Assembly (NCBI GenBank): GCA_035535295.1
Contig: DATLQI010000038.1
Location: forward strand, 95,973-159,972
Origin: Solirubrobacterales bacterium
Lineage (GTDB): Bacteria > Actinomycetota > Thermoleophilia > Solirubrobacterales > 70-9
Reading direction: 5' to 3'
Length of the DNA: 64,000 bases
Position numbers and translations under genes: made by a program
Notes under the pieces: model-generated
Database searches by the model: none
Told to the model about the DNA's origin: nothing
Seen by the model: only the letters and a program-made list of their open reading frames with translations
Shown here: in pieces, positions 1-64,000 of the stretch
How positions within the stretch are numbered: position 1 is the stretch's first letter
Layout: the number at the start of each line of letters is the position of its first letter

Positions 1-805
1 GCTGCTCGACGCGCCCCGCAGACGCGTGTACGTCGACCTCGACCCCGGCTTCACCCAGGCCTGGCACGCCGACCCGAGCCTCGAGTTCACCGTCGACGGT
101 CACGACCTCTACCTCACCGTCGGGCAGAACGTCGGCAAGCCGGGCTGCCCGGTTCCGGTTTCCGGGATCGAGTGGACCCCGACCCTGCCGCCCGTCCTGC
201 TCGACCGGTGGACGCCGGCGCCCACCCCGGAAGGGACCTTGACCTTCACCACCGTGGCGACCTGGCGCAGTCCGTATGGCGGCCTTGAGATCGACGGGCG
301 GGAGATGGGCCTCAAGCACCATCAGTTCCGTCGCTTCGCCACCCTGCCCGAACTGGTGGAAGGGGCCGAGTTCGAGCTCGCGCTGGACATCCACCCCGGC
401 GACGCGGCCGATCTCGAGATGTTGCGCTCGCACGGGTGGAAGCTCGTCGACCCGGGTGCCGCCGCTGGAACCCCGGAAGCCTTTCGCGAGTACGTCCGTG
501 GCTCCGGGGCGGAGTTCTCCGTTGCCCAGGGGGTCTACGTCGAAGCGGCGACCGGATGGTTCAGCGACCGAACCGCCGCCTACCTGGCCTGCGGCCGGCC
601 GGCGGTGGTGCAGGAGACCGGCCTGGGCGGGCTCGGGTTCCCGGGGCTGCAAGCCTTCGCCGATCTCGAGGCCGCGGTCACCGCGGCGGAAAGCGTCCGC
701 GACGGCTACGAGGAGCACGCGGCGGCAGCGAGAGCGTTCGCCGAAGGACACCTCGATTCCGACCGCGTCCTCGGTCGCGTCCTCGACCTGGTGGGAAGGG
801 GCTGA
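1..805 (+). CDS. glycosyltransferase-like protein, 5' end beyond window edge; tandem paralog of 810..1934
   Basis: Frame open from base 2. The product aligns by eye with the C-terminal half of the next gene (DLDPGF-Q-W, GWFSDR-A-YLA-GRP-V-QETG). The functional label is a weak family-level guess. Confidence 0.55.
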   Translation, partial: LLDAPRRRVYVDLDPGFTQAWHADPSLEFTVDGHDLYLTVGQNVGKPGCPVPVSGIEWTPTLPPVLLDRWTPAPTPEGTLTFTTVATWRSPYGGLEIDGREMGLKHHQFRRFATLPELVEGAEFELALDIHPGDAADLEMLRSHGWKLVDPGAAAGTPEAFREYVRGSGAEFSVAQGVYVEAATGWFSDRTAAYLACGRPAVVQETGLGGLGFPGLQAFADLEAAVTAAESVRDGYEEHAAAARAFAEGHLDSDRVLGRVLDLVGRG

Positions 806-809
806 ACGC

Positions 810-1934
810 GTGCCCGAGGGCCTGAAGATCCTTTTCGCCGGCATGGTCGCCGGCGATCCCCACCAGGGGGGTGCCACCTGGGCGGTCATCCAGTACGTCC
901 TCGGCCTGCGCGAGCTCGGCCACGAGATCCTCCTCGTCGAGCCGATCTCCCGTCAACGGCTCGAGGGCGACAGCCGGATCCTCCCCTACTTCCACGGTCT
1001 GGCGTGGCTTGAGGGCGGCGCCGCGCTCTGGGACGAAACCGAGGGCAGCGTCGACGGTCTCGCTTCCGAGCGGGTGCTCGATTTCGCCGCCGAAGCAGAC
1101 CTGCTGGTCAACGTCTCCGGGATGCTGCGGGACGAGCGGTTGCTGGGCTCGATCCCGGTCCGGGCCTTCCTCGACCTCGATCCCGGCTTCAACCAGGTCT
1201 GGCAGGAGACCGGCAGCGAGATGGGGTTCGACCTCCACACCCACTTCCTCACCGTCGGCCAGCGGCTGGGTGAGGCCGACTGTGCGGTGCCGGACTGCGG
1301 TCGCGACTGGCTGCCGACGCTGCCGCCGGTGGCCCTCCGTCACTGGCCGAGGGCGGCGGCGCCGCCGCGTGAGGACGCCTACACCAGCGTCGGCCACTGG
1401 CGCAGCTACGGCTCGGTCGAGCACGAGGGGATCCACTACGGGCAGCGCGCCCACTCGCTGCGACGGCTGATCGACCTGCCCCGCCGCTCCGACGCCCGTT
1501 ACCTGCTCGCCTTGGGGATCCATCCCGACGAGAAGGACGACCTCGAGGCGTTGGAAGCCAACGGCTGGGACCTCGTCGACCCCTACCGGGTCGCGGGAGA
1601 CACCTCTTCCTACGCCGAGTTCGTCCGCGGCTCGAAGGGGGAGCTGTGCGTCGCCAAGAGCGGCTACGTCGATTCCCGCAGCGGCTGGTTCAGCGATCGC
1701 AGCGCCTGTTACCTGGCGAGTGGCCGCCCGGTCGTCGCCCAGGAGACCGGCTTCAGCAGTCGCCTGCCGACCGGGGAGGGCCTGCACGCCTTCGTCACCG
1801 CGGCCGACGCGGCGGCGGCGGTCGAGACGATCGAGGCCGATCCGGCCAAGCATGCGAAGGCCGCGCGGGAGCTGGCCGAGGAGTACCTCGACTCCGCCAA
1901 GGTGCTGCCCCGAATGCTCGATCTGCTGAGCTGA
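810..1934 (+). CDS. glycosyltransferase-like protein (tandem paralog)
   Basis: GTG at 810 lies in the frame of track ORF 276..1934, 4 nt after the previous stop. The first 178 aa of the track ORF are an Arg/Pro-rich shadow of gene 1. Confidence 0.6.
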   Translation: MPEGLKILFAGMVAGDPHQGGATWAVIQYVLGLRELGHEILLVEPISRQRLEGDSRILPYFHGLAWLEGGAALWDETEGSVDGLASERVLDFAAEADLLVNVSGMLRDERLLGSIPVRAFLDLDPGFNQVWQETGSEMGFDLHTHFLTVGQRLGEADCAVPDCGRDWLPTLPPVALRHWPRAAAPPREDAYTSVGHWRSYGSVEHEGIHYGQRAHSLRRLIDLPRRSDARYLLALGIHPDEKDDLEALEANGWDLVDPYRVAGDTSSYAEFVRGSKGELCVAKSGYVDSRSGWFSDRSACYLASGRPVVAQETGFSSRLPTGEGLHAFVTAADAAAAVETIEADPAKHAKAARELAEEYLDSAKVLPRMLDLLS

Positions 1935-1938
1935 GGGA

Positions 1939-3120
1939 GTGAGAACCGCCTTCGCCGCCGTCTGCCTCGCGGCGCTCGCGCTCGCCGCGGCGGTGAGCGG
2001 TGCGCCGGCGCCCGCCGACTCGCTCGCCGGTCCGCGCCTGCGTCCCGTCGCTCCGCCGCAGCTGGTCTTCGACTGGAGCGAGGACGCCTGCGAGCCGAGC
2101 CAGATCCCCGACCTGCCGACGCGCGCGTTCCGCGACGAGAGCGGCCGCACCCAACTGCTGCTCTCGCACTTCCGCAGCTTTCGCATGGTCGGTCCTTCGC
2201 TGGACGAGCTCCACGTCGAATGCGATCCGGTGATGAGCTCGCGCCTCAGCGCTCGTCCCGGCCGCTTCCGGGACCGCGAGTGGATCGCATCGCTCTACAC
2301 CGTCGACGGCAGGGAGATCTGGGCCCTGGTTCACGACGAGTACCAGGGGAACCGCCATCCCGGCCGCTGTCCGAGCGAGACCTACATGCGCTGCTGGTAC
2401 AACGCGATCACCCTCGCCCGCTCCACCGACGGTGGTCGCACCTACCGTGTGGTCCGCGGGGCCCGTCGCCTCGTCTCCGCAGCTCCCTATCGCTATCGGC
2501 CCGACGTCGGTCCCAGGGGGGTCTTCGCTCCGAGCAACGTCGTCACCGGGCCCGACGGCGCCCACTACGCGCTGGCGAGGATCAGGGACGGGGCGGGCAG
2601 GCGGGGCACCTGTCTCCTCCGCACGACGCGCATCGGTCGCGCCGGCAGCTGGCGCGCCTGGGACGGAGAGGGCTTCGGCGGCAGGTTCTCCAACCCCTAC
2701 CGCTCCCGGCCGCGTCCGCGGATCCCCTGCCGGCCGGTGGGTAAGGGCCTGATCGCCGAGATGGGGGAAAGCCTCACCTACAACACCTTCCTCGGCGAAT
2801 ACCTGTTGGTCGGGCTCGCCCCGCCCGGCAAGCTCAGCCTGGGGCCGAAGAAGCCGGGGGTCTACTTCTCGACCTCACCCGACCTGGTCCACTGGAGCAT
2901 GCGCAAGCTGGTGCTCGGCGTGCCGACCAAGCAGAGCTTCCGCTGCGGCCAGCGCTCCCCCATCGCCTACCCCTCGCTCATCGACCCGGACAGCGGCTCG
3001 CGCACGTTCGAGACCAGCGGCCGGCACGTCTTCCTCTACTACACCCAGATGCGGTACCGAGACTGCCGGATCACGCCGGAGCGAGACCTCGTGCGGATGC
3101 CGCTGGAAGTCATTCCCTGA
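1939..3120 (+). CDS. exported protein with BNR/Asp-box motif (sialidase-like fold guess)
   Basis: GTG start preceded by GAGGGAG. Signal-peptide-like N-terminus MRTAFAAVCLAALALAAAVSGAPA. One Asp-box, STDGGRTY. Confidence 0.6.
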   Translation: MRTAFAAVCLAALALAAAVSGAPAPADSLAGPRLRPVAPPQLVFDWSEDACEPSQIPDLPTRAFRDESGRTQLLLSHFRSFRMVGPSLDELHVECDPVMSSRLSARPGRFRDREWIASLYTVDGREIWALVHDEYQGNRHPGRCPSETYMRCWYNAITLARSTDGGRTYRVVRGARRLVSAAPYRYRPDVGPRGVFAPSNVVTGPDGAHYALARIRDGAGRRGTCLLRTTRIGRAGSWRAWDGEGFGGRFSNPYRSRPRPRIPCRPVGKGLIAEMGESLTYNTFLGEYLLVGLAPPGKLSLGPKKPGVYFSTSPDLVHWSMRKLVLGVPTKQSFRCGQRSPIAYPSLIDPDSGSRTFETSGRHVFLYYTQMRYRDCRITPERDLVRMPLEVIP

Positions 3121-3145
3121 GCACCCCCGAACTATCATCGCCAGC

Positions 3146-4462
3146 TTGGCCGGTCCCACCATCGATCAGGTAGAGGTCGAGCACAACCCGGGCTTCGGAG
3201 ATCGCGGACGCGGTCAGATCCGTGGCATCGTCGACGGCGGCCTGCTGACGATCCAGGGCTGGGTCATCGGCAACTGCTCCCTGCCGGTCAAGATCGAGCT
3301 GATCGACGAGACCGGGGTTCACGTGGGGGAGGTCCCGATCGACCAGCGGCGAGACGACATCGCCGAGGCGTTCCCAGGTGTGCCGGGGTCCTCTTCTGCG
3401 GGCTTCAGGGGAACCGTGCGCCCTGCGGGCAGAGGTGCCGGGGACCTGCGAGTCCTGGTCGATTTCGACGAGGGGGAAGCAGTTGAATTTGCGGTTCTCA
3501 GATGCCAGATCCTGGCCGAGGACAGCGCCACGAGCCCCGTCGAGGAACCGGGGAGATGGTCCTTGGTCACGATCGACCGCGAGGCGGAAAAGGTCTTTGT
3601 CGGCAAGGAGGGATGGCTCTACCTGCGCCGCGACACCAACGACATCCTCGGCCAGCAGACGGGCCGCGTGAGGTTGAGCGACGAGCAGCTGTTGGGCTGG
3701 CGATCGGTGCTGCTGAAGCGGCGGGATGAGAGCAGGCGGCTGGGAGCACGGTGGTCCTGCCTGGTCGCGCCCGACAAGGAGTCGGTGTACCCCGAGTTCC
3801 TCCCCGATCCCATCTCCCCGGTGGCGCGGCGCCCGGTGCACGAATTCCTCGACGTCGCCGCCAGCGTCGGTGCGCCGGTCGGGTACGCCCTCGAGCCCCT
3901 GTTGCAGGCGAAGGCCGACTTCGACGTCTACTCCCGGACCGATACCCACTGGAACTTCCGCGGCGCCTATCTTGCCTACCGTGCCTTCTGCGCCGACCTC
4001 GCCCGGCAGGGGGTCGAGCTCGAGGCTCTGGGGGAGGATGACTTGGAGTGGGTGGATGCCGAGATCGAGGGCGACCTCGGCAGCAAGGTCCGCCCGGAGC
4101 CGATGCGGGGACCCACCATCAGGGTTGGCATCTCCCACCCGAGGGGACGCCTCTGCTTCGACAACGAGGTGAAGAACCACGGCCGGGTGATGTGCTTCGA
4201 GCGAGAAGGAGACGGACTCACCTGCGTGTTGTTCGGCGAGTCGTTCGCCAACTATCTGCTGCCCTTCCTGAAGGAGACGTTCAGTCGCCTCGTCTTCGTC
4301 CACACCAGCATGTTCATCCCCAGGATCCTCGAGCTGGAGCGCGCCGACGTCGCCCTCAGCCTGCCCCTCGAGCGGTTTCTGGTCCGCGTCCCGGATGACG
4401 CCAACGCCTTCGCAGAGCTGGAAGCTACGACCCTCCGCAAGGGTGGAGGCCTGCCCTGGTGA
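3146..4462 (+). CDS. AlgJ/AlgX-like DHHW-family protein (polysaccharide O-acetylation type)
   Basis: RTDTHWNFRGAY motif typical of DHHW/AlgJ proteins. TTG start 7 nt after a TATCAT -10-like hexamer. Confidence 0.7.
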   Translation: MAGPTIDQVEVEHNPGFGDRGRGQIRGIVDGGLLTIQGWVIGNCSLPVKIELIDETGVHVGEVPIDQRRDDIAEAFPGVPGSSSAGFRGTVRPAGRGAGDLRVLVDFDEGEAVEFAVLRCQILAEDSATSPVEEPGRWSLVTIDREAEKVFVGKEGWLYLRRDTNDILGQQTGRVRLSDEQLLGWRSVLLKRRDESRRLGARWSCLVAPDKESVYPEFLPDPISPVARRPVHEFLDVAASVGAPVGYALEPLLQAKADFDVYSRTDTHWNFRGAYLAYRAFCADLARQGVELEALGEDDLEWVDAEIEGDLGSKVRPEPMRGPTIRVGISHPRGRLCFDNEVKNHGRVMCFEREGDGLTCVLFGESFANYLLPFLKETFSRLVFVHTSMFIPRILELERADVALSLPLERFLVRVPDDANAFAELEATTLRKGGGLPW

Positions 4463-5616
4463 AGCCCCTCTCTGGCGCCCCGATCCCCTTCAACCGTCCC
4501 TTCGTCTCCGGTCGCGAGCTGGAGTACCTCGAGCAGGCGATCGCCGCGCGCCACCTCGCCGGCGGCGGCGAGTTCACGCGGCGCTGCCAGGAGTGGCTGC
4601 GGGGGCAGACCGGTTCGCCGCTGGCGCTGATCTCGCACTCGGCGACGGGGGCGCTGGAGGCCGCGATGATGCTGGCGGAGCTGGGGCCGGGGGACGAGGC
4701 GGTGATGCCGTCGTTCGGGTATCCGACGATGGCGACGGCGGTGGTGCGACAGGGGGCGACGCCGGTCTTCGTCGAGATCGATCCGGCGACGCTGAACGTC
4801 GACCCTGAGCGGATCGCCGCGGCGGTCGGGGAGCGGACGAAGGCGATAGTCGCCGTCCACTACGGTGGCGTCGCCTGCGAGATGGGGCGGCTGGGGGAGA
4901 TCGCCGCCGCGCATGAGCTGACCCTGGTCGAGGATGCCGCCCACTGCCTGCTCGCCGAGCAGGACGGGCGGGCACTGGGGGCGATCGGCGACCTCGGCGC
5001 GATCAGCTTCCACGAGACCAAGAACGTCACCTGCGGCGAGGGCGGGGTGCTGCTGGTCAACGACCCGGCACTGGCCGAGCGCGCGCAGGTGGTCTGGGAC
5101 AAGGGCACCAACCGCTCGCAGTTCCTCCGCGGCGAGGTCGACCGGTACACCTGGGTGGACGTCGGCTCCTCCTTCGGCGCCAGCGACCTCACCGCCGCCT
5201 TTCTCCTCGCCCAGCTGGAGGCGGCTGAGGAAGTGACGGCGCGGCGGCGGGCGATCTGGGACCGCTACCACGCCGCTTTCGAGGATTTGGAGCGGGAAGG
5301 GCGAGCGCAGCGGCCGGCGACCCCGCCCGGCAGCCTCCACAACGGCCACGTCTACTACCTGGTGCTGCCGAGCGAGGAGACCCGTTCCGCCTTCATCGGG
5401 CGCCTGCGCGAGCAGGGGATCGCCACCGTCTTCCACTTCGTCCCGCTCCATAGCTCGCCCGCTGGCCAGCGCTTCGGCCGCGTCGAGGGACCGCTCGACC
5501 ACACCGAAACGATGGCCGGGCGGCTGGTGCGGCTGCCGCTCTTCGCCGAGCTCGGCGACGGCGACGTCGAGCGCGTAATCGAGGCCGCCCGTGCCGCCGT
5601 CCTCGAGCTGACCTGA
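4459..5616 (+). CDS. DegT/DnrJ/EryC1-family sugar aminotransferase, WecE-like
   Basis: Near full-length resemblance to dTDP-4-amino-4,6-dideoxygalactose transaminase as I remember it (IPFNRP, GGGEFTRRCQEWL, VHYGGVACEM, SFHETKN, KGTNRSQF, YTWVD-GSS). 4-nt overlap with the upstream gene. Confidence 0.9.
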   Translation: MKPLSGAPIPFNRPFVSGRELEYLEQAIAARHLAGGGEFTRRCQEWLRGQTGSPLALISHSATGALEAAMMLAELGPGDEAVMPSFGYPTMATAVVRQGATPVFVEIDPATLNVDPERIAAAVGERTKAIVAVHYGGVACEMGRLGEIAAAHELTLVEDAAHCLLAEQDGRALGAIGDLGAISFHETKNVTCGEGGVLLVNDPALAERAQVVWDKGTNRSQFLRGEVDRYTWVDVGSSFGASDLTAAFLLAQLEAAEEVTARRRAIWDRYHAAFEDLEREGRAQRPATPPGSLHNGHVYYLVLPSEETRSAFIGRLREQGIATVFHFVPLHSSPAGQRFGRVEGPLDHTETMAGRLVRLPLFAELGDGDVERVIEAARAAVLELT

Positions 5617-5618
5617 AG

Positions 5619-6602
5619 ATGAGCGCGCCGAGCGACGCCGAGCTGCGGACTGGGCTGGAGCGGGCGCTGGTCGGAGCCGGGCTGGAGCTAGCTGGCGCGG
5701 TCGAGCGCCGCCCCTCGTCCTACCGGACCAGCTTCCCGATCGAGGAGCTGCGGTTCGAGGTGACGGAGAGAGGAGAGGTTCGAGCGGGCTTCAAGCAGCT
5801 CGAGTGGGACCGGCTCGAGCCCGGCGCCCAGCTCGCCAAGCCGCGCTTCCTCCACGACCCCGAGCGCGAGCCCGAGGTCTACCGCGCGCTGCTGCCACAG
5901 GCGCCCGCCGGGCCGCCCGAGTTCTTCGGCTCGGTGCTGGAGGCCGGCCGCTGCTGGCTCTTCGTCGAGTGGGTCGAGGGCCGGGAGCTGTTCCAGGTGG
6001 GGGAGAGGGAGCTGTGGGAGGAGGCGGCGCGGTGGCTGGCGCGCTTCCACGTCGCCATGGCGCCGGAGTGGGAGCGGCACCGCCGCGAGGCACGGCTGCT
6101 CGACCACGACGCCGCCTTCTACCGCCGCTGGACCGAGCGGGCACGCGAGTTCGCCGCTGACCCGAAAAGGATCGAATGGCTGGCCGCCCGCCACGAGCGG
6201 GTGGTCGAGGCGCTGCTCGCCATGCCCCGGACCGTGGTCCACGGCGAGTTCTACGCTTCGAACGTGCTCGTCGCTTCCGACTTCGAACACACTTCAGTGG
6301 GGCGAAAGCCGGATACCCGTGTCGCCCCGGTCGACTGGGAGCTGACGGCGGTTGGCACCGGCCTCAGCGACCTCGCGGCCTTGGTCAGCGGCTGGCCGGA
6401 GGGAGACCGGGAGGCGATCGCCGCGGCCTACGCCGCCGAGTCCGGCGTCCCGAGCTTCAGCAGGCGCGACCTCGACCTCGCCCGGCTCCAGGCTGCGATC
6501 CAGTGGCTCGGGTGGGCGCCCCCGGCGTGGGAGCCGCCCGAGGGGCAGCGGCACGACTGGCTCGGCGAGGCCGTCGCGCTGGCGGAGGGGCTGGAGCTTT
6601 GA
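5619..6602 (+). CDS. phosphotransferase (APH/choline-kinase-like) family protein
   Basis: VVHGEFYASNVLV catalytic-loop-like motif and PVDWE segment. Sits in a sugar-modification context. Confidence 0.7.
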   Translation: MSAPSDAELRTGLERALVGAGLELAGAVERRPSSYRTSFPIEELRFEVTERGEVRAGFKQLEWDRLEPGAQLAKPRFLHDPEREPEVYRALLPQAPAGPPEFFGSVLEAGRCWLFVEWVEGRELFQVGERELWEEAARWLARFHVAMAPEWERHRREARLLDHDAAFYRRWTERAREFAADPKRIEWLAARHERVVEALLAMPRTVVHGEFYASNVLVASDFEHTSVGRKPDTRVAPVDWELTAVGTGLSDLAALVSGWPEGDREAIAAAYAAESGVPSFSRRDLDLARLQAAIQWLGWAPPAWEPPEGQRHDWLGEAVALAEGLEL

Positions 6603-7324
6603 GCGAGGAGCGCTTCCTCGTCGTCAACGCCGACGACCTCGGCCTCTCCGCTGCCGTCAACGAAGGCATCTTCCGGGCGCACGCCGAGGGGGTGGTCACC
6701 AGCGCCAGCCTGATGGTCCGCCAGGGCGCTGCGCCGGCCGCGGCGGAGGCCGCGCCCGCACATCCCGCGCTCGCGATCGGGCTCCACATCGACCTCGGCG
6801 AGTGGAACTACGAAGACGGCGACTGGACCCTCGCCTACTCGCACTGCGACTTCGACGACCCGAAGGCGGTCGAGGCCGAGTGCCGGGCTCATCTCGAGCG
6901 CTTCCGCGCCCTGCTCGGCCGCGACCCCACCCACCTCGACTCGCACCAGCACGTGCACGAATCCGAGCCGGTCGCGGGCGTTGTCGAGGCGCTGGCCGCC
7001 GAGGTCGGCGTCCCCCTGCGCAATCGGGCGATCCGCTACGAGGGGGGCTTCTACGGCCAGGGCGGCAAGGGCGAAGCCTTTCCCGAGGGCATCGCCCCCG
7101 AGCGGCTGGCCGAGCTGATCCGCGAGCTACCGCCCGGCTGGACCGAGATCGGCTGCCATCCTGCCGCTGGCCCAGTCCCGACCTCCTCCTACGACGCCGA
7201 GCGCCAAGTCGAGCTGCGAACCCTTTGCGATCCGTCGATCCGCGAGGCGCTCAATGTGACAAACGTCAAGCTGTGCTCGTTCGCACAGGTAGATCGCCTC
7301 TGGCGGCGTACCTTCGATACATGA
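6599..7324 (+). CDS. ChbG/HpnK (YdjC) family carbohydrate deacetylase
   Basis: TTG at 6599 overlaps the upstream TGA. N-terminal FLVVNADDLGLS, then HLDSHQHVH. Confidence 0.8.
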   Translation: MSEERFLVVNADDLGLSAAVNEGIFRAHAEGVVTSASLMVRQGAAPAAAEAAPAHPALAIGLHIDLGEWNYEDGDWTLAYSHCDFDDPKAVEAECRAHLERFRALLGRDPTHLDSHQHVHESEPVAGVVEALAAEVGVPLRNRAIRYEGGFYGQGGKGEAFPEGIAPERLAELIRELPPGWTEIGCHPAAGPVPTSSYDAERQVELRTLCDPSIREALNVTNVKLCSFAQVDRLWRRTFDT

Positions 7325-7428
7325 TCCGTTCCGCCCCACCCGCTCCGGTCAAGACCGCCGTGCTCACCCTCCTGATCGCCGTGGTCATCGCCGTGCTGGT
7401 CGCCTCCGGCGCCGGCTTTCAGGCCTGA
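7321..7428 (+). CDS. small single-TM membrane peptide (35 aa)
   Basis: ATG at 7321 overlaps the upstream stop (ATGA). Hydrophobic core VLTLLIAVVIAVLVA. No family recognised. Confidence 0.35.
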   Translation: MIRSAPPAPVKTAVLTLLIAVVIAVLVASGAGFQA

Positions 7429-7429
7429 C

Positions 7430-8422
7430 CTACCGCTCGGCGCCGGCCCGAGCCTTCGCCGGGCAACTGTCGACCGGTATCACGTTGTCGTACGGCCCAT
7501 TGGGGAGAGCGGTGGGCTTGTCACCTGCTTCCACCCTGAGCCCGTTCTGGCCGTTGACGAGGGAGCCGCAGATCGGCTTGCCGGTCGCCGGGGTGAACAG
7601 CACGGTGGCACCGGTCGCCCCCGATTCCGGTCCCGGCCCCGCCCAGGTTGCCGCCACCGCCCCCGCCAGCACGATTACCGCCACCACGGTGAGGACCCGG
7701 GACCAACGGAGCTGACCCTTGGCCGCTTCCGCGGACTCTCGCTCTGATCTGCGTAGAGCGGAGCCGCTCGGCCGTTCCAGGTTCTTCGGAGTCCCCTGTG
7801 CCGCGAGTGCGACCAAGACCGTCGCGATGACCGCGAGCGCGAAGGCCACCGTCAGCAGAGCGGCGGTCAGTCGCTGGACGTGGTCGGGCAGCTCGGCGAG
7901 TTCGTCGGGCCCCTTGATGACTAGAACAGTGGCGACGAGAGCCAGCAGGGCAGCCAGGGTCGCGGCCCATTTTTCTGCCGCGCCACGGACCTTGGTGAGG
8001 GTTTCGAACTCGAGCTCTTCCGCCCGTTTTTCCCACTTCGCCTCTCGCTCGCCGACCGGAGCAGGGCCGAGGACCTGCGGCTCCTTGCCCTTTGCGACTT
8101 CGATCTTCGCGCCCCAATAGGCGCCGCACCCCCTCGCCTCCGCAGGTCCCCCCGGATGCGGCATGTCGCAGTTGCAGCGAACCACGTAGCTCTCCGTCGT
8201 GGCCGGCGCGGCGGCGGTCGCCTCCTCCAGCACGATCACATCGTCGGCGATGAACTTCGTAGCCGGGTGATGGCAGACAGGACACTCCCCGACAAGCTCC
8301 CACCCGTCCTCCAACCGCTCCGGCTTCCACGCTTTCATCGCCTCGGCCCCCTCTCTGAACGAGGTCGCCTTGTAAGGCTTCGGTTTCGGCTCCTTAGCTT
8401 CATCCCGCGGCTCGGGGGTCAT
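7430..8422 (-). CDS. membrane protein with N-terminal Cys/His-rich segment, function unknown
   Basis: CPVCHH...CNCDMPH segment followed by 3-4 hydrophobic helices. Leaderless-type promoter lies directly upstream. Confidence 0.65.
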   Translation of the reverse strand: MTPEPRDEAKEPKPKPYKATSFREGAEAMKAWKPERLEDGWELVGECPVCHHPATKFIADDVIVLEEATAAAPATTESYVVRCNCDMPHPGGPAEARGCGAYWGAKIEVAKGKEPQVLGPAPVGEREAKWEKRAEELEFETLTKVRGAAEKWAATLAALLALVATVLVIKGPDELAELPDHVQRLTAALLTVAFALAVIATVLVALAAQGTPKNLERPSGSALRRSERESAEAAKGQLRWSRVLTVVAVIVLAGAVAATWAGPGPESGATGATVLFTPATGKPICGSLVNGQNGLRVEAGDKPTALPNGPYDNVIPVDSCPAKARAGAER

Positions 8423-8428
8423 GCGCCG

Positions 8429-8457
8429 AACTTATGCACACGATCAATTGCAGTCAA
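8429..8457 (-). promoter_or_regulatory. housekeeping-type promoter TTGACT-N17-TAAGTT, leaderless
   Basis: On the minus strand: TTGACT, 17 nt, TAAGTT, then 6 nt to the ATG at 8422. Confidence 0.55.
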
Positions 8458-8499
8458 GTACACACAATTTTGTCTTGGTAATCGTGTAGAGGGCGCTCA

Positions 8500-9111
8500 T
8501 CAAGGCCGGGTCGTGAGCACCATCGCGCAGTAACCCTCGGCGATCTCGGCTGACGAGAGGCGGCCGCCCGGCCGCACCCACTGCGGCGTGTAGTTGACCA
8601 TCCCCAGCAGGGCGAGGAGGGAGAGGCGGCGGTCGGCGAAGGTCATCGAGCCGTCGGCCTCACCGCGGGCGAGGACCTCGTCGAGGATCTTCTCGAAGGC
8701 CTGGCGCTGGGAGCGGACGCGGCGCCAGCGGGGCTCGCGCTCGATCGCCTGCCGCTCCTGGGTGAAAACGAGCATGTGGTGGCGGTGCTCGACCACGTGG
8801 TCGACCCAGGCCTCGACCAGGTCGCGCAGCTGCTGTACGGCCGGCGCTTCGGCGGTGAGGATCTCGCGGGCCTGGGCCAGCAGCGGTTCCAGCAGCTCGT
8901 CGCAGATCGCGATCAGGAGGTCGTCCTTGCCTTCGATGTAGTGGTAGAGGCCACCCGCGGCAAGCCCGGTCGCCTCGGTCAGCTCGCTCATCGAGGTGGA
9001 GTCGTAGCCGCGCTCGGCGAAGAGCTCGGCGGCGGTGGCGACGACTTGGCGGCGGCGGGCCTCATAGCGGGCGCGCAGGGCCGGGCGCGTGGGAGGGGAG
9101 GGAACCGGCAT
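8500..9111 (-). CDS. TetR-family transcriptional regulator
   Basis: HTH segment AAELFAERGYDSTSMSELTEATGLAAGGLYHYI. ATG at 9111 is preferred over the track start 9186, which would overlap the divergent gene. Confidence 0.85.
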   Translation of the reverse strand: MPVPSPPTRPALRARYEARRRQVVATAAELFAERGYDSTSMSELTEATGLAAGGLYHYIEGKDDLLIAICDELLEPLLAQAREILTAEAPAVQQLRDLVEAWVDHVVEHRHHMLVFTQERQAIEREPRWRRVRSQRQAFEKILDEVLARGEADGSMTFADRRLSLLALLGMVNYTPQWVRPGGRLSSAEIAEGYCAMVLTTRP

Positions 9112-9126
9112 TCCGGCGAGGGTATC

Positions 9127-9152
9127 GAATACCGAACGTTGATTCGGTATTC
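9127..9152. promoter_or_regulatory. TetR operator candidate: GAATACCGAA-N6-TTCGGTATTC
   Basis: Perfect 10-bp inverted repeat in the 48-bp divergent intergenic region. It overlaps the TATTCT (plus) and TACCCT (minus) -10-like hexamers, which lie 6-7 nt from the two start codons. Confidence 0.65.
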
Positions 9153-9159
9153 TGCGCGG

Positions 9160-10293
9160 ATGGACTTCAATCTCGGCGACGAGCATCGCCTGATCCAGCG
9201 CACGGTTCGTGACTTCGCCACCCAGGAGGTGGCCCCCGTCGCGGAGGAGCTCGACCGCGAGAAGCGGTTCCCCTACGAGATCGTGCGCAAGCTCGCCGAT
9301 CTCAACCTGATGGGGATCCCCTTTCCGCAGGAGTACGGGGGCGGGGGCGGCGACTCGCTCGCCTACGCGCTTGCGGTCGAGGAGCTGACCCGGGTCGATT
9401 CATCGGTGGCGATCACCCTCTGCGCCCACACCTCGCTCGGGACCCAGCCGATCTACCTCTTTGGCTCCGAGGCCCAGAAAGAAGAGTGGCTGCCGCGGTT
9501 GACGGCTGGCGAGGTCCTCGGCGCCTTCGGCCTGACCGAGCCCGAGGCCGGCTCGGACGCCGGCAACGTCCGCACCAAGGCGCGGCTCGACGGCGGCGAA
9601 TGGGTGATCGACGGCGCCAAGCAGTTCATCACCAACGCCGGCACCGAGATCTCCGGCGTCGTCTGCATCACCGCCCGCACCGGCGAGGACGAGATCTCCA
9701 ACCTGATCGTCGCCAACGGCACCCCCGGCTACGAGCAGGGCGAGCCGTACCGGAAGATGGGCTGGAACGCCTCCGACACCCGCCCGCTCACCTTCACCGA
9801 CTGTCGGGTGCCGGAGGAGAACCTGCTCGGACCGCGCGGGATGGGCTTCCGCCAGTTCCTGCAGGTGCTCGACATCGGCCGCATCGGCGTCGCCGCGATG
9901 GGCGTCGGCCTCGCCCAGGGCGCCCTCGACGAGGCGCTCGCCTACGCCAAGGAGCGCCAGGCATTCGGCCAGTCGATCTCCCGCTTCCAGTCGATCCAGG
10001 CCAAGCTCGCCGATATGGCGACCGAGATCGAGGCGACCCGGCTGCTCGTCTACAAAGCCGCGCGGATGAAGGACCGGGGCGAAAACTTCTCCCTCACCGC
10101 CGCCCAGGCGAAGCTGAAGAGCGGCCGCCTCGCCGTCCGCTGTTGCGAGGAGGCGGTGCAGATCCACGGTGGCTACGGCTACATCGAGGAGTACCCGGTC
10201 TGCCGCTTCTACCGCGACGCCAAGATCCTCACGATCGGCGAGGGCACCGACGAGGTCCAGCAGATGGTGATCGCCCGCGCCCTCGGGGCGTAA
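9160..10293 (+). CDS. acyl-CoA dehydrogenase (isovaleryl-CoA dehydrogenase suggested by context)
   Basis: Full-length ACAD pattern (TEPEAGSD, QFITNA, GGYGYIEEYPVCRFYRDAKI-TIGEGT). ATG at 9160. Confidence 0.9.
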   Translation: MDFNLGDEHRLIQRTVRDFATQEVAPVAEELDREKRFPYEIVRKLADLNLMGIPFPQEYGGGGGDSLAYALAVEELTRVDSSVAITLCAHTSLGTQPIYLFGSEAQKEEWLPRLTAGEVLGAFGLTEPEAGSDAGNVRTKARLDGGEWVIDGAKQFITNAGTEISGVVCITARTGEDEISNLIVANGTPGYEQGEPYRKMGWNASDTRPLTFTDCRVPEENLLGPRGMGFRQFLQVLDIGRIGVAAMGVGLAQGALDEALAYAKERQAFGQSISRFQSIQAKLADMATEIEATRLLVYKAARMKDRGENFSLTAAQAKLKSGRLAVRCCEEAVQIHGGYGYIEEYPVCRFYRDAKILTIGEGTDEVQQMVIARALGA

Positions 10294-10308
10294 GGGAGGC
10301 CTGGAGCC

Positions 10309-11253
10309 GTGATCCCGAAAGCCGTCCGCATCCGCGAGGTCGGCCCGCGCGACGGCTTCCAGAACGAGCCGGAGACGATCGCCACCGCGGACAAGGTGCG
10401 GTTGGTCGAGATGCTCGCCCGGACCGGTTTGCGGCGGCTGGAGGTGACGAGCTTCGTCCGCGCCGACGTCGTCCCGCAGCTGGCCGACGGGCGCGAGGTG
10501 CTGGAACGGGCTCGAATCCCTGATGACGTCTCGGTCTCGGTCCTCGTCCCCAACATGCGCGGCCTCGAAGCGGCGCTGGAGGTGCGGGAGAAGATCGACG
10601 AGGTCAACGTCTTCCTCTCCGCCTCGGAGACCCACAACCGCCACAACGTCAACCGCTCGGTCGAGGAGTCGCTCTCGGGACTGGAACACGTGCTGGCGCG
10701 GGCGACCGAGGAGGCGCTGCGCTGCGAGGCCGTGATCAGCACCAGCTTCGGCTGTCCGTATGAGGGCTACGTCCCGTTCGAGCGGGTCTTCGAGATCGCC
10801 AAACGCCTCTCCGCCGCCGGCGCGGTCGAGATCGGCTTCGGCGACACCACCGGGATGGCGAACCCGGTCCAGGTCGGCGAGTTCTTCCGCCGCGCCCACG
10901 AGGAGATCGTCGGGGCCGAGCTGACCGCCCACTTCCACGACACCCGCGGCCAGGCGCTCGCCAACGTGCTGGCGGCGCTCGAGACCGGGGTCGACTCATT
11001 CGAGTCGAGCTTCGGCCAGCTCGGCGGCTGCCCGGTCCCGCCCGGCGCCACCGGCAACGTCGCCAGCGAGGACCTGGTCTCGATGCTGCACGAGATGGGG
11101 ATCGAGACCGGCGTCGACCTCGGCAAGCTGCTCGACGCGGCGCGCGCGGCTCAGGATGTCCTGGGGCGGCCGCTCGCCTCCCACACCCTCGTCGCCGGCC
11201 CGGTCGAGTGGCACGCCGAGCGCGACCCCTTCAAGGAGAACCCGCCGCGATGA
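10309..11253 (+). CDS. hydroxymethylglutaryl-CoA lyase
   Basis: HMGL-like pattern ([36 protein letters not shown]). Confidence 0.9.
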
Positions 11254-12791
11254 GCGTGACCAAGGGAACGGCCGAGGGATCCCGCGAGCAGCACCTGGAG
11301 CTGATCGCCGAGCTGAACGCGGAGCTGGAGCGGGTCCGCGGCGGCGGCGGCGAGAAGGCGGTCGAGCGCCACCGCGGCCGCGGCAAGATGACCGCCCGCG
11401 AGCGCGTCGCCGGCCTCTGCGACGAGGGCACCGAGTTCCTCGAGCTCTCGCCGCTGGCCGCGCACGGGATGTACGACGACGCGGCGCCGGGAGCCGGGAT
11501 CGTCACCGGGGTCGGCGTCGTCAACGGCCGCCGCTGCGTGATCGTCGCCAACGACGCCACCGTCAAAGGCGGCACCTACTACCCGGTGACGGTGAAGAAG
11601 CACCTGCGCGCCCAGGAGGTGGCGCTGCAGAACCGGCTCCCCTGCATCTACCTGGTCGACTCCGGCGGCGCCTTCCTGCCGCTGCAGGACGAGGTCTTCC
11701 CCGACCGCGAGCACTTCGGCCGCATCTTCTTCAACCAGGCGACGATGTCGGCGCGGGAGATCCCGCAACTGGCGGCGGTGATGGGCTCCTGCACGGCGGG
11801 CGGCGCCTACGTGCCGGCGATGAGCGAGGAGACCGTGATCGTCCGCCACCAGGGGACGATCTTCCTCGGCGGCCCGCCGCTGGTGAAGGCGGCGACCGGG
11901 GAGGAGGTGACGGCGGAGGAGCTCGGCGGCGGCGACGTCCACGCCCGCAAGTCCGGCGTCGCCGACCACCTCGCCGCCGACGACGCCGAGGCGCTGCGGA
12001 TCCTGCGCGAGATCGTCGCCACGCTGCCGCCCGCGCCGGCGCCGCCGTGGGCGCGGATCGAGCCGCGGCCACCGCTCGGGGAGCCGGACGAGATCCTCGA
12101 CGCCGTCCCGATCGGCTCCCGTGCCCCCTGGGACGTGCGCGAGGTCCTGCGCCGCGTGGTCGACGCCGGCGAGCTGCGCGAGTTCAAGGAGAAGTACGGC
12201 AAGACCCTTGTCTGCGCCTTCGCCCACGTCGACGGCCACCCGGTGGGGATCCTCGCCAACAACGGCATCCTCTTCTCCGAGAGCGCCCTCAAGGGCGCCC
12301 ACTTCGTCGAGCTCTGCGACAAGCGCCGGATCCCGCTTGTCTTCGTCCAGAACGTCAACGGCTTCATGGTCGGCTCCAAGTACGAGGCCGGCGGCATCGC
12401 CAAGGACGGCGCGAAGATGGTCGCCGCCGTCTCCACCGCCCGGGTGCCGAAGCTGACCGTGATCGTCGGCGGCTCCTTCGGCGCGGGCAACTACGGCATG
12501 TGCGGCCGCGCCTACTCGCCCCGCTTCCTCTTCATGTGGCCCAATGCCCGCATCTCCGTCATGGGCGGCGACATGGCAGCGGCCGTGATGAAGGAGGTCG
12601 GCCAGCCCGACACCGCCGCCGAGCTCAAAGAGCAGTACGAGCACCAGGGCCGCCCCTTCTATTCCACCGCCCGCCTCTGGGACGACGGCGTCATCGACCC
12701 CCGCGACACCCGCCGCGTCCTCGCCCAAGCCCTCGCCGCCTGCGCCAACGCGCCGCTTGAGGAGGCGATGGCGCCCGTGTACCGGATGTGA
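11250..12791 (+). CDS. methylcrotonoyl-CoA carboxylase carboxyltransferase (beta) subunit
   Basis: ATG at 11250 overlaps the upstream stop (ATGA). Carboxyltransferase domain pattern ([36 protein letters not shown]). Confidence 0.9.
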
Positions 12792-13129
12792 TCGCCGGCT
12801 TCCTCTCAGGCCTTCTGGCTCTGCTGCTGGGCGCCGCAGGACCGGCACCCGCGCACTGCCCACCCGGTCACCCGGCCTGCCGGGAGACGGTCGGCCGGAT
12901 CGTCTACGTCGAGCGGGTCGATCCCGACGGGGACGGCGACGCCCACTTCGTGATCGCCGACCCCCAAAGCATCACCCTCCCGGGCCTCACCGCGATCGAC
13001 GTCCGCGCCGGTCTGCGCCCGCATCCGCTGCCCGGGCCGGGCGACCTGATCAGCGCCGCCGGCCCCGTTCAGACCGGCTCCTACGGCCAGTCCCAGATCC
13101 ACGCGCTCGAGCTGTACGTGGCGGAATAG
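12788..13129 (+). CDS. small exported protein, unknown function
   Basis: GTG overlaps the upstream stop. Hydrophobic N-terminus. GC3-rich codons. Confidence 0.45.
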
Positions 13130-13133
13130 CCGC

Positions 13134-14018
13134 TCAGCTCTTGGCTTTGGCTTTTTTCCCGGATTTGGATTTCCGCTCGCTCTTGCGCTTGACGTCGCCA
13201 TTCTCGATCGTCCCGCGCCAGCCTTTGTCGGGGTGCTCCTCCATCTCGACGTAGGCCTTGAAGCGGTGGAGGTCGCCGCGGACGGCGCGCTTGGTGAAGC
13301 GCATGCCGCGCCCGGCTTTCTCCAGCAGCGAGTCCGGCTTCACGTCCATCGTCACCTCGATCCGGGTGAGGCGCGGGGCCAGGCGGTGGAAGGTGACGAC
13401 GCCGCTGTTCATCAGCCCGTCCTCGGAGTGCCATTCGATCCGCTCGTCCGGCCGCTGTTCGACGATTTCGGCCTCGAACTCCTTGGTCACGCCCCAGACC
13501 TTGGTCGAGATGTGGACGGTCGAGTCGTCGACCTGCTGGACGCTGTCGACCCGGTGCATGAACTCCGGCCACTCTTCGAACCGGGTCCACTGGTCGTAGG
13601 CCTCGTCGATCGGCACCGCGACGTCGACCGATTGCTGGATCGGCATCCGCCGGCCGCTGCCGTGGGCCTCCGTCGCGTCCTCGGAGTCGTCGTCGGACCC
13701 GTTTTTACTGAAGAGGTCCCCGAGACCGCCCAGCTTCGAGCCGATCTTCTCGTCAGCGACGTCGCCGGCCACTTCCTTGGCGCCGGACGCGGCCTTGTCC
13801 TTCGCCTTCTTCCCGAGCTCCTCGGCCTTCTCCGCGGGGGAGCCGCCGCCGACCAATTTCGCGATTCCCTCCGCCGCGAACGGCAGCGCCATCATCGTCG
13901 CCCCGGCCGCGGCCATGGTCTTCGGCTTTTTCAAGTTCTTCAGTGGCGCGGCCGGCGATTTCCCTTTTTTGCGCGCCAGCTGCACCGCGGTGCTCGTGAT
14001 GTCGCTTACGTCGGGCAT
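13134..14018 (-). CDS. SRPBCC (cyclase/dehydrase) domain protein with Lys-rich disordered termini
   Basis: ATG at 14018 preceded by GGAGGAGGG. C-terminal 150 aa fit the polyketide-cyclase/START-like pattern. The track ORF 13134..15443 is a run-on artefact. Confidence 0.75.
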   Translation of the reverse strand: MPDVSDITSTAVQLARKKGKSPAAPLKNLKKPKTMAAAGATMMALPFAAEGIAKLVGGGSPAEKAEELGKKAKDKAASGAKEVAGDVADEKIGSKLGGLGDLFSKNGSDDDSEDATEAHGSGRRMPIQQSVDVAVPIDEAYDQWTRFEEWPEFMHRVDSVQQVDDSTVHISTKVWGVTKEFEAEIVEQRPDERIEWHSEDGLMNSGVVTFHRLAPRLTRIEVTMDVKPDSLLEKAGRGMRFTKRAVRGDLHRFKAYVEMEEHPDKGWRGTIENGDVKRKSERKSKSGKKAKAKS

Positions 14019-14135
14019 TGCGATCCCTCCTCCTCGGCGAAGCATCGGCCTCGCCTTCGCGTTCATAGCGACCCTCTCCTTGGCTTCCCCCGCGATTAAA
14101 AGCCAAACATTCCAATCCGGTGCGAGACTCGGGGG

Positions 14136-14963
14136 ATGCCGCGCCGCTTTGCCCAGGTCGACGTCTTCGGCAGCGGGCCCTGCTCGGGCAACCCGGTCGC
14201 GGTCGTGCTCGACGCGGAGGGGATGGGGGAGGAGGAGATGCAGCGGTTCGCGCGCTGGACCAACCTCGCCGAGACGACCTTCGTGTTGCCGCCGACGCGG
14301 GCGGAGGCCGACTACCGGGTGCGGATCTTCACCCCGGTCCTGGAGCTGCCGTTTGCCGGGCATCCAACTCTGGGCACCTGCCATGCCTGGCTGGAGGCCG
14401 GGGGAGAGACGGCGAGGGACGACGAGATCGTCCAGGAGTGCGAGGCGGGGCTGATCCGGATCCGGCGCGAGGGCGATCGATTGGCCCTCGAGGCGCCGCC
14501 GCTGGTCCGGTCCGGGCCCGCCTCTGAGGAGGAGACCTCGAAAGTGGCCGCCGCGCTCGACCTCGACCCCGCCGAGATGCTCGCGGTCCAGTGGGTCGAC
14601 AACGGCCCGGGCTGGATCGCCGCCCTCCTCGAGAGTCCGGAGCGCCTCTTGGAGCTGCGACCCGGTCCGCTCGACTTCGACCTCGGGGCAGTCGCCCTCT
14701 ATCCGCCCGGTTCCGAGGCGGCGATCGAGCTGCGCGCCTGGGCGCCTGTGAACGGCCAAGCGGTCGAGGACCCGGTCACCGGCAGCCTCAATGCCTCGGT
14801 CGCGCAGTGGTTGCTCGGGAACGGCCGCCTTGTCGCGCCGTACGTCGCGCACCAGGGAGCGGCGATCGAGCGCGAGGGCCGCATTCACATCACCCAGGAA
14901 GAGGGCGTGATCTGGGTCGGCGGCCGCACCGAAACGCTTGTCGAAGGCCAGCTCGAGCTCTAG
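14136..14963 (+). CDS. PhzF-family isomerase-like protein
   Basis: FAQVDVF, GNPVAVV, ETTFV and FAGHPTLG motifs. Confidence 0.85.
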   Translation: MPRRFAQVDVFGSGPCSGNPVAVVLDAEGMGEEEMQRFARWTNLAETTFVLPPTRAEADYRVRIFTPVLELPFAGHPTLGTCHAWLEAGGETARDDEIVQECEAGLIRIRREGDRLALEAPPLVRSGPASEEETSKVAAALDLDPAEMLAVQWVDNGPGWIAALLESPERLLELRPGPLDFDLGAVALYPPGSEAAIELRAWAPVNGQAVEDPVTGSLNASVAQWLLGNGRLVAPYVAHQGAAIEREGRIHITQEEGVIWVGGRTETLVEGQLEL

Positions 14964-15427
14964 CCGTGGACGCCGGTCCGGTGAACGACCGCGTGGCCCT
15001 TGCCGCGTGAAATCAGCCAGCGGTTGACCGGCCAAGCGACCAGGCCGGCGACTACCAGCGCAAAGGCGAGGCTGCCCCAGAAGAGGAGGCTGTCGAGGCC
15101 GGCATCCATCGCGCCGGGGATCGTCAGGACGATCAGGTTGTCGACGATCTCCATCGTCGCGATGCTGAGGGTGTCGGAGGCGAAGGCGATCGGGATGACG
15201 GCGCCGAGTGCCATCCCAGAGCGCAGCAGCGGCAGGCTGGTCAGCCCGTAGCCGAAGAAGAAGGCGAGGGCCACGGCCAGGACGATCGTGCCGAGGTTGG
15301 AGAAACCCAGCGCGGTCCCGATCGCCAAACCCGCCACCTCGCCGATCGCGCAACCGGTGAGGCAGTGGACGGTGGCGGAGAAGGCAAGCGAGTTGAGGCT
15401 CTGGCTGCTGTGGTCCACGCGCCCCAT
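14960..15427 (-). CDS. DUF4396-type integral membrane protein
   Basis: VHCLTGCAIGEVAGLAIGTALGF signature. ATG at 15427; a TTG at 15490 is an alternative start. Confidence 0.7.
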   Translation of the reverse strand: MGRVDHSSQSLNSLAFSATVHCLTGCAIGEVAGLAIGTALGFSNLGTIVLAVALAFFFGYGLTSLPLLRSGMALGAVIPIAFASDTLSIATMEIVDNLIVLTIPGAMDAGLDSLLFWGSLAFALVVAGLVAWPVNRWLISRGKGHAVVHRTGVHG

Positions 15428-15585
15428 CGTAGGTCCGAACCATTTGACGGCGCCCACCGAACCCTGAAAGGGTGCAGGGCTACCAGTCAAAGCCCCCGAT
15501 GAGCACCGTCGTAGCGAGTCTATCGCTATGTGACACGGATTCGTGTAATAAAAAGGTACTCGCGGGTGACCTTTGAGCGAAGAAA

Positions 15586-15618
15586 GGGCGCCCGTCGTGC
15601 GACGGGCGCCCTTTTCTC
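15586..15618 (-). terminator. intrinsic terminator (bidirectional stem GGGCGCCCGTC/GACGGGCGCCC)
   Basis: 11-bp perfect stem with a 4-nt loop, flanked by a T-run on the plus strand (TTTTCT) and TTTCTT on the minus strand. It lies 22 nt downstream of the 15640 stop. Confidence 0.75.
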
Positions 15619-15639
15619 AATCGGCTTTCGCGGTGCTGG

Positions 15640-16599
15640 TCAGCCGAGGTACATGATCGCGATCGCCATCGCGTCGTCGATCAAGTGGTGGCCTTCCGGC
15701 ACGTTGTAGATCCCGTGCAGGCGGATCGTCTGGCCTTTGCTGATCGTCGTGATCGGGTTCCCGGTGCAGACGTTCATCGAGGAGACGTGTTTACGGCCGT
15801 CGGGGGTTTCGTAACCCGCGCCGCCGTAACCCGCAACCGAGTTGCAGATCAGCGATTCGCCGGCGCTTTTGTTCGTCACTTCGATGTTGACGCCGTGGTC
15901 GTGGATGTGGCCGGCGGTGGCGATCACTTTGCCGCCGATGCTGGCGTTCCAGTCGTAGTGGGTGTCGCTGAGCCCGATCGGAACTTCGATGTAGGAGTTC
16001 AGCGAGCACTGGTTGGCGTCGAGCCAGACCGGGCGCAGGGCCGCGCGGCTGCTCGAGTCGGTGCCCGTGGCGTACTTCCAGGTCATCCGGATCTTCACCG
16101 TTTTGCTGGTCGTCGCCCAGTTCATCAGGTCGAAGACCATGTTCCAGGTCTCGGTGCTGTTGATCTTGTAGCCGTAGGGCAGGGACTGGAGGTCGACTTT
16201 GGTCCGCTCGTCGCCGGAGGCGAAGAAGCGTTCCCCGAGCAGGCCCGGACCGCTGCCAGCGCAGGTGACGTCGGACTTGCCGGTGGACTGGGCGGCGAAC
16301 ATCGCGTGGTGGAGCATCGGGCCTTCGCTGATCGTCGCTTTGGTCCCGTTTTCGTAGACCAAGTCCGGCGTCACGCCGATGATCGTGCAGCCGGTGCACG
16401 GCTTGGCGATGTTGCTGACGATTTTGTTCTGGATCATCCCCGCGTTTTCGTGGTCGTGCGGGTCGCCGTTGCCGGCCGGGATCGTGTACGGGCCGTAGTC
16501 GATCGTTTTCGAGGTGATGGTCGCGCTGGCGGTCGCCGGAACGGCGAACAGCGCCAGAGCGCAGACGAGCAGGGTCAAGCGTTTGAGCGCTTGCATCAA
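15640..16599 (-). CDS. secreted His-rich protein, possibly copper monooxygenase-like / SURNod19-like
   Basis: Signal peptide. His clusters GDPHDHENAG, MLHHAMF, GHIHDHG, PEGHH, plus SSMNVC. RBS GGGGGAG. Confidence 0.7.
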   Translation of the reverse strand: MMQALKRLTLLVCALALFAVPATASATITSKTIDYGPYTIPAGNGDPHDHENAGMIQNKIVSNIAKPCTGCTIIGVTPDLVYENGTKATISEGPMLHHAMFAAQSTGKSDVTCAGSGPGLLGERFFASGDERTKVDLQSLPYGYKINSTETWNMVFDLMNWATTSKTVKIRMTWKYATGTDSSSRAALRPVWLDANQCSLNSYIEVPIGLSDTHYDWNASIGGKVIATAGHIHDHGVNIEVTNKSAGESLICNSVAGYGGAGYETPDGRKHVSSMNVCTGNPITTISKGQTIRLHGIYNVPEGHHLIDDAMAIAIMYLG

Positions 16600-16665
16600 T
16601 TTCTCCCCCTTTGAGAGATGGAAATGAGGGCGCCTCCCTAGACAGCCCTCTTGAACGTTCAGCGA

Positions 16666-16694
16666 ACCTAAAGCAGCGACAGCCCTGGTGTCAA
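16666..16694 (-). promoter_or_regulatory. housekeeping-type promoter TTGACA-N17-TTAGGT
   Basis: Minus-strand hexamers with 17-nt spacing, about 60 nt upstream of the 16599 start. Confidence 0.45.
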
Positions 16695-16735
16695 ACGGGA
16701 ACTCCCTATTTCTTCATGTGGCTTCACCACCAAAC

Positions 16736-16765
16736 TTGACAGGTGACTATTTAGTCACATATCGT
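16736..16765 (+). promoter_or_regulatory. promoter TTGACA-N18-TATCGT with embedded 16-bp palindrome GTGACTATTTAGTCAC (ArsR operator candidate)
   Basis: Perfect 7-bp arms at 16743..16758 lie between the -35 and -10. The -10 ends 7 nt before the ATG at 16773 (leaderless). Confidence 0.55.
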
Positions 16766-16772
16766 TCCCTCC

Positions 16773-17090
16773 ATGGACGAGGTCTTCAAGGCGCTGGCCG
16801 ACCCCACCCGCCGTGAGCTGCTCGACCAGCTCTTTGCGCGGGACGGGCAGACGCTGAGCGCCCTCGAGGGGCGGTTGCCGATGTCCCGCTTCGGCGTGAT
16901 GAAGCACCTGAAGGTGCTGGAGGAGGCGGGGCTGGTGACGACCCGGAAGCGCGGCCGCGAGAAGCTGCACTTCCTCAACCCCGTCCCGATCCGGCTCATT
17001 CACGACCGCTGGATCGACAAGTACGCGGAGCCCTGGGCCTCGGCGCTCAGCGAGCTGAAGAAAGACATAGAGAGCGAGGAGAAGCGATGA
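16773..17090 (+). CDS. ArsR/SmtB-family transcriptional regulator
   Basis: ALADPTRRELL...MSRFGVMKHLKVLEEAGLV winged-helix pattern. Confidence 0.85.
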   Translation: MDEVFKALADPTRRELLDQLFARDGQTLSALEGRLPMSRFGVMKHLKVLEEAGLVTTRKRGREKLHFLNPVPIRLIHDRWIDKYAEPWASALSELKKDIESEEKR

Positions 17091-17578
17091 ACGACGAGCA
17101 GGCCTACACCGTGGTCGGCGGGCGCGGATCGATGACCGTGTTCGAGATCTACATCAAGACGACGCCGGAGCGCCTCTGGGAGGCGATCACCAGCGAGCAG
17201 ATGCGGGCGCGCTACAGCTTCGGGGTCGGAACCGTCTCTGACTGGACCCAGGGTTCCGAGTACAAGGCGTCGGTCCCGGGGGTGGTGGACATCGCCAGCG
17301 GCGAGAACCTCGAGGTCGGTCCGCCCCGGCGGCTGGTCCAGAGCTTCACCGCGCTCTGGAGCGAGGACGTGCAGAAGGAAGGCACCTCGCGCGTGACCTG
17401 GGAGATCGAGCCGGTCGGCAGCTCCTGCCGGCTGCGCGTCACCCACGACCAGCTCGGCAGCGACGCCAACAACGAACTCTACGGCGGCTGGCCGATGATC
17501 CTCTCCGGTCTGAAGACGTTGCTGGAGACCGGCGAGGACCTCGACACCCCGGGCTCGCTGCGCTACGCGGGCGCCTAA
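17087..17578 (+). CDS. SRPBCC / AHSA1-domain protein
   Basis: Typical partner of ArsR regulators. 4-nt overlap with the ArsR gene. Confidence 0.75.
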   Translation: MNDEQAYTVVGGRGSMTVFEIYIKTTPERLWEAITSEQMRARYSFGVGTVSDWTQGSEYKASVPGVVDIASGENLEVGPPRRLVQSFTALWSEDVQKEGTSRVTWEIEPVGSSCRLRVTHDQLGSDANNELYGGWPMILSGLKTLLETGEDLDTPGSLRYAGA

Positions 17579-17817
17579 AAGCGCTGGCGCCTGCCGCCGC
17601 CGTGAGCGGCGATCTCAGGCGCTGGCGGGTGCGGCTCCGGGGGATCGATGGGGGGCTGTGGCTCAGGTGGCCCCGGATCCGGCCGCGGTGGCGCCGGGTC
17701 CGGGGAGGGGGGAGCTGGGGGACCCGGCTCCGGCGTTGGCGAGGGCGGCTGCGGGTCTGGTTGGGGCGGACCGGGGATCGGGGTCTCCAGGACGGGGGTG
17801 TCGAGAAAGGTCTCCAT
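17575..17817 (-). CDS. small proline-rich protein (80 aa, about nine XPPX motifs)
   Basis: ATG preceded by GGAGGAGGG, which overlaps a GGGTAG-N9-ATG arrangement. GC3-rich codons. No family recognised. Confidence 0.45.
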   Translation of the reverse strand: METFLDTPVLETPIPGPPQPDPQPPSPTPEPGPPAPPSPDPAPPRPDPGPPEPQPPIDPPEPHPPAPEIAAHGGGRRQRF

Positions 17818-17838
17818 GCCCTCCTCCTACCCGCCATC

Positions 17839-17866
17839 GGTTTTTCTTGACCGGGGGCCGGGGTAG
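17839..17866 (+). promoter_or_regulatory. SigB/SigF-type promoter GGTTT-N17-GGGTAG (baeRF operon)
   Basis: Strict motif match. About 30 nt of leader with AGGAGGAGG before the ATG at 17899. Confidence 0.65.
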
Positions 17867-17898
17867 CCGAAGCGGACCCGACTCAGGAGGAGGCGTCG

Positions 17899-18993
17899 AT
17901 GACCCAACCGAGCTTGGAGGCCGCAAAGGAGTTGAGCGAATGGCGCCCGCCGCTGGGCGTCCTTTCCGTTTTCCTCGGATTCGACCCGGCCGATCGCGGC
18001 GGCGCTTGGCGAACCGCCTTGCGCAACGACCTCGACTCGATCCTCGAGACCCAGCAGGAAGCCGAGCACGACCGCCGCGTGGCGCTGCGGGCGACGGCGA
18101 AACGGCTGACCGAACGCTTCGAAGACGGGGAGTTGCGACCGCCTCCTCGGGGCGAAGTCGGCTTCGTCGAAGTAGCCGAGAAGGAGGGGACCGAGCACTG
18201 GTTCGGGACCGCGGTGGCGCCGGTCGCCGACGCCTGCGTCGAGTTCGGCGTCGACCCGGTGGTGGCGCCGTTGTTGGACCTCTGCGGCCGCGGCGGCGCC
18301 CGGGGAGTAGCCCTGCTCTCCTCTGAGCGGGTGCGGCTGTTGCGCTGCGCCGAAGGCTCGCTGGAGGATCTCGAGGACTGGGAGCTGAGCGTGACCATGC
18401 TCGACTGGCGTGAGCGCAAATCCCAGAGCACCAACAACCCGGCCCGCGCCCAGGGGGTCAGCGCCTCCGGCCACGACCAGTTCGACGAACGGCTCGACCA
18501 CAACCGCCAGCGCTTTTTGGGCGAGTGCGGTGGCCTGGTCGTCCGCCGCCTCGAGGCGGACGGGATGGGCGAGCTGATCGTCTTTGGTCCCAGCAAGGAC
18601 GTGGAGAGCTTCAAATCCGGTTTTGGCTCGCCGCAGGCGACGCTGACCGTCGGCGGCGACCAAGATCTGATCTCGGTCCCCACGGGTAAGGTGGCCGAGG
18701 TCGTCTCCGAGGTTGTCAGCCGCCTCGACGAGGAGCGAGATCGCGCTGTCGTCGAGCGAGCCCTGGGCGAAGCGAAGGGGGGCAGTCGCGGCGCTGCCGG
18801 CCTGCAGGAGGTGAAAGAGGCGCTGGTCGAAGGCCGCGTCGACCACCTCGTCTTCGACGGCGGGATCGGCGAGGAGGGCGAGTCGCTGATCCGGGCGGCG
18901 ATGTCCAGCGGCGCTCGGATCACGGTGATCCGCGACGAGCTCGCGGCCCCGCTGGCCGAGGCCGATGGGGTCGCCGCGCTCCTGCGCTACTGA
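17899..18993 (+). CDS. eRF1-like bacterial release-factor-family protein (baeRF / Vms1-like)
   Basis: N-terminal PLGVLSVFLGFDP, central SGHDQFDERLDHNRQRFL (resembles the eRF1 GGQ-RF-HN segment) and C-terminal GVAALLRY, as I recall for baeRF families. Confidence 0.65.
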   Translation: MTQPSLEAAKELSEWRPPLGVLSVFLGFDPADRGGAWRTALRNDLDSILETQQEAEHDRRVALRATAKRLTERFEDGELRPPPRGEVGFVEVAEKEGTEHWFGTAVAPVADACVEFGVDPVVAPLLDLCGRGGARGVALLSSERVRLLRCAEGSLEDLEDWELSVTMLDWRERKSQSTNNPARAQGVSASGHDQFDERLDHNRQRFLGECGGLVVRRLEADGMGELIVFGPSKDVESFKSGFGSPQATLTVGGDQDLISVPTGKVAEVVSEVVSRLDEERDRAVVERALGEAKGGSRGAAGLQEVKEALVEGRVDHLVFDGGIGEEGESLIRAAMSSGARITVIRDELAAPLAEADGVAALLRY

Positions 18994-19017
18994 GTTCCCT
19001 TTATGTGACCGCAGTCC

Positions 19018-19044
19018 GGTTCGCAGCTCCTCCAGCGGGGGTAC
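19018..19044 (+). promoter_or_regulatory. SigB/SigF-type promoter, near match GGTTC-N16-GGGTAC (CsbD-like gene)
   Basis: Lies in the 93-nt gap after the baeRF stop. It argues against the track start at 19045. Confidence 0.45.
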
Positions 19045-19086
19045 GTGGAAAGGAATGAAGAGGACGAACCGAGAAGGAGAGCGAGC

Positions 19087-19587
19087 TTGAGCGAGCAAGA
19101 GAAGGTCGCCGGAGGCCCCTTGGGCAAGGTAGTTGGAAAAGCAAAGCAGATGGCCGGCGCGGTTCTCGACCGCGACGACCTGCACCGCGAGGGGAAGCTG
19201 CAGGAGGTCCAGGCCGACGCGGAGGCGGAAGCCGCAGCGAAGGCGGCGGAGGCCGAGCGCAAGGAAGAGGAAGCCGAGATCGAGGCCGAGCGGGCGGAGA
19301 CCGAGGCCGAGCGCCACGAGGTCGAACTCGAGGCTGCCGAGATCGAGGCCGAGGAGGAGGCCGAGCGTCGGCGGGCCGAAGAGGAGCGGGAAGCAGCCAA
19401 CCGCGCCCAGGCCGAGAAAGCCGCCGCCGAGCGCCAACGGCTGGCCGGTGAAGAGCGCGCCGCTGCCAAACGCCAACAGGCCGCGGCAGAGAAGGGCGCG
19501 GCGAAGGGCGAGGCAGCCGAGCTGCAGCGCGAAGCCGACCGGGCCGAAGAGGCTGCTGCCGCGATCGATCCCAAGGAGGAGAACTAG
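19087..19587 (+). CDS. CsbD-like stress protein fused to Glu/Ala/Arg-rich coiled-coil (hydrophilin-like)
   Basis: TTG at 19087 after GAAGGAGAG. GKVVGKAKQMAGAVLDRDDLHREGK fits the CsbD pattern. The remainder is low-complexity EAER repeats. Confidence 0.6.
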   Translation: MSEQEKVAGGPLGKVVGKAKQMAGAVLDRDDLHREGKLQEVQADAEAEAAAKAAEAERKEEEAEIEAERAETEAERHEVELEAAEIEAEEEAERRRAEEEREAANRAQAEKAAAERQRLAGEERAAAKRQQAAAEKGAAKGEAAELQREADRAEEAAAAIDPKEEN

Positions 19588-19589
19588 AG

Positions 19590-20207
19590 ATGGCGATGCC
19601 GACTGTTCCGAGGACGATCTTCAACTCGTCGCTGAAGCTGGCCCGGGCCCCGTTCGACGTCGCGCTGGGCGCGCTCGGTGGCTCCGATTCCGGGGCCAAA
19701 CACCTGATCGACCGGGCCGAAGCGGGCGCCCGCAGCGCCACCGGCGTCCTCTTCGCCGACCCGGAGCTGCGCGAAGAAGGCCGAGCGGCGCTGCTGGCGA
19801 CGAAAGAGCGCGAGCGGGCGACCGAGCTGCGCGAGAAAGCCGAGGTGCGGGAAGGCGAGGCCGAGGAGCGCCAGGCCCGGGCCGCCGAAGCGGCCGGGAA
19901 AGCGGCCGCGGAGGCGCGGCGCAACGCCGAGCAGGAGAAGCGCAAAGCGGAGAAGCGGCGGCGCGAACGCGAGGCACGGGCGAAGAAAGCCGAGGCGAAG
20001 AAGAAGGAGAAAACCGCCAAAGCCGCGAGCAAAGCCAAACGCGCCAACGCCAAAGCCGAGAAGACCGCGCAGCTGGAGAAGCTCGAGGCCAAGGAAGAGA
20101 GCATCGAGGCCAAGGAGGAGGCGGCGGCGACCGAGCGCGAGGCGAAGCGACTGCAGGAGGCCGCGGCCGCGGCCAAGGAGGCGCGGAAGAACGGTGACGG
20201 CAGCTGA
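19590..20207 (+). CDS. charged coiled-coil / hydrophilin-like protein
   Basis: RBS GGAGGAG. Lys/Glu/Ala-rich C-terminal two-thirds. Confidence 0.55.
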   Translation: MAMPTVPRTIFNSSLKLARAPFDVALGALGGSDSGAKHLIDRAEAGARSATGVLFADPELREEGRAALLATKERERATELREKAEVREGEAEERQARAAEAAGKAAAEARRNAEQEKRKAEKRRREREARAKKAEAKKKEKTAKAASKAKRANAKAEKTAQLEKLEAKEESIEAKEEAAATEREAKRLQEAAAAAKEARKNGDGS

Positions 20208-20706
20208 CGGGACCTTCTTCCACAGCTGTCCGGCCGAAGCCGACCCCGCCTCGCTGCTGGACCCCGACCAGCAAATAACCGAGCCCTGGGGTGAGCCCGA
20301 ACACGGCCCCTGCGACAAGTGCGGAGGCCGCGGCACGACCGAGTACGAGTGCTTCTCCTGCATGGAGGCGGGCTCGGACCCCGGCTGCCTCGTCTGCCAG
20401 GGGCGGGTTCGCTTCGAGCAGACCTGCCCCACCTGCCAGGGAACTGGCGAGATCCACCGCACCCGGCGCAAGGGCATCGCCGTCTTCCCCCGCCGCGAGG
20501 GGCTCTATCGCTACCTCGCCTGGAAAAGCGATTCCGAGCCCGAGGGCAAGGTCGTGGTCGAGGTGGCGGCGAGACTGAGCGATGACTGTGACCTCGACGC
20601 CGACCACGGGGCACTGCTGGTCTTCCCGGAGCGGGTGGTCGCGGTCGAGCCGCTCGACCCTGAGGTGGTCGAGGCGATCAGCGAACGCGTCGGCGAAGAG
20701 AACTGA
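20194..20706 (+). CDS. DnaJ-type zinc-finger-like protein (four CxxC motifs)
   Basis: CDKCGGRG, CFSC, CLVCQG and CPTCQGTG motifs. The start overlaps the upstream gene end. Confidence 0.55.
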   Translation: MTAADGTFFHSCPAEADPASLLDPDQQITEPWGEPEHGPCDKCGGRGTTEYECFSCMEAGSDPGCLVCQGRVRFEQTCPTCQGTGEIHRTRRKGIAVFPRREGLYRYLAWKSDSEPEGKVVVEVAARLSDDCDLDADHGALLVFPERVVAVEPLDPEVVEAISERVGEEN

Positions 20707-20712
20707 GCGCGC

Positions 20713-21120
20713 TCAACCTTCGCGCTCCTGTTGCTCCCTCGGCTCGAGGTAGAAGACCTCTGCGCAGACGTCGACGCCCGCGTCGAGGCCGCTGATGAAG
20801 GCGCGGACCTTGCGCCCCGTCAGGCGTTCGACGATCTCCGTGAACCTGTCGTGGGTGGCCGCCTGGAAGTACATCCGGGTGTCGCGCAGGCGCTGGTGCT
20901 CGCCGAGGTCGGCGAGGCTGCGCTCGGCCGGCGTGAAGGTGTTCTCCAGCGAGCAGATGACGATGTCGGGACCGGCGAACTCGGTCCGCGCTTTGGTCGG
21001 CCCGCGCCCGAACAGTTCCTTGTAGAGACGGACCATCTCGCGCGAGATCTCCGCCCGGATCGACTCGAAGGTGTGGTGGTGATCGCCGTCCTGTGACGCC
21101 ATCGTCGGGTCGTGTGCCAT
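20713..21120 (-). CDS. DUF2294 (MpsC-like) family protein
   Basis: ISREMVRLYKELFGRGPTKART...ERSL...LTGRKVRAFIS pattern. Confidence 0.8.
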   Translation of the reverse strand: MAHDPTMASQDGDHHHTFESIRAEISREMVRLYKELFGRGPTKARTEFAGPDIVICSLENTFTPAERSLADLGEHQRLRDTRMYFQAATHDRFTEIVERLTGRKVRAFISGLDAGVDVCAEVFYLEPREQQEREG

Positions 21121-21129
21121 GTCGTTTCC

Positions 21130-21159
21130 ATACCCTCCGACCGCGACGATTTATCAACC
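21130..21159 (-). promoter_or_regulatory. SigB/SigF-type -10 GGGTAT with 9-nt gap to ATG 21120; weak -35 (GGTTG at N19)
   Basis: Exact GGGTAT and the recurring 9-nt spacing, but the -35 spacing is out of range. Confidence 0.4.
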
Positions 21160-21173
21160 TAATCCGCGGGTAG
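21148..21173 (+). promoter_or_regulatory. SigB/SigF-type promoter, near match GATTT-N15-GGGTAG (CDGSH operon)
   Basis: 14 nt before the ATG at 21188. Confidence 0.45.
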
Positions 21174-21187
21174 TCGAAACCGCGGCC

Positions 21188-21421
21188 ATGCCACCAGACC
21201 AGTCGCCCCCAGCCACCATCACCCCTTATCCCGACGGCCCTTACCTGGTCCGCGGCGAGTTCGCCGTCACCGACCAGGAGGGGAACGAGCTGCCGGTCGA
21301 GCGGCGCACGATCGCGCTCTGCCGCTGCGGCAAGTCCCGCATGCGCCCGTTCTGCGACGGCACCCACAAGCTGATCGGGTTCAAAGCCCCGAGTGGGCCG
21401 GAGCCATGGCCGGGCGCCTGA
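21188..21421 (+). CDS. CDGSH iron-sulfur domain protein
   Basis: CRCGKSRMRPFCDGTH signature. ATG at 21188 chosen over the track start 21119. Confidence 0.8.
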   Translation: MPPDQSPPATITPYPDGPYLVRGEFAVTDQEGNELPVERRTIALCRCGKSRMRPFCDGTHKLIGFKAPSGPEPWPGA

Positions 21422-22425
21422 TCGAGCTGCCCCCGCCGCGGGGGCCGCTCAGCGAGCAGCTGTTCGAGGCGCTGGAAGGGCCGGCGCGCACCCGCCTCGC
21501 CTGCCCGGGCCTGGTCGAGCCGGACGACCCGCTGGCCGACGAGGACCTTCAGCTCGCCCTCTACGTCGCCTACGAGCTCCACTACACCGCGATCGCCGGC
21601 GTCGACGAGGCCTGGGAGTGGTCGCCCTCGCTGCTCTCCTTCCGCGGCGCCCTCGAGCGCCCTTTCGAAGAAGCGGTGGCGGAGCTGGTGGCGCCGGCCG
21701 AAGCGGCGGAGCTGGAGTCGGTCGGGGCCGCCCTGCAGGAGATCGTCGCCGAGGACCCAGGCCCGCCGCTCTCCCGCTACATGGAGACGCAGGGGACGCA
21801 GGAGCAGATGCTCGAGCACGTCGTCCACCGCTCCGCCTACCAGCTGAAGGAGGCCGATCCGCACTCCTGGGCGATCCCGCGCCTAACCCCGCGGCCGAAG
21901 GCGGCCCTGCTGGAGGTCCAGTTCGACGAGTACGGCGGCGGCAGCGCCGAGCGCATGCACTCGGCGCTGTTCGCGCAGACGATGGCCGGCCTCGGCCTCG
22001 ACCCGACCTACGGGCACTACCTCGACCGTTGGCCGGGGATCACGCTGGCGACGGTCAACCTGATCACCAACTTCGGCATGCACCGCCGCCGCCGCGGCGC
22101 CCTCGTCGGCCACCTCGCCGGCTTCGAGATGACCTCCTCGATCCCCAACCGCCGCTACGGCAACGCCCTGCGCCGGCTCGGGCACGGCCAGGAGGTGACG
22201 CACTTCTACGACGAGCACGTCGAGGCCGACGCCGTGCACGAGAACATCGCCGCCTGGGACCTGGCCGGCGGGCTCGCCGCCGAGGAGCCGGAGGTGGCCG
22301 CCGACATCCTCTTTGGCGCCCGGGCGCTGCTCCAGGTCGAGGCGCGCTGGGCGGGCCACCTGATGGACTCGTGGGAGCGGGGGGAGACGTCGCTGCGCTC
22401 GCCCCTGGTCCCCGTCGCCGCGTGA
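21406..22425 (+). CDS. iron-containing redox enzyme family protein (heme-oxygenase-like diiron fold)
   Basis: EVQFDEYGGG, GHLAGFEM and DEHVEADAVHE carboxylate/His motifs. 16-nt overlap with the CDGSH gene. Confidence 0.7.
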   Translation: MAGRLIELPPPRGPLSEQLFEALEGPARTRLACPGLVEPDDPLADEDLQLALYVAYELHYTAIAGVDEAWEWSPSLLSFRGALERPFEEAVAELVAPAEAAELESVGAALQEIVAEDPGPPLSRYMETQGTQEQMLEHVVHRSAYQLKEADPHSWAIPRLTPRPKAALLEVQFDEYGGGSAERMHSALFAQTMAGLGLDPTYGHYLDRWPGITLATVNLITNFGMHRRRRGALVGHLAGFEMTSSIPNRRYGNALRRLGHGQEVTHFYDEHVEADAVHENIAAWDLAGGLAAEEPEVAADILFGARALLQVEARWAGHLMDSWERGETSLRSPLVPVAA

Positions 22426-23462
22426 GCGCTCCGCTCGAGCTCAGCTACGTGGTGCCGGTGCGCTGGCGGGGCGGCGAGCAGCGGGAGGATCTGGCGGCCT
22501 ACCTGGCCGAGATCGCGCCTCATTGCGCCGAGGTGATCGTCGTCGACGGCTCCCCAGCCGAGGTTTTCGCCGCCAACGCCCAGGCGTGGGGCGGGCTCGT
22601 CACCCACGTGCCGCCGCTGGAGGACGAGCGCTGGCTGATGGGGAAAGTCTCCGGGGTGCGGACCGGCGTCCGCCTCGCCTCGCACGAGCGGGTCGTGATC
22701 GCCGACGACGACGTCCGCTACGAACTCGAGGCGCTGCGCCGGACGGCCGCCCTGCTCGACGCCCACGACCTGGTGCGGCCGCAGAACTACTTCAGCTCGC
22801 TGCCCTGGCACGCCCGCTGGGATACTGCCCGCACCCTGCTCAACCGCTGCCTCGGCCGCGACTACCCGGGGACGTTGGCGGTGCGGCGCTCGCGCCTGCT
22901 GGCGATGGGCCTCTACGACGGCGACGTCCTCTTCGAGAACCTGGAGCTGATCCGCACCGTCCGCGCCCACGGCGGCAGCGACGTCGCCCCGCTCGACCTC
23001 TACGTCGCCAGGGTGCCGCCCTCGTCGGAGCACTTCTGGGGCCAGCGTACCCGCCAGGCCTACGACGACTTCGCCCTGCCGCTGCGGATGGCGCTCTGGC
23101 TCGCGGTCGTTCCGCTGCTGGCGCTGGACTGGCGCCGGAGACATGCCGACGGGACGAAAGTACCCCTATATGGAGGGAAATCGTCCCATCGGCCTCGTAG
23201 TGGGCTGATGGCGGCTGCTCTCTCGGTTGCGATGGCGGAGGTGGGACGCCGGCGCGCTGGCGGCGCCGCCTACTTCCCGGCCTCCTCTTCCCTCTTGGCG
23301 CCGGTCTGGGTCCTCGAGCGCGGGGTCTGCGCCTGGCTCGCGGTCCTCCAGCGCCTGCGCTTCGGCGGCGTCCGCTACGGCGACTCGGTCATCCCCGTCG
23401 CCGCCCACTCCGAGCGACAGATCCGCCGCCGGCTCGCCAGGCCGACGCCGGTCGGGAGCTAG
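22422..23462 (+). CDS. family 2 glycosyltransferase with C-terminal membrane segment; carries an in-frame 49-bp palindromic repeat
   Basis: GTG at 22422 overlaps the upstream stop (GTGA). SYVVPV...VIVVDGS...ADDD pattern. Confidence 0.75.
   Translation: MSAPLELSYVVPVRWRGGEQREDLAAYLAEIAPHCAEVIVVDGSPAEVFAANAQAWGGLVTHVPPLEDERWLMGKVSGVRTGVRLASHERVVIADDDVRYELEALRRTAALLDAHDLVRPQNYFSSLPWHARWDTARTLLNRCLGRDYPGTLAVRRSRLLAMGLYDGDVLFENLELIRTVRAHGGSDVAPLDLYVARVPPSSEHFWGQRTRQAYDDFALPLRMALWLAVVPLLALDWRRRHADGTKVPLYGGKSSHRPRSGLMAAALSVAMAEVGRRRAGGAAYFPASSSLLAPVWVLERGVCAWLAVLQRLRFGGVRYGDSVIPVAAHSERQIRRRLARPTPVGS
23145..23193 (+). repeat. 49-bp palindromic repeat, copy 1 (inside the GT2 coding sequence)
   Basis: 47/49 identical to 63622..63670. 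12-bp arms GCCGACGGGACG / CGTCCCATCGGC (one mismatch). 25-nt AT-richer loop GAAAGTACCCCTATATGGAGGGAAAT. Confidence 0.85.
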
Positions 23463-23827
23463 GCGGCGGGCTGGATCGCCTGGACGTCCGCGAGCGAGGC
23501 GTAGGGGAGCCTCTCCTCGAGCCCGGTCAGGCTGAGCACGCGGCGCACTCCCGGCGTTTCGCTGGGGATGAACTGAATCCGGCGCGCGTCCGGGCGCCCG
23601 AGCGCCGTGATCAGCAGGGCGATTCCGGTCGAGTCGAGGAACTCCAGCTTGCTGAGGTCGATCAGAACCGGCCGCTTCGAGTTGAGCGCCTCTTCCAGCT
23701 TCAGCTCGGCGGTGCCGGCGTTCGAGAGGTCGAGCTCTCCCTGCAGGCAGCAGCGAATGCGTTCGCCTTCTTCAAGCTGCTCGACGACCAGTAACCCGTC
23801 CTGGGTTCGAGAATCGATGATCGGCAC
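23459..23827 (-). CDS. STAS-domain anti-sigma-factor antagonist
   Basis: LDLSKLEFLDSTGIALL motif. GTG start after GGAGG. Confidence 0.85.
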   Translation of the reverse strand: MPIIDSRTQDGLLVVEQLEEGERIRCCLQGELDLSNAGTAELKLEEALNSKRPVLIDLSKLEFLDSTGIALLITALGRPDARRIQFIPSETPGVRRVLSLTGLEERLPYASLADVQAIQPAA

Positions 23828-23954
23828 TTCGGAAACCTCCGTTTTGAATTGATCGGAAGTCCCGGGGCGCCCCGCGGTGGGCGTACACGGTCTTGCCTTG
23901 GACTAGTGTCCAACCGGCGCCGCGGGGCGGCACCGGCGAACCCATCTGGGGATG

Positions 23955-24119
23955 CTACCGCAGTCGGGGAACCGTCGTGGAAATCGGCGAAAGCCTTTTT
24001 CGCGCAGCGCGGACTCGCTGCAGGATCCTGTCGCGCTTCAGAGCGGGTCCGAGCTCGGGTCCGCGAATCTCCTCCTGGGGACGGGCCAAGGGCTGGGTGC
24101 TGGGTGCTGGGGCGGGCAT
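23955..24119 (-). CDS. possible small ORF (54 aa) in the long STAS leader
   Basis: ATG at 24119 is 9 nt after GGAGGAAAG. No family recognised. Weak. Confidence 0.25.
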   Translation of the reverse strand: MPAPAPSTQPLARPQEEIRGPELGPALKRDRILQRVRAARKRLSPISTTVPRLR

Positions 24120-24259
24120 TTCTTCTTTCCTCCGGCTTTGGAAAATTGGGTGATCTGGTGGATCTGGTACCTCTCCCAATCTCCGTGCGACGCCGTGAGA
24201 AGTGAGCGGTTTTACCTCCCGACACAAGCCGCGCTGAGACGGTTATGCCGAGAGTCTGA

Positions 24260-24285
24260 TTACCCAGTGATCCGGTCCACAAACC
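24260..24285 (-). promoter_or_regulatory. SigB/SigF-type promoter GGTTT-N15-GGGTAA
   Basis: Strict match on the minus strand, about 130 nt upstream of the sORF and about 430 nt upstream of the STAS start. Confidence 0.6.
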
Positions 24286-24374
24286 TTGCCTTTCCGGAGC
24301 CCCTCAGTGACATCGTGCACGAAGCCGTTTCGATCCCCGGGTAGGCGGGAACACGCATTCGCAAGAGGTAGCTG

Positions 24375-25307
24375 ATGAAACACGCCGGTTTCCAACACGA
24401 AGCCCTCATCTACGACGGCCCCTCGGAGTACCTGGCCGGGACCGTCCCCTTCCTCCAGGCTGGAATCGAGTCCGGTCAGCGCATTCTGGTGGCTGTCGGA
24501 CCGGAGCAGACCGAGTGGCTGCGGCGGGAGCTGGGCGCCGACGCCAGGAGGGTCAGCTTCACCGACATGCGCGAAGTCGGACGCAACCCGGCGACGATCA
24601 TCCCCCTCTGGCGCGACTTCGTCGAGGCGGCCGGGGGCTGCCCGGTGCGCGGAATCGGCGAACCGGTCTGGGCCTCGCGCAGCGACGCGGCGCTGGAGGA
24701 GTGCCGGCGCCACGAGTCCCTGCTCAACTTCGCCTTCGACGGCGGACCCGCCTGGGACCTGCTCTGCCCCTACGACGCCGCCTCGATCGGCGACGACATC
24801 ATGGAGAAGGTGGCCCACTCGCACCCCTGCCTGCAGCGCGAAGGCCGCCACGAGCCCAGCGCCACCTACGAGCCCGACCCCGACTGCTTTGCCGGCGAGC
24901 TGTCGGTGCCGGCCGCGAGGCCGGAGGTCTTCGAGTTCTCCGTCACCGATCTCGGCGACGTTCGAAGCCGGGTCACCGCCGCGGCCGAGGAAGTCGGGAT
25001 GGACCCCGGCGGAGTGGCGGACCTGGTCGTCGCCGCGAGCGAGCTGGCCGCCAACAGCGTCATGCACGGCGGCGGCAGCGGCACCCTGCGCCTCTGGCGC
25101 GAGGACGGGCGGGTCCTGGTCGAGGTCGAGGACCGCGGCCGGATCGAGGACCCCCTCGTCGGCCGCCTCCGTCCCAGCATCTCGCAGGAGGGCGGCCGCG
25201 GCCTCTGGCTCGCCAACAAGCTCTGCGACCTGGTTCAGATCCGCTCCGGCGAGGCGGGCACGACGGTGCGCCTGCACGCGCTGGCGCCGGAGATGGCCTA
25301 CGTCTAG
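24375..25307 (+). CDS. MEDS domain + HATPase anti-sigma-factor-like regulatory protein (RsbA-like)
   Basis: N-terminal HEALIYDG...FLQAGIESGQRILV (MEDS). C-terminal ELAANSVMHGGG...GRGLWLANKLCD (HATPase_c-like). Confidence 0.75.
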   Translation: MKHAGFQHEALIYDGPSEYLAGTVPFLQAGIESGQRILVAVGPEQTEWLRRELGADARRVSFTDMREVGRNPATIIPLWRDFVEAAGGCPVRGIGEPVWASRSDAALEECRRHESLLNFAFDGGPAWDLLCPYDAASIGDDIMEKVAHSHPCLQREGRHEPSATYEPDPDCFAGELSVPAARPEVFEFSVTDLGDVRSRVTAAAEEVGMDPGGVADLVVAASELAANSVMHGGGSGTLRLWREDGRVLVEVEDRGRIEDPLVGRLRPSISQEGGRGLWLANKLCDLVQIRSGEAGTTVRLHALAPEMAYV

Positions 25308-25334
25308 ATCGAAGGCGTGGCATCGGGCTGCCGC

Positions 25335-25340
25335 GGGTAG
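25335..25340 (+). promoter_or_regulatory. GGGTAG -10-like element, 9 nt before ATG 25350 (no convincing -35)
   Basis: Same -10 sequence and 9-nt spacing as the strict sites. The -35 position reads GGCGT. Confidence 0.3.
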
Positions 25341-25349
25341 CTGGCGGAC

Positions 25350-26300
25350 ATGCCAGACAACGATCCCCAGACCCAGCTCGTCAAGTACCTGACCGACGTC
25401 CACTCGATCGAGGAACAGGCGCGAGTGCAGATGGAACGCGCCCCGAAGCTCGTCGAGGGCGCCTTCGCCGAGGCCTTCCAGCGCCACCTCGGTGAGACCG
25501 AATCCCAGGAGCAGCGCGTGCGCGAGCGCCTCGAGGCGCACGACGCCTCGCCCTCGAAGATCAAGGACGTCGCCGGCGCGGCCGGCGGCTTCGGGATGGT
25601 CCTCTTCGCCCGCTCCCAGCCCGACACGCCGGGCAAGCTGGCGATGCACGCCTTCTCCTACGAGCACATGGAGGTCGCCGCCTACGAGCTGCTGGGGATC
25701 GCCGCCCGCGAAGCCGGCGACGAGGAGACCGCTGCGATGGCGGCGACGATCGCCGACGAGGAGCGCGAGATGGCCGGCCGGATCGCCGCCAGCTGGGACG
25801 AAGCGGTCGAGCAGGCGCTGGCCCGGGTCGAACCCGACGACCTCGGCGACACGCTGAACACCTACCTCGCCGACGTCCACGCGCTCGAGGGTCAGTCGAA
25901 GAAGCTGCTGGAGAAAAGCCGCGAGCTCGACGTTCCGGAAGCGCTCCGCTCCGCCCTCGACCACCACCTGCGGGAGACCGAAGGCCACCTGGAGAAAATC
26001 GAGCGCCGGCTCGACGACCGCGGCGCCACCCCCTCGGCGATCAAGGACGCGATGCTCCGCCTCGGCGCCCTCAACTGGGGCGCCTTCTTCGCCGCCCAGC
26101 CCGACACCCCCGCCAAGCTCGCTGGCTTCGCCTACGCGGTCGAGAACCTCGAGGTTGCCGCCTACGAGCTGCTTTTCCGCGTCGCCCGCCGCGCCGGCGA
26201 CGGGGAGACCGTCACCCTCGCCGAATCGATCCTCGGCGAGGAGCAGGCGGCGGCGAAATCGGTCGCCGACCAATGGCCGGTCTCGATGTCGGTTGCCTGA
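25350..26300 (+). CDS. tandem DUF892 (YciE/YciF ferritin-like) domain protein
   Basis: Two repeats of the LVKYL-DVHSIE / LNTYLADVHALE ... H-ETE-Q/H ... EVAAYELL pattern. Confidence 0.8.
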   Translation: MPDNDPQTQLVKYLTDVHSIEEQARVQMERAPKLVEGAFAEAFQRHLGETESQEQRVRERLEAHDASPSKIKDVAGAAGGFGMVLFARSQPDTPGKLAMHAFSYEHMEVAAYELLGIAAREAGDEETAAMAATIADEEREMAGRIAASWDEAVEQALARVEPDDLGDTLNTYLADVHALEGQSKKLLEKSRELDVPEALRSALDHHLRETEGHLEKIERRLDDRGATPSAIKDAMLRLGALNWGAFFAAQPDTPAKLAGFAYAVENLEVAAYELLFRVARRAGDGETVTLAESILGEEQAAAKSVADQWPVSMSVA

Positions 26301-26302
26301 AT

Positions 26303-26339
26303 CTGTCTCAGTCCTCCCTATGCGGGGTCTGAGACAGAG
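26303..26339. terminator. hairpin between convergent genes (10-bp arms TCTGTCTCAG/CTGAGACAGA)
   Basis: Perfect 10-bp stem and a 17-nt loop with an inner CCC/GGG pairing. No U-tract. Confidence 0.4.
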
Positions 26340-26345
26340 TCGTCG

Positions 26346-26870
26346 TTAGGGGACGCCCTGGCTGCTGGCGGCGGTAGCGCTCGGCAACGCCCGCTGGGCG
26401 GCGGCGAGGTGGAGGTCTTCGACCTGCTGGCCCTGGCGGTCGGCGCGCTCGGCGAGGGCGTGGAAGTCGATCCCGTCGAGGCGCTCGCCGAAGCTCTGCT
26501 CGAGCCCGTTCCAGAGCTGCATCTTGCCGCCGATCCCGGAGGCGAGGATCTCCAGCTCGAGGACCCGGCTGAGCGGCGAGTAGCCGCGCCACTGCCCGTT
26601 CAGCTTCAGCCGCCCGAGCCGCTCGCCGACGACGGCAAGTGCTGGTTTGAAGCCCTTACGGTCGACGCCGAGCCGTTCCATCACCCGGATCAGCGTCTCC
26701 CGGTCCTCTTCGATCTCGGCGCAGATCCGCGCCAGCGGCTCGCCGAACTCGGGGTCGCCCCGGTTGCTCGACCGCAGGCGGCGGGCCAGCTCGACGCCGA
26801 GCGCGGCCCCCGCCAGGTGGTCGTTCAGGTAGATGGCCAGGAGCCGATCCGGGTCCGCGCTCTGGGCCAT
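26346..26870 (-). CDS. helical hypothetical protein
   Basis: ATG at 26870 (MAQSADPDRLLAIYLNDHLAG), 8 nt after the upstream stop. Confidence 0.55.
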   Translation of the reverse strand: MAQSADPDRLLAIYLNDHLAGAALGVELARRLRSSNRGDPEFGEPLARICAEIEEDRETLIRVMERLGVDRKGFKPALAVVGERLGRLKLNGQWRGYSPLSRVLELEILASGIGGKMQLWNGLEQSFGERLDGIDFHALAERADRQGQQVEDLHLAAAQRALPSATAASSQGVP

Positions 26871-26878
26871 CGGGCGGT

Positions 26879-27367
26879 TCAGGCCTCCTCGTAGGGGTCT
26901 TTCTCGCCGGCCAGCTGCAGCGCGCACTCCTTGGTCTCGCTGAAGTGCCGTTCCTGAATCGGCAGCGCCCACTCGACCAGTTCGGAGACCTGGTCCTCGC
27001 CGGCCTGCTCGTTGAGCTTTTTCAGCACCGCCCAGTGCCCGACCTCGCCGGCCTCGGCCATGGTCATGAACTCGAAGCCGTCGAGCCCGTCGGCGTCGTC
27101 GCCGAGGTAGGTGTCCATCATCTCGGACGCCTCGCCTTTGGTCTCTTTGGCCTTTTCGAGGATCGCGGTCTTCTTGCCGTCGCGCTGCTCGGCGACCTCG
27201 GTGCCGCGGCGCGCGGTCTCCTCGGCCTCCTCGCGCATCTGCCGCAGTTTCTGGGCGACGCTGTCGTCGTCGACGAGGCCCTCGACTTTCTCGGTCGCTT
27301 TCGTCGCCGCTTCGGCCAGCCCGATCACCTCCGCGAGCTTCTCCTCCAAGGTCGTCAACTCGGCCAT
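26879..27367 (-). CDS. acidic helical protein, ferritin-like guess
   Basis: RBS GGAGGAAG. GC3-rich codons. No firm family. Confidence 0.55.
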   Translation of the reverse strand: MAELTTLEEKLAEVIGLAEAATKATEKVEGLVDDDSVAQKLRQMREEAEETARRGTEVAEQRDGKKTAILEKAKETKGEASEMMDTYLGDDADGLDGFEFMTMAEAGEVGHWAVLKKLNEQAGEDQVSELVEWALPIQERHFSETKECALQLAGEKDPYEEA

Positions 27368-27406
27368 CGTCTTCCTCCTCTGGGTGGTTGGCAGGATGCC
27401 GTTTCC

Positions 27407-27892
27407 CTACCCGAGCCAGAGGTGTTCGAAGCGCAGGCCCGCGGCGATGGGGTGGAGGAGGCCCATCGAAGCGCGAGGGGCGCGGCGGCGCTCGGTCGGG
27501 CTGCCGGGGTTGAAGATCTGGAAACCGCCGTCGGTCTCGTGCAGGGGCAGGTGGCTATGGCCGAAGACGACGGCGTCGGCGTCGGGAAAGTGGGATCGGA
27601 GGCGGGGGAGACGGCCCTTGCTCGGCCCGGCGTCGTGGATCACCGCGACCTTGCGGCCGCCGACGTCGATCTCGATCGACTCCGGAAGCCGGTCCCACAG
27701 CTCTGGGTCGTCGACGTTGCCGCGGACGGCGTGGACTACCGGGCAAAGCGCTTCGAGCTCGTCCAGCACCGAGGCGGCGGAGAAGTCGCCGGCGTGGATC
27801 ACGGCCTCGGCGGCGGCGATTTGCTCGTAACAAGCGTCCGCCAGCCGTCGCTTGCCCTTCGGCATGTGGGTGTCGGAGATGACCGCGATCAA
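27407..27892 (-). CDS. YfcE-type metallophosphoesterase
   Basis: ISDTH, GD, GNVD and GHSH motifs. Confidence 0.85.
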   Translation of the reverse strand: MIAVISDTHMPKGKRRLADACYEQIAAAEAVIHAGDFSAASVLDELEALCPVVHAVRGNVDDPELWDRLPESIEIDVGGRKVAVIHDAGPSKGRLPRLRSHFPDADAVVFGHSHLPLHETDGGFQIFNPGSPTERRRAPRASMGLLHPIAAGLRFEHLWLG

Positions 27893-28779
27893 CTGGCGGC
27901 GGCGAGCGCCCCGTCGACCTCGTAGCCGAACTCGGTCAGGGTCTCGCCCATCACCTCGTGCATCGCGTGCTGCTCGGCGGGGCTGAGGTGGTCGCGCCAG
28001 CCGCCCGGCTGGGCGCGGCGGATGAAGTGCTGCCGGCCCCGCACGGCGCGTGGCTGCTTCTCGAAGCGGTGCGCTTCGACCACCTCGGGCACCGGCGCCG
28101 GGTCGAGTTCGACCATCTCGCAGATCCGGGCGAGGCAGGTCTCGGTGTCGCCGCGCAGCTCCTCGTAGCGGATCAGGATCCGGTCCGTCTCCGCCCGCGC
28201 CTCGTAGGCCTTGCGCACCTCGCGGCTGCGGAAGGCCCAGACTTCCGAGAGCCAGCGGATCAGGGGGATCCGCCCCTCCTCGGAGACCGGGAAGGCGCCG
28301 CCTGGGATCGCCCAGGAGCCGTCGCTGTAGGCGTCGAGCCAGGAGTCGACGACGTCGCGCCCGTCGCGGAGGAGGAAGATCACCTTCGAGCGGGGGAAGA
28401 GCTCCGCCAGGAAGGGGGCGACGTGCGAGCCCGGCTCCTTGACGACGAAGGCCGCCTCGGCGGTGTCGACCTTCCCTTCGGCCTGCGCTTCGAACCGCGC
28501 TCGGATCAGCTCGCGCAGCGGCTCTTCCCAGGCGTCCCGGTGGCGCTCGGCGAAGAAGTAGCCCGGCTCTTCGGCCTTGATCTCGAGCAGGGTGCTGAGC
28601 CGGGGCGGATCCTCACAGGCCGCCCAGGCCAGCGGGATCGGCCGCCAGACGCCGAGGTGGTGGCCGAGGTGGGGGTCGTCGACCGGCACCACCGGATCGA
28701 GGTCGGAGAGCATCTTCAGCAGCCAGGTGCTGCCGCTGCGCGACGAGCCGAAGATCCATGCCAGGCGCTTCTCCTGCAT
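27889..28779 (-). CDS. sulfotransferase family protein
   Basis: PAPS-loop-like GSSRSGSTWL. RDGRDVVDS. Confidence 0.75.
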   Translation of the reverse strand: MQEKRLAWIFGSSRSGSTWLLKMLSDLDPVVPVDDPHLGHHLGVWRPIPLAWAACEDPPRLSTLLEIKAEEPGYFFAERHRDAWEEPLRELIRARFEAQAEGKVDTAEAAFVVKEPGSHVAPFLAELFPRSKVIFLLRDGRDVVDSWLDAYSDGSWAIPGGAFPVSEEGRIPLIRWLSEVWAFRSREVRKAYEARAETDRILIRYEELRGDTETCLARICEMVELDPAPVPEVVEAHRFEKQPRAVRGRQHFIRRAQPGGWRDHLSPAEQHAMHEVMGETLTEFGYEVDGALAAAS

Positions 28780-28791
28780 GTTGCGCCGAGG

Positions 28792-28819
28792 CTACCCCCG
28801 GCGGCGGTCGCGGTAAACC
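28792..28819 (-). promoter_or_regulatory. SigB/SigF-type promoter GGTTT-N17-GGGTAG
   Basis: Strict match, 12 nt before the ATG at 28779. Confidence 0.6.
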
Positions 28820-29779
28820 TCAGGAGCTCTGCTTGAAAAGGCCGCGGACGGAGCCAGCGACGGCGGCGAGGAAGGCCCGCCGCAGAGTTCCCTGGCGCCG
28901 CGCGTGCCAGCCACCAGAGGTCGTGTAGGGGCCGCGGCTGCGCAGGACGTTGCCCGGCGCCGGGGCGGCTCCGACCTTGCCCCAGGTGCCGCGGACGAAG
29001 GCGCCGTGGGCGAGGCGGCGGTAGAGCGGCGGCGCCAGCGAGTGGAGGATCTCCAGCGCCCGCCCGGCCTGCCCGTAGTTGACTTCCCGCTTCGGGTTCT
29101 CGGCGCAGAGCTCGATCCCGCGGGCGAGCTCCTCGACGTCGAGCACCGGCGGGATCGGCCGCACCTGTCTGCCGGTGTAGTTGCCGGCGTGCTCGAAGAT
29201 CGGCGTGTCGACCGCCTGCGGGACCATCGTCGCGACGTGGATCTCCTCCTCGTCGACCAGTTCCCCGGCCAGGCATTCGGAGAAGGCGCGGACTGCGTTC
29301 TTGCTGACGATGTACGGCGTCACCTGCGGCGTGCTGACCCGGCCCCAGACCGAGGACATGTTGATCAGGACGCCGCTGCCCTGGGCGCGGAAGCGCCGCA
29401 GCGCCGCCCGCGCCCCGTGCACCTGTCCCATCAGGTTCGTCTCGACGATCCCGCGGAAGACCTCGGAGGGGATCTCCTCGAAGGGGCCGTAGGCGATCGC
29501 GCCGGCGTTGTTGACCCAGACGTCGATCCGGCCGAAGTCCTCCTCGACGGTCTCGGCGAAGGCCTCGACCGCGTCCTCGTCGGCGACGTTGAGAGTTCGG
29601 CAGAGGGTGGCGGCACCGCGCCGTTCGCACTCCTCCGCGACCTCGCCGAGCGCCTCCTGCGAGCGGGCGCATAGCGCCAGCGCCCGCGCCCGGTGCGCGA
29701 GCCGCAGTGCCGCGGCGCGGCCGATCCCGCTCGAAGCGCCGGTGATCACCACCACTGCCTCCTCCAGAGCGCGCGGCAC
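28820..29779 (-). CDS. short-chain dehydrogenase/reductase
   Basis: GTG at 29779 after AGGAG. VVITGASSGIG, NNAG and Y-VSK motifs. Confidence 0.85.
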   Translation of the reverse strand: MPRALEEAVVVITGASSGIGRAAALRLAHRARALALCARSQEALGEVAEECERRGAATLCRTLNVADEDAVEAFAETVEEDFGRIDVWVNNAGAIAYGPFEEIPSEVFRGIVETNLMGQVHGARAALRRFRAQGSGVLINMSSVWGRVSTPQVTPYIVSKNAVRAFSECLAGELVDEEEIHVATMVPQAVDTPIFEHAGNYTGRQVRPIPPVLDVEELARGIELCAENPKREVNYGQAGRALEILHSLAPPLYRRLAHGAFVRGTWGKVGAAPAPGNVLRSRGPYTTSGGWHARRQGTLRRAFLAAVAGSVRGLFKQSS

Positions 29780-29787
29780 GGGCGCTC

Positions 29788-30315
29788 CTAACCGAGACCC
29801 TTCTCCTCGGCGGCCTTGTAGGCGATCTGGAAGAAGTCCGAGATCGTCAGCGCCGAGAAGAGGGAGGCGACAAAGCGGGTAACGCGGGGTGCGAACACCA
29901 GCCCGATCGAGAAGCCGGCGACGACCCAGAGGCCGAGGCAGTAGGGGCAGATCAGCAGCTCGCCGATCGCTTTGCGCGCGCCGGTGCCGCGGCTGCTCTC
30001 CTCGAGCTCGGCCGGGCCGCCCTTGCCTTCGAGTTCGGTGAACGGCGCCCGCAGCGGGCTCGTCACCTTGTCCTTGGCGACGAGGCGGCTGAGTTTGTGC
30101 GAGGCGGTGCCGACTAGCAGCAGCTCCCCGGGGCTCACCTTGGCCGGCAGCTCGCGGCCTTGGCGCCGGGCGATCAGCAGCGCGGCGCTGACGAGCGTCC
30201 CGAAGATGCTCATGAAGGCGAGGTAGGGGAGGAAGGGCGGGCGTTTTCCCGGCTCGGCATAGCCGGCCACCGCCTCCTCCGGAATCTTCAGCGCCGATCC
30301 GTCCTCTGGGGCCAT
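29788..30315 (-). CDS. DUF1360 membrane protein
   Basis: LLICPYCLGLWVV signature. Confidence 0.75.
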   Translation of the reverse strand: MAPEDGSALKIPEEAVAGYAEPGKRPPFLPYLAFMSIFGTLVSAALLIARRQGRELPAKVSPGELLLVGTASHKLSRLVAKDKVTSPLRAPFTELEGKGGPAELEESSRGTGARKAIGELLICPYCLGLWVVAGFSIGLVFAPRVTRFVASLFSALTISDFFQIAYKAAEEKGLG

Positions 30316-30324
30316 TGCTCACTG

Positions 30325-30351
30325 CTACCCATTGCGATGACGGTTCCAACC
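30325..30351 (-). promoter_or_regulatory. SigB/SigF-type promoter, near match GGTTG-N16-GGGTAG, 9 nt to ATG 30315
   Basis: The -10 overlaps the stop codon of the upstream gene. Confidence 0.5.
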
Positions 30352-30570
30352 CTCGCTGCTGACCGCGACATGGAAGGCACCGTCGGGCCCGCGCCGCTCA
30401 ATCACCAGCCCCTGGGCGACGGCCCGCCGCACCGCCCGCCGGCGATCGCGCGATTCCAGGCGCGGGAACTTCTGTTCCAACTCGCCGCGCCGGCAGTACC
30501 CGTCGTCGGCGAGGGCGACGATCGCGGCGACGATCTCCTCCGGCGACGGCAGCGGCTTGCGGGGGGACAC
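30325..30570 (-). CDS. small hypothetical protein (possible winged helix)
   Basis: GC3-rich 81-aa ORF. No family recognised. Confidence 0.45.
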   Translation of the reverse strand: MSPRKPLPSPEEIVAAIVALADDGYCRRGELEQKFPRLESRDRRRAVRRAVAQGLVIERRGPDGAFHVAVSSEGWNRHRNG

Positions 30571-30739
30571 CGTCGCGAGCTTAAGTTAGGATCAAGCGGA
30601 TGCTCCGGACGTGGGCCGGCGCATCGCCCGACAACAGAGGCACGGGGTTCGGCTGGACGGTCGATCTACGGACCGAACGATGCGAATCGATCCGAAAAGG
30701 ATTTTCCCCATGCCCGATTCCGAAGTACGATCTGCTCAG

Positions 30740-31096
30740 ATGCAGCGCTTTAACGTAACCACCAAAGACCTGCGGCCCGGCTGCCGGGACGTCCAAGTCG
30801 AAGGGGAGCTCGACCTCGCCGTCGCCGGCCAGCTCGACGAGGTCCTGACCGCGGCCGTCGGCGAGTGCAGCTGTGTCCTCGTCGGCCTCGAACGCTGCGC
30901 CTTCATCGACTCCTCCGGGATCGCGGTGATCCTCCGCGCCCACAACCGGATGGAGGAGGAGGGGAACCGATTGGTCGTCTACGCCCCGACCGACCAGGTC
31001 GAGCGGATTCTCTCGATGACCGGCCTCACCGCCAACGGCCTCGTCTTCCACAGCGCCGAGGAGGCTCTCGCTGCGGTCGGCGAGCCGGCTGCTTAG
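30740..31096 (+). CDS. STAS-domain anti-sigma-factor antagonist
   Basis: ATG at 30740. FIDSSGIAVIL motif. Confidence 0.8.
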   Translation: MQRFNVTTKDLRPGCRDVQVEGELDLAVAGQLDEVLTAAVGECSCVLVGLERCAFIDSSGIAVILRAHNRMEEEGNRLVVYAPTDQVERILSMTGLTANGLVFHSAEEALAAVGEPAA

Positions 31097-32385
31097 GCGA
31101 GAGCCGCCCGCACCAGCAGGCTGCGCTGCGGCACCAGGACGGTGGCCCGCTGCACCATCCGCTCCGGCTCCTCCGCCAGCGGGCTGAGCGTCACCTTGCG
31201 CAGCACTGCCGGGACCACGGTCTCGATCTCGGCCAGGGCGAGCGGTTCGCCGACGCAGCGGCGGGCACCGCCTCCGAAGGGGAAGAAGGGCCAGGAGGGG
31301 GTGATGTCGGCGAGCCAGCGCTCGGGTTCGAAGCGGTCGGGATCGCGGAAGCCCCGCGGGTCGCGGTGGACGAGCGAGGCGGGGGCGATCACGGTGCCGC
31401 CGGCGGGCAGCTCGTGCCCGTCGACCTCCATCGGCGCCAGCAGCTTCCGCAGCGACCCCGAAGCGGGCGGGTGCAGGCGCAGGGTCTCGCGGACGATTGC
31501 GTCGGCGCGGGGACCGCGAGGCTCTTCGAGGTAGGTCGCCGCCAGCTCGCGGTCGCGGGAGAGGCGGTCGAGCAGCCAGGTGAGGGCGATCGAGGGCGGC
31601 TCCTGCGCGGCCATCAGCAGAGACATCAGCTCGTCGACGATCTGCTCGGTGGTCAGCTCGGCCTCGTCGCCGACCATGCAGCCGAGCACGTCGACCTCCT
31701 CGGTCGCTTCCGCCCGGCGTGCTTCCACCGCTGCTGAAAGCGCCGCCACGACCGGCGCCTGGCGCTGCTCGAAGAGAACGTTCCCGACCTCGCCCAGCAG
31801 CCCGTCCCCTTTGCCCGGGAGGGTCACCGGTGGGTTCCCAGGGGTGCGCAGCATGCGCCCGATCGCCTTGGTCAGGTAAATCGCAAGCTGCTCGTCGCGC
31901 ACGCCGAGGACGAGGCGGACGAAGATCTCGTCGCAGAGGGTTCGCATCCGCGAGAGCAGGCGAAAGGGGCGGCCGGTCGGCCATCCCGCCGCCTGCCGCT
32001 CGGCGATCTGCACCATCGCCGCTCGACGGGCGTTGATCACCTCGGGAGCAAAGGCGGGGGCGATGCGGGCGCGGGCCGCGCGGTGGGCCTCGGCGTCGCC
32101 GCCGAAGACCGAGCGGTTGGCGGCGAACGGCAGCACCGCCCGCCGCCCCTCGCCAGCGTGGGCCCGCTCGGGATCGGCGCCCAGCAGGTCTTTGACCGCT
32201 TGCGGCTCAGCGACGACGAAGGTCGGCCGCGCGGTCAGCAGCCGGATCTGGAAGACGTCACCGAACCGCTTCCACTGGCGACGCAAGAACTCGAGCGGGT
32301 CGCGGTGGAAGGCCACCGTCTGCGCGAGGACGCTGGAGTCCGGCCCGGGTGGAGGTGCGGGGCGGGCGATCGCGGGAGCTGACAT
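31093..32385 (-). CDS. cytochrome P450
   Basis: Heme loop FGGGARRCVGEPLA. ETLR motif. Confidence 0.9.
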   Translation of the reverse strand: MSAPAIARPAPPPGPDSSVLAQTVAFHRDPLEFLRRQWKRFGDVFQIRLLTARPTFVVAEPQAVKDLLGADPERAHAGEGRRAVLPFAANRSVFGGDAEAHRAARARIAPAFAPEVINARRAAMVQIAERQAAGWPTGRPFRLLSRMRTLCDEIFVRLVLGVRDEQLAIYLTKAIGRMLRTPGNPPVTLPGKGDGLLGEVGNVLFEQRQAPVVAALSAAVEARRAEATEEVDVLGCMVGDEAELTTEQIVDELMSLLMAAQEPPSIALTWLLDRLSRDRELAATYLEEPRGPRADAIVRETLRLHPPASGSLRKLLAPMEVDGHELPAGGTVIAPASLVHRDPRGFRDPDRFEPERWLADITPSWPFFPFGGGARRCVGEPLALAEIETVVPAVLRKVTLSPLAEEPERMVQRATVLVPQRSLLVRAALA

Positions 32386-32394
32386 CCCCCGTGT

Positions 32395-32422
32395 CTACCC
32401 AGCGGGCGCGCTGCCAGAAACC
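32395..32422 (-). promoter_or_regulatory. SigB/SigF-type promoter GGTTT-N17-GGGTAG, 9 nt to ATG 32385
   Basis: Strict match in the 46-nt gap upstream of the P450 gene. Confidence 0.65.
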
Positions 32423-32431
32423 GCGCGAGGA

Positions 32432-32662
32432 CTAGCCGAAGCGCGGTTCGAGCCGCTGGAAGGTGCGCCACCAGCCGCGGTCGAGTGTGGCGTGCTCGAC
32501 CGCCTGCAGCAGCGAGCCGTCGTCGTCGTGCAGCTCGTAGCTGACGACCGGGGTGTCGCCGTCGAGGTCGACGGCGACGATGCGAGCCATCATCAAATAG
32601 GGCGGGCAGCTGAGCCAGACCTCGCCAGGTTTGGGAAGGGTTTTTAGTCTGGAGCTCGCCAT
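32432..32662 (-). CDS. small hypothetical protein (76 aa)
   Basis: ATG at 32662 selected because GGGTAC lies exactly 9 nt upstream. The track start at 32683 would lie inside the promoter. Confidence 0.5.
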   Translation of the reverse strand: MASSRLKTLPKPGEVWLSCPPYLMMARIVAVDLDGDTPVVSYELHDDDGSLLQAVEHATLDRGWWRTFQRLEPRFG

Positions 32663-32671
32663 GGGTCTTCG

Positions 32672-32697
32672 GTACCCCTGCATTCGACGCGAAAACC
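32672..32697 (-). promoter_or_regulatory. SigB/SigF-type promoter GGTTT-N15-GGGTAC, 9 nt to ATG 32662
   Basis: Strict match. Confidence 0.65.
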
Positions 32698-32758
32698 GTG
32701 AACCTTCCCCGAGTTTGGGGTAAAGGCGAGATAATTCTTCCTATCTGCGGGGCGGGCT

Positions 32759-33823
32759 TCAGGTGCCCTGGCGCTGCCCGACGCCGGTGGCGACCTCGCG
32801 GGCGCGCATCGGGCCGCCAGCGGTCGGCTCCAGCGGTGGCGTCGGCGCCCCCTCGGCATTCCGCATCCCGCGCAGGAGGTCGTCGAGCGCTTCCAGGGAG
32901 GTGACGGCCGGATCCCAGCCCAGCTCGGTCCGCGCCCGGGTCGTGTCCATCATCGGCACCCCGAGCGCGAGATCGATCCAGCCGGGGGGAGAGGGCTGTA
33001 GCCGCAGCTTCCAGGTGAGGTCGGCGGCGGCGCGGAGGGCGCCGGCGGGCAGCGGAAAGCTGCGGGCGCCGAATAAATCGCGCAGCTCCTCGACCCCGAT
33101 CTCCGGCTCGGCGGCGATGTTGAAGGCGCCGTGGACCTCACGCACGACGGCTTGGCGGTAGGCCTCGCCGACGTCGCGCGAGTGGACGGCCTGGAAGCGC
33201 AGTCGCGGTACGTTCGGGACCAGGGGAATCAGTCGCTTCTGGACGAGGAAGCCGGGCAGGAAGGGTCCGGCGAAGAGGCGGCGGATCTCGCTCGCCGCCT
33301 CGGATTTGAAGATCAGGCCGGGGCGGAGGCGGACGACCCGGACCTCCGGCTCGCGCTGTTCGAAGGCGTCGAGGATCGTTTCCACCGCTGCCTTGTGGCG
33401 GGAGTAGAACGAGGTCCGGATCCCATCCACGGGCCAGGACTCGTCGACCTGCCGTTGCTTCGGCCCGGGGCTGTAGGCGCCGACCGAGGAGGCGTAGACG
33501 ACGGCTCCGACTCCGGCTTTCGCGACCGCATCGAAGACGCGGCGGCTGCCCTCGACGTTGATCCGCTCGGTCGTCGCTTCGTCGCGGCTCGGCTGGATCG
33601 CCCAGGCGAGGTGAACGACCGCGTCGGCGCCGGCGAAGATCGGAACCAGGTCGTCCTCGGTGACGTCGGCCCCGACCCAACGGACCTTCGGCATCTCCAC
33701 CGCGGGCACCCGCCGGGCGATCCCGACGATCTCCTCCACCGCGTCCTCGCGGCCCAGCGCCTCGAGCACGCTGGTGCCGACGTTGCCGCTCGCTCCGGTG
33801 ACGACGACGCGCATCTGGCTCAC
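32759..33823 (-). CDS. NAD-dependent epimerase/dehydratase family protein
   Basis: VVVTGASGNVG Rossmann motif. Confidence 0.8.
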   Translation of the reverse strand: MSQMRVVVTGASGNVGTSVLEALGREDAVEEIVGIARRVPAVEMPKVRWVGADVTEDDLVPIFAGADAVVHLAWAIQPSRDEATTERINVEGSRRVFDAVAKAGVGAVVYASSVGAYSPGPKQRQVDESWPVDGIRTSFYSRHKAAVETILDAFEQREPEVRVVRLRPGLIFKSEAASEIRRLFAGPFLPGFLVQKRLIPLVPNVPRLRFQAVHSRDVGEAYRQAVVREVHGAFNIAAEPEIGVEELRDLFGARSFPLPAGALRAAADLTWKLRLQPSPPGWIDLALGVPMMDTTRARTELGWDPAVTSLEALDDLLRGMRNAEGAPTPPLEPTAGGPMRAREVATGVGQRQGT

Positions 33824-33830
33824 AGGTCTC

Positions 33831-35012
33831 TCACGGCTGGATCACGAACTTGATCGCGCCGTCTTCCTTCTTCTGGAAGGTCTCGTAGGCGTCGGGGACC
33901 TCGTCGATCCCGATCTTGTGAGAGGCGAGCTCCTCGGTCCCGAGCGGGTCGGCGTCGTCGCTGACCAGGGGCATGATCTCGTCGATCCATTTCTTCACGT
34001 GCGCCTGGCCCATCCGCAGCTGCACGCCCTTGTCGAAGAGCTGCATCATCGGGATCGGGTCGACCATGCCGCCGTAGACGCCGCTGATCGAGACGGTGCC
34101 ACCGCGGCGAACCGTGTCGAAGCACTGGTAGAGGGCCGACATGCGGTCGATCGCCGCTTTTTCGATCAGCTTTTCGGCGACCGCGTCGGGCAGCATGCCG
34201 GCCGCTTTCTGGGCGAACTCGCCGATCGGGGCGCCGTGCGCCTCCATCCCGACCGCGTCGATCGCGCCGTCGGTGCCGCGGCCCTCGGTCATCTCGCGGA
34301 TCGTGTCGGAGATGTCCTCGTGCTCTTCGAGGTCGAGCGTCTCGACGCCGTGCTTCCGCGCCAGCTCCAGCCGCTCGGGGACGATGTCGACGCCGATCAC
34401 CCGCGCCCCTTTGTGGGCGGCGATCCGCGCGGTCATCTGCCCGATCGGGCCGAGGCCGAAGACGGCGACCGAGCCGCCCTCCGGGATCGCCGCGTAGTCG
34501 ACCGCCTGCCAGGAGGTCGGCAGCACGTCGGAGAGGTAGAGGAAGCGGTCGTCGGGCGGCCCCTCGGGCACCTTGATCGGCCCGAACTGCGCCTGCGGCA
34601 CCCGCAGGTACTCGGCCTGCCCGCCCGGCACCTGGCCGTAGAGCTTGGTGTAGCCGAAGAGGGAGGCGCCTTTTTCCTCCTCCCGGTTCTGGGTCGTCTC
34701 GCACTGGGCGTAGAGCTGCTGGTCGCACATCCAGCAGTGCCCGCAGGAGATGTTGAAGGGGATCACGACCCGGTCGCCGGGGGAGATGTGGGTCACCTCG
34801 GGGCCGACCTCCTCGACGATCCCCATCGGCTCGTGGCCGAGGATGTCGCCCTCTTCCATGAACGGGGAGAGAACCTCGTAGAGGTGGAGGTCGGAGCCGC
34901 AGATCGCGGTCGAGGTGATGCGGACGATCGCGTCGGTGGCTTCCTCGATCTTCGGGTCCTCGACCTCGTCGACGCGGACGTCGCGGGGGCCGTGCCAGAC
35001 GGCGGCTTTCAT
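33831..35012 (-). CDS. zinc-dependent alcohol dehydrogenase (formaldehyde-dehydrogenase-like)
   Basis: CGSDLH, GHEPMGIVEEVG and GLGPIG motifs. Confidence 0.9.
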   Translation of the reverse strand: MKAAVWHGPRDVRVDEVEDPKIEEATDAIVRITSTAICGSDLHLYEVLSPFMEEGDILGHEPMGIVEEVGPEVTHISPGDRVVIPFNISCGHCWMCDQQLYAQCETTQNREEEKGASLFGYTKLYGQVPGGQAEYLRVPQAQFGPIKVPEGPPDDRFLYLSDVLPTSWQAVDYAAIPEGGSVAVFGLGPIGQMTARIAAHKGARVIGVDIVPERLELARKHGVETLDLEEHEDISDTIREMTEGRGTDGAIDAVGMEAHGAPIGEFAQKAAGMLPDAVAEKLIEKAAIDRMSALYQCFDTVRRGGTVSISGVYGGMVDPIPMMQLFDKGVQLRMGQAHVKKWIDEIMPLVSDDADPLGTEELASHKIGIDEVPDAYETFQKKEDGAIKFVIQP

Positions 35013-35825
35013 CTACTCGCTCCTCTCGTTCGCGGTGGCGGGTTCGGCCTGTTTGCGGTGCATCTCGGCCTTGACCGAGTCGGGCAGAACTTTCGCCGCG
35101 GCGGCCTGGGCTTTGTTTTTCAGCGAGCCGCCGACGACCTTCCCCTTGCCGGCCATCAGCGCGTCGAACCCTTGGCGGGCGACTTCGGCGGGGTCGTCCT
35201 TCTCGCTTTCCCCGATCGGGGTGTCCTCCATTTCGGCCCGCTCGAAGAACTCGGTCTCGGTCGGGCCCGGCATCAGCGAGGTGACGGTGACGCCGGTGTC
35301 CTTGAGCTCGTTGCGGAGGGCCAGGGCGAAGGACTGGACGAAGGACTTGGAGGCGTTGTAGGCGGCCTGGAAGGAGCCCGGCATCGTCGAGGCGATCGAG
35401 GAGGTGAAGAGGATGCGACCCTCGTCGCGGGCGACCATGTCCTGGGCTACCAGCTTGCAGAGGTGGACGGTGGAGCGGACGTTGAGGTCGATCAGCCGCA
35501 GCACCTTGCGGAGGTCGTTTTCGCGGACGAAGTCGCCGCCGGCACCGGTCCCGGCGTTGAGGACGAGGACGTCGACGGGGCGCGCCGTTGCCTGGATCCG
35601 CTCGTAGAGCCGCGCCACCTCCTCCTCGCGCGAGAGGTCGAGGCGGGTGCACTCGACGCTGGCGGTCAGCTGGTTCAGCTCACGCTGTGCGGTGTCGATC
35701 TCCGCGTCCTCGGCGGTGATCAGGAGGTCGAAGCCCTCTTCGGCGAGGACCTTGGCGAGCTCGAACCCGATCCCGCTCGACGCCCCGGTCACGACCGCGA
35801 ACGGCCGCCTCTGCTGCGTGCTCAT
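35013..35825 (-). CDS. short-chain dehydrogenase/reductase
   Basis: VVTGASSGIG, NAG and Y-ASK motifs. Confidence 0.85.
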   Translation of the reverse strand: MSTQQRRPFAVVTGASSGIGFELAKVLAEEGFDLLITAEDAEIDTAQRELNQLTASVECTRLDLSREEEVARLYERIQATARPVDVLVLNAGTGAGGDFVRENDLRKVLRLIDLNVRSTVHLCKLVAQDMVARDEGRILFTSSIASTMPGSFQAAYNASKSFVQSFALALRNELKDTGVTVTSLMPGPTETEFFERAEMEDTPIGESEKDDPAEVARQGFDALMAGKGKVVGGSLKNKAQAAAAKVLPDSVKAEMHRKQAEPATANERSE

Positions 35826-35908
35826 GCTGGTTGCCTTTCCCTAGCTACTGACGGTTGCCAACTCCAACTCCCCGTGCCCGGGGAAGGCGAAACGGGAAGA
35901 AGCTCCGC

Positions 35909-36934
35909 TCAGGAGACGAGCTCGATCACTTCCCGCTCGATCTTCAGCCGCTGCTTCGCGGTCATCCGGCCGTTGGTGCTCGGGGCGGGGCGGATGGTCG
36001 TTCCGTCGCGGTAGCGGTCGAGGACGCGGGGGTCGATGTAGGAGGCGCGGCAGACGGCGGGGGTGTTGCCTAGCGCTTCGGAGACCTGGTTGACGGCGCG
36101 GGTGATCGCCCGTTTGGCGGCGGCTTCGGAGCGGGGCGGCTCCTCGCCGGCGAGGGCGACGGCGGCGAGCACGGTCCCGTGCCAGGTGCGGAAGTTCTTC
36201 GCCGTGAACTCCTCGCCGATCTTCTCGTGGATGTATTCGTTGATCTCGTCGGAGCGGACGTCGACCCATTCGCCGCCGGCCCGGTAGGCGAGCAGGTCCT
36301 CGGGGCCGCTGCGGCGCCGGTACATCGCCTCCAGCACCCGGCGCGCGGCGGCGTCGCGGATCGACTGCACCCGCCGCTGGCCGCTCTTGGCCGGAAAGTC
36401 GAAGACGACCTCGCTGCGCTTGACCGTGACGTGCTCGCGGCGCACGGTGGCGAGCCCGAAGCTCTCGTTTTCCTCGGCGTAGACCTCGCTGCCGATGCGG
36501 AAGAAGCCGAGATCGAGGAGGCGGACGGCGCAGGCGAGAGCGCGCTCGCGCGGCATCCCCTGGCGGCGCAGGTCGGCGGTGACGGCGCGGCGCAGCTTCG
36601 GCAGCTCGAGGGCGAATTCGCGGACCAGCTCGAACTTCCGTTCCGCTTGCCGCTGTTGCCAGCGCTCGTGGTAGAGGTACTGCTTGCGCCCGGCTTCGTC
36701 GTAGCCGGTCGCCTGGATGTGGCCGAAGGGATCGGGGCAGATCCAGACTTCCTTCCATGCGGGCGGGATCGCCAGCTGGCGGATCCGCTCCAGCGTCTCC
36801 TCGTCGGCGATCTTCTCCCCGGTCCCGTCCTCGTAGGTGAAGCCGCGGCCGCGGCGGACGCGCCTGATCCCGGGCCCGGCGCAGTCGGCCCGGCGCAGGC
36901 GGCCGCGGCGGGGGGCGGTCGCGCCCGCGCTCAC
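35909..36934 (-). CDS. DNA topoisomerase IB
   Basis: GTG at 36934 overlaps the UDG stop (GTGA). IPPAW, GRKQYLYH, FRTWHGT and SYIDPRV motifs. Confidence 0.85.
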   Translation of the reverse strand: MSAGATAPRRGRLRRADCAGPGIRRVRRGRGFTYEDGTGEKIADEETLERIRQLAIPPAWKEVWICPDPFGHIQATGYDEAGRKQYLYHERWQQRQAERKFELVREFALELPKLRRAVTADLRRQGMPRERALACAVRLLDLGFFRIGSEVYAEENESFGLATVRREHVTVKRSEVVFDFPAKSGQRRVQSIRDAAARRVLEAMYRRRSGPEDLLAYRAGGEWVDVRSDEINEYIHEKIGEEFTAKNFRTWHGTVLAAVALAGEEPPRSEAAAKRAITRAVNQVSEALGNTPAVCRASYIDPRVLDRYRDGTTIRPAPSTNGRMTAKQRLKIEREVIELVS

Positions 36935-37560
36935 CTGGCGGCGCCCTGCAGCGCGCTCGCCACGCCTTCGAGGTCGGCGACGAAGCCGGCGAACTCGGCC
37001 TCTCGCTCGTCGTGCTCCCGCAGCCGCAGGATCGCCGAGGGGTGGATGGTCACCGCGGCGACCGGCGCCAGCGGCGACTCCAGCGGCCGCCCCCGGTCCT
37101 TGGTCACCTTCACCTTCGGCCCGAACAGCGACCGCGCCGCCGTCGCCCCCATCGCCAAGACCGCCTGCGGCTTCACCGCCTCGACCTCGGCCTCCAGCCA
37201 GGGCTTGCAGGCCTCGATCTCCCCGGCTCGCGGAGTCTGGTGCAGCCGCCGTTTGCCTCGCGGTTTCCACTTGAAGTGCTTGACCGCGTTGGTCACGTAG
37301 GCCGCCGACCGATCGATCCCGGCCTCCTCCAGCGCTTTGTCCAGCAATCGTCCCGCCGGCCCCACGAACGGCTCCCCCGCCAAGTCCTCTTTATCCCCCG
37401 GCTGCTCCCCGACCAGAATCAACTCCGCGCTTTTCCGCCCCTGCCCGAAAACCGCCTGCGTCGCGTCCTCGTAGAGCGGACACCCCCGGCACCCCTGCAC
37501 CGCCTCCCCGAGCACCTTCAGCGACCGGGAGGAAGGCAAAAACTCCGCAGCACTCGACAT
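36931..37560 (-). CDS. uracil-DNA glycosylase, family 4-like
   Basis: ATG at 37560. GEQPGDKEDLAGEPFVGPAGRLL and HPS motifs. Confidence 0.85.
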   Translation of the reverse strand: MSSAAEFLPSSRSLKVLGEAVQGCRGCPLYEDATQAVFGQGRKSAELILVGEQPGDKEDLAGEPFVGPAGRLLDKALEEAGIDRSAAYVTNAVKHFKWKPRGKRRLHQTPRAGEIEACKPWLEAEVEAVKPQAVLAMGATAARSLFGPKVKVTKDRGRPLESPLAPVAAVTIHPSAILRLREHDEREAEFAGFVADLEGVASALQGAAR

Positions 37561-37569
37561 AAACCGCAG

Positions 37570-37597
37570 GTACCCAAGCCTCAGCCGGGGCGAAACC
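37570..37597 (-). promoter_or_regulatory. SigB/SigF-type promoter GGTTT-N17-GGGTAC, 9 nt to ATG 37560
   Basis: Strict match upstream of the UDG/topoisomerase IB pair. Confidence 0.65.
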
Positions 37598-37627
37598 GAG
37601 CCCCCCAAACCCTTAGAGAGGGAGCCC

Positions 37628-38587
37628 ATGTCTCCCTCTTCCGCCGAGACCGCAAAAACCATCCTTGAAGGAGGGTTTTTGCGGTCTCGCGATGATGATC
37701 GCTGGTTGGCGGGGCTGGCCGAGCGGCAATACGGGGTGGTGGGCCGGTGGCAGTTGCTGGAGGCGGGGTGGAGCAGTGGGGCGATTGAGAAGCGCACCCG
37801 GAGTGGGCGGCTTCACCCCTTGTACGCGGGCGTGTACCGCGTGGGACACGGGGTGATCTCGCGCCAGGGCGGCTGGATGGCAGCGCTGCTTGCTACTGGG
37901 CCCGACGCGGTCCTCAGCCACTGGTCGGCTGCGGCTCTCTGGATGATCCGGCCGAACTCGCGGTCGGTCATCGACGTCACTACGCCTCACAAGAGCAGAA
38001 CCTGGGACGGGATCAGACGACACCACAAAGCGCTGCCGGCCGATGAGGTCACGGTGGAGGAGGGGCTACCGGTGACCGGTCCTTGCCGAACCGCCTTCGA
38101 TCTCGCGGCCACGGAGCCACTCGACCTGGTCGAGAACCTGATCCGGGAGATGGAATTCCGCCAGTTGTGGGACCGGCTCTCGCTCCCGGACTTGATCGAG
38201 CGTTATCCGGGGCGCCGGGGAGTCCGGAAGCTTCGACTCGCCCTGGAACGCCTCGAGGAAGATCCAGCCGGCCGCAAGCGCTCGCCCCTCGAGGAGCGCT
38301 TCAGCCCGTTCCTGCGCCGCCACCGCCTGTCCCTGCCGCGCTACAACGACTGGATCCTTCTCCCGAACGGCAAGCGCTACCAAGTCGACTGCCACTGGCC
38401 GGGCACCAACCAGATCGTCGAGCTGGACGGCTGGCAGGGCCACTCCACCAAGAGCGCCTTTCGCGACGACCGAGCTCGCGACCGCCGTCTTACCGCCGCC
38501 GGCTACACCGTCACCCACATCACCTGGAACCAGCTCGACGACGAACCGGAGGCAATCGCCGCCGACCTGCGGGCGCTGCTGCGCTAG
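37628..38587 (+). CDS. AbiEi-like N-terminal domain + DUF559 endonuclease-like domain protein
   Basis: GVVGRWQLLEAG...SHWSAAALW N-terminal pattern. C-terminal D...GY-V-HITW pattern. Confidence 0.7.
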   Translation: MSPSSAETAKTILEGGFLRSRDDDRWLAGLAERQYGVVGRWQLLEAGWSSGAIEKRTRSGRLHPLYAGVYRVGHGVISRQGGWMAALLATGPDAVLSHWSAAALWMIRPNSRSVIDVTTPHKSRTWDGIRRHHKALPADEVTVEEGLPVTGPCRTAFDLAATEPLDLVENLIREMEFRQLWDRLSLPDLIERYPGRRGVRKLRLALERLEEDPAGRKRSPLEERFSPFLRRHRLSLPRYNDWILLPNGKRYQVDCHWPGTNQIVELDGWQGHSTKSAFRDDRARDRRLTAAGYTVTHITWNQLDDEPEAIAADLRALLR

Positions 38588-39231
38588 ACGCCTTTCGCCG
38601 GCTCGATGCGGAACGCTGACCGCAGCGGGTGGACCGGCTTGTAGAAAGTCGCCGTCTGCGTCTTCACCTGCCACGGATCGGGCAGCGCGCCGCCCGGGGC
38701 AGCGAGGAACCTGGTGAACAGGACCGAGGCGCGGCGGCAGCTGATTCCCGACTTGGCCGGGATGTAGATCAGGTACTGGCCCTTGGCGAAGAACAGGGGG
38801 CCGACGTGTGACCCGGCGTTGACGGTGAAGGTGCCGGGGCAGAGCTTGCCGGCGAGGTTGTTGTTCCCGCCGCCCCCGCCGCCGATTCGCTCGACGGTGA
38901 AGCCGGGGAGGTTGCCGCGCTCGAACGAAGCCTTGCCGCTCTCTTCGGCGATCACCTTCCAGGGGCTCGGCAGCTTGCCGTCCCAGTCCTGGAGGAAGCG
39001 GGCGAACAGTTTCGACGCTTCCTGGCAGCTGATCCCGGCCTTGACGCCGATCTCGTAGTTGCCGGCCGGCAGGACCGCCGCGCCGATGCGGTCGTCGTGC
39101 AGGACCCGGAAGCTCGGGCAGGTCGCCGCCGTGGCGGAACCGCCGCCGAGTGACAGCAACGCCAGCGCCGCGACAGCCGTTGCCGCAAAGGCGGCAAAGA
39201 AGCGATGACGGGAGGCGCGGACGGGACTCAC
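38584..39231 (-). CDS. secreted protein with an internal two-fold repeat
   Basis: Signal peptide. Two copies of CP-F-V...G-Y-I...ISC--AS-LF-RFL...LP-PW-V separated by a Gly/Asn linker. Confidence 0.6.
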   Translation of the reverse strand: MSPVRASRHRFFAAFAATAVAALALLSLGGGSATAATCPSFRVLHDDRIGAAVLPAGNYEIGVKAGISCQEASKLFARFLQDWDGKLPSPWKVIAEESGKASFERGNLPGFTVERIGGGGGGNNNLAGKLCPGTFTVNAGSHVGPLFFAKGQYLIYIPAKSGISCRRASVLFTRFLAAPGGALPDPWQVKTQTATFYKPVHPLRSAFRIEPAKGV

Positions 39232-39276
39232 GGCGCCGAAAGCTATCAGCGCCGATCCCTAGGATGCGAGCGACCG

Positions 39277-41244
39277 ATGCCGGAACCCGTCAAGCGCAAC
39301 CAGCGCTACATGCCTGGGCTGGACGGGCTGCGCGCGATCGCCGTCCTCGCCGTCATCCTCTTCCACCTCGGCGTCGACTGGGCTCCCGGCGGCATGCTCG
39401 GGGTCGGCGTCTTCTTCACCCTCAGCGGCTACCTGATCAGCGACATCCTCCTCGCCCAGCTGAACGCCCGCGGGCGGATCAAGCTGACCGCCTTCTGGCT
39501 CGCCCGTGCCCGCCGCCTGCTCCCGGCCCTCTTCGTGATGCTGGCGATCGTCGTCGCCTGGGTGACGATCTTCGGCCCGGCCCAGCCGGACCAGTTCCGC
39601 AAGGGCGTGATCTCGGCGATCTTCTACGTCAACAACTGGGAGCAGATCTTCGCCGACGTCTCCTACTTCGCCCGCTTCGAAGCCGAAGGCCCGCTCGACC
39701 ACCTCTGGTCGCTCTCGGTCGAGGAGCAGTTCTACATCGTCTGGCCGTTCCTGCTCCTGCTCGGGGTCAAGCTCGTCCACGAGCGCCCGCTGCCCTCCGG
39801 CGTCCGCCCCCGCCTGGCGCTGCTGACCCTCGCCGGCGCGCTCGCCTCCTCGATCCTGATGGTGGTCCTCTACGAGCCCAGCCTCGACCCCTCGCGGATC
39901 TACTTCGGCACCGACACCCGCGCCGGCGGCCTCCTCTTCGGCGCCGCCCTGGCGATGGTCTGGCCGAGCCGCAAACTCAGCCGCCGCATCGCCCCGCAGG
40001 CGCGCAATACGCTCGACGCGATGGGCGCCGCCGGCCTCCTGATCATCGCCCTGATGATCTGGCGGACCGGCGAACTCTCGGCCTTCAACTACCGCGGCGG
40101 CTTCGTCCTCCTCTCGCTGGCGACGGTGATGGTGCTGATGCCGCTCACCCACCCGGCCTGCCGCCTCGGCGCCTGGCTCGGGGTGAGGCCGCTGCGCTGG
40201 GTCGGCGTCCGCTCCTATGGGATCTACCTCTGGCAGACCCCGGTCATCGTCCTCACCTCGCCGCAGGGCATCCACGACGACAACCTCGTCCGCAGCCTGC
40301 TGCAGGTAGCGGCGATCTTCGGCATCGCCGCGCTCTCCTGGCGCTTCGTCGAGGAGCCGATCCGCCACGGCGCGATCGGCCGCTTCTTCGCCCGCCGCCG
40401 CGCCGTCGGCTGGAAATGGGAGACCTTCGCGCCCGGCATGCGGGTGGCGATCGTCGGCATGGGCGTCGTCCTCCTCGTCGCCACCGCCGGCATGGCTGGC
40501 GTCAACTCGAGCTCCGCCGAAGGGGAAAACATCCGCGTAGAGCAGGCGCGGGCGGAGGGGGGAGCGACGAAGCCGCCGCCGCTGACCAAGGCGCAGGCGG
40601 CGGACTCGACGAAATCGTCCTGCAAGACCGTCGTCCACATCGGCGACTCGACTTCCGAGGGCCTCGATAACGCCGAATACCTGCCCGAGGAAGGCCAGCG
40701 GATCCCCGCCCGCTACGCCGAAGTCGGGGTCAAAGAAGTCCACATGGAGGTGCAGGGGGCGACCTCGATCGAAGAGCAGTTCGAAGGCAACCCCAACGCC
40801 CAGGAAGTCGCCGCCGCCTGGAAGGCGGAACCCAAATTCGAAGCCTGCTGGGTGCTGGCGCTGGGGACCAACGAGGCCGCCAACGTCGCCGCCGGCTCGA
40901 CCGTCGGCGAGCGCGAACGGATCGAAAAAATGATGACGATCATCGGCGACGAACCGGTGCTCTGGGTCAACGTCCGCTCCCTGGTGGAAGCCGGCGACCC
41001 CTACTCGAAGGAGAACATGGAGAAGTGGGACGAGGAACTCGAAGCCGCCTGCGACTCCTACCCGAACATGCGCGTCTACGACTGGGCCTCCGACGTCAAA
41101 GACGACTGGTTCATCGAAGACGGCATCCACTTCACCACTCCCGGCTACGCCGCCCGCGCCCAGCTGATCGCGCTTGCGCTCGCCCACGCCTTCCCGGAAA
41201 AAGGCGAAACCGAAGGCGGCTCCAAGAACTGCGTGGTGAGTTAG
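39277..41244 (+). CDS. acyltransferase-3 family membrane protein with C-terminal SGNH domain (OatA-like)
   Basis: ATG at 39277. GLDGLRAIAVL-V-FH and multiple TM helices. C-terminal GDSTSEG. Confidence 0.85.
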   Translation: MPEPVKRNQRYMPGLDGLRAIAVLAVILFHLGVDWAPGGMLGVGVFFTLSGYLISDILLAQLNARGRIKLTAFWLARARRLLPALFVMLAIVVAWVTIFGPAQPDQFRKGVISAIFYVNNWEQIFADVSYFARFEAEGPLDHLWSLSVEEQFYIVWPFLLLLGVKLVHERPLPSGVRPRLALLTLAGALASSILMVVLYEPSLDPSRIYFGTDTRAGGLLFGAALAMVWPSRKLSRRIAPQARNTLDAMGAAGLLIIALMIWRTGELSAFNYRGGFVLLSLATVMVLMPLTHPACRLGAWLGVRPLRWVGVRSYGIYLWQTPVIVLTSPQGIHDDNLVRSLLQVAAIFGIAALSWRFVEEPIRHGAIGRFFARRRAVGWKWETFAPGMRVAIVGMGVVLLVATAGMAGVNSSSAEGENIRVEQARAEGGATKPPPLTKAQAADSTKSSCKTVVHIGDSTSEGLDNAEYLPEEGQRIPARYAEVGVKEVHMEVQGATSIEEQFEGNPNAQEVAAAWKAEPKFEACWVLALGTNEAANVAAGSTVGERERIEKMMTIIGDEPVLWVNVRSLVEAGDPYSKENMEKWDEELEAACDSYPNMRVYDWASDVKDDWFIEDGIHFTTPGYAARAQLIALALAHAFPEKGETEGGSKNCVVS

Positions 41245-41248
41245 CGGG

Positions 41249-43216
41249 CTAGCTCGGCAGCCCGGTGATCTCGACCGGCTCGGGGTCCCCGGCCGGCTCG
41301 AAGCCCATGATCCGGCCGTAGAAGTACAGCTCGGCTTCGAGGCAGCGGATGTTCGTCTCCGCCTTGCGGAAGCCGTGCTGCTCGCCCTCGAAGGCGAGGT
41401 AGGCGTGGGGGACGCCGTTGCGCTCCAGCGCCGCCGCCATCGTCTCCGCCTGGTTCGGCGGCACGACCATGTCCTCCAGCCCTTGGAAGAGGATCACCGG
41501 CGAGCGCAGTTGCTCGACGTGGTGGATCGGCGAGCGCTCGCGGTACAGCTCCGCCTCCCGCGGATAGGGCCCGATCAGGCGGTCGAGGTAGCGGGACTCG
41601 AACTTGTGGGTGTCGCCGGCCAGCGCCTCGGCGTCGGCGACCCCGTAGTAGCTGGCGCCGGCGGCGAAGGCGTCGTGGAAGGTGAGCGCGCAGAGGGTGG
41701 CGTAGCCGCCGGCCGAGCCGCCGCGGATCGCCAGCCGCGCCCCGTCGGCGAGACCCTCCGCGGCCAGGTACCGCGCAGCGTTGACGCAGTCCTCGGTGTC
41801 GACCACGCCCCAGGTCCCGCGCAGCTTGTTGCGGTACTCGCGCCCGTAGCCGCTGGAGCCGCGATAGTTGACGTCGACGACGCCGATCCCGCGGCTGGTC
41901 CAGTGGAGGAACTCGCGGCTGAGGGCGGGGGTGGCGTGGGAGGTGGGACCGCCGTGGCTCTCGACGATCAGCGGCGGCAGTTCCCCCTCCGGCGCTTCGA
42001 ACTCGGGGTTGGCCGGCGGGTAGTAGAAGCCGTAGGCGACCTCGCCTTCGCCGGTCGGGAATTCGATCGGCCGCGGCCGCGAGACGTAGGCGGGGTCGAC
42101 CGGCTCCTCGCTCGAGGTCCGCACCACCTCGGTCTCCTCGCTTCCTGCGTCGTAGATCACGACGGCGGCCTCGCTCTCGGGACTGGCGGCGGCGAAGGCG
42201 ACCTTCTCGCCCCGCGCCGAGAGGGCGGGATAGCCGAAGGAAGTGAACGGCAGGTCGAGGCCGCTCGGTTCCCAGCCCTCGGGCCGCAGTAGGAAGAGCT
42301 TTTCCTCGGCGTTCTCGGTGCGGACGCAGGCGATCGCGCCGCTCTCGAGGAAAGCGAAGGTGGCGCCGCCGAAAAGCCACTGCGGGTGGGCGAGGTCCGC
42401 CTTCTCCTCGGTCAGCTGAACCAGGGCACCGTCCTCGCCGCTGAGCTGCCCGCCAGGGTCGCTGGCACGGTAGAGGTTCCAGTAGCCGTCGCGGTCAGAG
42501 ACGAAGTGCAGGCGCCCGTCGCGATCCCACTCGGGCTGGAAGACCGAGCGCTCGTGGCCACCGGCGATCAGCCGCTCCTCGCCTGGATCCCCAAGCGGCG
42601 CCAGCCAGAGCTCGGTTCCGTCCCAGGGCATGTTCGGGTGGTCCCAGCAGGTCCAGGCGAGCCAGGCACCGTCAGGACTGATGCGCGGGAAGGAGTAGAA
42701 GTCGCGACCGCCAGCGAGCACCTGTGGCTCGGCGGAGCCGTCCAGCGGCAGCGAGACGATCTCGTTGACGGGTTCGGGCTCGGCGTCCCGTTCGCGCACG
42801 CAGACGACGGCGTCCCCATCCGGCCTCGGCCGCATGTCGGCGTAGCGCAGCGCCCCCGGCTCGGGCGCCTCCGGTGAGATCGGGACCGGCTCCTCTCCCA
42901 CTCGCTGGCGGTAGAGACGCTGGTCCTCGAAGCCGACGAAGACGACGAGGTCGGCCCCGACCAAAGCCCAGGCGCCGCCACCGTACTCATGGACGCGGGT
43001 GCGCACGTTGACCCCCTCCGCCGTCACCCGTTCGGGCTCGCCGCCCTCGGGCCGCCGCATCAAGCAGACGCGGCCGCTCTCCTCCGGCCGCCCCTCGGCC
43101 CACCAGACCGCGCCGTCCTCGGCCAGCGCCGGGAACGCCAGCCGCCGCCCCGCCCGCGCCACCGTCTCCGCCGCGATCGGCGAGGACCAGGACCCGTAGG
43201 GGGTGACGGTCGTCAT
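41249..43216 (-). CDS. S9-family serine peptidase (prolyl oligopeptidase / acylaminoacyl peptidase type)
   Basis: GGSAGGY nucleophile elbow. Beta-propeller-like N-terminal half. Confidence 0.85.
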   Translation of the reverse strand: MTTVTPYGSWSSPIAAETVARAGRRLAFPALAEDGAVWWAEGRPEESGRVCLMRRPEGGEPERVTAEGVNVRTRVHEYGGGAWALVGADLVVFVGFEDQRLYRQRVGEEPVPISPEAPEPGALRYADMRPRPDGDAVVCVRERDAEPEPVNEIVSLPLDGSAEPQVLAGGRDFYSFPRISPDGAWLAWTCWDHPNMPWDGTELWLAPLGDPGEERLIAGGHERSVFQPEWDRDGRLHFVSDRDGYWNLYRASDPGGQLSGEDGALVQLTEEKADLAHPQWLFGGATFAFLESGAIACVRTENAEEKLFLLRPEGWEPSGLDLPFTSFGYPALSARGEKVAFAAASPESEAAVVIYDAGSEETEVVRTSSEEPVDPAYVSRPRPIEFPTGEGEVAYGFYYPPANPEFEAPEGELPPLIVESHGGPTSHATPALSREFLHWTSRGIGVVDVNYRGSSGYGREYRNKLRGTWGVVDTEDCVNAARYLAAEGLADGARLAIRGGSAGGYATLCALTFHDAFAAGASYYGVADAEALAGDTHKFESRYLDRLIGPYPREAELYRERSPIHHVEQLRSPVILFQGLEDMVVPPNQAETMAAALERNGVPHAYLAFEGEQHGFRKAETNIRCLEAELYFYGRIMGFEPAGDPEPVEITGLPS

Positions 43217-43717
43217 CTATTCCTCTGCCTCGACCTCGCGCAGCCGGTGCGTGTCGACGTCGTAGACGAAGCCGCGCACGACGTCGCGGTGGGGGAGGAA
43301 GGGGGAGGTGCGGACGCGGCGGATCGACTGCCGCACGTCCTCCTCGACGTCGGCGAAGGCCTCGATCGCGAAGGAGGGGGCGACCCCGGTCGTCTCCTGC
43401 AGCTCCATGCGGAAGCCGTCCTCGGTGATCTTCTGCAGGCCGCAGTCGTCGTGGTGGATCAGCATCACCTCACGGGTACCCAGCCGCCGCTGCGAGAGCG
43501 CCAGCGAGCGGATCACGTCGTCGGTGATGACGCCGCCGGCGTTGCGCAGCACGTGCGCCTCGCCGTGGTCGAGACCCAGGGCGGCGAAGACGTCGAGCCG
43601 GGAGTCCATGCAGGTGACGATCGCCAGGTGGCGCTGAGGTTCGACGTCGAGGTGCCGCTCCGCGAGGCCAGCGGCGAAGGCCTGGTTGTTCTCCAACAGG
43701 GAATCGATCGTGTCCAT
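43217..43717 (-). CDS. beta-class carbonic anhydrase
   Basis: ATG at 43717. CMDSR and HHDDCG zinc-ligand motifs. Confidence 0.85.
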   Translation of the reverse strand: MDTIDSLLENNQAFAAGLAERHLDVEPQRHLAIVTCMDSRLDVFAALGLDHGEAHVLRNAGGVITDDVIRSLALSQRRLGTREVMLIHHDDCGLQKITEDGFRMELQETTGVAPSFAIEAFADVEEDVRQSIRRVRTSPFLPHRDVVRGFVYDVDTHRLREVEAEE

Positions 43718-43753
43718 GGCGCGGCAGACTAGCCATGAAAGCGAGAAGGAGCG

Positions 43754-43780
43754 CGTTTCCCCGCTCATCCCCTGGGGTAG
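43754..43780 (+). promoter_or_regulatory. SigB/SigF-type promoter CGTTT-N16-GGGTAG
   Basis: Strict GTTT/GGGTA match. About 55-nt leader with GAGGGAG before the ATG at 43843. Confidence 0.6.
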
Positions 43781-43842
43781 CCGCCAGGCGTGGACGACCG
43801 GCGACCCGACGAGTGACCAGACGACCAGAGGGAGTGAACGTG

Positions 43843-44352
43843 ATGGAGACCAGCAGCCTCGACAAGGGAATCTTCAGCGGCGATGCCTCCGGCACCCGCG
43901 AAGAGATCGTCGAGCTTCTGACCAAGGCCTACTGGATGGAGATCGAGACGGTGATGAGCTACCTCGCCGCCTCCACCAACCTCGACGGCGTCCGCGCCCA
44001 GGAGATCCGCGAGTCCCTGGCCGAAGACGTCGAAGAGGAGCTCGGCCACGCGAAAGCGTTCGCCACCCGGATCAAGGAGCTCTACGGCGTCGTCCCCGGC
44101 TCCGAAGCCTTCAGCGCCGAGCAGAGCTTCCTGCAGCCGCCCGAGCACCAGGTCGACGTCGTCCACGTGATCCGCGGCGTGATCAAAGCCGAGACCGGGG
44201 CGATCGAGCACTACACCCGGATCGTCGAGGTGACCGACGGGGTCGATCCCGTCACCCAGGACATGGTGATCTCGATCCTCCGCGACGAGCAGGGCCACCG
44301 CCGCCTCTTCGAGGGCTTCCTGCGCGAGTACGAGTTCGAGGGCAAGGCGTAG
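43843..44352 (+). CDS. ferritin-like (bacterioferritin/Dps-superfamily) protein
   Basis: E...EE-GH...E-G-I-HY...DE-GH four-helix diiron-type spacing. Confidence 0.7.
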   Translation: METSSLDKGIFSGDASGTREEIVELLTKAYWMEIETVMSYLAASTNLDGVRAQEIRESLAEDVEEELGHAKAFATRIKELYGVVPGSEAFSAEQSFLQPPEHQVDVVHVIRGVIKAETGAIEHYTRIVEVTDGVDPVTQDMVISILRDEQGHRRLFEGFLREYEFEGKA

Positions 44353-44371
44353 GCCCGAGGTCGCGCGGGTC

Positions 44372-45355
44372 ATGCGCTACCTCCACCTCTGCGCCCACGA
44401 GCAGTTCCCGCCCGAGCAGCTGCTGCGCCAGGCGGTCGCCGCCGAGCACGCCGGCTTCGACGGGATCGGCTGCAGCGACCACCTGCAGCCCTGGTGGGAG
44501 CCGGGGGAGGCGGGCCACGCCTGGGTCTGGCTCGGCGCCGCCGCGCAGGCGACCGAGCGGGTCAGCTTCGGCACCGCGGTGACCCCGCCGGGGCCGCGCT
44601 ACCACCCGGTCCTGATCGCTCAGGCCTGGGCGACGATGGAGCTGATGTTCCCCGGCCGTCCCTACCTCGGGATCGGCTCGGGGGAGGCGCTGAACGAGAT
44701 GCCGCTGGGGGCCGAGTGGCCCTCGCCGGGCGAGAAGGTGGAGCGGATGGAGGAGGCGCTGGAGATGATCCGCGCCCTCTGGGACGGCGAGCGCCTCAGC
44801 GGTGGCAGGTACTTCAAGACCGACCGCGCCTACGTCCACTCGCGCCCCGAGAACCGCCGGCCGCCGATCTACGTCTCCGCCTTCGGGCCCAAGGCCGCCG
44901 GCGTCGCCGGTCGCCAGGGAGACGGGATCTGGACCCTCGCCGACCCCGAAAAGGTGCCGGAGATCCTCGACGCCTACAAGGGCGCCGCCGAGGACGCGGG
45001 GCGGGAACCGGGCGAGGTGGTCCTCCAGGCCGCCTTCTCCTGGGCGCCCGACGACGACGCGGCGCTGGAGGGCTGCCGGGTCTGGAAGGGCTCGCAGCCG
45101 AAAGAGTTCTACCGCGACGAGTGGCACGACCCGCAGGCGATGTACGAGGAGGGCGCGCGCCAGGTCTCCGACGAGGAGCTGAAGGAGGCGCTGATCGTCG
45201 CCGCCGACCCTGAGGCGCACGTCGAACGGATCCGCGAGGTCGAAGCGATGGGGGCCACCATCGTCGCCCTGATGAACAACTCCGGCACCGACCCGTTGGG
45301 GGCGATCGACGTCTACAAGAACTCCGTCCTGCCGCGCCTCCAGGGCTCGGGCTGA
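44372..45355 (+). CDS. LLM-class F420-dependent oxidoreductase (G6PDH-related family)
   Basis: CSDHLQPW, GIGSGEALNE and PPIYVSAFGPKAA pattern. Confidence 0.8.
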   Translation: MRYLHLCAHEQFPPEQLLRQAVAAEHAGFDGIGCSDHLQPWWEPGEAGHAWVWLGAAAQATERVSFGTAVTPPGPRYHPVLIAQAWATMELMFPGRPYLGIGSGEALNEMPLGAEWPSPGEKVERMEEALEMIRALWDGERLSGGRYFKTDRAYVHSRPENRRPPIYVSAFGPKAAGVAGRQGDGIWTLADPEKVPEILDAYKGAAEDAGREPGEVVLQAAFSWAPDDDAALEGCRVWKGSQPKEFYRDEWHDPQAMYEEGARQVSDEELKEALIVAADPEAHVERIREVEAMGATIVALMNNSGTDPLGAIDVYKNSVLPRLQGSG

Positions 45356-45378
45356 GACGGTCGCCTAGGCTGCGAGCG

Positions 45379-45882
45379 ATGGCCACGGCCAACGACGTCG
45401 AGATCCGCGCGGCGACCGAGGAGGACGTCCAGGTCCTCTACGACCTGATCCTCGAGCTCGCCTCCTACGAGAAACTCGGCGACAAGGTCGCCGGGACCGC
45501 CGAGGCGCTGCACCGCTCCCTCTTCGAGCGTCAGGCGGCCGAGGCGCTGCTGCTGGAGACGAGCGACGGCGAAGCCGTCGGCTACGCGATCTTCTTCACC
45601 AACTTCTCCACCTTCGAGTGCCGGCCGGGCATCTGGCTCGAGGACGTCTACGTTCGCCCCGAGCACCGCCGCGGCGGCATCGGCCTGGCGGTGATGGAGC
45701 GCCTGGCGAGGATTGCCGAGGAGCGCGAGTACGCCCGCCTCGAATGGTGCGCCCTGGAGTGGAACGAGCCAGCCCTCGAGTTCTACGCCAAGCTCGGCGC
45801 CCGCCGCCTCGACGACTGGCGCATGCTGCGGCTCGAAGAGGACGGGATCAAGCGATTGGCTGCGGGGGAGGGGCATGGGTGA
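45379..45882 (+). CDS. GNAT N-acetyltransferase
   Basis: YVRPEHRRGGIG acetyl-CoA loop. The last four codons lie in a 29-bp inverted repeat arm. Confidence 0.85.
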   Translation: MATANDVEIRAATEEDVQVLYDLILELASYEKLGDKVAGTAEALHRSLFERQAAEALLLETSDGEAVGYAIFFTNFSTFECRPGIWLEDVYVRPEHRRGGIGLAVMERLARIAEEREYARLEWCALEWNEPALEFYAKLGARRLDDWRMLRLEEDGIKRLAAGEGHG

Positions 45883-45948
45883 CCCACCCCAGACACATCT
45901 CGCTATGGCTCGATGTTGAGTGTCTGGGGAGGGTCACCCATGCCCCTC
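45868..45948. repeat. 81-bp palindrome: 29-bp arms (28/29) spanning the stops of two convergent genes
   Basis: Left arm GAGGGGCATGGGTGACCCACCCCAGACAC. The reverse complement of the right arm is GAGGGGCATGGGTGACCCTCCCCAGACAC. 23-nt AT-richer loop. Both genes end in EGHG-stop inside the arms. Confidence 0.85.
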
Positions 45949-47187
45949 TGCACGCTGCAGTAGGAGGTCCTTCTCGCGGTCGTTGGTGGCCAGGGTCGCG
46001 GCTTTTCTAAATTCAGCTGCCGCTTCCTCGGGGCGGCCCGCTTTCTCGAGCAGGTCGCCGCGGACGCTGGGGAGGAGGTGGTACTGCGCCAGGGACGGGT
46101 CGTCTTCGATCTGCGTCAGGAGTTCGAGACCCGCCTCCGGGCCGAAGGCCATGCCCAGGGCTACCGCTCGGTTCAGCTCGACGACCGGAGAGGGGGCGAC
46201 CTGGGCCAGGGCCTCGTAGAGGGCGGCGATCCGCACCCAGTCGGTTTCCTCGGGCCGGATCGCCTGGGCGTGGCAGGCGGCGATTGCGGCTTGGAGGCCG
46301 TAGGGGCCGAGCGGGCCCGGCAGGGCTTCTGCTCGCTCCAACGCCCGTCGCCCGCGGACGACCAGGAGCGGGTCCCAGCGGCCGCGGTCCTGGTCGAGCA
46401 GCAGCACCGGCGCGCCGTCCGGTCCGCGGCGGGCGGCGCTGCGGGAGGCCTGGATCTCCATCAGCGCCACCAGCCCGTGCACCTCGGGCTCGGCCGGGGC
46501 CAGCTCGGCGAGGATCCGACCCAGGCGCAGCGCTTCCTCGCAGAGGTCGGTGCGAATCCAGTCCTCGCCGGCGCTCGCCGCATATCCCTCGTTGAAGACG
46601 AGGTAGATCACTTCCAGCACCGAGGGCAGGCGCTCGGCCAGCTCCGCCCCGCGCGGCACCTCGAACGGCACCTTGGCGTCGCGCAGGGTCCGCTTCGCCC
46701 GCACCAGCCGCTGCGCCACGGTCGGCTCTGGGGCGAGGAAGGCGCGGGCGATCTCCGGCGTCGTCAGCCCGCCGAGCAGGCGCAGGGTCAGCGCCACCCG
46801 CGCCTCGCGCGAGAGCAGCGGGTGGCAGCAGGTGAAGATCAGCGCCAGCAGGTCGTCGCCGATCTCGTCCTCGGCCGCCGCCTCGAAGTCCGAGCGCTCC
46901 ATCGCGAACATCGCCCCGGTCTCCCGCGCGACCTCTTCGCGCTTGCGCTGGTAGGTCTTCTCCCGCCGCAGGCGGTCGATCGCCCGGTTTTTCGCCGTCG
47001 CCATCAGCCAGGCGCCCGGGTTTTCCGGGACCCCGGCCTCCGGCCACTTCTCCAGTGCCGCCACCAGCGCGTCCTGCGCCAGGTCCTCGGCGAGGCCGAC
47101 GTCGCCGACCATCCGCGCCAGGCCGGCGACGAGGCGGGCGGACTCGATCCGCCAGACAGCCTCGATCGCGCGGGTGGCGTCGCTCAA
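45934..47187 (-). CDS. ECF-like sigma-70 family factor with long C-terminal domain (YCII-associated type)
   Basis: Region 2 (DLAQDALVAALEKWP) and region 4 (LTTPEIARAFL) patterns. About 230-aa C-terminal extension. Confidence 0.8.
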   Translation of the reverse strand: MSDATRAIEAVWRIESARLVAGLARMVGDVGLAEDLAQDALVAALEKWPEAGVPENPGAWLMATAKNRAIDRLRREKTYQRKREEVARETGAMFAMERSDFEAAAEDEIGDDLLALIFTCCHPLLSREARVALTLRLLGGLTTPEIARAFLAPEPTVAQRLVRAKRTLRDAKVPFEVPRGAELAERLPSVLEVIYLVFNEGYAASAGEDWIRTDLCEEALRLGRILAELAPAEPEVHGLVALMEIQASRSAARRGPDGAPVLLLDQDRGRWDPLLVVRGRRALERAEALPGPLGPYGLQAAIAACHAQAIRPEETDWVRIAALYEALAQVAPSPVVELNRAVALGMAFGPEAGLELLTQIEDDPSLAQYHLLPSVRGDLLEKAGRPEEAAAEFRKAATLATNDREKDLLLQRAEGHG

Positions 47188-47188
47188 G

Positions 47189-47584
47189 CTAGCCGCCGAA
47201 GTTCTCGCTGACGGCGTCCTGCACGTCCTGCGGGAAGTCCTCCATCTCGAAGACCCGCCGCACCTCGATCCTGCAGTTCTCGGCCGGGCAGCGGCTTGCC
47301 CACTCCAGCGCCTCCTCCTTCGAGCGGGCCTGGATCAGCCAGTAGCCGCCGACGACCTCCTTGGTCTCGGCGAACGGTCCGTCGGTGATCGTCGCCTTGC
47401 CATCGTCGATCGAGACGACGCCGCCCTCGCTCGGCGGCTGCAGCCCGTCCAGCGACAGCACCATCCCCGCCTTGCGCAGCTCCTCGTTGTAGCGGCTCAT
47501 CGCCTTGAACTCCTCGACGTTGTCGTCCTGCGGTCCCCAGTCCTTCTCCTCGATTTCGGGGTACATGAACATCATGAAACGCAT
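47189..47584 (-). CDS. YCII-related (DGPF) domain protein
   Basis: TDGPFAETKE-VGGYWLI pattern. RBS GAAGGAGA. Confidence 0.8.
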   Translation of the reverse strand: MRFMMFMYPEIEEKDWGPQDDNVEEFKAMSRYNEELRKAGMVLSLDGLQPPSEGGVVSIDDGKATITDGPFAETKEVVGGYWLIQARSKEEALEWASRCPAENCRIEVRRVFEMEDFPQDVQDAVSENFGG

Positions 47585-47639
47585 CTGAGTCTCCTTCGTC
47601 GGGGGCAGCGATTCCGCCCTTTTACCTCAACGACGAACG

Positions 47640-47664
47640 GGCGCCGTCGAAATCGACAGGCGCC
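47640..47664 (-). terminator. GC-rich hairpin downstream of the small ORF 47669..47878
   Basis: GGCGCC(G)TCGA / TCGAC(A)GGCGCC stem with one bulge, 5 nt after the stop, followed by CGTTCGTCGTT on the minus strand. Confidence 0.35.
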
Positions 47665-47668
47665 GAAA

Positions 47669-47878
47669 TTACTCGTCGCGGGGGGTGATGCGGAAGATCG
47701 AAACGACCTCGGCCTGATGCGCCTCCGGGTGGGCGACGTAGGCGCTGGGCCCGCCGCCGAACCAGCCGGATGCTTCGTTGTCGCCGACGAAGACGCCGGG
47801 GTGGCGGTTGCCGTCTCCGTCTTGGACCCAGACCTTGTCCCCCTCGCGGAACCCGTGCTCGATCGCCTTCTCGCTCAC
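47669..47878 (-). CDS. small hypothetical protein (69 aa, beta-rich guess)
   Basis: Strong GC3 bias. GTG at 47878 is 7 nt after a TAGACT -10-like hexamer (leaderless). Confidence 0.5.
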   Translation of the reverse strand: MSEKAIEHGFREGDKVWVQDGDGNRHPGVFVGDNEASGWFGGGPSAYVAHPEAHQAEVVSIFRITPRDE

Positions 47879-47926
47879 CCCAGGGAGTCTAGTCGGCGGC
47901 CGCCGAATCATTACCCTCCCGCGCCC

Positions 47927-47952
47927 AGTTTTGCCGCAAGGCCGCTGGGTAG
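47927..47952 (+). promoter_or_regulatory. SigB/SigF-type promoter AGTTT-N15-GGGTAG
   Basis: Strict GTTT/GGGTA match. Leader with AAGGAGGAGG before the ATG at 47994. Confidence 0.6.
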
Positions 47953-47993
47953 GAAAACGCATCGACAAAAGTAAGGAGGAGGCGCAAATCGCG

Positions 47994-48695
47994 ATGGCGG
48001 ACATGAATGAGCGTGACGCGAAGTTGGTCCAGTACCTCAGCGAGGCCTATGGCAAGGAGCGCGAACTGGAGGCTGCCCTGCAGGCCCATATCGCGATGAC
48101 CGTCAAAGGCCCTTACAAAAAACGGCTCCAGCAGCATCTGAAAGAGACGAAACAGCACGCCAAACAGGTCGAGCGCCGGATCAAGAGACTAGGCGGCGGC
48201 GGCCAGACCCTGCAGGGGGCGGTCGGCAAATTGACCGCGGCGGCGAAGGGCCCTCTCCACGCGATCCGCGGCAGCGGCGAGCAGGAGAAAATGCTGAAGA
48301 ACGCCAAGACCGAGTACTTCAACGAGCACGAGGAGATCGCCACCTACCTAGCGATCGAGACCCTCGCCGAAAAAGTCAAAGATTCCGAGACGGCGAAACT
48401 GGCGCGGGCGATCCGCCGCGAGGAGGAAAAAATGGCCAACTTCCTCCAGGGCCAGATCAAGTCGCTGACTGGCGCGGTAGCGCGGGAGGACATCCCAGCC
48501 GCCCAGCGTCGCGGCTCCAGCCCAGCCCGGAAACCGAGTAAAGCCAAAGCGAAACGGCCGGCAGCGAAACGCACGACGACGAAAGCAAAACGGCCGGCGG
48601 CGAAAGCGAAATCGGCGGCAAAACGCTCCTCCGGGGCGAAAAAAGCCAGCGGCCGCAAACGCAGCTCTGGCAAAAAAGCCGCGGCGCGCCGTTAG
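47994..48695 (+). CDS. DUF892 ferritin-like domain fused to Lys/Ala/Pro-rich histone-H1-like tail
   Basis: LVQYLSEAYGKEREL...HLKETKQH... pattern, followed by about 60 aa of KAKAKRPAAKR repeats. Confidence 0.75.
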   Translation: MADMNERDAKLVQYLSEAYGKERELEAALQAHIAMTVKGPYKKRLQQHLKETKQHAKQVERRIKRLGGGGQTLQGAVGKLTAAAKGPLHAIRGSGEQEKMLKNAKTEYFNEHEEIATYLAIETLAEKVKDSETAKLARAIRREEEKMANFLQGQIKSLTGAVAREDIPAAQRRGSSPARKPSKAKAKRPAAKRTTTKAKRPAAKAKSAAKRSSGAKKASGRKRSSGKKAAARR

Positions 48696-50920
48696 GCAGC
48701 CGACCGACTGATCGCGAGCTCCCCGGGCGCCTCGACATCCGAGGCGCCCTGGGGGCGAATCGCGAGCACGACCAGGTCATCGCGCAGCGTTCCTGAGCTG
48801 CGGCCGACGGCGTCGGCGCGAAGCCGCTCGGTTACCTCGTCGAGCTCGAGGCCGCAGAGGGCCTGCGTCATCTCGGCGAAGCTCTCGGGGCCCTGGTGGG
48901 AAGAGGTCGGACCGGCCTCCAACCAGCCGTCGGTGCAGAGGGCAACGGTGTTGGTCGCCCTGAGAACGCACTCGTGGCGCTCGATGTTGGCCTCGCGCCA
49001 GGCGCCGAGCACCGAACCGCCGCCGAGCAGTCGTGGCCCGTCTGGGCCCGCCAGTACAGCCGGTGGATGTCCCGCCGAGGCGAGCGTCAGCTTCCACTCG
49101 TCGCCATCGCGACGCAGGCAGGCGAGCATCCCCGTCGCGAAGTCATTGAGGCTTTCGCCGGTCAGCAGCAGCTCGTTGACGCGCCGCAGTACCTCGTCGG
49201 GCTCGGCGATCTCCCGGGTCAGCCCGCGCACGGAATGGCGCACCGCGACCGAGACGCCGGCAGCGGTGCTGCCCTTGCCGGCGACGTCGCCGACGAGGAT
49301 CCAGCAGCATTTCTCGCTCGGGATCACGTCGTAGAGGTCGCCCCCGACCTCGATCCCCTCGCCGGCCGCCTCGAAGACCACAGAGATGTCGAGCCCCGGC
49401 ACCTTCGCCGGCCGCGGCGGTCGCAGGCCGCGCTGCAGGTTTTTCGCCACCCGGTCGCGCTCCCGGTAGAGGCGGGCGTTGTCGAGCGCCAGCGCCGCCC
49501 GTTCTCCCAGCTCGGAGAGGAACTCGAGGTCGCCGTGGTCGTAGCGGAGGTCGCCGTGGGCGTGGAGGAAAGAGAGGGCGCCGAGGGTGCGACCGCGGGC
49601 GGTGAGCGGGACCACCGCGGCGGAGTTGTAGCCGGCGTCGTGCATCAGCTGCAGGTGGTCGGCGTTCTGGGAGACCTTGTCGACCACCTCCGGCGCTTTC
49701 AGGTCGCGCCAGACCATCGGCTGGTTCAGCCGCAGCACCTGCGCCACCGGGTGCTCGCCGGCCGGGTCGAGCGGCTGTTCGCGCCGGATCTTTTCCAGGC
49801 GCGCTGCCATCTCCGGATTGGCACCGGCGACGACGCTGTCGCCATACCAGCCGTCGGGACGGCGGAAGTCGATCAGGCAGAGCTCGGCCAGCTCCGGCAC
49901 TGCGGTGGAGACGATCGTCCGCGCCGTCTCGACCGGGTCGAGCGAGCTGTCGAGGAGGCGGCTGGCGGCGACGAGGAACTCCTGCGCGCGCCGCCGCCGC
50001 ACCTCGGCGGTGATGTCGCGGGCGACAACCGAGGCACCGATCAGCCCCCGCAGCGGACTGCGGATCGGGGAGACGGTGAGCGAGACGGCAATCCGAGCCC
50101 CGTCGGCGCGGAGCCGTTCGGTCTCGTAGGTCTCAAGCCGTTCGCCGCGCTTAATCCGATCGAGGATCACCATCTCCTCGTTCTTGTGGTCGGGGGGGAC
50201 GAGGAAGGAGACGTGGCGCCCGATCGCTTCCTCGGTGCTGTAGCCATAGAGCCGCACCGCGGCGGGGTTCCAGGTGGTGACGATCCCGTCCAGATCCTTG
50301 CTCAAAACAGCGTCCTGGGTCCCGCGCACGACCTCGGCCAGGTGCTGGCGGAAGCGCTCGGCCTCAGCGCTCTTCGCCTCCGCTCGGCGCCTGGCGATGA
50401 AGGTGCCGAGCTGATCGGCAAAGCTCGCCAGCAGCTCCATCAGCTCCTCGGACTGGGGATTGAAGGAGGTGGTGTGGAACTCGGCCACCGCGAGGACGTT
50501 CTCCGGCGAGCCGGTGGGCACGGGAATTGCCAGTGCCGCCTCCAGGCCCAGTTCGGCTGAGGTTTCGAAGCGCGGCGTCGGCGTTGGGTAGGCCTTGTAG
50601 TTGGGGGCGAGGGCGATCTGCCCGCTGCCCCAAGCGTCGCCGGGTAGCCCGGTGCCGCGCATGAAATCGATTTCGCGGCTGCGCCGCCAGAGCGGCCGGG
50701 CGTCGAGGTCAGGGGTGCTCCAGCCCGAGACCAGCCGCAACGGCTCCTTCTCGCCGGTCACTTCCCACATCGCTCCCGCCTCCCAGCGGAGCAGATTGGC
50801 GACGATTTCGAGGAAGCGGGGAGCCACCTGGTCGAGGGAGTCACCTTTGATCAAGCGGGCCGCGAGCTCACGCTGACTCCTCAGGTAGCGCCACAGCTCC
50901 AGTTCCTGCGGCTCTTGCAT
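48692..50920 (-). CDS. GAF-PAS-GAF-PP2C (SpoIIE/RsbU-type) serine phosphatase
   Basis: PAS segment (DGIVTTWNPAAVRLYGYS). PP2C segment (GGDLYDV...VGDVAGKG). ATG at 50920; a TTG at 50947 is possible. Confidence 0.85.
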   Translation of the reverse strand: MQEPQELELWRYLRSQRELAARLIKGDSLDQVAPRFLEIVANLLRWEAGAMWEVTGEKEPLRLVSGWSTPDLDARPLWRRSREIDFMRGTGLPGDAWGSGQIALAPNYKAYPTPTPRFETSAELGLEAALAIPVPTGSPENVLAVAEFHTTSFNPQSEELMELLASFADQLGTFIARRRAEAKSAEAERFRQHLAEVVRGTQDAVLSKDLDGIVTTWNPAAVRLYGYSTEEAIGRHVSFLVPPDHKNEEMVILDRIKRGERLETYETERLRADGARIAVSLTVSPIRSPLRGLIGASVVARDITAEVRRRRAQEFLVAASRLLDSSLDPVETARTIVSTAVPELAELCLIDFRRPDGWYGDSVVAGANPEMAARLEKIRREQPLDPAGEHPVAQVLRLNQPMVWRDLKAPEVVDKVSQNADHLQLMHDAGYNSAAVVPLTARGRTLGALSFLHAHGDLRYDHGDLEFLSELGERAALALDNARLYRERDRVAKNLQRGLRPPRPAKVPGLDISVVFEAAGEGIEVGGDLYDVIPSEKCCWILVGDVAGKGSTAAGVSVAVRHSVRGLTREIAEPDEVLRRVNELLLTGESLNDFATGMLACLRRDGDEWKLTLASAGHPPAVLAGPDGPRLLGGGSVLGAWREANIERHECVLRATNTVALCTDGWLEAGPTSSHQGPESFAEMTQALCGLELDEVTERLRADAVGRSSGTLRDDLVVLAIRPQGASDVEAPGELAISRSAA

Positions 50921-50996
50921 CCGGCTCACTCTCTCACGCGGCCACAACCGCTACGCGACATCTCTTAGGGCCTCGGGTGACAAATTACGCAAGTCT

Positions 50997-51023
50997 CGTT
51001 TTCCCCCATTGGACCAAGGGTAG
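50997..51023 (+). promoter_or_regulatory. SigB/SigF-type promoter CGTTT-N16-GGGTAG
   Basis: Strict GTTT/GGGTA match, 48 nt before the ATG at 51072. Confidence 0.6.
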
Positions 51024-51071
51024 TGAAGCGCCCAACGGGCTTCGACAAATGGGATAGACGGGAGACTCCAG

Positions 51072-51266
51072 ATGTTTCGGTGTGACAACTGCGGAAGTGG
51101 ATACTCGGCACAGGCAGCGTCCTCGTGGACTTCTTGCCCGCGCTGTTTGGCGAGAGAGCGGGTCCAGGTTCCCCTCACCTTTGAGCTCGGTTGGCAGCGG
51201 CAGGGGAGCAAGGCGCAGGCAGTGCCGGCGGCCGGTACCTCCGACGCCCGGGCCGCCGCGCGTTAA
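51072..51266 (+). CDS. small zinc-ribbon protein (64 aa)
   Basis: CDNCG...CPRC pair. RBS-like GGGAGA. Confidence 0.5.
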   Translation: MFRCDNCGSGYSAQAASSWTSCPRCLARERVQVPLTFELGWQRQGSKAQAVPAAGTSDARAAAR

Positions 51267-51286
51267 GCCTCCCGCGGCGGGGGTAC
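51261..51286 (+). promoter_or_regulatory. SigB/SigF-type promoter, near match CGTTA-N15-GGGTAC
   Basis: Upstream of the DJ-1/PfpI gene. The -10 abuts a 12-bp-arm palindrome. Confidence 0.4.
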
Positions 51287-51315
51287 TCGTCAGGTGACCG
51301 CAATCACCTGACGAG
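51286..51315. promoter_or_regulatory. perfect palindrome CTCGTCAGGTGA-N6-TCACCTGACGAG
   Basis: 12-bp arms positioned over the predicted transcription start of the DJ-1/PfpI gene. Could be an operator or a leader hairpin. Confidence 0.4.
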
Positions 51316-51331
51316 CACGAGGAGGGTCGCG

Positions 51332-51913
51332 ATGTCCGACCGCCTGCAGGGAAAGAAGATCGCCTTCCTGACCGCCAACGAGGGCGTCGAGCAAGTGGAG
51401 TTGGTCGAGCCGCTGGAAGCGGTGCGCGAGGCCGGGGCTGAAGCGGAGTTGCTGGCGCCCGAAGCCGGCGAGGTCCAAGCTTTCAACCATCTCGACAAGG
51501 CCGACACCTTCGAGGTCGACCGCACCGTCGGCGAGGCCGATGCCGGCGAATACGACGGGCTCGTCCTCCCCGGCGGGGTCGCCAACCCCGACCAACTGCG
51601 GACGAAGCCGGAGGCGCTCGAGTTCGTGCGCGGGTTTTTCGCGGCGGGCAAGCCGGTCGGCGTGATCTGCCACGGACCCTGGACCCTGATCGATGCCGGC
51701 GTCGCCAAGGGCCGCACCCTCACCTCCTGGCCGAGCCTGGAGACCGACCTGCGCAACGCCGGCGCCGAGTGGGTCGACGAGGAGGTCCACGTCGACCAGG
51801 GCCTCGTCTCCAGCCGCAAACCGGACGACCTCGAAGCCTTCAAGGCGAAGATCGTCGAGGAGTTCGCCGAGGGCGTCCACGAGGGCCAGCGCCGGAAAGC
51901 GAGCGTGAACTGA
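51332..51913 (+). CDS. DJ-1/PfpI family protein
   Basis: ATG at 51332 after GAGGAGGG. ICHGPW nucleophile elbow. Confidence 0.85.
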   Translation: MSDRLQGKKIAFLTANEGVEQVELVEPLEAVREAGAEAELLAPEAGEVQAFNHLDKADTFEVDRTVGEADAGEYDGLVLPGGVANPDQLRTKPEALEFVRGFFAAGKPVGVICHGPWTLIDAGVAKGRTLTSWPSLETDLRNAGAEWVDEEVHVDQGLVSSRKPDDLEAFKAKIVEEFAEGVHEGQRRKASVN

Positions 51914-52074
51914 TGCCACCGCGCGGAGTCAAGAAGGGCAGCAAGCGGGACCGCCAGTACAAACACATCAAGAAGAGCGAGAAGGAAGAAGGGCGCTCGG
52001 AGAAGCGGGCGGAGGAAATCGCCGCCCGCACCGTCAACAAGGAAAAGGCGAAGTCCGGGGAAGCGAAGAGCTAA
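51913..52074 (+). CDS. small Lys/Glu-rich hydrophilic protein (53 aa)
   Basis: ATG overlaps the upstream stop (TGATG). Sequence KKGSKRDRQYKHIKKSEKEEGRSEKRAEEIAARTVNKEKA. Confidence 0.5.
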   Translation: MPPRGVKKGSKRDRQYKHIKKSEKEEGRSEKRAEEIAARTVNKEKAKSGEAKS

Positions 52075-52340
52075 TTCCGGCGCAGGGAAGAGCGGGAGGT
52101 GATCCCGAAGAAGTCCTCGCGGCTGCCGCGGCGGGGCTCGCTGTAGACGAGCTCCAGGCAGCCGCACTGAATCAGGGTCTTGGCGTGGTAGACGATTACG
52201 CCCAGGCTCGCGTTCAGCTCCCGGGAGAGTTCGACCGGGCTGGCGATCCGGCCCTGTAGCCTTTCGAGGATTTCCACCCGCAGTGGGTGCGACAGCGCCT
52301 TGACCAGTTCCTGATCCACTCGGTCCTGTCTCCTCGCCAC
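52071..52340 (-). CDS. ArsR-like winged-helix regulator
   Basis: GTG at 52340 after GGGGAGG. LSHPLRVEILERL...VYHAKTL. Paralog-like to 59261..59893. Confidence 0.65.
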   Translation of the reverse strand: MARRQDRVDQELVKALSHPLRVEILERLQGRIASPVELSRELNASLGVIVYHAKTLIQCGCLELVYSEPRRGSREDFFGITSRSSLRRN

Positions 52341-52377
52341 CGGGAGAACCTCCCCGATGAAGACCCTGCGGCCAAGC

Positions 52378-53037
52378 TCAATTTGCAGAGGACTCCGCAA
52401 ACAGCGGCTCGAAATCCAGCTCCGCTATCGATTCGACCACTTGCGAGGCGCCCGCATCGCGTAGCTCCGCCTCCGAAAAGCCGCCGGTGAGGACGGCGAG
52501 GGTGGGCACCCCGGCCGCTTTCGCCGCTTTCACGTCCCAGACCGAGTCACCGACCATCACCGCGGGGTTGTCGTTGCCCGCCTTCTCGAGTGCGGCAAGG
52601 ACGAGGTCGGGGGCGGGCTTGGTGCTCTCGACGTCGGCGGAGGTGGTCCAATCGTCGATCAGCTCCCGCGCCTCCAGCAGGTCGAGGTAGTGGTCGACCT
52701 CCTCCTGCTTGGCGGAGCTGGCGAGGATCACGCTGGCGCCGGCGTCGCGCAACTTCTCGATCAGCTCTCGCGCCCCCTGCATCGGCTCGACTTCGTCGAT
52801 CAGCTCTCCGTAGGCCTCCGCCTCGGCTTCGCGGATCGCGTCCCCCTCCTCGGCCGCGGCCTCCTCGCCAATCAGGGCGTCGAGGATCTGGTCGCCCCCC
52901 ATGCCGATGTGACGGTGGACCTTCCACATCTGTACGGGGTGGCCGTGGGCGTGCAGTGCCCGGTGCCAGGCGAGGGCGTGGTGATAGTTGGTGTCGACGA
53001 GGGTCCCGTCGACGTCCAGGATCGCGTTCAGCGGCAT
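52378..53037 (-). CDS. HAD-superfamily hydrolase
   Basis: ILDVDGTLVDT motif I. GDSVWD motif. Confidence 0.85.
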   Translation of the reverse strand: MPLNAILDVDGTLVDTNYHHALAWHRALHAHGHPVQMWKVHRHIGMGGDQILDALIGEEAAAEEGDAIREAEAEAYGELIDEVEPMQGARELIEKLRDAGASVILASSAKQEEVDHYLDLLEARELIDDWTTSADVESTKPAPDLVLAALEKAGNDNPAVMVGDSVWDVKAAKAAGVPTLAVLTGGFSEAELRDAGASQVVESIAELDFEPLFAESSAN

Positions 53038-53050
53038 GGATGCGGGGTAC
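53025..53050 (+). promoter_or_regulatory. SigB/SigF-type promoter, near match CGTTC-N15-GGGTAC, 10 nt to ATG 53061
   Basis: The -35 lies inside the divergent HAD gene start region. Confidence 0.4.
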
Positions 53051-53060
53051 CCGGGCTGAG

Positions 53061-53799
53061 ATGAAACATGTGCGAATCGGTTGTTCGGGCTGGGTCTACG
53101 ACTCCTGGCGCCACGGCATCTACGAAGGGGTGCCGCAGGCGCGCTGGCTCGAACGCTACGCCGAGATCTTCGACACCGTCGAGGTCAACAACACCTTCTA
53201 CCGCCTGGTCAAGCGCGAGGTGGTGGAAGGGTGGGTCGAGCGCACCCCGCCCGGCTTTCTCTTCGCGGTCAAGGGCAGTCGCTACCTCACCCACATGAAA
53301 AGGCTGCGCGGGATCGAGCCGGGGCTCGCCCGCTTCTGGGAGCCGCTGGAGCCGTTGCGCGAGAGCGGCAAGCTGGGGCCGCTGCTGTGGCAGCTGCCCG
53401 GCAACTTCCACCGCGACGACGCCGTCCTCGCCGCGGCGCTAGAGCTGTTGCCCCCAGCGCGCCACTGCTTCGAGTTCCGGCACTCGAGCTGGTTCGTGCC
53501 AGCGGTGCGGCGGATCCTCGAGGACCACGGCGCCTCGCTGGTGATTCCCCACGACGGCAGGCGGGACCTGCCGGAGGCGCGGCCGGCCGGGGGGGGTCGC
53601 TTACCTGCGGCTGCACCACGGCGCCCGTGGCCGCAACGGCAACTACTCGAAGACCGAGCTCGACCACTGGCGGCGGCGGATTGCCGCTTGGCGTTCCCGC
53701 CGCGAAGTCTTCGCCTACCTCAACAACGACTGGGAGGAATTCGCTCCCCCCAACGCGATCACCTTGCGGCAGGGACTGTCGGTTCCGCAACTGGTGTAA
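53061..53799 (+). pseudogene. DUF72 (UPF0759) family gene with +1 frameshift in a G8 tract
   Basis: The N-terminal 177 codons are in frame 0 (IGCSGWVYDSW...LVIPHDGRR). The conserved C-terminus (VAYLRLHHGARGRNGNYS...FAYLNNDWEEFAP) continues in frame +1 after GGGGGGGG at 53589..53596. Confidence 0.7.
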
Positions 53800-53820
53800 T
53801 CCGGCGGGGACGCCGGGTAT
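53793..53820 (+). promoter_or_regulatory. SigB/SigF-type promoter, near match GGTGT-N17-GGGTAT, 9 nt to ATG 53830
   Basis: Consensus GGGTAT and the recurring 9-nt spacing. Confidence 0.45.
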
Positions 53821-53829
53821 GGGGCGGAC

Positions 53830-54021
53830 ATGTCAGCGATAAAGAAGAACCTCACCAAGAAGGTGGCCAAGGCCGCCGCCAAGCACACCGCTCACGGCAC
53901 CGCCTCGAAGTTGAAGCGGGACCCGATGCGCGCCGCGACCCTGCTCGGTCTCGGGGGCGCGCTCGGCGCCGCAGCCGGCTGGATGGCCGCCCGCTCCGCC
54001 TCGGTCAGCACCGGTTCTTGA
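53830..54021 (+). CDS. small Lys-rich protein with C-terminal hydrophobic segment (63 aa)
   Basis: Start fixed by the -10 spacing. No family recognised. Confidence 0.45.
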   Translation: MSAIKKNLTKKVAKAAAKHTAHGTASKLKRDPMRAATLLGLGGALGAAAGWMAARSASVSTGS

Positions 54022-54059
54022 GCCGGCAAACAGCCGGCCCGGCCGCCGGCCGGGCCGGC
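54022..54059. terminator. GC-rich double hairpin between convergent genes
   Basis: GCCGGC-AAACA-GCCGGC, followed by 11-bp perfect arms GCCGGCCCGGC / GCCGGGCCGGC with a 5-nt loop. No U-tract. Confidence 0.45.
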
Positions 54060-54069
54060 ATGGCATCCC

Positions 54070-54300
54070 TCAGGAAGAGAGGCGCGAGCGAAGAAGGTCC
54101 TTACCCTGCTCGGCGCCCTTGCGGCTCGTCTCCTGCGCGCGGCGGAAGAAGTCCGCAAGATCAGAGTCGCCCTCGCGCTCCGCGTCTTCGACGTAGGTCT
54201 CGAGCCGCAGCACGTTGCTGAGGCACTGCTCGGTGAACCAGATGACGTTGTAGTCCTTGTCCTTGGTGCCGGTGATCTGCCCAGCCTCTTGGGTGCCCAT
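54070..54300 (-). CDS. small cytosolic hypothetical protein (76 aa)
   Basis: RBS GAGGAGGAG. GC3-rich codons. Confidence 0.55.
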   Translation of the reverse strand: MGTQEAGQITGTKDKDYNVIWFTEQCLSNVLRLETYVEDAEREGDSDLADFFRRAQETSRKGAEQGKDLLRSRLSS

Positions 54301-54336
54301 CTCACTCCTCCTCAGTCGTTTCCGTTCACCTTGCGA

Positions 54337-54362
54337 GTACCCCGAGGGAAGGGTGGAAAACG
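54337..54362 (-). promoter_or_regulatory. SigB/SigF-type promoter CGTTT-N15-GGGTAC
   Basis: Strict GTTT/GGGTA match. 36-nt leader to the ATG at 54300. Confidence 0.6.
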
Positions 54363-54371
54363 AAGACGCGG

Positions 54372-54398
54372 AGTTTCGTGCCTGCGCGGCAGGGGTAC
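54372..54398 (+). promoter_or_regulatory. SigB/SigF-type promoter AGTTT-N16-GGGTAC, 9 nt to ATG 54408
   Basis: Strict GTTT/GGGTA match, back-to-back with the minus-strand promoter. Confidence 0.6.
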
Positions 54399-54407
54399 CG
54401 GCCCAGC

Positions 54408-54638
54408 ATGTACGTCATACCGATTGTCCTGATCATCCTGCTGGCGCTGATCGCGGTCGCCTGGTCGCCGATCTTCGCGCTGATCTTCTTCGTAATCGGC
54501 TTCGTCGGCTTCCTCGCCTACGCGGGGATGAGTCGGCGCGCCGACGAGAAACTGGCCCCGCCCGAGCAGCCCGGCCGTCAGCCTCAGCACCAGGCCCAGG
54601 GCGACACCGGCATGTGGGGAGAGAGGAAGCCTTCGTGA
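54408..54638 (+). CDS. small two-TM membrane protein (76 aa)
   Basis: ATG at 54408 is fixed by the promoter spacing; the track start at 54378 lies inside the promoter. Begins MYVIPIVLIILLALIAVAW. Confidence 0.55.
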   Translation: MYVIPIVLIILLALIAVAWSPIFALIFFVIGFVGFLAYAGMSRRADEKLAPPEQPGRQPQHQAQGDTGMWGERKPS

Positions 54639-54958
54639 GCGAGCCGGAGAAAGACCCGATCGCCGAGGAAGAGGCCGACGCCGCGGCCGCGGAAGCCGCA
54701 CGGATCGGCGGCCCCGCCCCCGATGACCCCGTCGACGACCCGGCCCAACGGCCGTTGGTCGAGGGCGGGGAGGGGGAGGCCGAGGGCTTCGAGCTGGCCG
54801 AGGCGGAGCTGATCGACAACGCCGAGCACGGCGACGAAAAACGGTTCCCGAATCGCGACGCTGGCTCGCCAGAGGAGCCGAGTGACACCTCGGCCTTCGG
54901 TGAAGCGGACGAAGAGATCCCGCAGGACGCCGACGAGGCGATTCGCCGCAACGAGTAG
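54635..54958 (+). CDS. acidic disordered protein (107 aa)
   Basis: GTG overlaps the upstream stop (GTGA). Asp/Glu/Ala-rich. Confidence 0.45.
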   Translation: MSEPEKDPIAEEEADAAAAEAARIGGPAPDDPVDDPAQRPLVEGGEGEAEGFELAEAELIDNAEHGDEKRFPNRDAGSPEEPSDTSAFGEADEEIPQDADEAIRRNE

Positions 54959-54969
54959 GAGGTCCAGCC

Positions 54970-55782
54970 ATGTCCCGCCGAGTGATCGCGATCGTCACCG
55001 ACGACCTTCACGGCTCCGAGCCGCTGGAGCAACTGCAGGCCAATGCCAACGGCACCGGAGTGGAGGTGCGGATCGTCGTCCCCGCAGTGGAGGCAACCCC
55101 GCTGCGGCACACCCTTGGGGACATCGAGGGCCCGCGGGAGCGGGCCGAGAATCGCCTGGAGCGCAACCTGAAGGCGCTGCGCGACGGTGGCCTCGAGGTC
55201 AGCGGCGAGGTTGGCGATCCCGACCCGGTGCAGGCCGCGCAGGACGCGCTGTTGAAACAGCCGGCTGACGAAGTGCTGATTTTCACCCACGCCGAGGGAC
55301 AAACGGAGTGGTACGAGAAAGGCCTCTACGAGCGGGCGGAGGAATCGATCGAGCCGCCACTGCGGCTGGTCGCCCTCGAGCACGCCGAGAACGAGCCCGA
55401 CCACGTGGTCGACGTCGAGGAGACTGGTCGCGGCACGATCAACCCGCTCGCCGGCAAGGAAGTCGCAGGCGGCGCCTACATCCCTGGGATGACCCGCTCG
55501 GACCTGGCGGGAATGGTGGCCGGGATCGTCGGCACGATCGTCGTTGCGATTCTCGCCGCGGCGATCGCCTCCGGCAGCGGCCACGAGTCCGGCTGGGAAG
55601 CGGTGGCGATCCTGATCGCGATCGGCGTCGCCCTCGCCAACCTCGCCCACGTCGTCGGTCTCGGCATCTTCGAGAGCATCCGCTACCGGGGCGGGTTCGC
55701 GAAGTTCTTCCGCACTCTCGCCTTGACGTTCACGCCGCTGGCGATCCTCGTCAACCTGGCGATTCTGATCTTCGCCGACTGA
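54970..55782 (+). CDS. membrane protein with N-terminal USP-like alpha/beta domain
   Basis: The N-terminal about 130 aa resemble the universal-stress-protein fold pattern. C-terminal 3-4 TM helices. Confidence 0.55.
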   Translation: MSRRVIAIVTDDLHGSEPLEQLQANANGTGVEVRIVVPAVEATPLRHTLGDIEGPRERAENRLERNLKALRDGGLEVSGEVGDPDPVQAAQDALLKQPADEVLIFTHAEGQTEWYEKGLYERAEESIEPPLRLVALEHAENEPDHVVDVEETGRGTINPLAGKEVAGGAYIPGMTRSDLAGMVAGIVGTIVVAILAAAIASGSGHESGWEAVAILIAIGVALANLAHVVGLGIFESIRYRGGFAKFFRTLALTFTPLAILVNLAILIFAD

Positions 55783-55785
55783 GTA

Positions 55786-56721
55786 CTACTCGCGCCGCGT
55801 TTCCGCCGTCGCCGGTTCGGAGCGTCGCAGCGCCTCCAGCACCTCCTCGGCCAGCTGCGAACCGTCCTCGGGCCGCAGCGGCGTCGCGTTGACGCGGAAG
55901 ACGACCGCGTCGCCGTCGAGCTCCTCCAGGGAGACGCTGGGCTTGTAGCGGGTGGGGACGCTGATCGCCTGCAGCAGGCGTTGCTCGATCGCGCGCGGGC
56001 TCGCCTGGGCCGGGAAGCGGACGCGAACGTCGACCTTGTCGGGCTCGCGCAGCGGCACGACGACGAGGCTGAGGAGGACGTTGTTCGGCACCAGCAGCCG
56101 GTCGGCTCCCTGGCTCAGGGTCGTGTAAAAGAGGCCAAGTGAGGTGACGGTCCCCTCGATGGAGCCGGCGAGGGCGCCGCCGACCAGGCGCACCCGTTCG
56201 CCGACCCGGAACGGCCGCGTGCTCTGCAGGACGATGCCGGCAAAGATCCCGCCCAGCGCCTGCTGCGCAGCCAGCCCCAGCAGCACCGCGGTGAAGGCCC
56301 CGCCGACGGCAAGGGTGCTGGCGTTGACCCCGGCGATCCGCAGGGCGAGGACCACCACCGCCGTCATTGCCAAGAGGCGGACGACGAAGCCGGCGGTGCC
56401 GGCGGTGGCGGGGTCGAGGCGCCGGTAGAGCCGGGGAGAGAGCCCCCGCACCAGCCAGTGCACCGCGGCCGAGCCGACGATGATGAGGACGACGACCGTC
56501 CCGATTCGGATCCACTGCCCGTAACCGGGCGCGATCTCGCGCCGGTGCCCGTAGACGAAGAGAGTGCCGGCGATCACCAGCAATGCCAGCAGTAGGCCGC
56601 CGAACTGGCGTTTGGAGAATCGCGGCGCCAGCTCGTCACCGAGGCCGAGCGAGTGCCAGGCGTGGCTGCGGGTCTCGAACAGCTCCCGGGGGAGCCGGGG
56701 ACGGCGCGGAGCGGGGGACAT
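55786..56721 (-). CDS. MscS-family mechanosensitive channel
   Basis: TM3-like GGAFTAVLLGLAAQQALGGIFAGIVL, followed by RPFRVGERV. Confidence 0.85.
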   Translation of the reverse strand: MSPAPRRPRLPRELFETRSHAWHSLGLGDELAPRFSKRQFGGLLLALLVIAGTLFVYGHRREIAPGYGQWIRIGTVVVLIIVGSAAVHWLVRGLSPRLYRRLDPATAGTAGFVVRLLAMTAVVVLALRIAGVNASTLAVGGAFTAVLLGLAAQQALGGIFAGIVLQSTRPFRVGERVRLVGGALAGSIEGTVTSLGLFYTTLSQGADRLLVPNNVLLSLVVVPLREPDKVDVRVRFPAQASPRAIEQRLLQAISVPTRYKPSVSLEELDGDAVVFRVNATPLRPEDGSQLAEEVLEALRRSEPATAETRRE

Positions 56722-56731
56722 CAGGAAGCGG

Positions 56732-56757
56732 CTACCCCAGGGCGGGGGCGCTTAAGC
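56732..56757 (-). promoter_or_regulatory. SigB/SigF-type promoter, near match GCTTA(A)-N15-GGGTAG, 10 nt to ATG 56721
   Basis: The -35 overlaps the stop codon of the upstream STAS gene. Confidence 0.4.
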
Positions 56758-57114
56758 CGTCAGCGCGGCGAGGGCATCGTCCCGGGTCAGGTGGACCGGG
56801 ATCGAAAGCTCCAGGCCGGTGATCTCGAGCACGCGGCGGACCTGGTCGTTCCCGCTGCAGATGACCAGGGCGCGGCCGTTTTCGCCGCCGTCGAGGCGCT
56901 GCCAGGCGCGGACGATGAGGGCGATGCCGGTGGAGTCGATGAACTCGCAGCCAGAGAGGTCGATCAGCACCGAGCCCTCGTCGCTGGCCAGTACCTCGTC
57001 CAGTGGACCCTCCAATTCAGGAGCGGTGCTGAGGTCGAGCTCGCCACGGACCGCGACGGTCCGGACGCCGTGCTCGAGATCTCCCACTTTTACCTCGAAC
57101 GGGACTGGATTCAC
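56752..57114 (-). CDS. STAS-domain anti-sigma-factor antagonist (RsbV-like)
   Basis: CEFIDSTGIALIV motif. GTG start. Confidence 0.85.
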   Translation of the reverse strand: MNPVPFEVKVGDLEHGVRTVAVRGELDLSTAPELEGPLDEVLASDEGSVLIDLSGCEFIDSTGIALIVRAWQRLDGGENGRALVICSGNDQVRRVLEITGLELSIPVHLTRDDALAALTA

Positions 57115-57153
57115 GGGACGATGCTACCGCAGGCGAGCAAGATGTCTGCATGG

Positions 57154-57180
57154 CGTTTTGCGGTCCACCGGCAGGGGTAA
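57154..57180 (+). promoter_or_regulatory. SigB/SigF-type promoter CGTTT-N16-GGGTAA
   Basis: Strict GTTT/GGGTA match, about 118 nt upstream of the anti-sigma kinase-like gene. Confidence 0.55.
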
Positions 57181-57297
57181 GCAGGCTTTGTAGAGAGGCG
57201 GCAAAGTATGCTCGCGCCTCTGGAATACGAGCCTCGACGTTCCTGGGGGCAGGCTGGAACTTTGAATACCTCAACCAATGACCGATCGGGGCTCCAA

Positions 57298-58098
57298 ATG
57301 TCCCTTCCCGCGCGGGCTGAGAACGTGGCGGTGGTCCGCCACGCCCTCGCCGGCCTGGCGGAACGCTTGGGAATGGATGAGGCGTCTCTCGCGGACCTGA
57401 AGACGGTCGTCACCGAGGCCTGCATGAACGTTGTCGTCCACGCCTACGCCGGCAGCGAGCCGGGGCCGCTGGAGGTCGAGGCCGAGAGCGATCTCGAGGG
57501 GCTCACGGTCGTGATCCGCGACCACGGCACCGGGATCAGGCCTCGCCCCGACGTTGAGCGCCCGAGCCTGCGGATCGGTCTGACTCTGATCGCCGCCCTC
57601 TCCAGCAGCTTCGAGATCAAAGGCGGGGCGGAAAAAGGCACCGAGATCCGCATGCACCTGCCGCTGCAGGCGCGCGAGAACGGCGCCGTCACCGGCTCCA
57701 CCTTCGCGGTGATGGCTGACGAGGAGACCCGGATCCGGGTCGGCCCGCCGGAGATCGTCGGCCCGGTCCTCAGCCGCGCCCTCTCCGCCCTCGCCGCCCG
57801 CCAGGACATCAGCGTCGACCGCCTCTCGGACACGATGCTGCTCAGCGACGCGATCTCCGCCCGGGCGCCCCAAGGCTTCACCGACGGCCACGTCTCCCTC
57901 AGCATCGCTGAGCTGCCGAAGGGGATCGAGCTCAAGGTCGGCCCGATGACCCACGGCGGCGCCGAGCGCCTCCGCGCCAGCTTCGAGCTTCCCGAGGTCG
58001 GCGGCTCCCTGGAGAAGCTGACCGACGAGCTGCGGGTCGAGGAGGGCGACGAAGGCGAGTACCTCGTCGTCGCCATCTCCTCGTTCTCGAAGAACTAA
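57298..58098 (+). CDS. anti-sigma-factor serine kinase-like protein (RsbW/SpoIIAB-type HATPase) with C-terminal extension
   Basis: ATG at 57298. VVTEACMNVVVHAY...DHGTGI pattern. Confidence 0.75.
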   Translation: MSLPARAENVAVVRHALAGLAERLGMDEASLADLKTVVTEACMNVVVHAYAGSEPGPLEVEAESDLEGLTVVIRDHGTGIRPRPDVERPSLRIGLTLIAALSSSFEIKGGAEKGTEIRMHLPLQARENGAVTGSTFAVMADEETRIRVGPPEIVGPVLSRALSALAARQDISVDRLSDTMLLSDAISARAPQGFTDGHVSLSIAELPKGIELKVGPMTHGGAERLRASFELPEVGGSLEKLTDELRVEEGDEGEYLVVAISSFSKN

Positions 58099-58113
58099 GA
58101 AGCGCTGCTGCAT

Positions 58114-58239
58114 GAGGGGGTGCCGGTGGGGGTGCCCCGGAGCACCTCCGCCGCGTGACTTGTGGTTGGGCTGACGCCGCGAGCGGTATTGGCGCGGCTC
58201 CATGCTGAGTACCGGGACACCCCCACCGGCACCCCCCTC
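58114..58239. repeat. 126-bp imperfect palindrome between convergent anti-sigma and sigma genes
   Basis: Left arm GAGGGGGTGCCGGTGGGGGTGCCCCGG (58114..58140). The reverse complement of 58212..58239 is GAGGGGGGTGCCGGTGGGGGTGTCCCGG. The 71-nt spacer contains further GGAGC/GCTCC pairing. Confidence 0.75.
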
Positions 58240-58257
58240 CCAACCCCAGCCCCGCTG

Positions 58258-59079
58258 TTACTCGGTCTCAGTGGTCGCGGCGCCGCTTTGCTCGGCGACC
58301 TCGGCGCGGATGCGCTCCAGGGTGCGGCGGAGGATGCGGGAGACGTGCATCTGGGAGTGGCCGATCCGCTCGGCGATCTGCGACTGGGTGAGATCCTCGA
58401 CGAAGCGGAGCTGGAGGACGAGGCGCTCGCGCTCGTCGAGGTGGGGGAGGGCTCCCTCGAGGGCGAGTTTGTCCTCGACCAGCTCGTAGCCGGTGTCCTC
58501 GTCTCCGACCCACTCCGAGGCCGGCGATTCTTCCGCGTCCTCGCCGCCGACGGGGCGGTCGAGTGAGAGCGGTCGCCGGTTGTGGTTGGCCTCGAGCACC
58601 TCGAGCACGTCGGTAGGGTCGACCTCGAGCCGCTCGGCGATCTCGGTGACCGAAGGGGAGCGCTGCAGCTGCACGGTCAGCTCGGAGATCGCTTTCTCGA
58701 CTTCGGCCATGCGGTCGTGGAGGCCGCGGGGGACGCGGACGGTCCAGACCCGGTCGCGGAAGTGGCGCTTCAGCTCACCGAGGATCGTCGGCGAGGCGAA
58801 GGCAGTGAAGGGAGCGCCGCGATCGGGGTCGAAACGGTCGATCGCGTTGACGAGGCCGAGGCTCGCCACCTGCAGGAGGTCGTCGAAGGACTCGCTGGCG
58901 CCGCGGTAACGCAGGGCCAGGTTTTTCGCGAAGGGCAGATAGCGGCGGACCAGCTCCTCGCGGATCGCGGGATCGCGGTCTTTGACGAAGCGCGCCCAGA
59001 GCACGCGCTCGCTTGCCAGGCCCTCACCGGGACCCGGGCTCGACTGGTCTGCGCTTTTCGGCGTCTCTTCCCTGTTCAC
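58258..59079 (-). CDS. SigB/SigF/SigG-family (group 3) RNA polymerase sigma factor
   Basis: Region 2 (FDDLLQVASLGLVNAIDRFDP), region 3, and region 4 (LTQSQIAERIGHSQMHVSRIL). Confidence 0.9.
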   Translation of the reverse strand: MNREETPKSADQSSPGPGEGLASERVLWARFVKDRDPAIREELVRRYLPFAKNLALRYRGASESFDDLLQVASLGLVNAIDRFDPDRGAPFTAFASPTILGELKRHFRDRVWTVRVPRGLHDRMAEVEKAISELTVQLQRSPSVTEIAERLEVDPTDVLEVLEANHNRRPLSLDRPVGGEDAEESPASEWVGDEDTGYELVEDKLALEGALPHLDERERLVLQLRFVEDLTQSQIAERIGHSQMHVSRILRRTLERIRAEVAEQSGAATTETE

Positions 59080-59212
59080 AGCATCGATCGATTAGGCGGC
59101 GTTACTTGTCCAACGTCGCTGCCCTGAGAGCGTCAGTCCGAAGCTGTGCAGCGCGACGGCAAGAAGCGGCCGTCAACGCAACGATAGCGAGAGGGGAAGA
59201 TGGGCCAACCAA

Positions 59213-59241
59213 CGGCGCCGCCCGGATGGCGGGCGGCGCCG
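59213..59241 (-). terminator. GC-rich hairpin downstream of 59261..59893
   Basis: 12-bp perfect stem CGGCGCCGCCCG / CGGGCGGCGCCG with a 5-nt loop. No clear U-tract. Confidence 0.4.
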
Positions 59242-59260
59242 GGTTAGCGGTAGAGGGCGC

Positions 59261-59893
59261 TTAGGAGGCGGTGGGTTCAGCCGCGTCGCTGACCTCGGCC
59301 TCCGTCTCCGCGTCCGGGTTCGGCGACTTGAAGTGGAGCATCACGACTTTGGCGAGCATGCTTTCCTCGTCGCTCCCGGCGAGCCGCTCGGTTGCTTCGG
59401 CCTGGATCTCGAGCAGCCGGTTGAGCGTCTCCCTCAGAAGCTCAGCCGAGTCCTTCCAGGCTTTCTCGTCTACGACCATCGGGGTCCGGCTCAGGTGGCG
59501 GTCTTCCAGTTCGTCCAGGGTCCCCTTGTCGAGGGCTTCCTCGACGTCGTCGAAGGCGGACTTCAGCATCGCGCCCGACAGTCCTGGTCGGAGGCTTTTT
59601 GGCAGTCGTGACCATTCGCTGTCAGTGAGGAACTGGCGGCGGGTGGCGCGGTAGAAGTGCTCGGTGGCGCCCCGTCGCTGCTTCGTGTCAACAAGCTCGA
59701 TGCAGTCGTATTTCTCGAGCACGCGGACGTGGTAGGCGACCAGGTTGAGGCTCTGGTCGAGTTGCTGCGCGAGCATGTTCGGGCTAGCGACCTTCTCGTT
59801 CAAAATGATCAGGATCTGCACGCGCAGGGGGTGGGCGAAGGCTTTTGCGACTACTTGTTCGACGCCCTCTTTCTTTTGTTTGGTCTTCGGCAT
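59261..59893 (-). CDS. ArsR-like winged-helix regulator with long C-terminal helical domain
   Basis: FAHPLRVQILIILNEK...VAYHVRVLEKYDCIELV. Visibly lower GC3 than neighbouring genes. Confidence 0.7.
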   Translation of the reverse strand: MPKTKQKKEGVEQVVAKAFAHPLRVQILIILNEKVASPNMLAQQLDQSLNLVAYHVRVLEKYDCIELVDTKQRRGATEHFYRATRRQFLTDSEWSRLPKSLRPGLSGAMLKSAFDDVEEALDKGTLDELEDRHLSRTPMVVDEKAWKDSAELLRETLNRLLEIQAEATERLAGSDEESMLAKVVMLHFKSPNPDAETEAEVSDAAEPTAS

Positions 59894-60277
59894 GGCCTTT
59901 TCTTGGTTTGGTTCCAGGGGATATGGCCGATACGAAGACTTTACACCTTGTCAATCAGGATTTTCACAACGCTCGCGCGTTTTCCGATTATTGACGAGTT
60001 TTACTGCCCCCACCTTGATTGCTGGAATTATTTAGAGTAAACAATGATCAGTCATTTTCGACTGGGCCGCGGGGGAGCGGCGCAGCAATCGAGGGAGAGG
60101 GGAGGTGGACTCATGAAGATCAAGATCGGAGAGCGTCTTACGCCTACTACGCTCACCAAGGGCTCCTAAGCCGCGAAGTTCTTTCAAGGGGGCGGCGATC
60201 GCATCTCGAGGAGCTTTACGGGTGGCCCGTCGAAGCTTTCTCTCCTGGTTGCGCGATCGCCGTCCCTTCACGTCGGG

Positions 60278-60550
60278 TTACCGGTCCAGCAGTTCACTGA
60301 ACCGCAGCGCCGCCCGCGTTGGCACGACGTATTCCCCGCCCTCGTGCAAGAGGCCGGCAGCGCTGAGTTCCCGTACCGCCCGCTCGACTGCGTCGCGCTC
60401 GGCGAAATCCTCGCGATCGCTGCCCATCTCCCGTCGCAGCTCTGCCAGCGTCAGTCGAGTCGGATGCAGGTCCAGCAGCTGCAGCAGCACCGCCGACTCG
60501 ACCCCTTCGTCTTCGGTCCAAGTGGTCCGACTCACTTCAGATTTGTTCAT
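60278..60550 (-). CDS. small winged-helix-like hypothetical protein (90 aa)
   Basis: ATG at 60550 after GGGAGG. The longer track ORF N-terminus overlaps the GH15 3' end. Confidence 0.5.
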   Translation of the reverse strand: MNKSEVSRTTWTEDEGVESAVLLQLLDLHPTRLTLAELRREMGSDREDFAERDAVERAVRELSAAGLLHEGGEYVVPTRAALRFSELLDR

Positions 60551-60743
60551 TAGCGCCTCCCTGGCGTCTTCTAATCGGAGCGCCGTCGGAGCTCTGTCCG
60601 GTCCCGCTCCAATCACTTTTCCCCTAGGTCGAGAGCCTGCGTCGAACTCCTTGCAGGCTTCCTCCTGGCTGGTAGTTATGGCACGGCCCTCGGCCAGAAC
60701 CCAGTGTAGGAGAAAGGAAACTCGTTGTCTGTAGGTCTTTTGT

Positions 60744-62672
60744 CTATGGGGCGCCGGCGTCCTCGCGGACGCCACCCATCTCGGTGAAGACCGCGGTGAC
60801 GCCGCCGTCGGCGCGCTTCTCGTCGGCGATCACGTGGGAGACGGCGTTGATCAGCGCCAGGTGGGTGAAGGCCTGGGGGAAGTTGCCGAGGTGCCGGCCG
60901 GATTCGGCGTCGAGCTCCTCGGCGAAGAGGTCGAGCCAGCCAGCCGCCTCGAGCAGCCGTTCGCAGAGTTCGCGGGCGCGGTGGGGCTCGCCGATCTCCG
61001 AGAGGGCGGAGACGAGCCAGAAGGAGCAGATCAGGAAGGTGCCCTCGCGGCCCTGGAGGCCGTCGTCGGTCTCCTCGACCTTGTAGCGGCAGACGAGTCC
61101 GTGCTCGGTCAGGTCAGCGGCGATCGCGTTGACGGTGGCGCGGACCCGCGGGTCGTCCGGGGGGAGGAAGCGGAAGAGCGGGATCAGCAGCAAGGAGGCG
61201 TCGAGGGCGTCGGTGTCGTAGTGCTGGCGGAAGACGCCGTCGCGGACGCCGCGGTCGAGGATCTCGGCCTTGAACTCGTCGGCCTTCGCCCGCCACTCGT
61301 CGGCCAGCTCCTCGAAGCCGCCGATCTTGGCGAGGCGGGCGCCGCGGTCGACCGCGACCCAGATCATCAGCTTCGAGGAGACGTAGTGCTGGGGCTCACC
61401 GCGGGACTCCCAGATCCCCTGGTCGGGGTGCGGCCAGGCCTCGATCGCCGCTTCCACCTGGTAGCGGATCAGCTCGCGCGTCGCCCCCGTGCCGCGCCCG
61501 CGCAGCGCCTTTTCGTGGATGTAGATCGAGTCCAGGAGCGAGCCCCAGACGTCGTTCTGGCGCTGATCGTAGGCGCCGTTGCCGATCCGCACCGGCTTGG
61601 CGCCGCCGTAGCCTTCGAGGTGGTCGAGGGTCTGCTCGGTGAGGTCGCGCTCGTGCCCGATCCCGTACATGATCTGCAGGTCCGGGCGGTCCTTGCAGAC
61701 GTCGACGATGAAGCGCATGAAGTCCCGTGCCTCGTGGTCGAAGCCGAGCGTGTGCAGGGCCCAGAGGCTGAAGGTCGAGTCGCGGATCCAGCTGAAGCGG
61801 TAGTCCCAGTTGCGTTCCCCGCCCGGCGTCTCCGGCAGCGAGGTGGTGGGGGCGGCGACGATCGCCCCGGTCGGGGTGTAGGTGAGGCCCTTGAGGACGA
61901 GGGCGGAGCGCTGCAGGTGGATCCGCCAGGGGTGGTCGGGGAACTCGCCGTCGCGCAGCCATTCGCGCCAGAACTCTTCGGTCGAGTCGATCCGCTCCAG
62001 CGCCTCGGGGGCGCTGCGGGGGCCGCCGAGGTCGCCGTCGCTCCAGGTCAGGGCGCAGAACGCGGTCTGGTCTTCGCGCAGGGTGACGTGCCCGCGGGCG
62101 GCGCTGTCCTCGATCTCCAGGTGCATGTCGCTGGTCAGCATCAGCTCGGTCCCGTCGGCTGCGGTGGCGGTCGCTTCGCCGAGCTCGCCGCCGCTCCATC
62201 TCGCCCCTTCGACTCCGTAGTCGAAGCGGGGGACGCACTCCATCTCCATCTCGACCTCGCCGTCGATGCAGGTCATCGTCCGCAGCAGCGAGCAGTCGTT
62301 TTCGTGTTCGGTCTCCGGGCGCCCCTGGCGGTTTTCCTCGTCGCCGTCGGCGGGGGCCCAGTCGGCGATCGTCAGAGCGTCCTTGACCACGACCCAGCCG
62401 GTGTCGGTGACCCAGGTGGTCTCGATCACCAGGGTGCCGGGCGCGTAGCGGCGGGCGATCGGGACGGTCACGCCCCTTGGCCGCAGCAGCATGTGGCCGG
62501 CGCCGCGGTCGAGCAGGGCGGCGAAGGCGCTGGGGGAGTCGAAGCGGGGGAAGCAGAGCCACTCGACGCTGCCGCCAAAGGAGACCAGGGCGGCGGTGTG
62601 GCAATCGGAGAGGAAGCCGTAGCTGCCGATCGGGGGAAAGCGGTGGTTGCGGGAGCTCACGGGCTGAGCCAA
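60744..62672 (-). CDS. glycoside hydrolase family 15 (glucoamylase/trehalase-like)
   Basis: N-terminal YGFLSDCHTAALVS--GSVEWLCFPRFDS. Catalytic-domain pattern NWDYRFSWIRDS. TTG at 62672 or GTG at 62660. Confidence 0.85.
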   Translation of the reverse strand: MAQPVSSRNHRFPPIGSYGFLSDCHTAALVSFGGSVEWLCFPRFDSPSAFAALLDRGAGHMLLRPRGVTVPIARRYAPGTLVIETTWVTDTGWVVVKDALTIADWAPADGDEENRQGRPETEHENDCSLLRTMTCIDGEVEMEMECVPRFDYGVEGARWSGGELGEATATAADGTELMLTSDMHLEIEDSAARGHVTLREDQTAFCALTWSDGDLGGPRSAPEALERIDSTEEFWREWLRDGEFPDHPWRIHLQRSALVLKGLTYTPTGAIVAAPTTSLPETPGGERNWDYRFSWIRDSTFSLWALHTLGFDHEARDFMRFIVDVCKDRPDLQIMYGIGHERDLTEQTLDHLEGYGGAKPVRIGNGAYDQRQNDVWGSLLDSIYIHEKALRGRGTGATRELIRYQVEAAIEAWPHPDQGIWESRGEPQHYVSSKLMIWVAVDRGARLAKIGGFEELADEWRAKADEFKAEILDRGVRDGVFRQHYDTDALDASLLLIPLFRFLPPDDPRVRATVNAIAADLTEHGLVCRYKVEETDDGLQGREGTFLICSFWLVSALSEIGEPHRARELCERLLEAAGWLDLFAEELDAESGRHLGNFPQAFTHLALINAVSHVIADEKRADGGVTAVFTEMGGVREDAGAP

Positions 62673-62699
62673 GCTACCAGCGGGCTACGCTGAAACTGC

Positions 62700-63614
62700 A
62701 TGAACTTCTTGCTGGGCCACGTAGGCGCCACGTTCGCCCCCGTCGAGGTCCTGCCGCTGCTGGTCGCGGCCGTCCTCTACGCCAAGCGCTCGATCACGCT
62801 GGCCGAGCGGGGCCGGCCGGTGCCGCTCTGGCGCCAGCTCTGCTTCGCCGGCGGGCTGCTGACGATGGCGATCGCCTTGGTTTCGCCGGTGGCCCACGTC
62901 GCCGAGGAGCTGGTGATCGCCCACATGGTCGAGCACCTGCTGCTGGGCGACGTCGCCACCCTGCTCCTGGTCCTCGGGCTGACCGGCCCGCTGCTGCAGC
63001 CGATCCTGGCGATTCCGGCCTTCGACCGGCTGCGGATCCTCGCCCACCCGCTCGTCGCCTTCCCGCTCTGGGCGCTCAACTTCTACTTCTGGCACATCCC
63101 CGCCCTCTACGACGCCGCTTACGGCGGCGCCGCGGTGCACGCGCTCGAGCACATGAGCTTCGTCTTCTTCGGCTGCCTGATGTGGATGCCGATCTTCGGG
63201 CCGCTGCCGAAGCCGAGCTGGTTCAACGCCGGCTGGAAGGTCGCCTACGTCGTTGCCGTCCGCTTCGCCGGGGCGATCCTCGGCAACGTCCTGATGTGGT
63301 CGGGGACGGTCCTCTACCCGAAGTACGCGGCCGGCGAGGCCTACTGGAACATCTCCCCGCTGGCCGACCAGAGCACCGCCGGCGTGGTGATGATGGTCGA
63401 GGGCACCTTCCTCGGCCTCGGCCTGCTCGCCTGGGTCTTCTTCGAAGTCTCCCGCGAAGGGATCGAGAAGCAGCGCCTGCTGGACCTGGCGACGGAGCGG
63501 GGGGTCGAGCTGGACGAGGCGCGGGCGCAGCGGGCGGTCGCGGCCGGCCAAGGAGCGCGGCTGGAGCGGCAACTGACCGGCGCCGGGGGGGACCGCGACG
63601 ACCGTCCAGGCTGA
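62700..63614 (+). CDS. ctaG: cytochrome c oxidase assembly factor CtaG (Caa3_CtaG type)
   Basis: Multi-TM protein with HMVEHLLL and FYFWHIPALYD motifs. Confidence 0.8.
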   Translation: MNFLLGHVGATFAPVEVLPLLVAAVLYAKRSITLAERGRPVPLWRQLCFAGGLLTMAIALVSPVAHVAEELVIAHMVEHLLLGDVATLLLVLGLTGPLLQPILAIPAFDRLRILAHPLVAFPLWALNFYFWHIPALYDAAYGGAAVHALEHMSFVFFGCLMWMPIFGPLPKPSWFNAGWKVAYVVAVRFAGAILGNVLMWSGTVLYPKYAAGEAYWNISPLADQSTAGVVMMVEGTFLGLGLLAWVFFEVSREGIEKQRLLDLATERGVELDEARAQRAVAAGQGARLERQLTGAGGDRDDRPG

Positions 63615-63621
63615 AAACCCC

Positions 63622-63670
63622 GCCGACGGGACGGAAGTACCCCTATATGGAGGGAAATCGTCCCGTCGGC
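63622..63670 (+). repeat. 49-bp palindromic repeat, copy 2 (8 nt after the ctaG stop)
   Basis: Perfect 12-bp arms GCCGACGGGACG / CGTCCCGTCGGC. Loop GAAGTACCCCTATATGGAGGGAAAT. Confidence 0.85.
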
Positions 63671-63678
63671 AGCGGGGG

Positions 63679-64000
63679 CTGCTGGCGGCGCTGGTCTTCG
63701 TGGTCGGCGCTTCCAGCCTTGGGGTGGAGATCGCGGCGGCGCGGCTGCTCGCTCCTTACTTCGGGGCCTCGACGATCGTCTGGGCGAACACGATCGGGGT
63801 CGTCCTCGTTGCCCTCTCGGTTGGCTACTGGTTCGGCGGCCGCTACGCCGACCGCCACCCACACCTGCGCGGGCTCTGCCTGCTGGTGCTGGCGGCGGCG
63901 GTCCTGATCGCGCTGGTGCCGTTCGCGGCGCGGCCCTTCCTCGGCTTTTCGGTCGACGCCTTCGACACCGTCTCGGTCGGCGGCTTCGCCGGCTCGCTCT
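63679..64000 (+). CDS. spermidine-synthase-like multi-TM protein, 3' end beyond window; start codon unresolved
   Basis: Frame 1 reads LLAALVFVVGASSLGVEIAAARLLAPYFGASTIVWANTIGVVL. The frame is open from 63577, but the first canonical-type start candidates are CTG at 63679 and GTG at 63700. Confidence 0.6.
   Translation, partial: MLAALVFVVGASSLGVEIAAARLLAPYFGASTIVWANTIGVVLVALSVGYWFGGRYADRHPHLRGLCLLVLAAAVLIALVPFAARPFLGFSVDAFDTVSVGGFAGSL

Follow-up and report, generated by a model that had tools for sequence, protein, structure and literature searches.

I propose that the gene at 17899-18993 (+ strand; gene A, 364 aa) probably encodes a Balon-type hibernation factor under a stress promoter of its own, and that the genes that follow it, B, C and sometimes D, form a separate unit linked to A by shared regulation. 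These genes lie in a window of 64,000 nucleotides of a Solirubrobacterales genome, the whole stretch of DNA that was analysed. All four open reading frames were found on the + strand, as described earlier.

The original prediction that A is an eRF1-like (baeRF) protein is borne out by Pfam, NCBIfam, profile matches to the PDB and Foldseek. The protein lies above the Pfam gathering threshold of baeRF_family10 (46.7 bits; cutoff 27.1) and also above those of baeRF families 5 and 3. It matches NCBIfam MSMEG_1130_fam_RHF with E=4.7e-34, at 118 bits far under the equivalog cutoff of 480. MSMEG_1130, the Balon protein of M. smegmatis, itself belongs to baeRF family 10 (124.5 bits), and phmmer with the single sequence of A finds it in the PDB (8v9j_z) over its full length at E=4e-14. 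A profile of the A family finds the same protein, again full length, at E=7e-67, along with Pelota (E=1.7e-13), aRF1 (3agk; 2.8e-12, full length) and Rv2629 Balon (7e-9). The structural check that had been suggested for the 364-aa protein gave an eRF1-like fold: the top 41 Foldseek matches all belong to the aeRF1 superfamily, and the first is Msmeg1130 Balon (E=2e-15), from an AF2 model that is moderate (pLDDT 65) and unreliable in the N-domain. The strings quoted earlier, SVFLGFDP (residues 23-30), SGHDQFDERLDHNRQRF (190-206) and the C-terminal GVAALLRY, are present in the translation. Judged by its sequence, then, A is related to Balon, which is known to act in ribosome hibernation. Because the solved protein nearest to A is Balon/MSMEG_1130, hibernation is, by analogy, the role with the best support.

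How closely does A resemble the known proteins? With M. smegmatis Balon (PDB 8v9j/8v9l) it shares the three-domain aeRF1 architecture, an Arg-rich helix that follows the loop of the middle domain, an ending of the form GVAA(L/V)LR(Y/W) at the C-terminus, stress-linked expression, and the lack of both NIKS and GGQ. However, the two are only about 22-24% identical in Foldseek alignments, the middle-domain loop of A is about 14 residues longer, with a conserved WRERK...SGHDQ, and A stands behind a SigB/F-type promoter whereas MSMEG_1130 and Rv2629 are reported to be induced by hypoxia. Psychrobacter urativorans Balon (PDB 8rd8/8rdv/8rdw) has the same fold (Foldseek E=3e-10) and a mode of action like that predicted for A, an mRNA-independent A-site hibernation factor; sequence searches of the PDB with an E limit of 1 gave no match between it and A. 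The aeRF1 and Pelota/Dom34 proteins of archaea and eukaryotes share the N/M/C domain organisation, but A has no NIKS, GGQ, zinc-ribbon or mini-domain insert, and is bacterial, apparently regulated by a stress sigma factor and predicted to be non-catalytic.

A further difference from both Balon proteins concerns the C-domain beta-hairpin insert of about 27 residues that contacts EF-Tu. The Balon authors call this hairpin highly conserved (PMC10901736), yet it is absent from all 121 members of the A clade. Within a known family of hibernation factors, A is therefore a variant without the hairpin. Its mechanism may differ from that of Balon, and it probably binds the ribosome without EF-Tu contact.

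The middle-domain loop bears on whether A could be catalytic. It is conserved and basic, running from W170-RERK to SGHDQ194 and continuing into the Arg-rich helix. It had been aligned by eye with the GGQ segment of eRF1. When HMMER aligns A to aRF1, the helix that follows the loop (QFDERLDHNRQRF) does line up, but GGQ falls on K174-S175-Q176, the last of which is P or R in relatives, and GHDQ is the end of an insertion of about 14 residues. Neither NIKS nor GGQ was found in A, nor any GG dipeptide.

One might still suppose that A is an active release or rescue factor, in which the Gln of SGHDQ, like that of GGQ or of the VLRF-1 motif GGxSQ, hydrolyses peptidyl-tRNA on stress-stalled ribosomes. 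Several close homologues bear the NCBI name 'VLRF1 family aeRF1-type release factor', and Burroughs & Aravind (PMC6514570) point to a well-conserved Gln in family 10 that is possibly hydrolase-active. The loop is constant in length (23 residues), SG[H/R]DQ does not vary among the close relatives (120/120), and G191 and D193 are nearly invariant down to 35% identity. I nonetheless consider this unlikely. Q194 gives way to L, R or E in 8/42 relatives at 35-70% identity, which makes it unconvincing as the catalytic residue it had been taken for, and at 20-35% identity Gln occupies the position in only 8/56, Arg being commonest. G191, D193, R198 and R203 all surpass it in conservation, and MSMEG_1130, a family 10 member with an experimental structure, acts in hibernation at the A site without being catalytic. 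Less likely again is the idea that A is a Balon paralogue decaying or repurposed off the ribosome, the loss of the hairpin throughout its clade reflecting relaxed selection. Hibernation factors are indeed reported to be often truncated and fast-evolving (preprint 10.1101/2025.11.04.686544), but A is full length in all 120 listed cluster representatives, numerous positions in them are invariant, including those of the Arg-rich helix and of GVAALLRY at the C-terminus, and its promoter is kept in 77/80 loci. This argues for strong purifying selection on a functional and regulated gene.

That promoter, of the SigB/SigF type, occupies 17839-17866 (+), with a -35 box GGTTT (17839-17843), a spacer of 17 nt and a -10 box GGGTAG (17861-17866) placed 32 nt before the ATG; a ribosome binding site, AGGAGGAGG, follows at 17885-17893 (+). 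The count of 77/80 refers to a relaxed form of the motif found 27-52 nt upstream of A in related Solirubrobacterales. Random windows contain this form at a rate of 2.2%, which drops to 0.46% when its position is constrained as well. The promoter had been called strict. Its class holds, but the -10 box ends in G, and the adjective was slightly generous. It would appear, by similarity to the consensus, that A is transcribed from its own SigB/SigF-class promoter.

A is not the only gene so placed. The window has 12 copies of GTTT-N14-18-GGGTA where 0.23 would be expected, and it holds 12-14 promoters of this type in total. It also encodes the candidate regulator, a sigma factor of the SigB/SigF/SigG family (58258-59079, - strand) with Pfam Sigma70 regions r2, r3 and r4 and a match to NCBIfam TIGR02980 of 263 bits (cutoff 234). 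Next to it is a partner-switching pair, both recognised by Pfam/NCBIfam. One member, at 56752-57114 (-), is a STAS anti-sigma antagonist; the other, at 57208-58098 (+), is an RsbW-like anti-sigma kinase whose gene is itself preceded by a GTTT...GGGTA motif (57155-57180). The window has two such partner-switching modules, and other genes linked to the motif, those for Dps/ferritin, DJ-1/PfpI and DUF892, are of kinds typical of stress responses. With 12-14 promoters, the sigma factor and two partner-switching modules, the window is a general-stress island. A Pfam/NCBIfam scan of the flanking genes (15.6-22.4 kb, in a window whose called genes are annotated in part) showed no RaiA/HPF gene adjoining A.

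Divergent from A lies a small gene (17575-17817, -) for a proline-rich protein of 80 aa (41% Pro, pI 4.4); a GGGTAG box precedes the ATG by about 10 nt. The protein has no Pfam match and is kept in 27/79 loci with enough upstream sequence, all within the roughly 50 close relatives. An alignment of 28 sequences, including the window copy, has in-frame indels and codon-position diversity of 0.15/0.13/0.45.

Gene B (19087-19587, +) encodes an acidic protein of 166 aa (pI 4.6) with an Ala/Glu-rich tail, presumably helical. Its start is corrected here to TTG 19087, behind the ribosome binding site AAGGAG (19074-19079), as judged from the positions of promoter and binding site and from an N-terminus 'SEQE' conserved across loci; GTG 19045 was rejected, as it directly abuts a -10 box. 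With this start the gap between A and B is 93 nt, and the gap holds a SigB/SigF-type promoter for B-C(-D) at 19018-19044 (+), with -35 GGTTCG (19018-19023) and -10 GGGTAC (19039-19044). The four genes had been said to follow one another with small gaps or overlaps, which is true of B-C and C-D but not of A and B. In 44/45 loci the spacer between A and B keeps this promoter, and the relaxed scan recovers it too, 42 nt before the TTG. It carries something the promoter of A does not: the element TGTGAC (19004-19009, +), 8-9 nt upstream of the -35 box, accompanies 44/45 B promoters but 0/80 A promoters, and the window has it only once. It may be the site of an additional, putative regulator.

The description of B as CsbD-like survives as a resemblance of its N-terminus, where about 65 residues cover positions 12-76 of the 78 in the NCBIfam MBP-1 model and the core of the CsbD Pfam domain. 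It falls below both curated cutoffs (MBP-1, 37.8 bits against 80; CsbD, 23.8 against 40 over residues 1-61, and only in a scan restricted to the N-terminus). CsbD/MBP-1 proteins are small general-stress proteins, SigB-dependent in Bacillus, and B likewise stands behind a SigB/F-type promoter. B differs from typical CsbD proteins in its acidic tail of about 95 residues and in being paired with a gene for a basic partner, C.

Gene C (19590-20207, +; 205 aa, pI 9.7, 43% charged) starts 2 nt after the stop of B, which suggests translational coupling of the two. It has no Pfam or NCBIfam match, follows B in about 45 loci and is lineage-restricted: for its N-terminal region there are only 13 relatives, and those named by organism are Solirubrobacterales. 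Gene D (20194-20706, +; 170 aa) overlaps the end of C by 14 nt and belongs to a lineage-specific family of about 225 clusters without a Pfam domain. The earlier comparison with the DnaJ zinc finger has some basis in the cysteines. All eight, in four CxxC pairs within 42 residues, are conserved in the family, seven of them invariant and C68 present in at least 90%, and the first and fourth pairs fit CxxCxGxG, as in the DnaJ cysteine-rich domain (CXXCXGXG). The DnaJ zinc-finger model itself reaches only a sub-threshold 17.8 bits (cutoff 32.7). D lacks the J-domain, the G/F region and the DnaJ C-terminal domains, and its finger is inserted in an alpha/beta domain without PDB counterpart: the AF2 model (pLDDT 82, pTM 0.80) has no significant match among PDB folds, the best being the DnaJ zinc finger of DnaJA3 at E=0.039.

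Could A, B, C and D be one stress-induced operon after all, an integrated module of rescue or hibernation and protein protection in which B, C and D serve A as dedicated partners? They are tightly packed on one strand, and both units have the same promoter class. The window has no terminator-like hairpin between A and the B promoter, so read-through from A into B-C-D may be possible. About 45 of 50 close loci retain A-B-C, and where D occurs it is essentially only downstream of C (46/47), B (38/39) and A (31/32). I think it improbable all the same. Besides the separate promoter of B with its TGTGAC, GC-rich hairpins follow A in some loci, and in one (L044) a transposase-like gene lies between A and B-C. 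B-C follow A only when A is at least about 64-68% identical. A occurs without B, C or D in two loci at 72-74% identity (L026 and L032) and in all 30 at or below 64%, relatives at 54-64% having A alone. D is an accessory gene, found in 18 of about 50 close loci and missing in two even at 87% identity (L003, L051). The co-occurrence analysis that had been suggested thus finds B-C with A only in a shallow clade, to which C and D are restricted, and distant relatives of A standing alone. The linkage of A-B-C is not above background synteny, because the unrelated flanking genes Nod19, ArsR, AHSA1, MpsC and CDGSH are equally syntenic. Conservation is instead nested, A wider than B-C and B-C wider than D, and the four-gene functional module first claimed is not conserved.

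The preferred reading is that of a hibernation factor beside a separate unit, B-C(-D), which would be a co-regulated, lineage-specific transcription unit. The link between A and its neighbours looks like shared regulation rather than dedicated partnership; the passages of PMC10901736 and PMC6514570 consulted here name no pairing of such a protein with CsbD-like, charged or zinc-finger proteins. For A itself the biology can no longer be called undescribed. Burroughs & Aravind predicted a role for baeRF proteins in translational shutdown (PMC6514570), and Balon, characterised in 2024, is reported with its mycobacterial homologues to bind the A site and to sit in stress-response operons (PMC10901736).

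Modelled on the structures of the homologous MSMEG_1130 and Balon, A would be an aeRF1-shaped protein that has lost the motifs for stop-codon recognition (NIKS) and peptide release (GGQ), and that under stress occupies the A site of ribosomes that are idle or stalled, without acting as a catalyst. Its N-domain would lie at the decoding centre, and its basic middle-domain loop and Arg-rich helix at the peptidyl-transferase centre. The sigma factor in the window and its anti-sigma and antagonist partners appear to match the promoter class of A, by similarity to the consensus. B (CsbD-like, acidic), C (basic, charged) and D (zinc finger) would be young, lineage-restricted general-stress proteins, found beside A because the region is a stress-regulon island, while A itself would block translation and so preserve the ribosomes.

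The protein encoded by gene A (17899-18993, + strand) was originally predicted to be eRF1-like, and this identification stands: both profile searches and the proposed Foldseek comparison return the fold of the aeRF1 superfamily. All four + strand reading frames of the original prediction are present (A, then B, which ends at 19587, C at 19590-20207, and D at 20194-20706), and the peptide strings quoted for A are found in its sequence. The window has a G+C content of about 70%, and the genes examined all have their nearest relatives in metagenome-assembled genomes of Solirubrobacterales or Thermoleophilia. Pfam baeRF_family10 matches A with 46.7 bits, above its gathering threshold of 27.1, but families 5 (42.8 bits) and 3 (36.2 bits) also exceed theirs, and with three overlapping families passing, the subfamily assignment is loose. 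Balon MSMEG_1130, the ribosome hibernation factor of M. smegmatis, scores 124.5 bits on family 10 (its sequence rebuilt from a printed alignment), which makes family 10 the family of mycobacterial Balon. The NCBIfam model "MSMEG_1130 family ribosome hibernation factor" finds A with E=4.7e-34, and the NCBIfam equivalog cutoffs are not reached by A (118 of 480 bits for MSMEG_1130, 19.6 of 320 for Rv2629, 25.9 of 330 for AOC03_06830).

A search of the PDB with the sequence of A by itself gives a full-length match to Balon MSMEG_1130 (8v9j) with E=4e-14. A family profile, built from 44 diverse homologues out of 527 matches from 1.84 billion representatives, finds the same protein with E=7e-67, Pelota with E=1.7e-13, aRF1 (3agk) with E=2.8e-12, over its full length, and the Rv2629 Balon with E=7e-9. 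The AF2 model of A, made from a shallow alignment of sequences 73-91% identical, is moderate overall (pLDDT 65), with middle and C-terminal domains at 75-89 and an N-domain that is poor and unreliable. All 41 significant Foldseek matches to this model belong to the aeRF1 superfamily, Msmeg1130 Balon ranking first (2e-15) and the P. urativorans Balon also among them (3e-10). Sequence and model together indicate that A has a three-domain N/M/C architecture homologous to that of aRF1 and Pelota, and its role is plausibly that of a hibernation factor. The function of the Balon family was already published in 2024.

How far does the resemblance to Balon go? As described in that 2024 account, Balon sits in the A site independently of mRNA, lacks both NIKS and GGQ, and is found in stress-response operons; it touches EF-Tu via a beta-hairpin, and an HP motif in its N-domain touches A1492 and A1913 (PMC10901736). 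Like Balon, A is without NIKS, the segment opposite the NIK-containing loop of aRF1 reading LETQQEAEH, and without GGQ, the aligned residues being K174-S175-Q176. The only HP that precedes the middle domain of MSMEG_1130 (in FIHPLVE; the source does not number the position of the motif) aligns to VAPLLD of A. P124 of A is nearly invariant, and the His of FIHPLVE is not retained.

Unlike Balon, the clade of A has no EF-Tu-binding beta-hairpin in the C-terminal domain. The segment L317-A334 is 16-17 residues long in all 121 sequences at least 70% identical to A, whereas in MSMEG_1130-like proteins it is 44-47 residues long and holds a two-strand insert, xGxRxxDGxL. That insert is Balon's EF-Tu-binding hairpin, and it is also the "2-beta-strand insert" of Burroughs & Aravind. 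In the model of A, the strand at 314-320 runs directly into the helix at 325-337, and this passage, with the short segment, marks the clade as a hairpin-less variant. A 2025 preprint observes that hibernation factors often become smaller (10.1101/2025.11.04.686544). The middle domain of Balon has a lasso loop and a bL27 trap; that of A carries a loop of 23 residues (171-193), conserved and of low pLDDT, which may be a counterpart of either. A Balon variant without the hairpin and with a distinctive conserved loop is new, though modest.

That loop is where a rival explanation has to be weighed, that A is a catalytic release factor of the aeRF1 or VLRF-1 type. In their treatment of the baeRF families, Burroughs & Aravind singled out family 10 for a well-conserved Gln and raised the possibility of peptidyl hydrolase activity (PMC6514570), a remark that makes it worth testing the original suggestion that the Gln of "GHDQ" is catalytic. 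In the HMMER alignment to aRF1, SGHDQ ends an insertion of about 14 residues and stands directly before the Arg-rich helix. Among 218 full-length homologues compared, Q194 is kept in every one of the 120 that are at least 70% identical to A and in 9 of 11 at 45-70% identity. It is kept in 25 of 31 at 35-45% (the rest have L or R), but in only 8 of 56 at 20-35%; outside the close clade, SGHDQ is no longer invariant. G191, D193, R198, R203 and F206 are all better kept than Q194. A catalytic loop would be GGQ or GGxSQ with an invariant Gln, but A has no GG dipeptide, and many relatives have P or R in place of Q176. The catalytic Gln is thus not borne out, and catalysis is left as a minority reading; contact with rRNA is the better fit for a loop that is conserved, basic and of fixed length.

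Thermoleophilia are abundant but barely studied soil actinobacteria, and the promoters of the window offer a view of their general stress response. A promoter was counted as SigB/SigF-type if a -35 box GTTT or GGTT and a -10 box GGGTA, separated by 14-18 nt, lay 5' of a gene. Of the strict form, GTTT-N14-18-GGGTA, the window has 12 copies (at 17840, 24261, 28793, 32396, 32673, 37571, 43755, 47928, 50998, 54338, 54373 and 57155) against 0.23 expected. Relaxing the motif adds copies at 19018 and 30325, which brings the total to 14, where shuffled sequence gives about 2.3. The majority of copies stand directly 5' of a called ORF, and several are farther off or have no clear start nearby. The genes linked to them include those for a STAS antagonist, an RsbW-like kinase, Dps/ferritin and DJ-1/PfpI, besides a uracil-DNA glycosylase-family gene, a P450, a sulfotransferase and small ORFs. 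The window itself encodes a candidate cognate factor for these promoters, a sigma factor of the SigB/SigF/SigG family (58258-59079, - strand; 263 bits, cutoff 234). Its gene lies beside those of two partners, the STAS antagonist at 56752-57114 and the RsbW-like anti-sigma kinase at 57208-58098. A second partner-switching module comprises a STAS protein (23459-23827) and a MEDS + HATPase_c_2 protein (24375-25307) and is followed by a DUF892/ferritin-like gene (25350-26300). The window is thus an island dense in members of a general-stress regulon of the SigB/F type.

The promoter of A, GGTTT-N17-GGGTAG, lies 32 nt 5' of the ATG. Its conservation was judged from 80 related loci, all from Solirubrobacterales/Thermoleophilia and found with the closer set of homologues of A. 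In 77 of them the motif is present 27-52 nt 5' of A, against a background rate of 2.2% in random windows, which falls to 0.46% once position is constrained. The SigB/F-type promoter originally assigned to A is therefore upheld, and the sequences give clear evidence, which is new, for A in a SigB/F-type regulon of Thermoleophilia. Just 5' of the -35 box of A, about 60-90 nt before the ATG, a conserved AATTTGATGCAGTTCG is seen in nine of the loci (L009, L011, L019-L021, L023, L025, L043 and L046), mostly where A is not directly beside the ArsR and AHSA1 genes.

The same loci speak to the claim that A, B, C and D form a four-gene module, which they do not support. A single operon would have one promoter, with no further promoter or terminator inside, and an order kept as a unit, and A-B-C-D does not show this pattern: in 44 of 45 loci the spacer between A and B contains a second promoter of the SigB/F class, and B-C and D are variably present. 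In the window the boxes of this promoter are GGTTCG (19018-23) and GGGTAC (19039-44). The GTG at 19045, the listed start of B, abuts the -10 box without a gap; the start of B is predicted to be the TTG at 19087, behind AAGGAG, and the resulting N-terminus "SEQE" is common to every locus. Also in 44 of 45 loci, TGTGA[C/T/G] stands 8-9 nt 5' of the -35 box of the B promoter (19004-19009 in the window). This element occurs in none of the 80 promoters of A, nor a second time in the window, and is probably the site of a further regulator that separates B-C-D from A. Some loci have GC-rich hairpins 3' of A. In the window no terminator was seen between A and B, and some read-through from A into B is possible there. 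In one locus (L044), a transposase-like gene of 404 aa (about 9261-10475, - strand) splits A from B-C, which retain their own promoter 3' of it.

When all flanking proteins were compared with the 80 loci by tblastn, B and C were found after A in about 45 of the roughly 50 loci in which the identity of A is 68% or more. D was found in 18 of those roughly 50, and is absent even at 87% identity. Another 30 loci have A at 54-64% identity, and tblastn found none of B, C and D near A in them; A retains its promoter there, and the genes downstream are unrelated and often convergent. The reverse test, starting from D in 54 metagenome loci, found C upstream in 46 of 47, B in 38 of 39, and A in 31 of 32. 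Taken together, the two tests show nested conservation, A reaching wider than B-C and B-C wider than D. The unrelated neighbours, genes for Nod19-like, ArsR, AHSA1, MpsC, CDGSH and haem-oxygenase-like proteins are as syntenic as B-C, so the linkage of A with B-C does not rise above the background synteny of a shallow clade. A and B-C-D are better described as neighbouring members of one general-stress regulon. Steadier than the link of A to B, C and D is that to an upstream pair encoding an ArsR-family regulator and an AHSA1/SRPBCC protein (16773-17578 in the window), since in the majority of the loci with 54-64% identity the pair lies within 2-7 kb of A. In several relatives (L001, L004, L016, L025, L048) the space from C/D to MpsC, about 1.7-4.7 kb past the stop codon of A, is a variable stress island with genes for Mn-catalase-like, DUF2071-like, SPW-repeat membrane and small acidic proteins. 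One of these loci (L016, about 11665-11874) encodes a 69-aa protein with CxxCxGxG pairs of its own.

The proteins downstream of A match their predicted descriptions in part. B (166 aa, pI 4.6, 46% charged, with an Ala/Glu-rich tail) resembles CsbD, as had been proposed, but curated membership fails: it scores 23.8 bits with Pfam CsbD (cutoff 40), over an N-terminal fragment only, and 37.8-38.8 bits with NCBIfam MBP-1 (cutoff 80). C (205 aa, pI 9.7) matches no family, and a search with its N-terminal region gave 13 matches, of which those named by organism are all Solirubrobacterales. Hydrophilins have more than 6% Gly and high hydrophilicity. B and C are indeed very hydrophilic, as the label "hydrophilin-like" implied (GRAVY -1.13 and -1.03; 43-46% charged residues), but each has only 5.4% Gly. 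Their complementary charges and the 2-nt junction between their genes suggest that they are co-produced as an acidic/basic pair. D belongs to a narrow family that numbers about 225 clusters and lacks any Pfam domain. Its likeness to the DnaJ zinc finger holds for the four CxxC motifs, whose eight Cys are all conserved, though only repeats 1 and 4 fit CxxCxGxG. It does not extend to the Pfam model DnaJ_CXXCXGXG (17.8 bits, cutoff 32.7) or to structure, where a confident model (pLDDT 82) found no significant Foldseek match in the PDB, the best being a DnaJ zinc finger at E=0.039.

Divergent from A is a gene (17575-17817, - strand) for an acidic protein of 80 aa that is 41% Pro and matches no family. 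It is conserved in 27 of the 79 loci with enough upstream sequence, all within the roughly 50 close relatives, and is found only where the gap between AHSA1 and A is at least about 230 nt. The 28 sequences, counting the window's own copy, share the consensus M[EK]x[FR]LDTPxPGPPQPDPxPPSPTPEPGPP...PAPEIA; their indels are in frame, and diversity at the three codon positions is 0.15/0.13/0.45. One might suppose the ORF to be the mirror of a Gly-rich ORF on the + strand; this was rejected in view of the bias at third codon positions of the minus frame and of the conserved start and end. A box GGGTA[G/A/C] 9-12 nt 5' of the ATG suggests a near-leaderless transcript from a promoter of the SigB/F class. 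C, D and this Pro-rich ORF are three small, co-regulated, lineage-specific genes that are new. RTOF, the actinobacterial tunnel-occlusion factor, was weighed as an identity for B, C, D and the Pro-rich peptide and was rejected, as the six-frame translation of the window contains no FRRKSG-like motif.

A bolder proposal would be that A of Solirubrobacterales works by a distinct Balon mechanism, having lost the hairpin and gained a longer, rigidly conserved WRERK...SGHDQ loop at its tip toward the peptidyl-transferase centre, and is deployed together with the Pro-rich peptide, B-C and the zinc-finger protein. I think this improbable. If it were true, A could act without EF-Tu or even still be chemically active to some degree at that centre, and the Pro-rich peptide of 55-80 aa, the acidic/basic B-C and the zinc-finger protein may themselves have ribosomes or aggregating proteins as their targets. 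The promoter motif, read from sequence, gives inexpensive access to the SigB/F-like general-stress regulon of Thermoleophilia, and it puts ribosome hibernation inside that regulon. The mechanistic diversity of Balon is still poorly mapped. A clade that keeps the scaffold for A-site binding without the EF-Tu hairpin could tell whether hibernation of the Balon type needs contact with EF-Tu.

Follow-up and report, generated by a model that had tools for sequence, protein, structure and literature searches.

Clustered SigB/SigF-type promoter motifs beside a sigma factor gene in a Solirubrobacterales bacterium

Results

The window analysed here, i.e. the whole 64-kb stretch of DNA, contains a sigma factor gene together with a complete set of partner-switching regulators, made up of one PP2C phosphatase gene, two genes for anti-sigma kinases and three for STAS proteins:

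58258..59079 (-): SigB/SigF/SigG-family sigma factor gene, 273 aa (TIGR02980)
48692..50929 (-): GAF-PAS-GAF-PP2C (SpoIIE) phosphatase gene, by domain matches; likely the input of the partner-switching module
56752..57087 (-): STAS anti-sigma-factor antagonist gene, divergent from the RsbW-like gene
57208-58098 (+): RsbW-like HATPase_c_2 anti-sigma-type kinase gene
24375-25307 (+): RsbA-family anti-sigma factor gene (NF041045, 350 bits)
23459-23827 (-) and 30740-31096 (+): further STAS genes

The bipartite motif GTTT-N15-17-GGGTA occurs exactly 12 times on both strands of the window. These strict sites had been listed in an earlier note on this DNA, and our recount reproduced all of them, including the six that read the full GGTTT; only the ranges had been drawn 1 nt too wide on each side. 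As also claimed there, the motif agrees with published consensus sequences, namely GTTTAA-N12-14-GGG(A/T)A(A/T) for B. subtilis sigma-B (PMC8346170) and GTTT-N14-19-GGGTA or GGWWT-N16-17-GGGTAY for M. smegmatis SigF (PMC4694148, PMC7693655). The base following GGGTA was G in six sites, C in four, A in two and T in none. In 100 dinucleotide-preserving shuffles of the whole window, the mean number of strict sites was 0.18 and the maximum 2, the same order of magnitude as the earlier chance estimate of 0.4. The 4.3 kb of intergenic DNA have a GC content of 62%, compared to 69% overall, and shuffles restricted to this fraction yielded just 0.06 expected sites versus 12 observed; the lower intergenic GC content therefore cannot account for them. 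All 12 sites lie inside 39.4 kb of an 82.8-kb stretch that was scanned, while its 43 kb of flanking DNA held no strict site, which bears out, on the scale of this stretch, the regional clustering proposed before.

The strict sites are given below with their target genes and their state in relatives, drawn from a comparison set of approximately 160 related loci, to which both genomes and soil metagenomes contributed.

17840..17865 (+): GTTT-N17-GGGTA; baeRF-family gene 17899-18993; called from its match in the window
24261..24284 (-): GTTT-N15-GGGTA; upstream of a leader, an sORF and a STAS gene; TTT and GGGTA unchanged in 15/15 aligned sequences
28793..28818 (-): 13 nt to ATG 28779; sulfotransferase and metallophosphoesterase operon; strict motif in 20/21 orthologous upstream regions of the sulfotransferase gene
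32396..32421 (-): GGGTA-N10-ATG (32385); cytochrome P450; kept in 5/8 relatives
32673..32696 (-): GGGTA-N10-ATG (32662); 76-aa protein without a Pfam family; strict in 39/45, relaxed in 43/45
37571..37596 (-): GGGTA-N10-ATG (37560); UDG and topoisomerase IB operon; strict in 26/29, relaxed in 29/29
43755..43779 (+): operon of ferritin-like, luciferase-like oxidoreductase and GNAT acetyltransferase genes; kept in 14/25
47928..47951 (+): DUF892 protein 47994-48695; kept in 14/17
50998..51022 (+): 64-aa zinc-ribbon-like ORF 51072-51266; kept in 42/42
54338..54361 (-): 76-aa protein 54070-54300; kept in 31/32
54373..54397 (+): GGGTA-N10-ATG (54408); 76-aa membrane peptide; kept in 28/28
57155..57179 (+): RsbW-like gene 57208-58098; kept in 61/62

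Between the first of these sites and the ATG at 17899 lie 33 nt that include the ribosome-binding site GGAGGAGG; the encoded baeRF-family protein is possibly a Balon-like hibernation factor. The minus-strand site at 24261 is followed by a conserved leader of approximately 130 nt, a 54-aa sORF (24119-23955) and the STAS gene 23827-23459. The sites at 54338 (-) and 54373 (+) stand back to back.

As the earlier note had maintained, every strict site is located between genes and is aimed at the adjacent one; the start codon is 10-141 nt away. Orientation is informative for the four sites between tandem genes, all of which point in the correct direction; the other eight lie between divergent genes, each near its own target gene. 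Within the window, GGGTA was followed by ATG or GTG at exactly N10 in 12 of 53 cases, compared to 0-4 at other spacings, and 10 is also the modal GGGTA-to-start distance in relatives. This excess is the geometry expected of leaderless mRNAs, which are accordingly predicted for the N10 sites at 32396, 32673, 37571 and 54373.

Beyond the strict set, we collected sites that deviate from the motif. Near-consensus sites were:

27408..27432 (-): GCTT-N16-GGGTA; 162-aa gene 26879-27367; relaxed in 30/30, strict in 6/30 relatives
30326..30350 (-): GTTG-N16-GGGTA-N10-ATG; DUF1360 gene 29788-30315; kept in 25/29
51262..51285 (+): GTTA-N15-GGGTA; DJ-1/PfpI gene 51332-51913; GGGTA in 31/32, strict motif in 20/32
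53026..53049 (+): GTTC-N15-GGGTA-N11-ATG; DUF72 gene from 53061, frameshifted; GGGTA in 27/28
53794..53819 (+): GTGT-N17-GGGTA-N10-ATG; 63-aa ORF 53830-54021; GGGTA-N10/11-start in 38/40
56733..56757 (-): GCTT-N16-GGGTA-N11-ATG; MscS-like channel gene 55786-56721; GGGTA in 56/57
19019..19043 (+): GTTC-N16-GGGTA; Glu/Ala-rich ORF 19045-19587
21131..21155 (-): GGGTA-N10-ATG; MpsC/DUF2294 gene
21148..21172 (+): GATT-N16-GGGTA; CDGSH and haem-oxygenase-like operon

Further variants were:

24327..24351 (+): GTTT-N16-GGGAA; RsbA-family gene 24375-25307; GTTT..GGGNA in 15/16 relatives
35869..35893 (-): GTTT-N16-GGGGA; SDR-ADH-epimerase operon, 35825 to 32759; kept in 27/30
53048..53071 (-): GGGTA-N10-ATG with a -35 element atypical in this genome; HAD hydrolase gene 52378-53037; GGGTA in 33/37, strict motif in 17/37
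25335..25339 (+): -10 element alone, GGGTA-N10-ATG; tandem-DUF892 gene 25350-26300; GGGTA in 19/28
17828..17852 (-): weak -35 GGTC, then GGGTA-N10-ATG; proline-rich 80-aa ORF 17575-17817

The near matches named in the earlier note all exist. Relatives back those of the DJ-1/PfpI, MscS, DUF1360, 26879-27367, 53830 and DUF72 genes, and the HAD site is likewise conserved; the match at approximately 14085 is weak. The sites at 14085, 17828, 19019, 21131, 21148 and 47912 were called from their match in the window alone. Absent from the earlier list were the GGGAA and GGGGA variants at 24327 and 35869. Nearly all gene labels of the note agreed with Pfam and NCBIfam, including DUF72 on the plus strand from 53061; the exception is the Glu/Ala-rich ORF 19045-19587, labelled CsbD-like, for which no Pfam match was obtained. 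With degenerate sites counted, approximately 27 of the approximately 39 transcription units that start between 17.5 and 57.3 kb bear the promoter motif at their head, among them three regulator units (RsbW-like, RsbA-family and sORF-STAS). The sites at 21131-21155 (-) and 21148-21172 (+) form another back-to-back pair, and the near match at 47912 is weak.

Across the related loci, the same motif precedes the same orthologues. Footprint alignments revealed unchanging GTTT and GGGTA elements on either side of variable spacers. Around the sigma gene, relatives contain 269 strict sites in 1.38 Mb versus 12.7 in shuffles; permuted half-sites or wrong spacings gave 2-46 matches in the same DNA. Of these 269 sites, 256 are intergenic, 228 face a start no more than 350 nt away and five lie deep in coding sequence. 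Upstream of control genes, no strict sites were found in the sigma-region set and a few in the ADH-region controls.

The product of 58258-59079 matched TIGR02980 (SigB/F/G) with 263 bits, above the cut-off of 234, confirming the family proposed for it earlier. Among solved structures, S. aureus sigma-B (8x6g_H) is the closest, and 10 of its 11 DNA-contact residues recur in the protein of the window: all five -35 contacts are identical (S, Q, M, R, R), as are five of the six -10 contacts, F79 being replaced by R. No GTTT..GGGTA motif was found upstream of the sigma gene, nor was a strict one in any of 79 relatives; its conserved leader carries a -10-like TATGGT, and its promoter appears to be of housekeeping type. 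The operon of the sigma gene does not include an anti-sigma factor.

Discussion

Consensus, sigma family, conservation and clustering support the earlier reading of these sites as a SigB/SigF-type stress regulon. Judged from the sequence, they are very probably promoters for RNA polymerase carrying a group-3 SigB/SigF-family sigma factor, most likely the one encoded at 58258-59079. Sigma region 4 would recognise the -35 element GTTT, while regions 2 and 3 would recognise GGG in its double-stranded form and turn the A of GGGTA out of the helix. In the open complex of S. aureus sigma-B, the A of GGGWAW is -11A (PMC11156646), and GGGTA -10 elements have been mapped at transcription start sites (PMC6448022). 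With the flipped A at -11, transcription would start 11 nt downstream of it; in about a dozen genes this start falls on the initial A or G of the start codon, so that their mRNAs would be leaderless, and the remaining transcripts would begin with a leader of 30-140 nt that includes a Shine-Dalgarno sequence.

Partner switching, with parts from the same region, presumably controls the sigma factor at the post-translational level. STAS antagonists, once dephosphorylated by the GAF-PAS-GAF-PP2C phosphatase, would bind the kinase anti-sigma factors (RsbA-family and RsbW-like) and thereby free the sigma factor. Feedback would run through the three regulator units preceded by the promoter (RsbW-like, RsbA-family and sORF-STAS), which the sigma gene lacks; the direction of each loop, like the inducing signals, we infer. 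The cargo is of stress and quiescence type, comprising ferritin/DUF892, DJ-1/PfpI, MscS, UDG and topoisomerase IB, P450, oxidoreductases, a baeRF/Balon-like protein and many small proteins, and this gene content suggests the dormancy role put forward in the earlier note. That the regulon is unannotated is true but trivially so, since MAGs carry no promoter annotation.

An alternative that we consider unlikely is that one or more paralogues encoded outside the window read these SigB/F-type promoters, the sigma factor at 58258-59079 being not, or not the sole, regulator. The nine SigB homologues of S. coelicolor cross-recognise GTTT..GGGTA promoters (PMC8346170), SigB/F paralogues with 30-47% identity were found near the ADH gene in more distant relatives, and the lack of autoregulation and of co-transcription with an anti-sigma factor would fit such an arrangement. 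The altered -10 pocket residue also weighs against the main reading. However, a single SigB/F gene was found in the 83 kb examined, and genomes of the clade are small (2.5-2.8 Mb); moreover, the sigma factor is 86-98% identical across 80 species, in which promoter-bearing genes always flank it, and its other DNA-contact residues agree with sigma-B. It is very improbable that the motif is a repressor or activator site or a repeated genetic element: several HTH and ArsR-like genes do occur in the region, but the motif is asymmetric, being neither a palindrome nor a direct repeat, its two elements and the distance between them coincide with an established sigma consensus, and GGGTA fixed 10 nt from start codons fits initiation rather than operator binding. 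Furthermore, the spacers share no common sequence between sites, which are therefore not copies of a repeat element. Chance matches in AT-richer intergenic DNA, where GTTT is more frequent, have a negligible probability and are refuted by the intergenic shuffles, by permuted half-sites, whose frequency in relatives is lower by a factor of 6 to 130, and by conservation of orthologous positions across species despite diverged spacers.

Returning to the promoter reading with the local sigma factor, systems of this type have already been described in Bacillus, Streptomyces and Mycobacterium. Motif, cargo and clustering by the sigma gene match the M. smegmatis SigF regulon, a large share of which lies in one cluster beside sigF, MSMEG_1766-1804 (Table 1, PMC4694148); the architecture is thus not new. 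SigF promoters of M. smegmatis follow the consensus seen in the window (GTTT-N14-19-GGGTA), with GGGAA among the variant -10 elements that function there, and many are separated from the annotated start by 8-11 nt, giving leaderless mRNAs (PMC4694148, PMC7693655). Matched by annotation only, the two clusters share a cytochrome P450 (1775), a type I topoisomerase (1784), short-chain dehydrogenases and many small hypothetical proteins. The SigF-dependent extra RsbW paralogue rsbW3 (1787) adjoins the STAS antagonist gene rsfA, just as the RsbW-like gene of the window, with its strict promoter, adjoins a STAS gene. Unlike M. smegmatis, the host is an uncultured soil member of the Thermoleophilia (Solirubrobacterales) with a genome of approximately 2.5-2.8 Mb. 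Moreover, rsbW1 and sigF are co-transcribed in M. smegmatis, and the mycobacterial usfX-sigF operon combines sigma factor, anti-sigma factor and its own motif, whereas the sigma gene of the window has neither an anti-sigma partner nor a SigF-type promoter upstream. Finally, the M. smegmatis element reads GGGTAY, while the strict sites of the window display no preference for Y after GGGTA.

Sigma-B of B. subtilis and S. aureus belongs to the same sigma family and shares with the window the GTTTWW ~N14 GGGWAW consensus, the RsbW/RsbV/PP2C partner-switching logic and cargo classes such as DJ-1/PfpI-type and ferritin/Dps-type proteins. In contrast to these species, the window has no rsbV-rsbW-sigB operon and no autoregulation, and no genes for the stressosome proteins RsbR/S/T were seen in it; its anti-sigma factors either belong to the RsbA family, whose N-terminus is MEDS-like, or are extended by a long C-terminal segment, predicted leaderless mRNAs are common, and promoters are concentrated in one region of the 82.8 kb scanned. 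S. coelicolor SigB, which with its eight homologues and RsbA/RsbV acts in osmotic and oxidative stress and differentiation, likewise combines a high-GC actinobacterial host, GTTT/GNNT..GGGTA(C/T) promoters and an RsbA-family anti-sigma factor. In Streptomyces, nine paralogues recognise one another's promoters and the targets are scattered, whereas the stretch studied here has one family member in 83 kb and dense local targets.

GTTT-N15-17-GGGTA sites in the window

A search of both strands of the window for GTTT-N15-17-GGGTA returned exactly 12 strict sites, in the same places as the 12 listed in the earlier note, and six of them read GGTTT, as had been counted there. Dinucleotide-preserving shuffles of the whole window yielded a mean of 0.18 sites (maximum 2). 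Because intergenic DNA is richer in AT (62% GC vs 69% for the rest of the window), a separate shuffle was restricted to the intergenic segments (35 segments, 4.3 kb in total), where 0.06 sites were expected and 12 observed. Genes were mapped by codon-position GC content, and the map was then refined by inspection, Pfam and external gene calls on the source contig. On the refined map all 12 sites are intergenic and face a neighbouring start codon, as claimed from the sequence. Orientation is informative for the four sites that separate tandem genes, each of which is correctly oriented; the remaining eight lie between divergent genes, each beside its own target. GGGTA alone is also skewed, with 25 of its 53 copies falling within the intergenic approximately 10% of the window.

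GTTT..GGGTA is the textbook SigB/SigF consensus, and the match to it proposed in the earlier note holds (PMC8346170, PMC4694148, PMC7693655, PMC11156646). Taking this promoter class as a GTTT-type -35 and a GGGTA-type -10 element with 15-17 nt between the cores (13-15 nt between hexamers), we found 12 exact sites, all positioned upstream of genes in sense orientation at promoter-compatible distances, and approximately 15 sites with one or two mismatches. In the window and its relatives together, spacings of N15, N16 and N17 occurred 95, 128 and 58 times, while the wrong spacings N9-11 and N21-23 were 50 times rarer.

The distance from GGGTA to the start codon is constrained as well. An ATG or GTG follows exactly 10 nt after GGGTA in 12 of the 53 window copies, compared with 0-4 for each other spacing from 5 to 17, and the modal distance in relatives is again exactly 10, with a sharp peak. 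Cryo-EM of the S. aureus sigma-B open complex shows that the base flipped out at -11 is the A of GGGWAW (PMC11156646); with an N10 spacing the start codon therefore begins at +1. Genes of this class are accordingly predicted to have leaderless mRNAs, which are common in actinobacteria (PMC6448022), and for these the motif geometry gives precise start-codon calls. A fixed distance to the start codon fits the promoter prediction, whereas an operator or a repeat element would not produce it. An ECF-type promoter (consensus approximately GGAAC..GTT-like) or a FliA/WhiG-type promoter (approximately TAAA..GCCGATAA) was rejected, as these consensus sequences do not resemble GTTT..GGGTA. We consider it very likely that the sites are SigB/SigF-type promoters. 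The initial observation is confirmed and its interpretation supported: to judge from sequence, these are functional promoters, unusually dense and well conserved.

Conservation of the sites in related genomes

A search with the sigma factor encoded in the window (58261-59079, -) gave 80 species-level genomes, all of uncultured Solirubrobacterales (Thermoleophilia, Actinomycetota), with sigma factors 86-98% identical across the set; closed chromosomes among them measure 2.5-2.8 Mb. A second set comprised 80 loci around the alcohol dehydrogenase (ADH) gene (33.8-35.0 kb), from soil and rhizosphere metagenomes. The 1.38 Mb surrounding the relatives' sigma gene contained 269 strict sites vs 12.7 in shuffles, and permuted half-sites or wrong spacings gave 2-46. 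Among these 269 sites, 256 are intergenic, 228 face a called start no more than 350 nt away, and just 5 are found well inside coding sequence. The ADH-region set was equally dense (182 sites per 1.0 Mb).

Strict motif upstream of orthologous genes in relatives (loci with motif/loci compared)
RsbW-like gene: 61/62
Zinc-ribbon ORF: 42/42
76-aa ORF at 54070: 31/32
Membrane peptide: 28/28
DUF892 gene: 14/17
Sulfotransferase: 20/21
76-aa ORF at 32432: 39/45
Uracil-DNA glycosylase (UDG): 26/29
Ferritin-like gene: 14/25
P450: 5/8

In footprint alignments of orthologous upstream regions, GTTT and GGGTA stand out as invariant blocks while the spacers vary; upstream of the unit formed by a small ORF and a STAS gene (sORF-STAS), TTT and GGGTA are invariant in all 15 aligned sequences. 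Control genes of the sigma region (sigma, ArsR-like, STAS at 56752, GH15, CtaG, the ORF at 54982 and the small HTH gene at 52071) had 0 strict sites and almost no GGGTA upstream in relatives. Most ADH-region controls, among them two SDRs, an acyltransferase, an S9 peptidase and carbonic anhydrase, likewise had no strict site; operon-internal genes of this region carried one in some relatives (epimerase 7/60, ADH 2/73, topoisomerase IB 3/35).

The density of one-mismatch sites in intergenic DNA was approximately 18 times that in coding DNA. Several near matches singled out in the earlier note proved to be conserved: those upstream of MscS (56/57 relatives), DUF1360 (25/29), DUF72 (27/28) and the 26879-27367 gene (30/30) were kept, the 53830 ORF has GGGTA-N10/11-start in 38/40, and the DJ-1/PfpI gene retains GGGTA in 31/32, with a strict site in 20/32. 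The tandem DUF892 site, described as a -10 element only, was kept in 19/28 relatives; a HAD near match was kept in 33/37. Candidate sites at 14085, 17828, 19019, 21131, 21148 and 47912 were seen in the window only, as they lie outside the loci fetched from relatives.

Two conserved variant promoters had been overlooked:

24327-24351, +: GTTT-N16-GGGAA, before the RsbA-family anti-sigma gene; 15/16 relatives
35869-35893, -: GTTT-N16-GGGGA, before the SDR-ADH-epimerase operon; 27/30 relatives

In M. smegmatis, variant -10 elements, GGGAA among them, are likewise on record for SigF-dependent genes (PMC4694148). The GGGTA found at 24339-24343 (+) before the RsbA gene was discarded as a conserved element (0/16 relatives); the conserved element there is the overlapping GTTT-N16-GGGAA.

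Clustering of the sites

Between 17.5 and 57.3 kb the window holds 55 genes with approximately 39 transcription-unit heads, 27 of which have a predicted promoter (12 strict); the 24 genes outside this interval have one weak site. The source contig, an ENA metagenome contig of 319 kb, supplied flanking sequence beyond the window: on the left 9.2 kb, encoding glycosyltransferases and sulfotransferases, and on the right 9.6 kb, encoding trigger factor, ClpP, ClpX and ValRS. Neither flank contained a strict site. In a range test, the probability of 12 points falling within 39.4 kb of 82.8 kb was approximately 0.002. The 10 kb beyond the sigma gene was empty of sites in relatives too, with loci confined to that side counting 0. 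Given the empty flanks, the range test and the empty far side in relatives, the local clustering of sites is real and conserved.

The sigma factor

The SigB/SigF-family assignment made in the earlier note was upheld: the protein contains sigma-70 regions r2, r3 and r4 (Pfam) and scores 263.2 bits against TIGR02980, above the curated cut-off of 234.35, placing it in the SigB/SigF/SigG subfamily. It missed the equivalog cut-offs for B. subtilis SigB and mycobacterial SigF (NF005514: 250 bits vs 372) and is therefore a family member, equivalog of neither. The nearest solved structure is the S. aureus sigma-B open complex 8x6g (8x6g_H, E = 6e-51). We read this alignment against the DNA-contacting residues listed in PMC11156646. 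The -35 GTTT contacts S235/Q236/M237/R241/R244 correspond to S242/Q243/M244/R248/R251 in the window sigma, all five identical, and five of the six contacts to the -10 GGG/-11A are also identical (R74, F86, R97, R100, R110), the sixth, F79, differing as R87. Ten of the 11 contact residues thus match those of S. aureus sigma-B. The window-encoded sigma probably reads the sites.

Located downstream of the ArsR-like gene, the sigma gene runs convergently to the RsbW-like gene. Upstream of it the GTTT..GGGTA motif was found in 0/79 relatives, and it shows neither the co-transcription with an anti-sigma gene nor the positive autoregulation of rsbV-rsbW-sigB and usfX-sigF, which are common in the family and not strictly defining. 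Approximately 110 nt upstream of the gene (59080-59200, -) are conserved across the 80 genomes, with the blocks GCTATGGTTG, then GCGCTGCAC.GCTTCGGACTGACGCTCTCAGGGCAGCGACG. This leader, which has no SigB/SigF-type motif, sits behind a TATGGT-like -10 element; the region probably comprises a promoter of the housekeeping type and, after it, a conserved 5' UTR. The structure predicted for it by RNAalifold is weak, an 8-pair stem with one covarying pair. With no motif of its own and a TATGGT-like leader, sigma looks constitutively transcribed and controlled post-translationally, as has been proposed for SigF of M. smegmatis (PMC6448022).

In six loci of the more distant clade (ADH approximately 74% identical; L131, L135, L138, L139, L141 and L155), SigB/SigF paralogues 29-47% identical to the window sigma lie a few kb from the ADH gene; the family has thus been duplicated or rearranged in related lineages. 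A second, unrelated sigma factor, ECF-type with a C-terminal DUF6596, is encoded within the clustered region at 45934-47575 (-), downstream of a YCII-domain gene, and this unit has no GTTT..GGGTA site.

Partner-switching genes and predicted feedback

The window contains a GHKL-type serine kinase, STAS antagonists and a PP2C phosphatase, and by gene content would encode a complete partner-switching kit:

57208-58095: RsbW-like kinase, HATPase_c_2, 296 aa
24375-25304: RsbA-family anti-sigma factor, HATPase_c_2, 350 bits
23459, 30740 and 56752: STAS antagonists, three genes
48692-50929, -: GAF-PAS-GAF-SpoIIE/PP2C phosphatase

The RsbW-like gene, the RsbA-family gene and the sORF-STAS unit each have the promoter. 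With three regulator units under predicted sigma-type promoters, feedback would be implied. The RsbW-like gene is laid out as M. smegmatis rsbW3, with a strict promoter and divergent from a STAS gene, a likeness of layout only; RsbW3 is a SigF-dependent paralogue encoded beside the STAS gene rsfA and acts as a booster by binding RsbW1 (PMC7693655). Among relatives, 23/41 PP2C phosphatase orthologues (loci L001-L080) have GGGTA within 200 nt upstream on the same strand, and in some lineages the same sigma may control the phosphatase gene; the window's own gene has no such GGGTA upstream.

Downstream of the strict promoter at 24261-24284 (-), and before the STAS gene, comes a leader of approximately 130 nt (within 24250-23955, -) that exceeds the surrounding coding DNA in conservation and contains the invariant blocks CTCACTTCTCACGG, CGGAGATTGGGAGAGG and TTGTGTCGGGAGGT. 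It is followed by a Shine-Dalgarno sequence and a conserved 54-aa sORF (24119-23955, -) with third-position variation and a conserved TAG stop. RNAalifold predicted a 5' hairpin with 3 covarying pairs and a second domain that never varies. Rfam gave no match in the whole window at gathering thresholds or in 23800-24300 at E up to 1. The leader and sORF, placed before an anti-sigma antagonist, are candidates for a new cis-regulatory RNA and small protein.

Comparison with the SigF cluster of M. smegmatis

The closest parallel is in M. smegmatis, where nearly all genes from MSMEG_1766 to MSMEG_1804 (sigF) are SigF-dependent (Singh et al. 2015, Table 1; PMC4694148), with promoters of the form GTTT-N15-17-GGG(T/A/C)A. 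Members of that cluster include rsbW3, dehydrogenases, a type I topoisomerase (MSMEG_1784), numerous small hypothetical proteins and a cytochrome P450 whose start codon lies 9 nt from the motif (PMC4694148). The architecture is the same as in the window and the cargo, by annotation only, much the same, sharing a P450, a topoisomerase I, SDRs and an extra RsbW paralogue beside a STAS gene. Unlike M. smegmatis, the window lineage belongs to the Thermoleophilia, its sigma gene is neither joined in an operon with an anti-sigma gene nor autoregulated, and its sites show no preference for Y after GGGTA.

These findings point to a stress regulon of the SigB/SigF type, together with its partner-switching controllers, in a soil lineage that is abundant but uncultured, and extend this promoter code and mode of control to the class Thermoleophilia. 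Soil metagenomes are rich in Solirubrobacterales of this clade (hundreds of close relatives in our searches), and their regulation is almost uncharted because they are uncultured. The known working of SigB/SigF-type systems is left unchanged; the value of the result is as a resource, listing approximately 40 genes as candidates for roles in stress or quiescence, many of which encode small proteins without assigned function, and as a conserved marker set for soil metatranscriptomes (drying, rewetting, starvation).

A more far-reaching reading, which we regard as unlikely, is that the clustering of the regulon is itself conserved and selected, distinct from operon formation. It draws on the at least 27 separately promoted units, which on this view all depend on one SigB/SigF-type sigma, beside the sigma and partner-switching genes, and on the similarity by annotation to MSMEG_1766-1804 in a different actinobacterial class. 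Were the cargo genes orthologous, the cluster would be an ancient 'stress island' held together across Actinomycetota. A second, smaller novelty would be a role of the leader (approximately 130 nt) and 54-aa sORF before STAS as a new cis-regulatory input into partner switching.

Cargo genes

Several genes of the region were characterized individually. Three consecutive ORFs at 19045-20706 (+), downstream of a near-consensus site at 19019-19043, are very rich in Glu, Ala, Lys and Arg, belong to no Pfam family and look like coiled-coil or LEA-like proteins from their composition; the label 'CsbD-like' given earlier to the first of them found no confirmation in Pfam. A paralogous relationship between the two 76-aa proteins was rejected, since BLASTP gave no alignment. 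The DUF72 gene (53061-53800, +; Pfam 159 bits, profile positions 3-139 of 217) shifts at a G-rich run near 53570-53600 into another reading frame, which stays open to approximately 53800. The gene is a pseudogene or else the assembly has an indel here; in three contigs, no gene was called at this locus by the external gene caller. The genes for a family-4-like uracil-DNA glycosylase and a bacterial topoisomerase IB at 35909-37560 (-) share a 4-nt overlap and form a predicted leaderless operon with a strict promoter, conserved in approximately 30 relatives. All 120 matches listed in a homologue search with the topoisomerase were from close Solirubrobacterales relatives, none from Mycobacterium. 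The first strict promoter precedes a baeRF-family protein (17899-18993, +), which scored below threshold against the 'MSMEG_1130 family ribosome hibernation factor' model (118 bits vs a cut-off of 480) and may be a distant Balon-like hibernation factor (Balon: PMC10901736).
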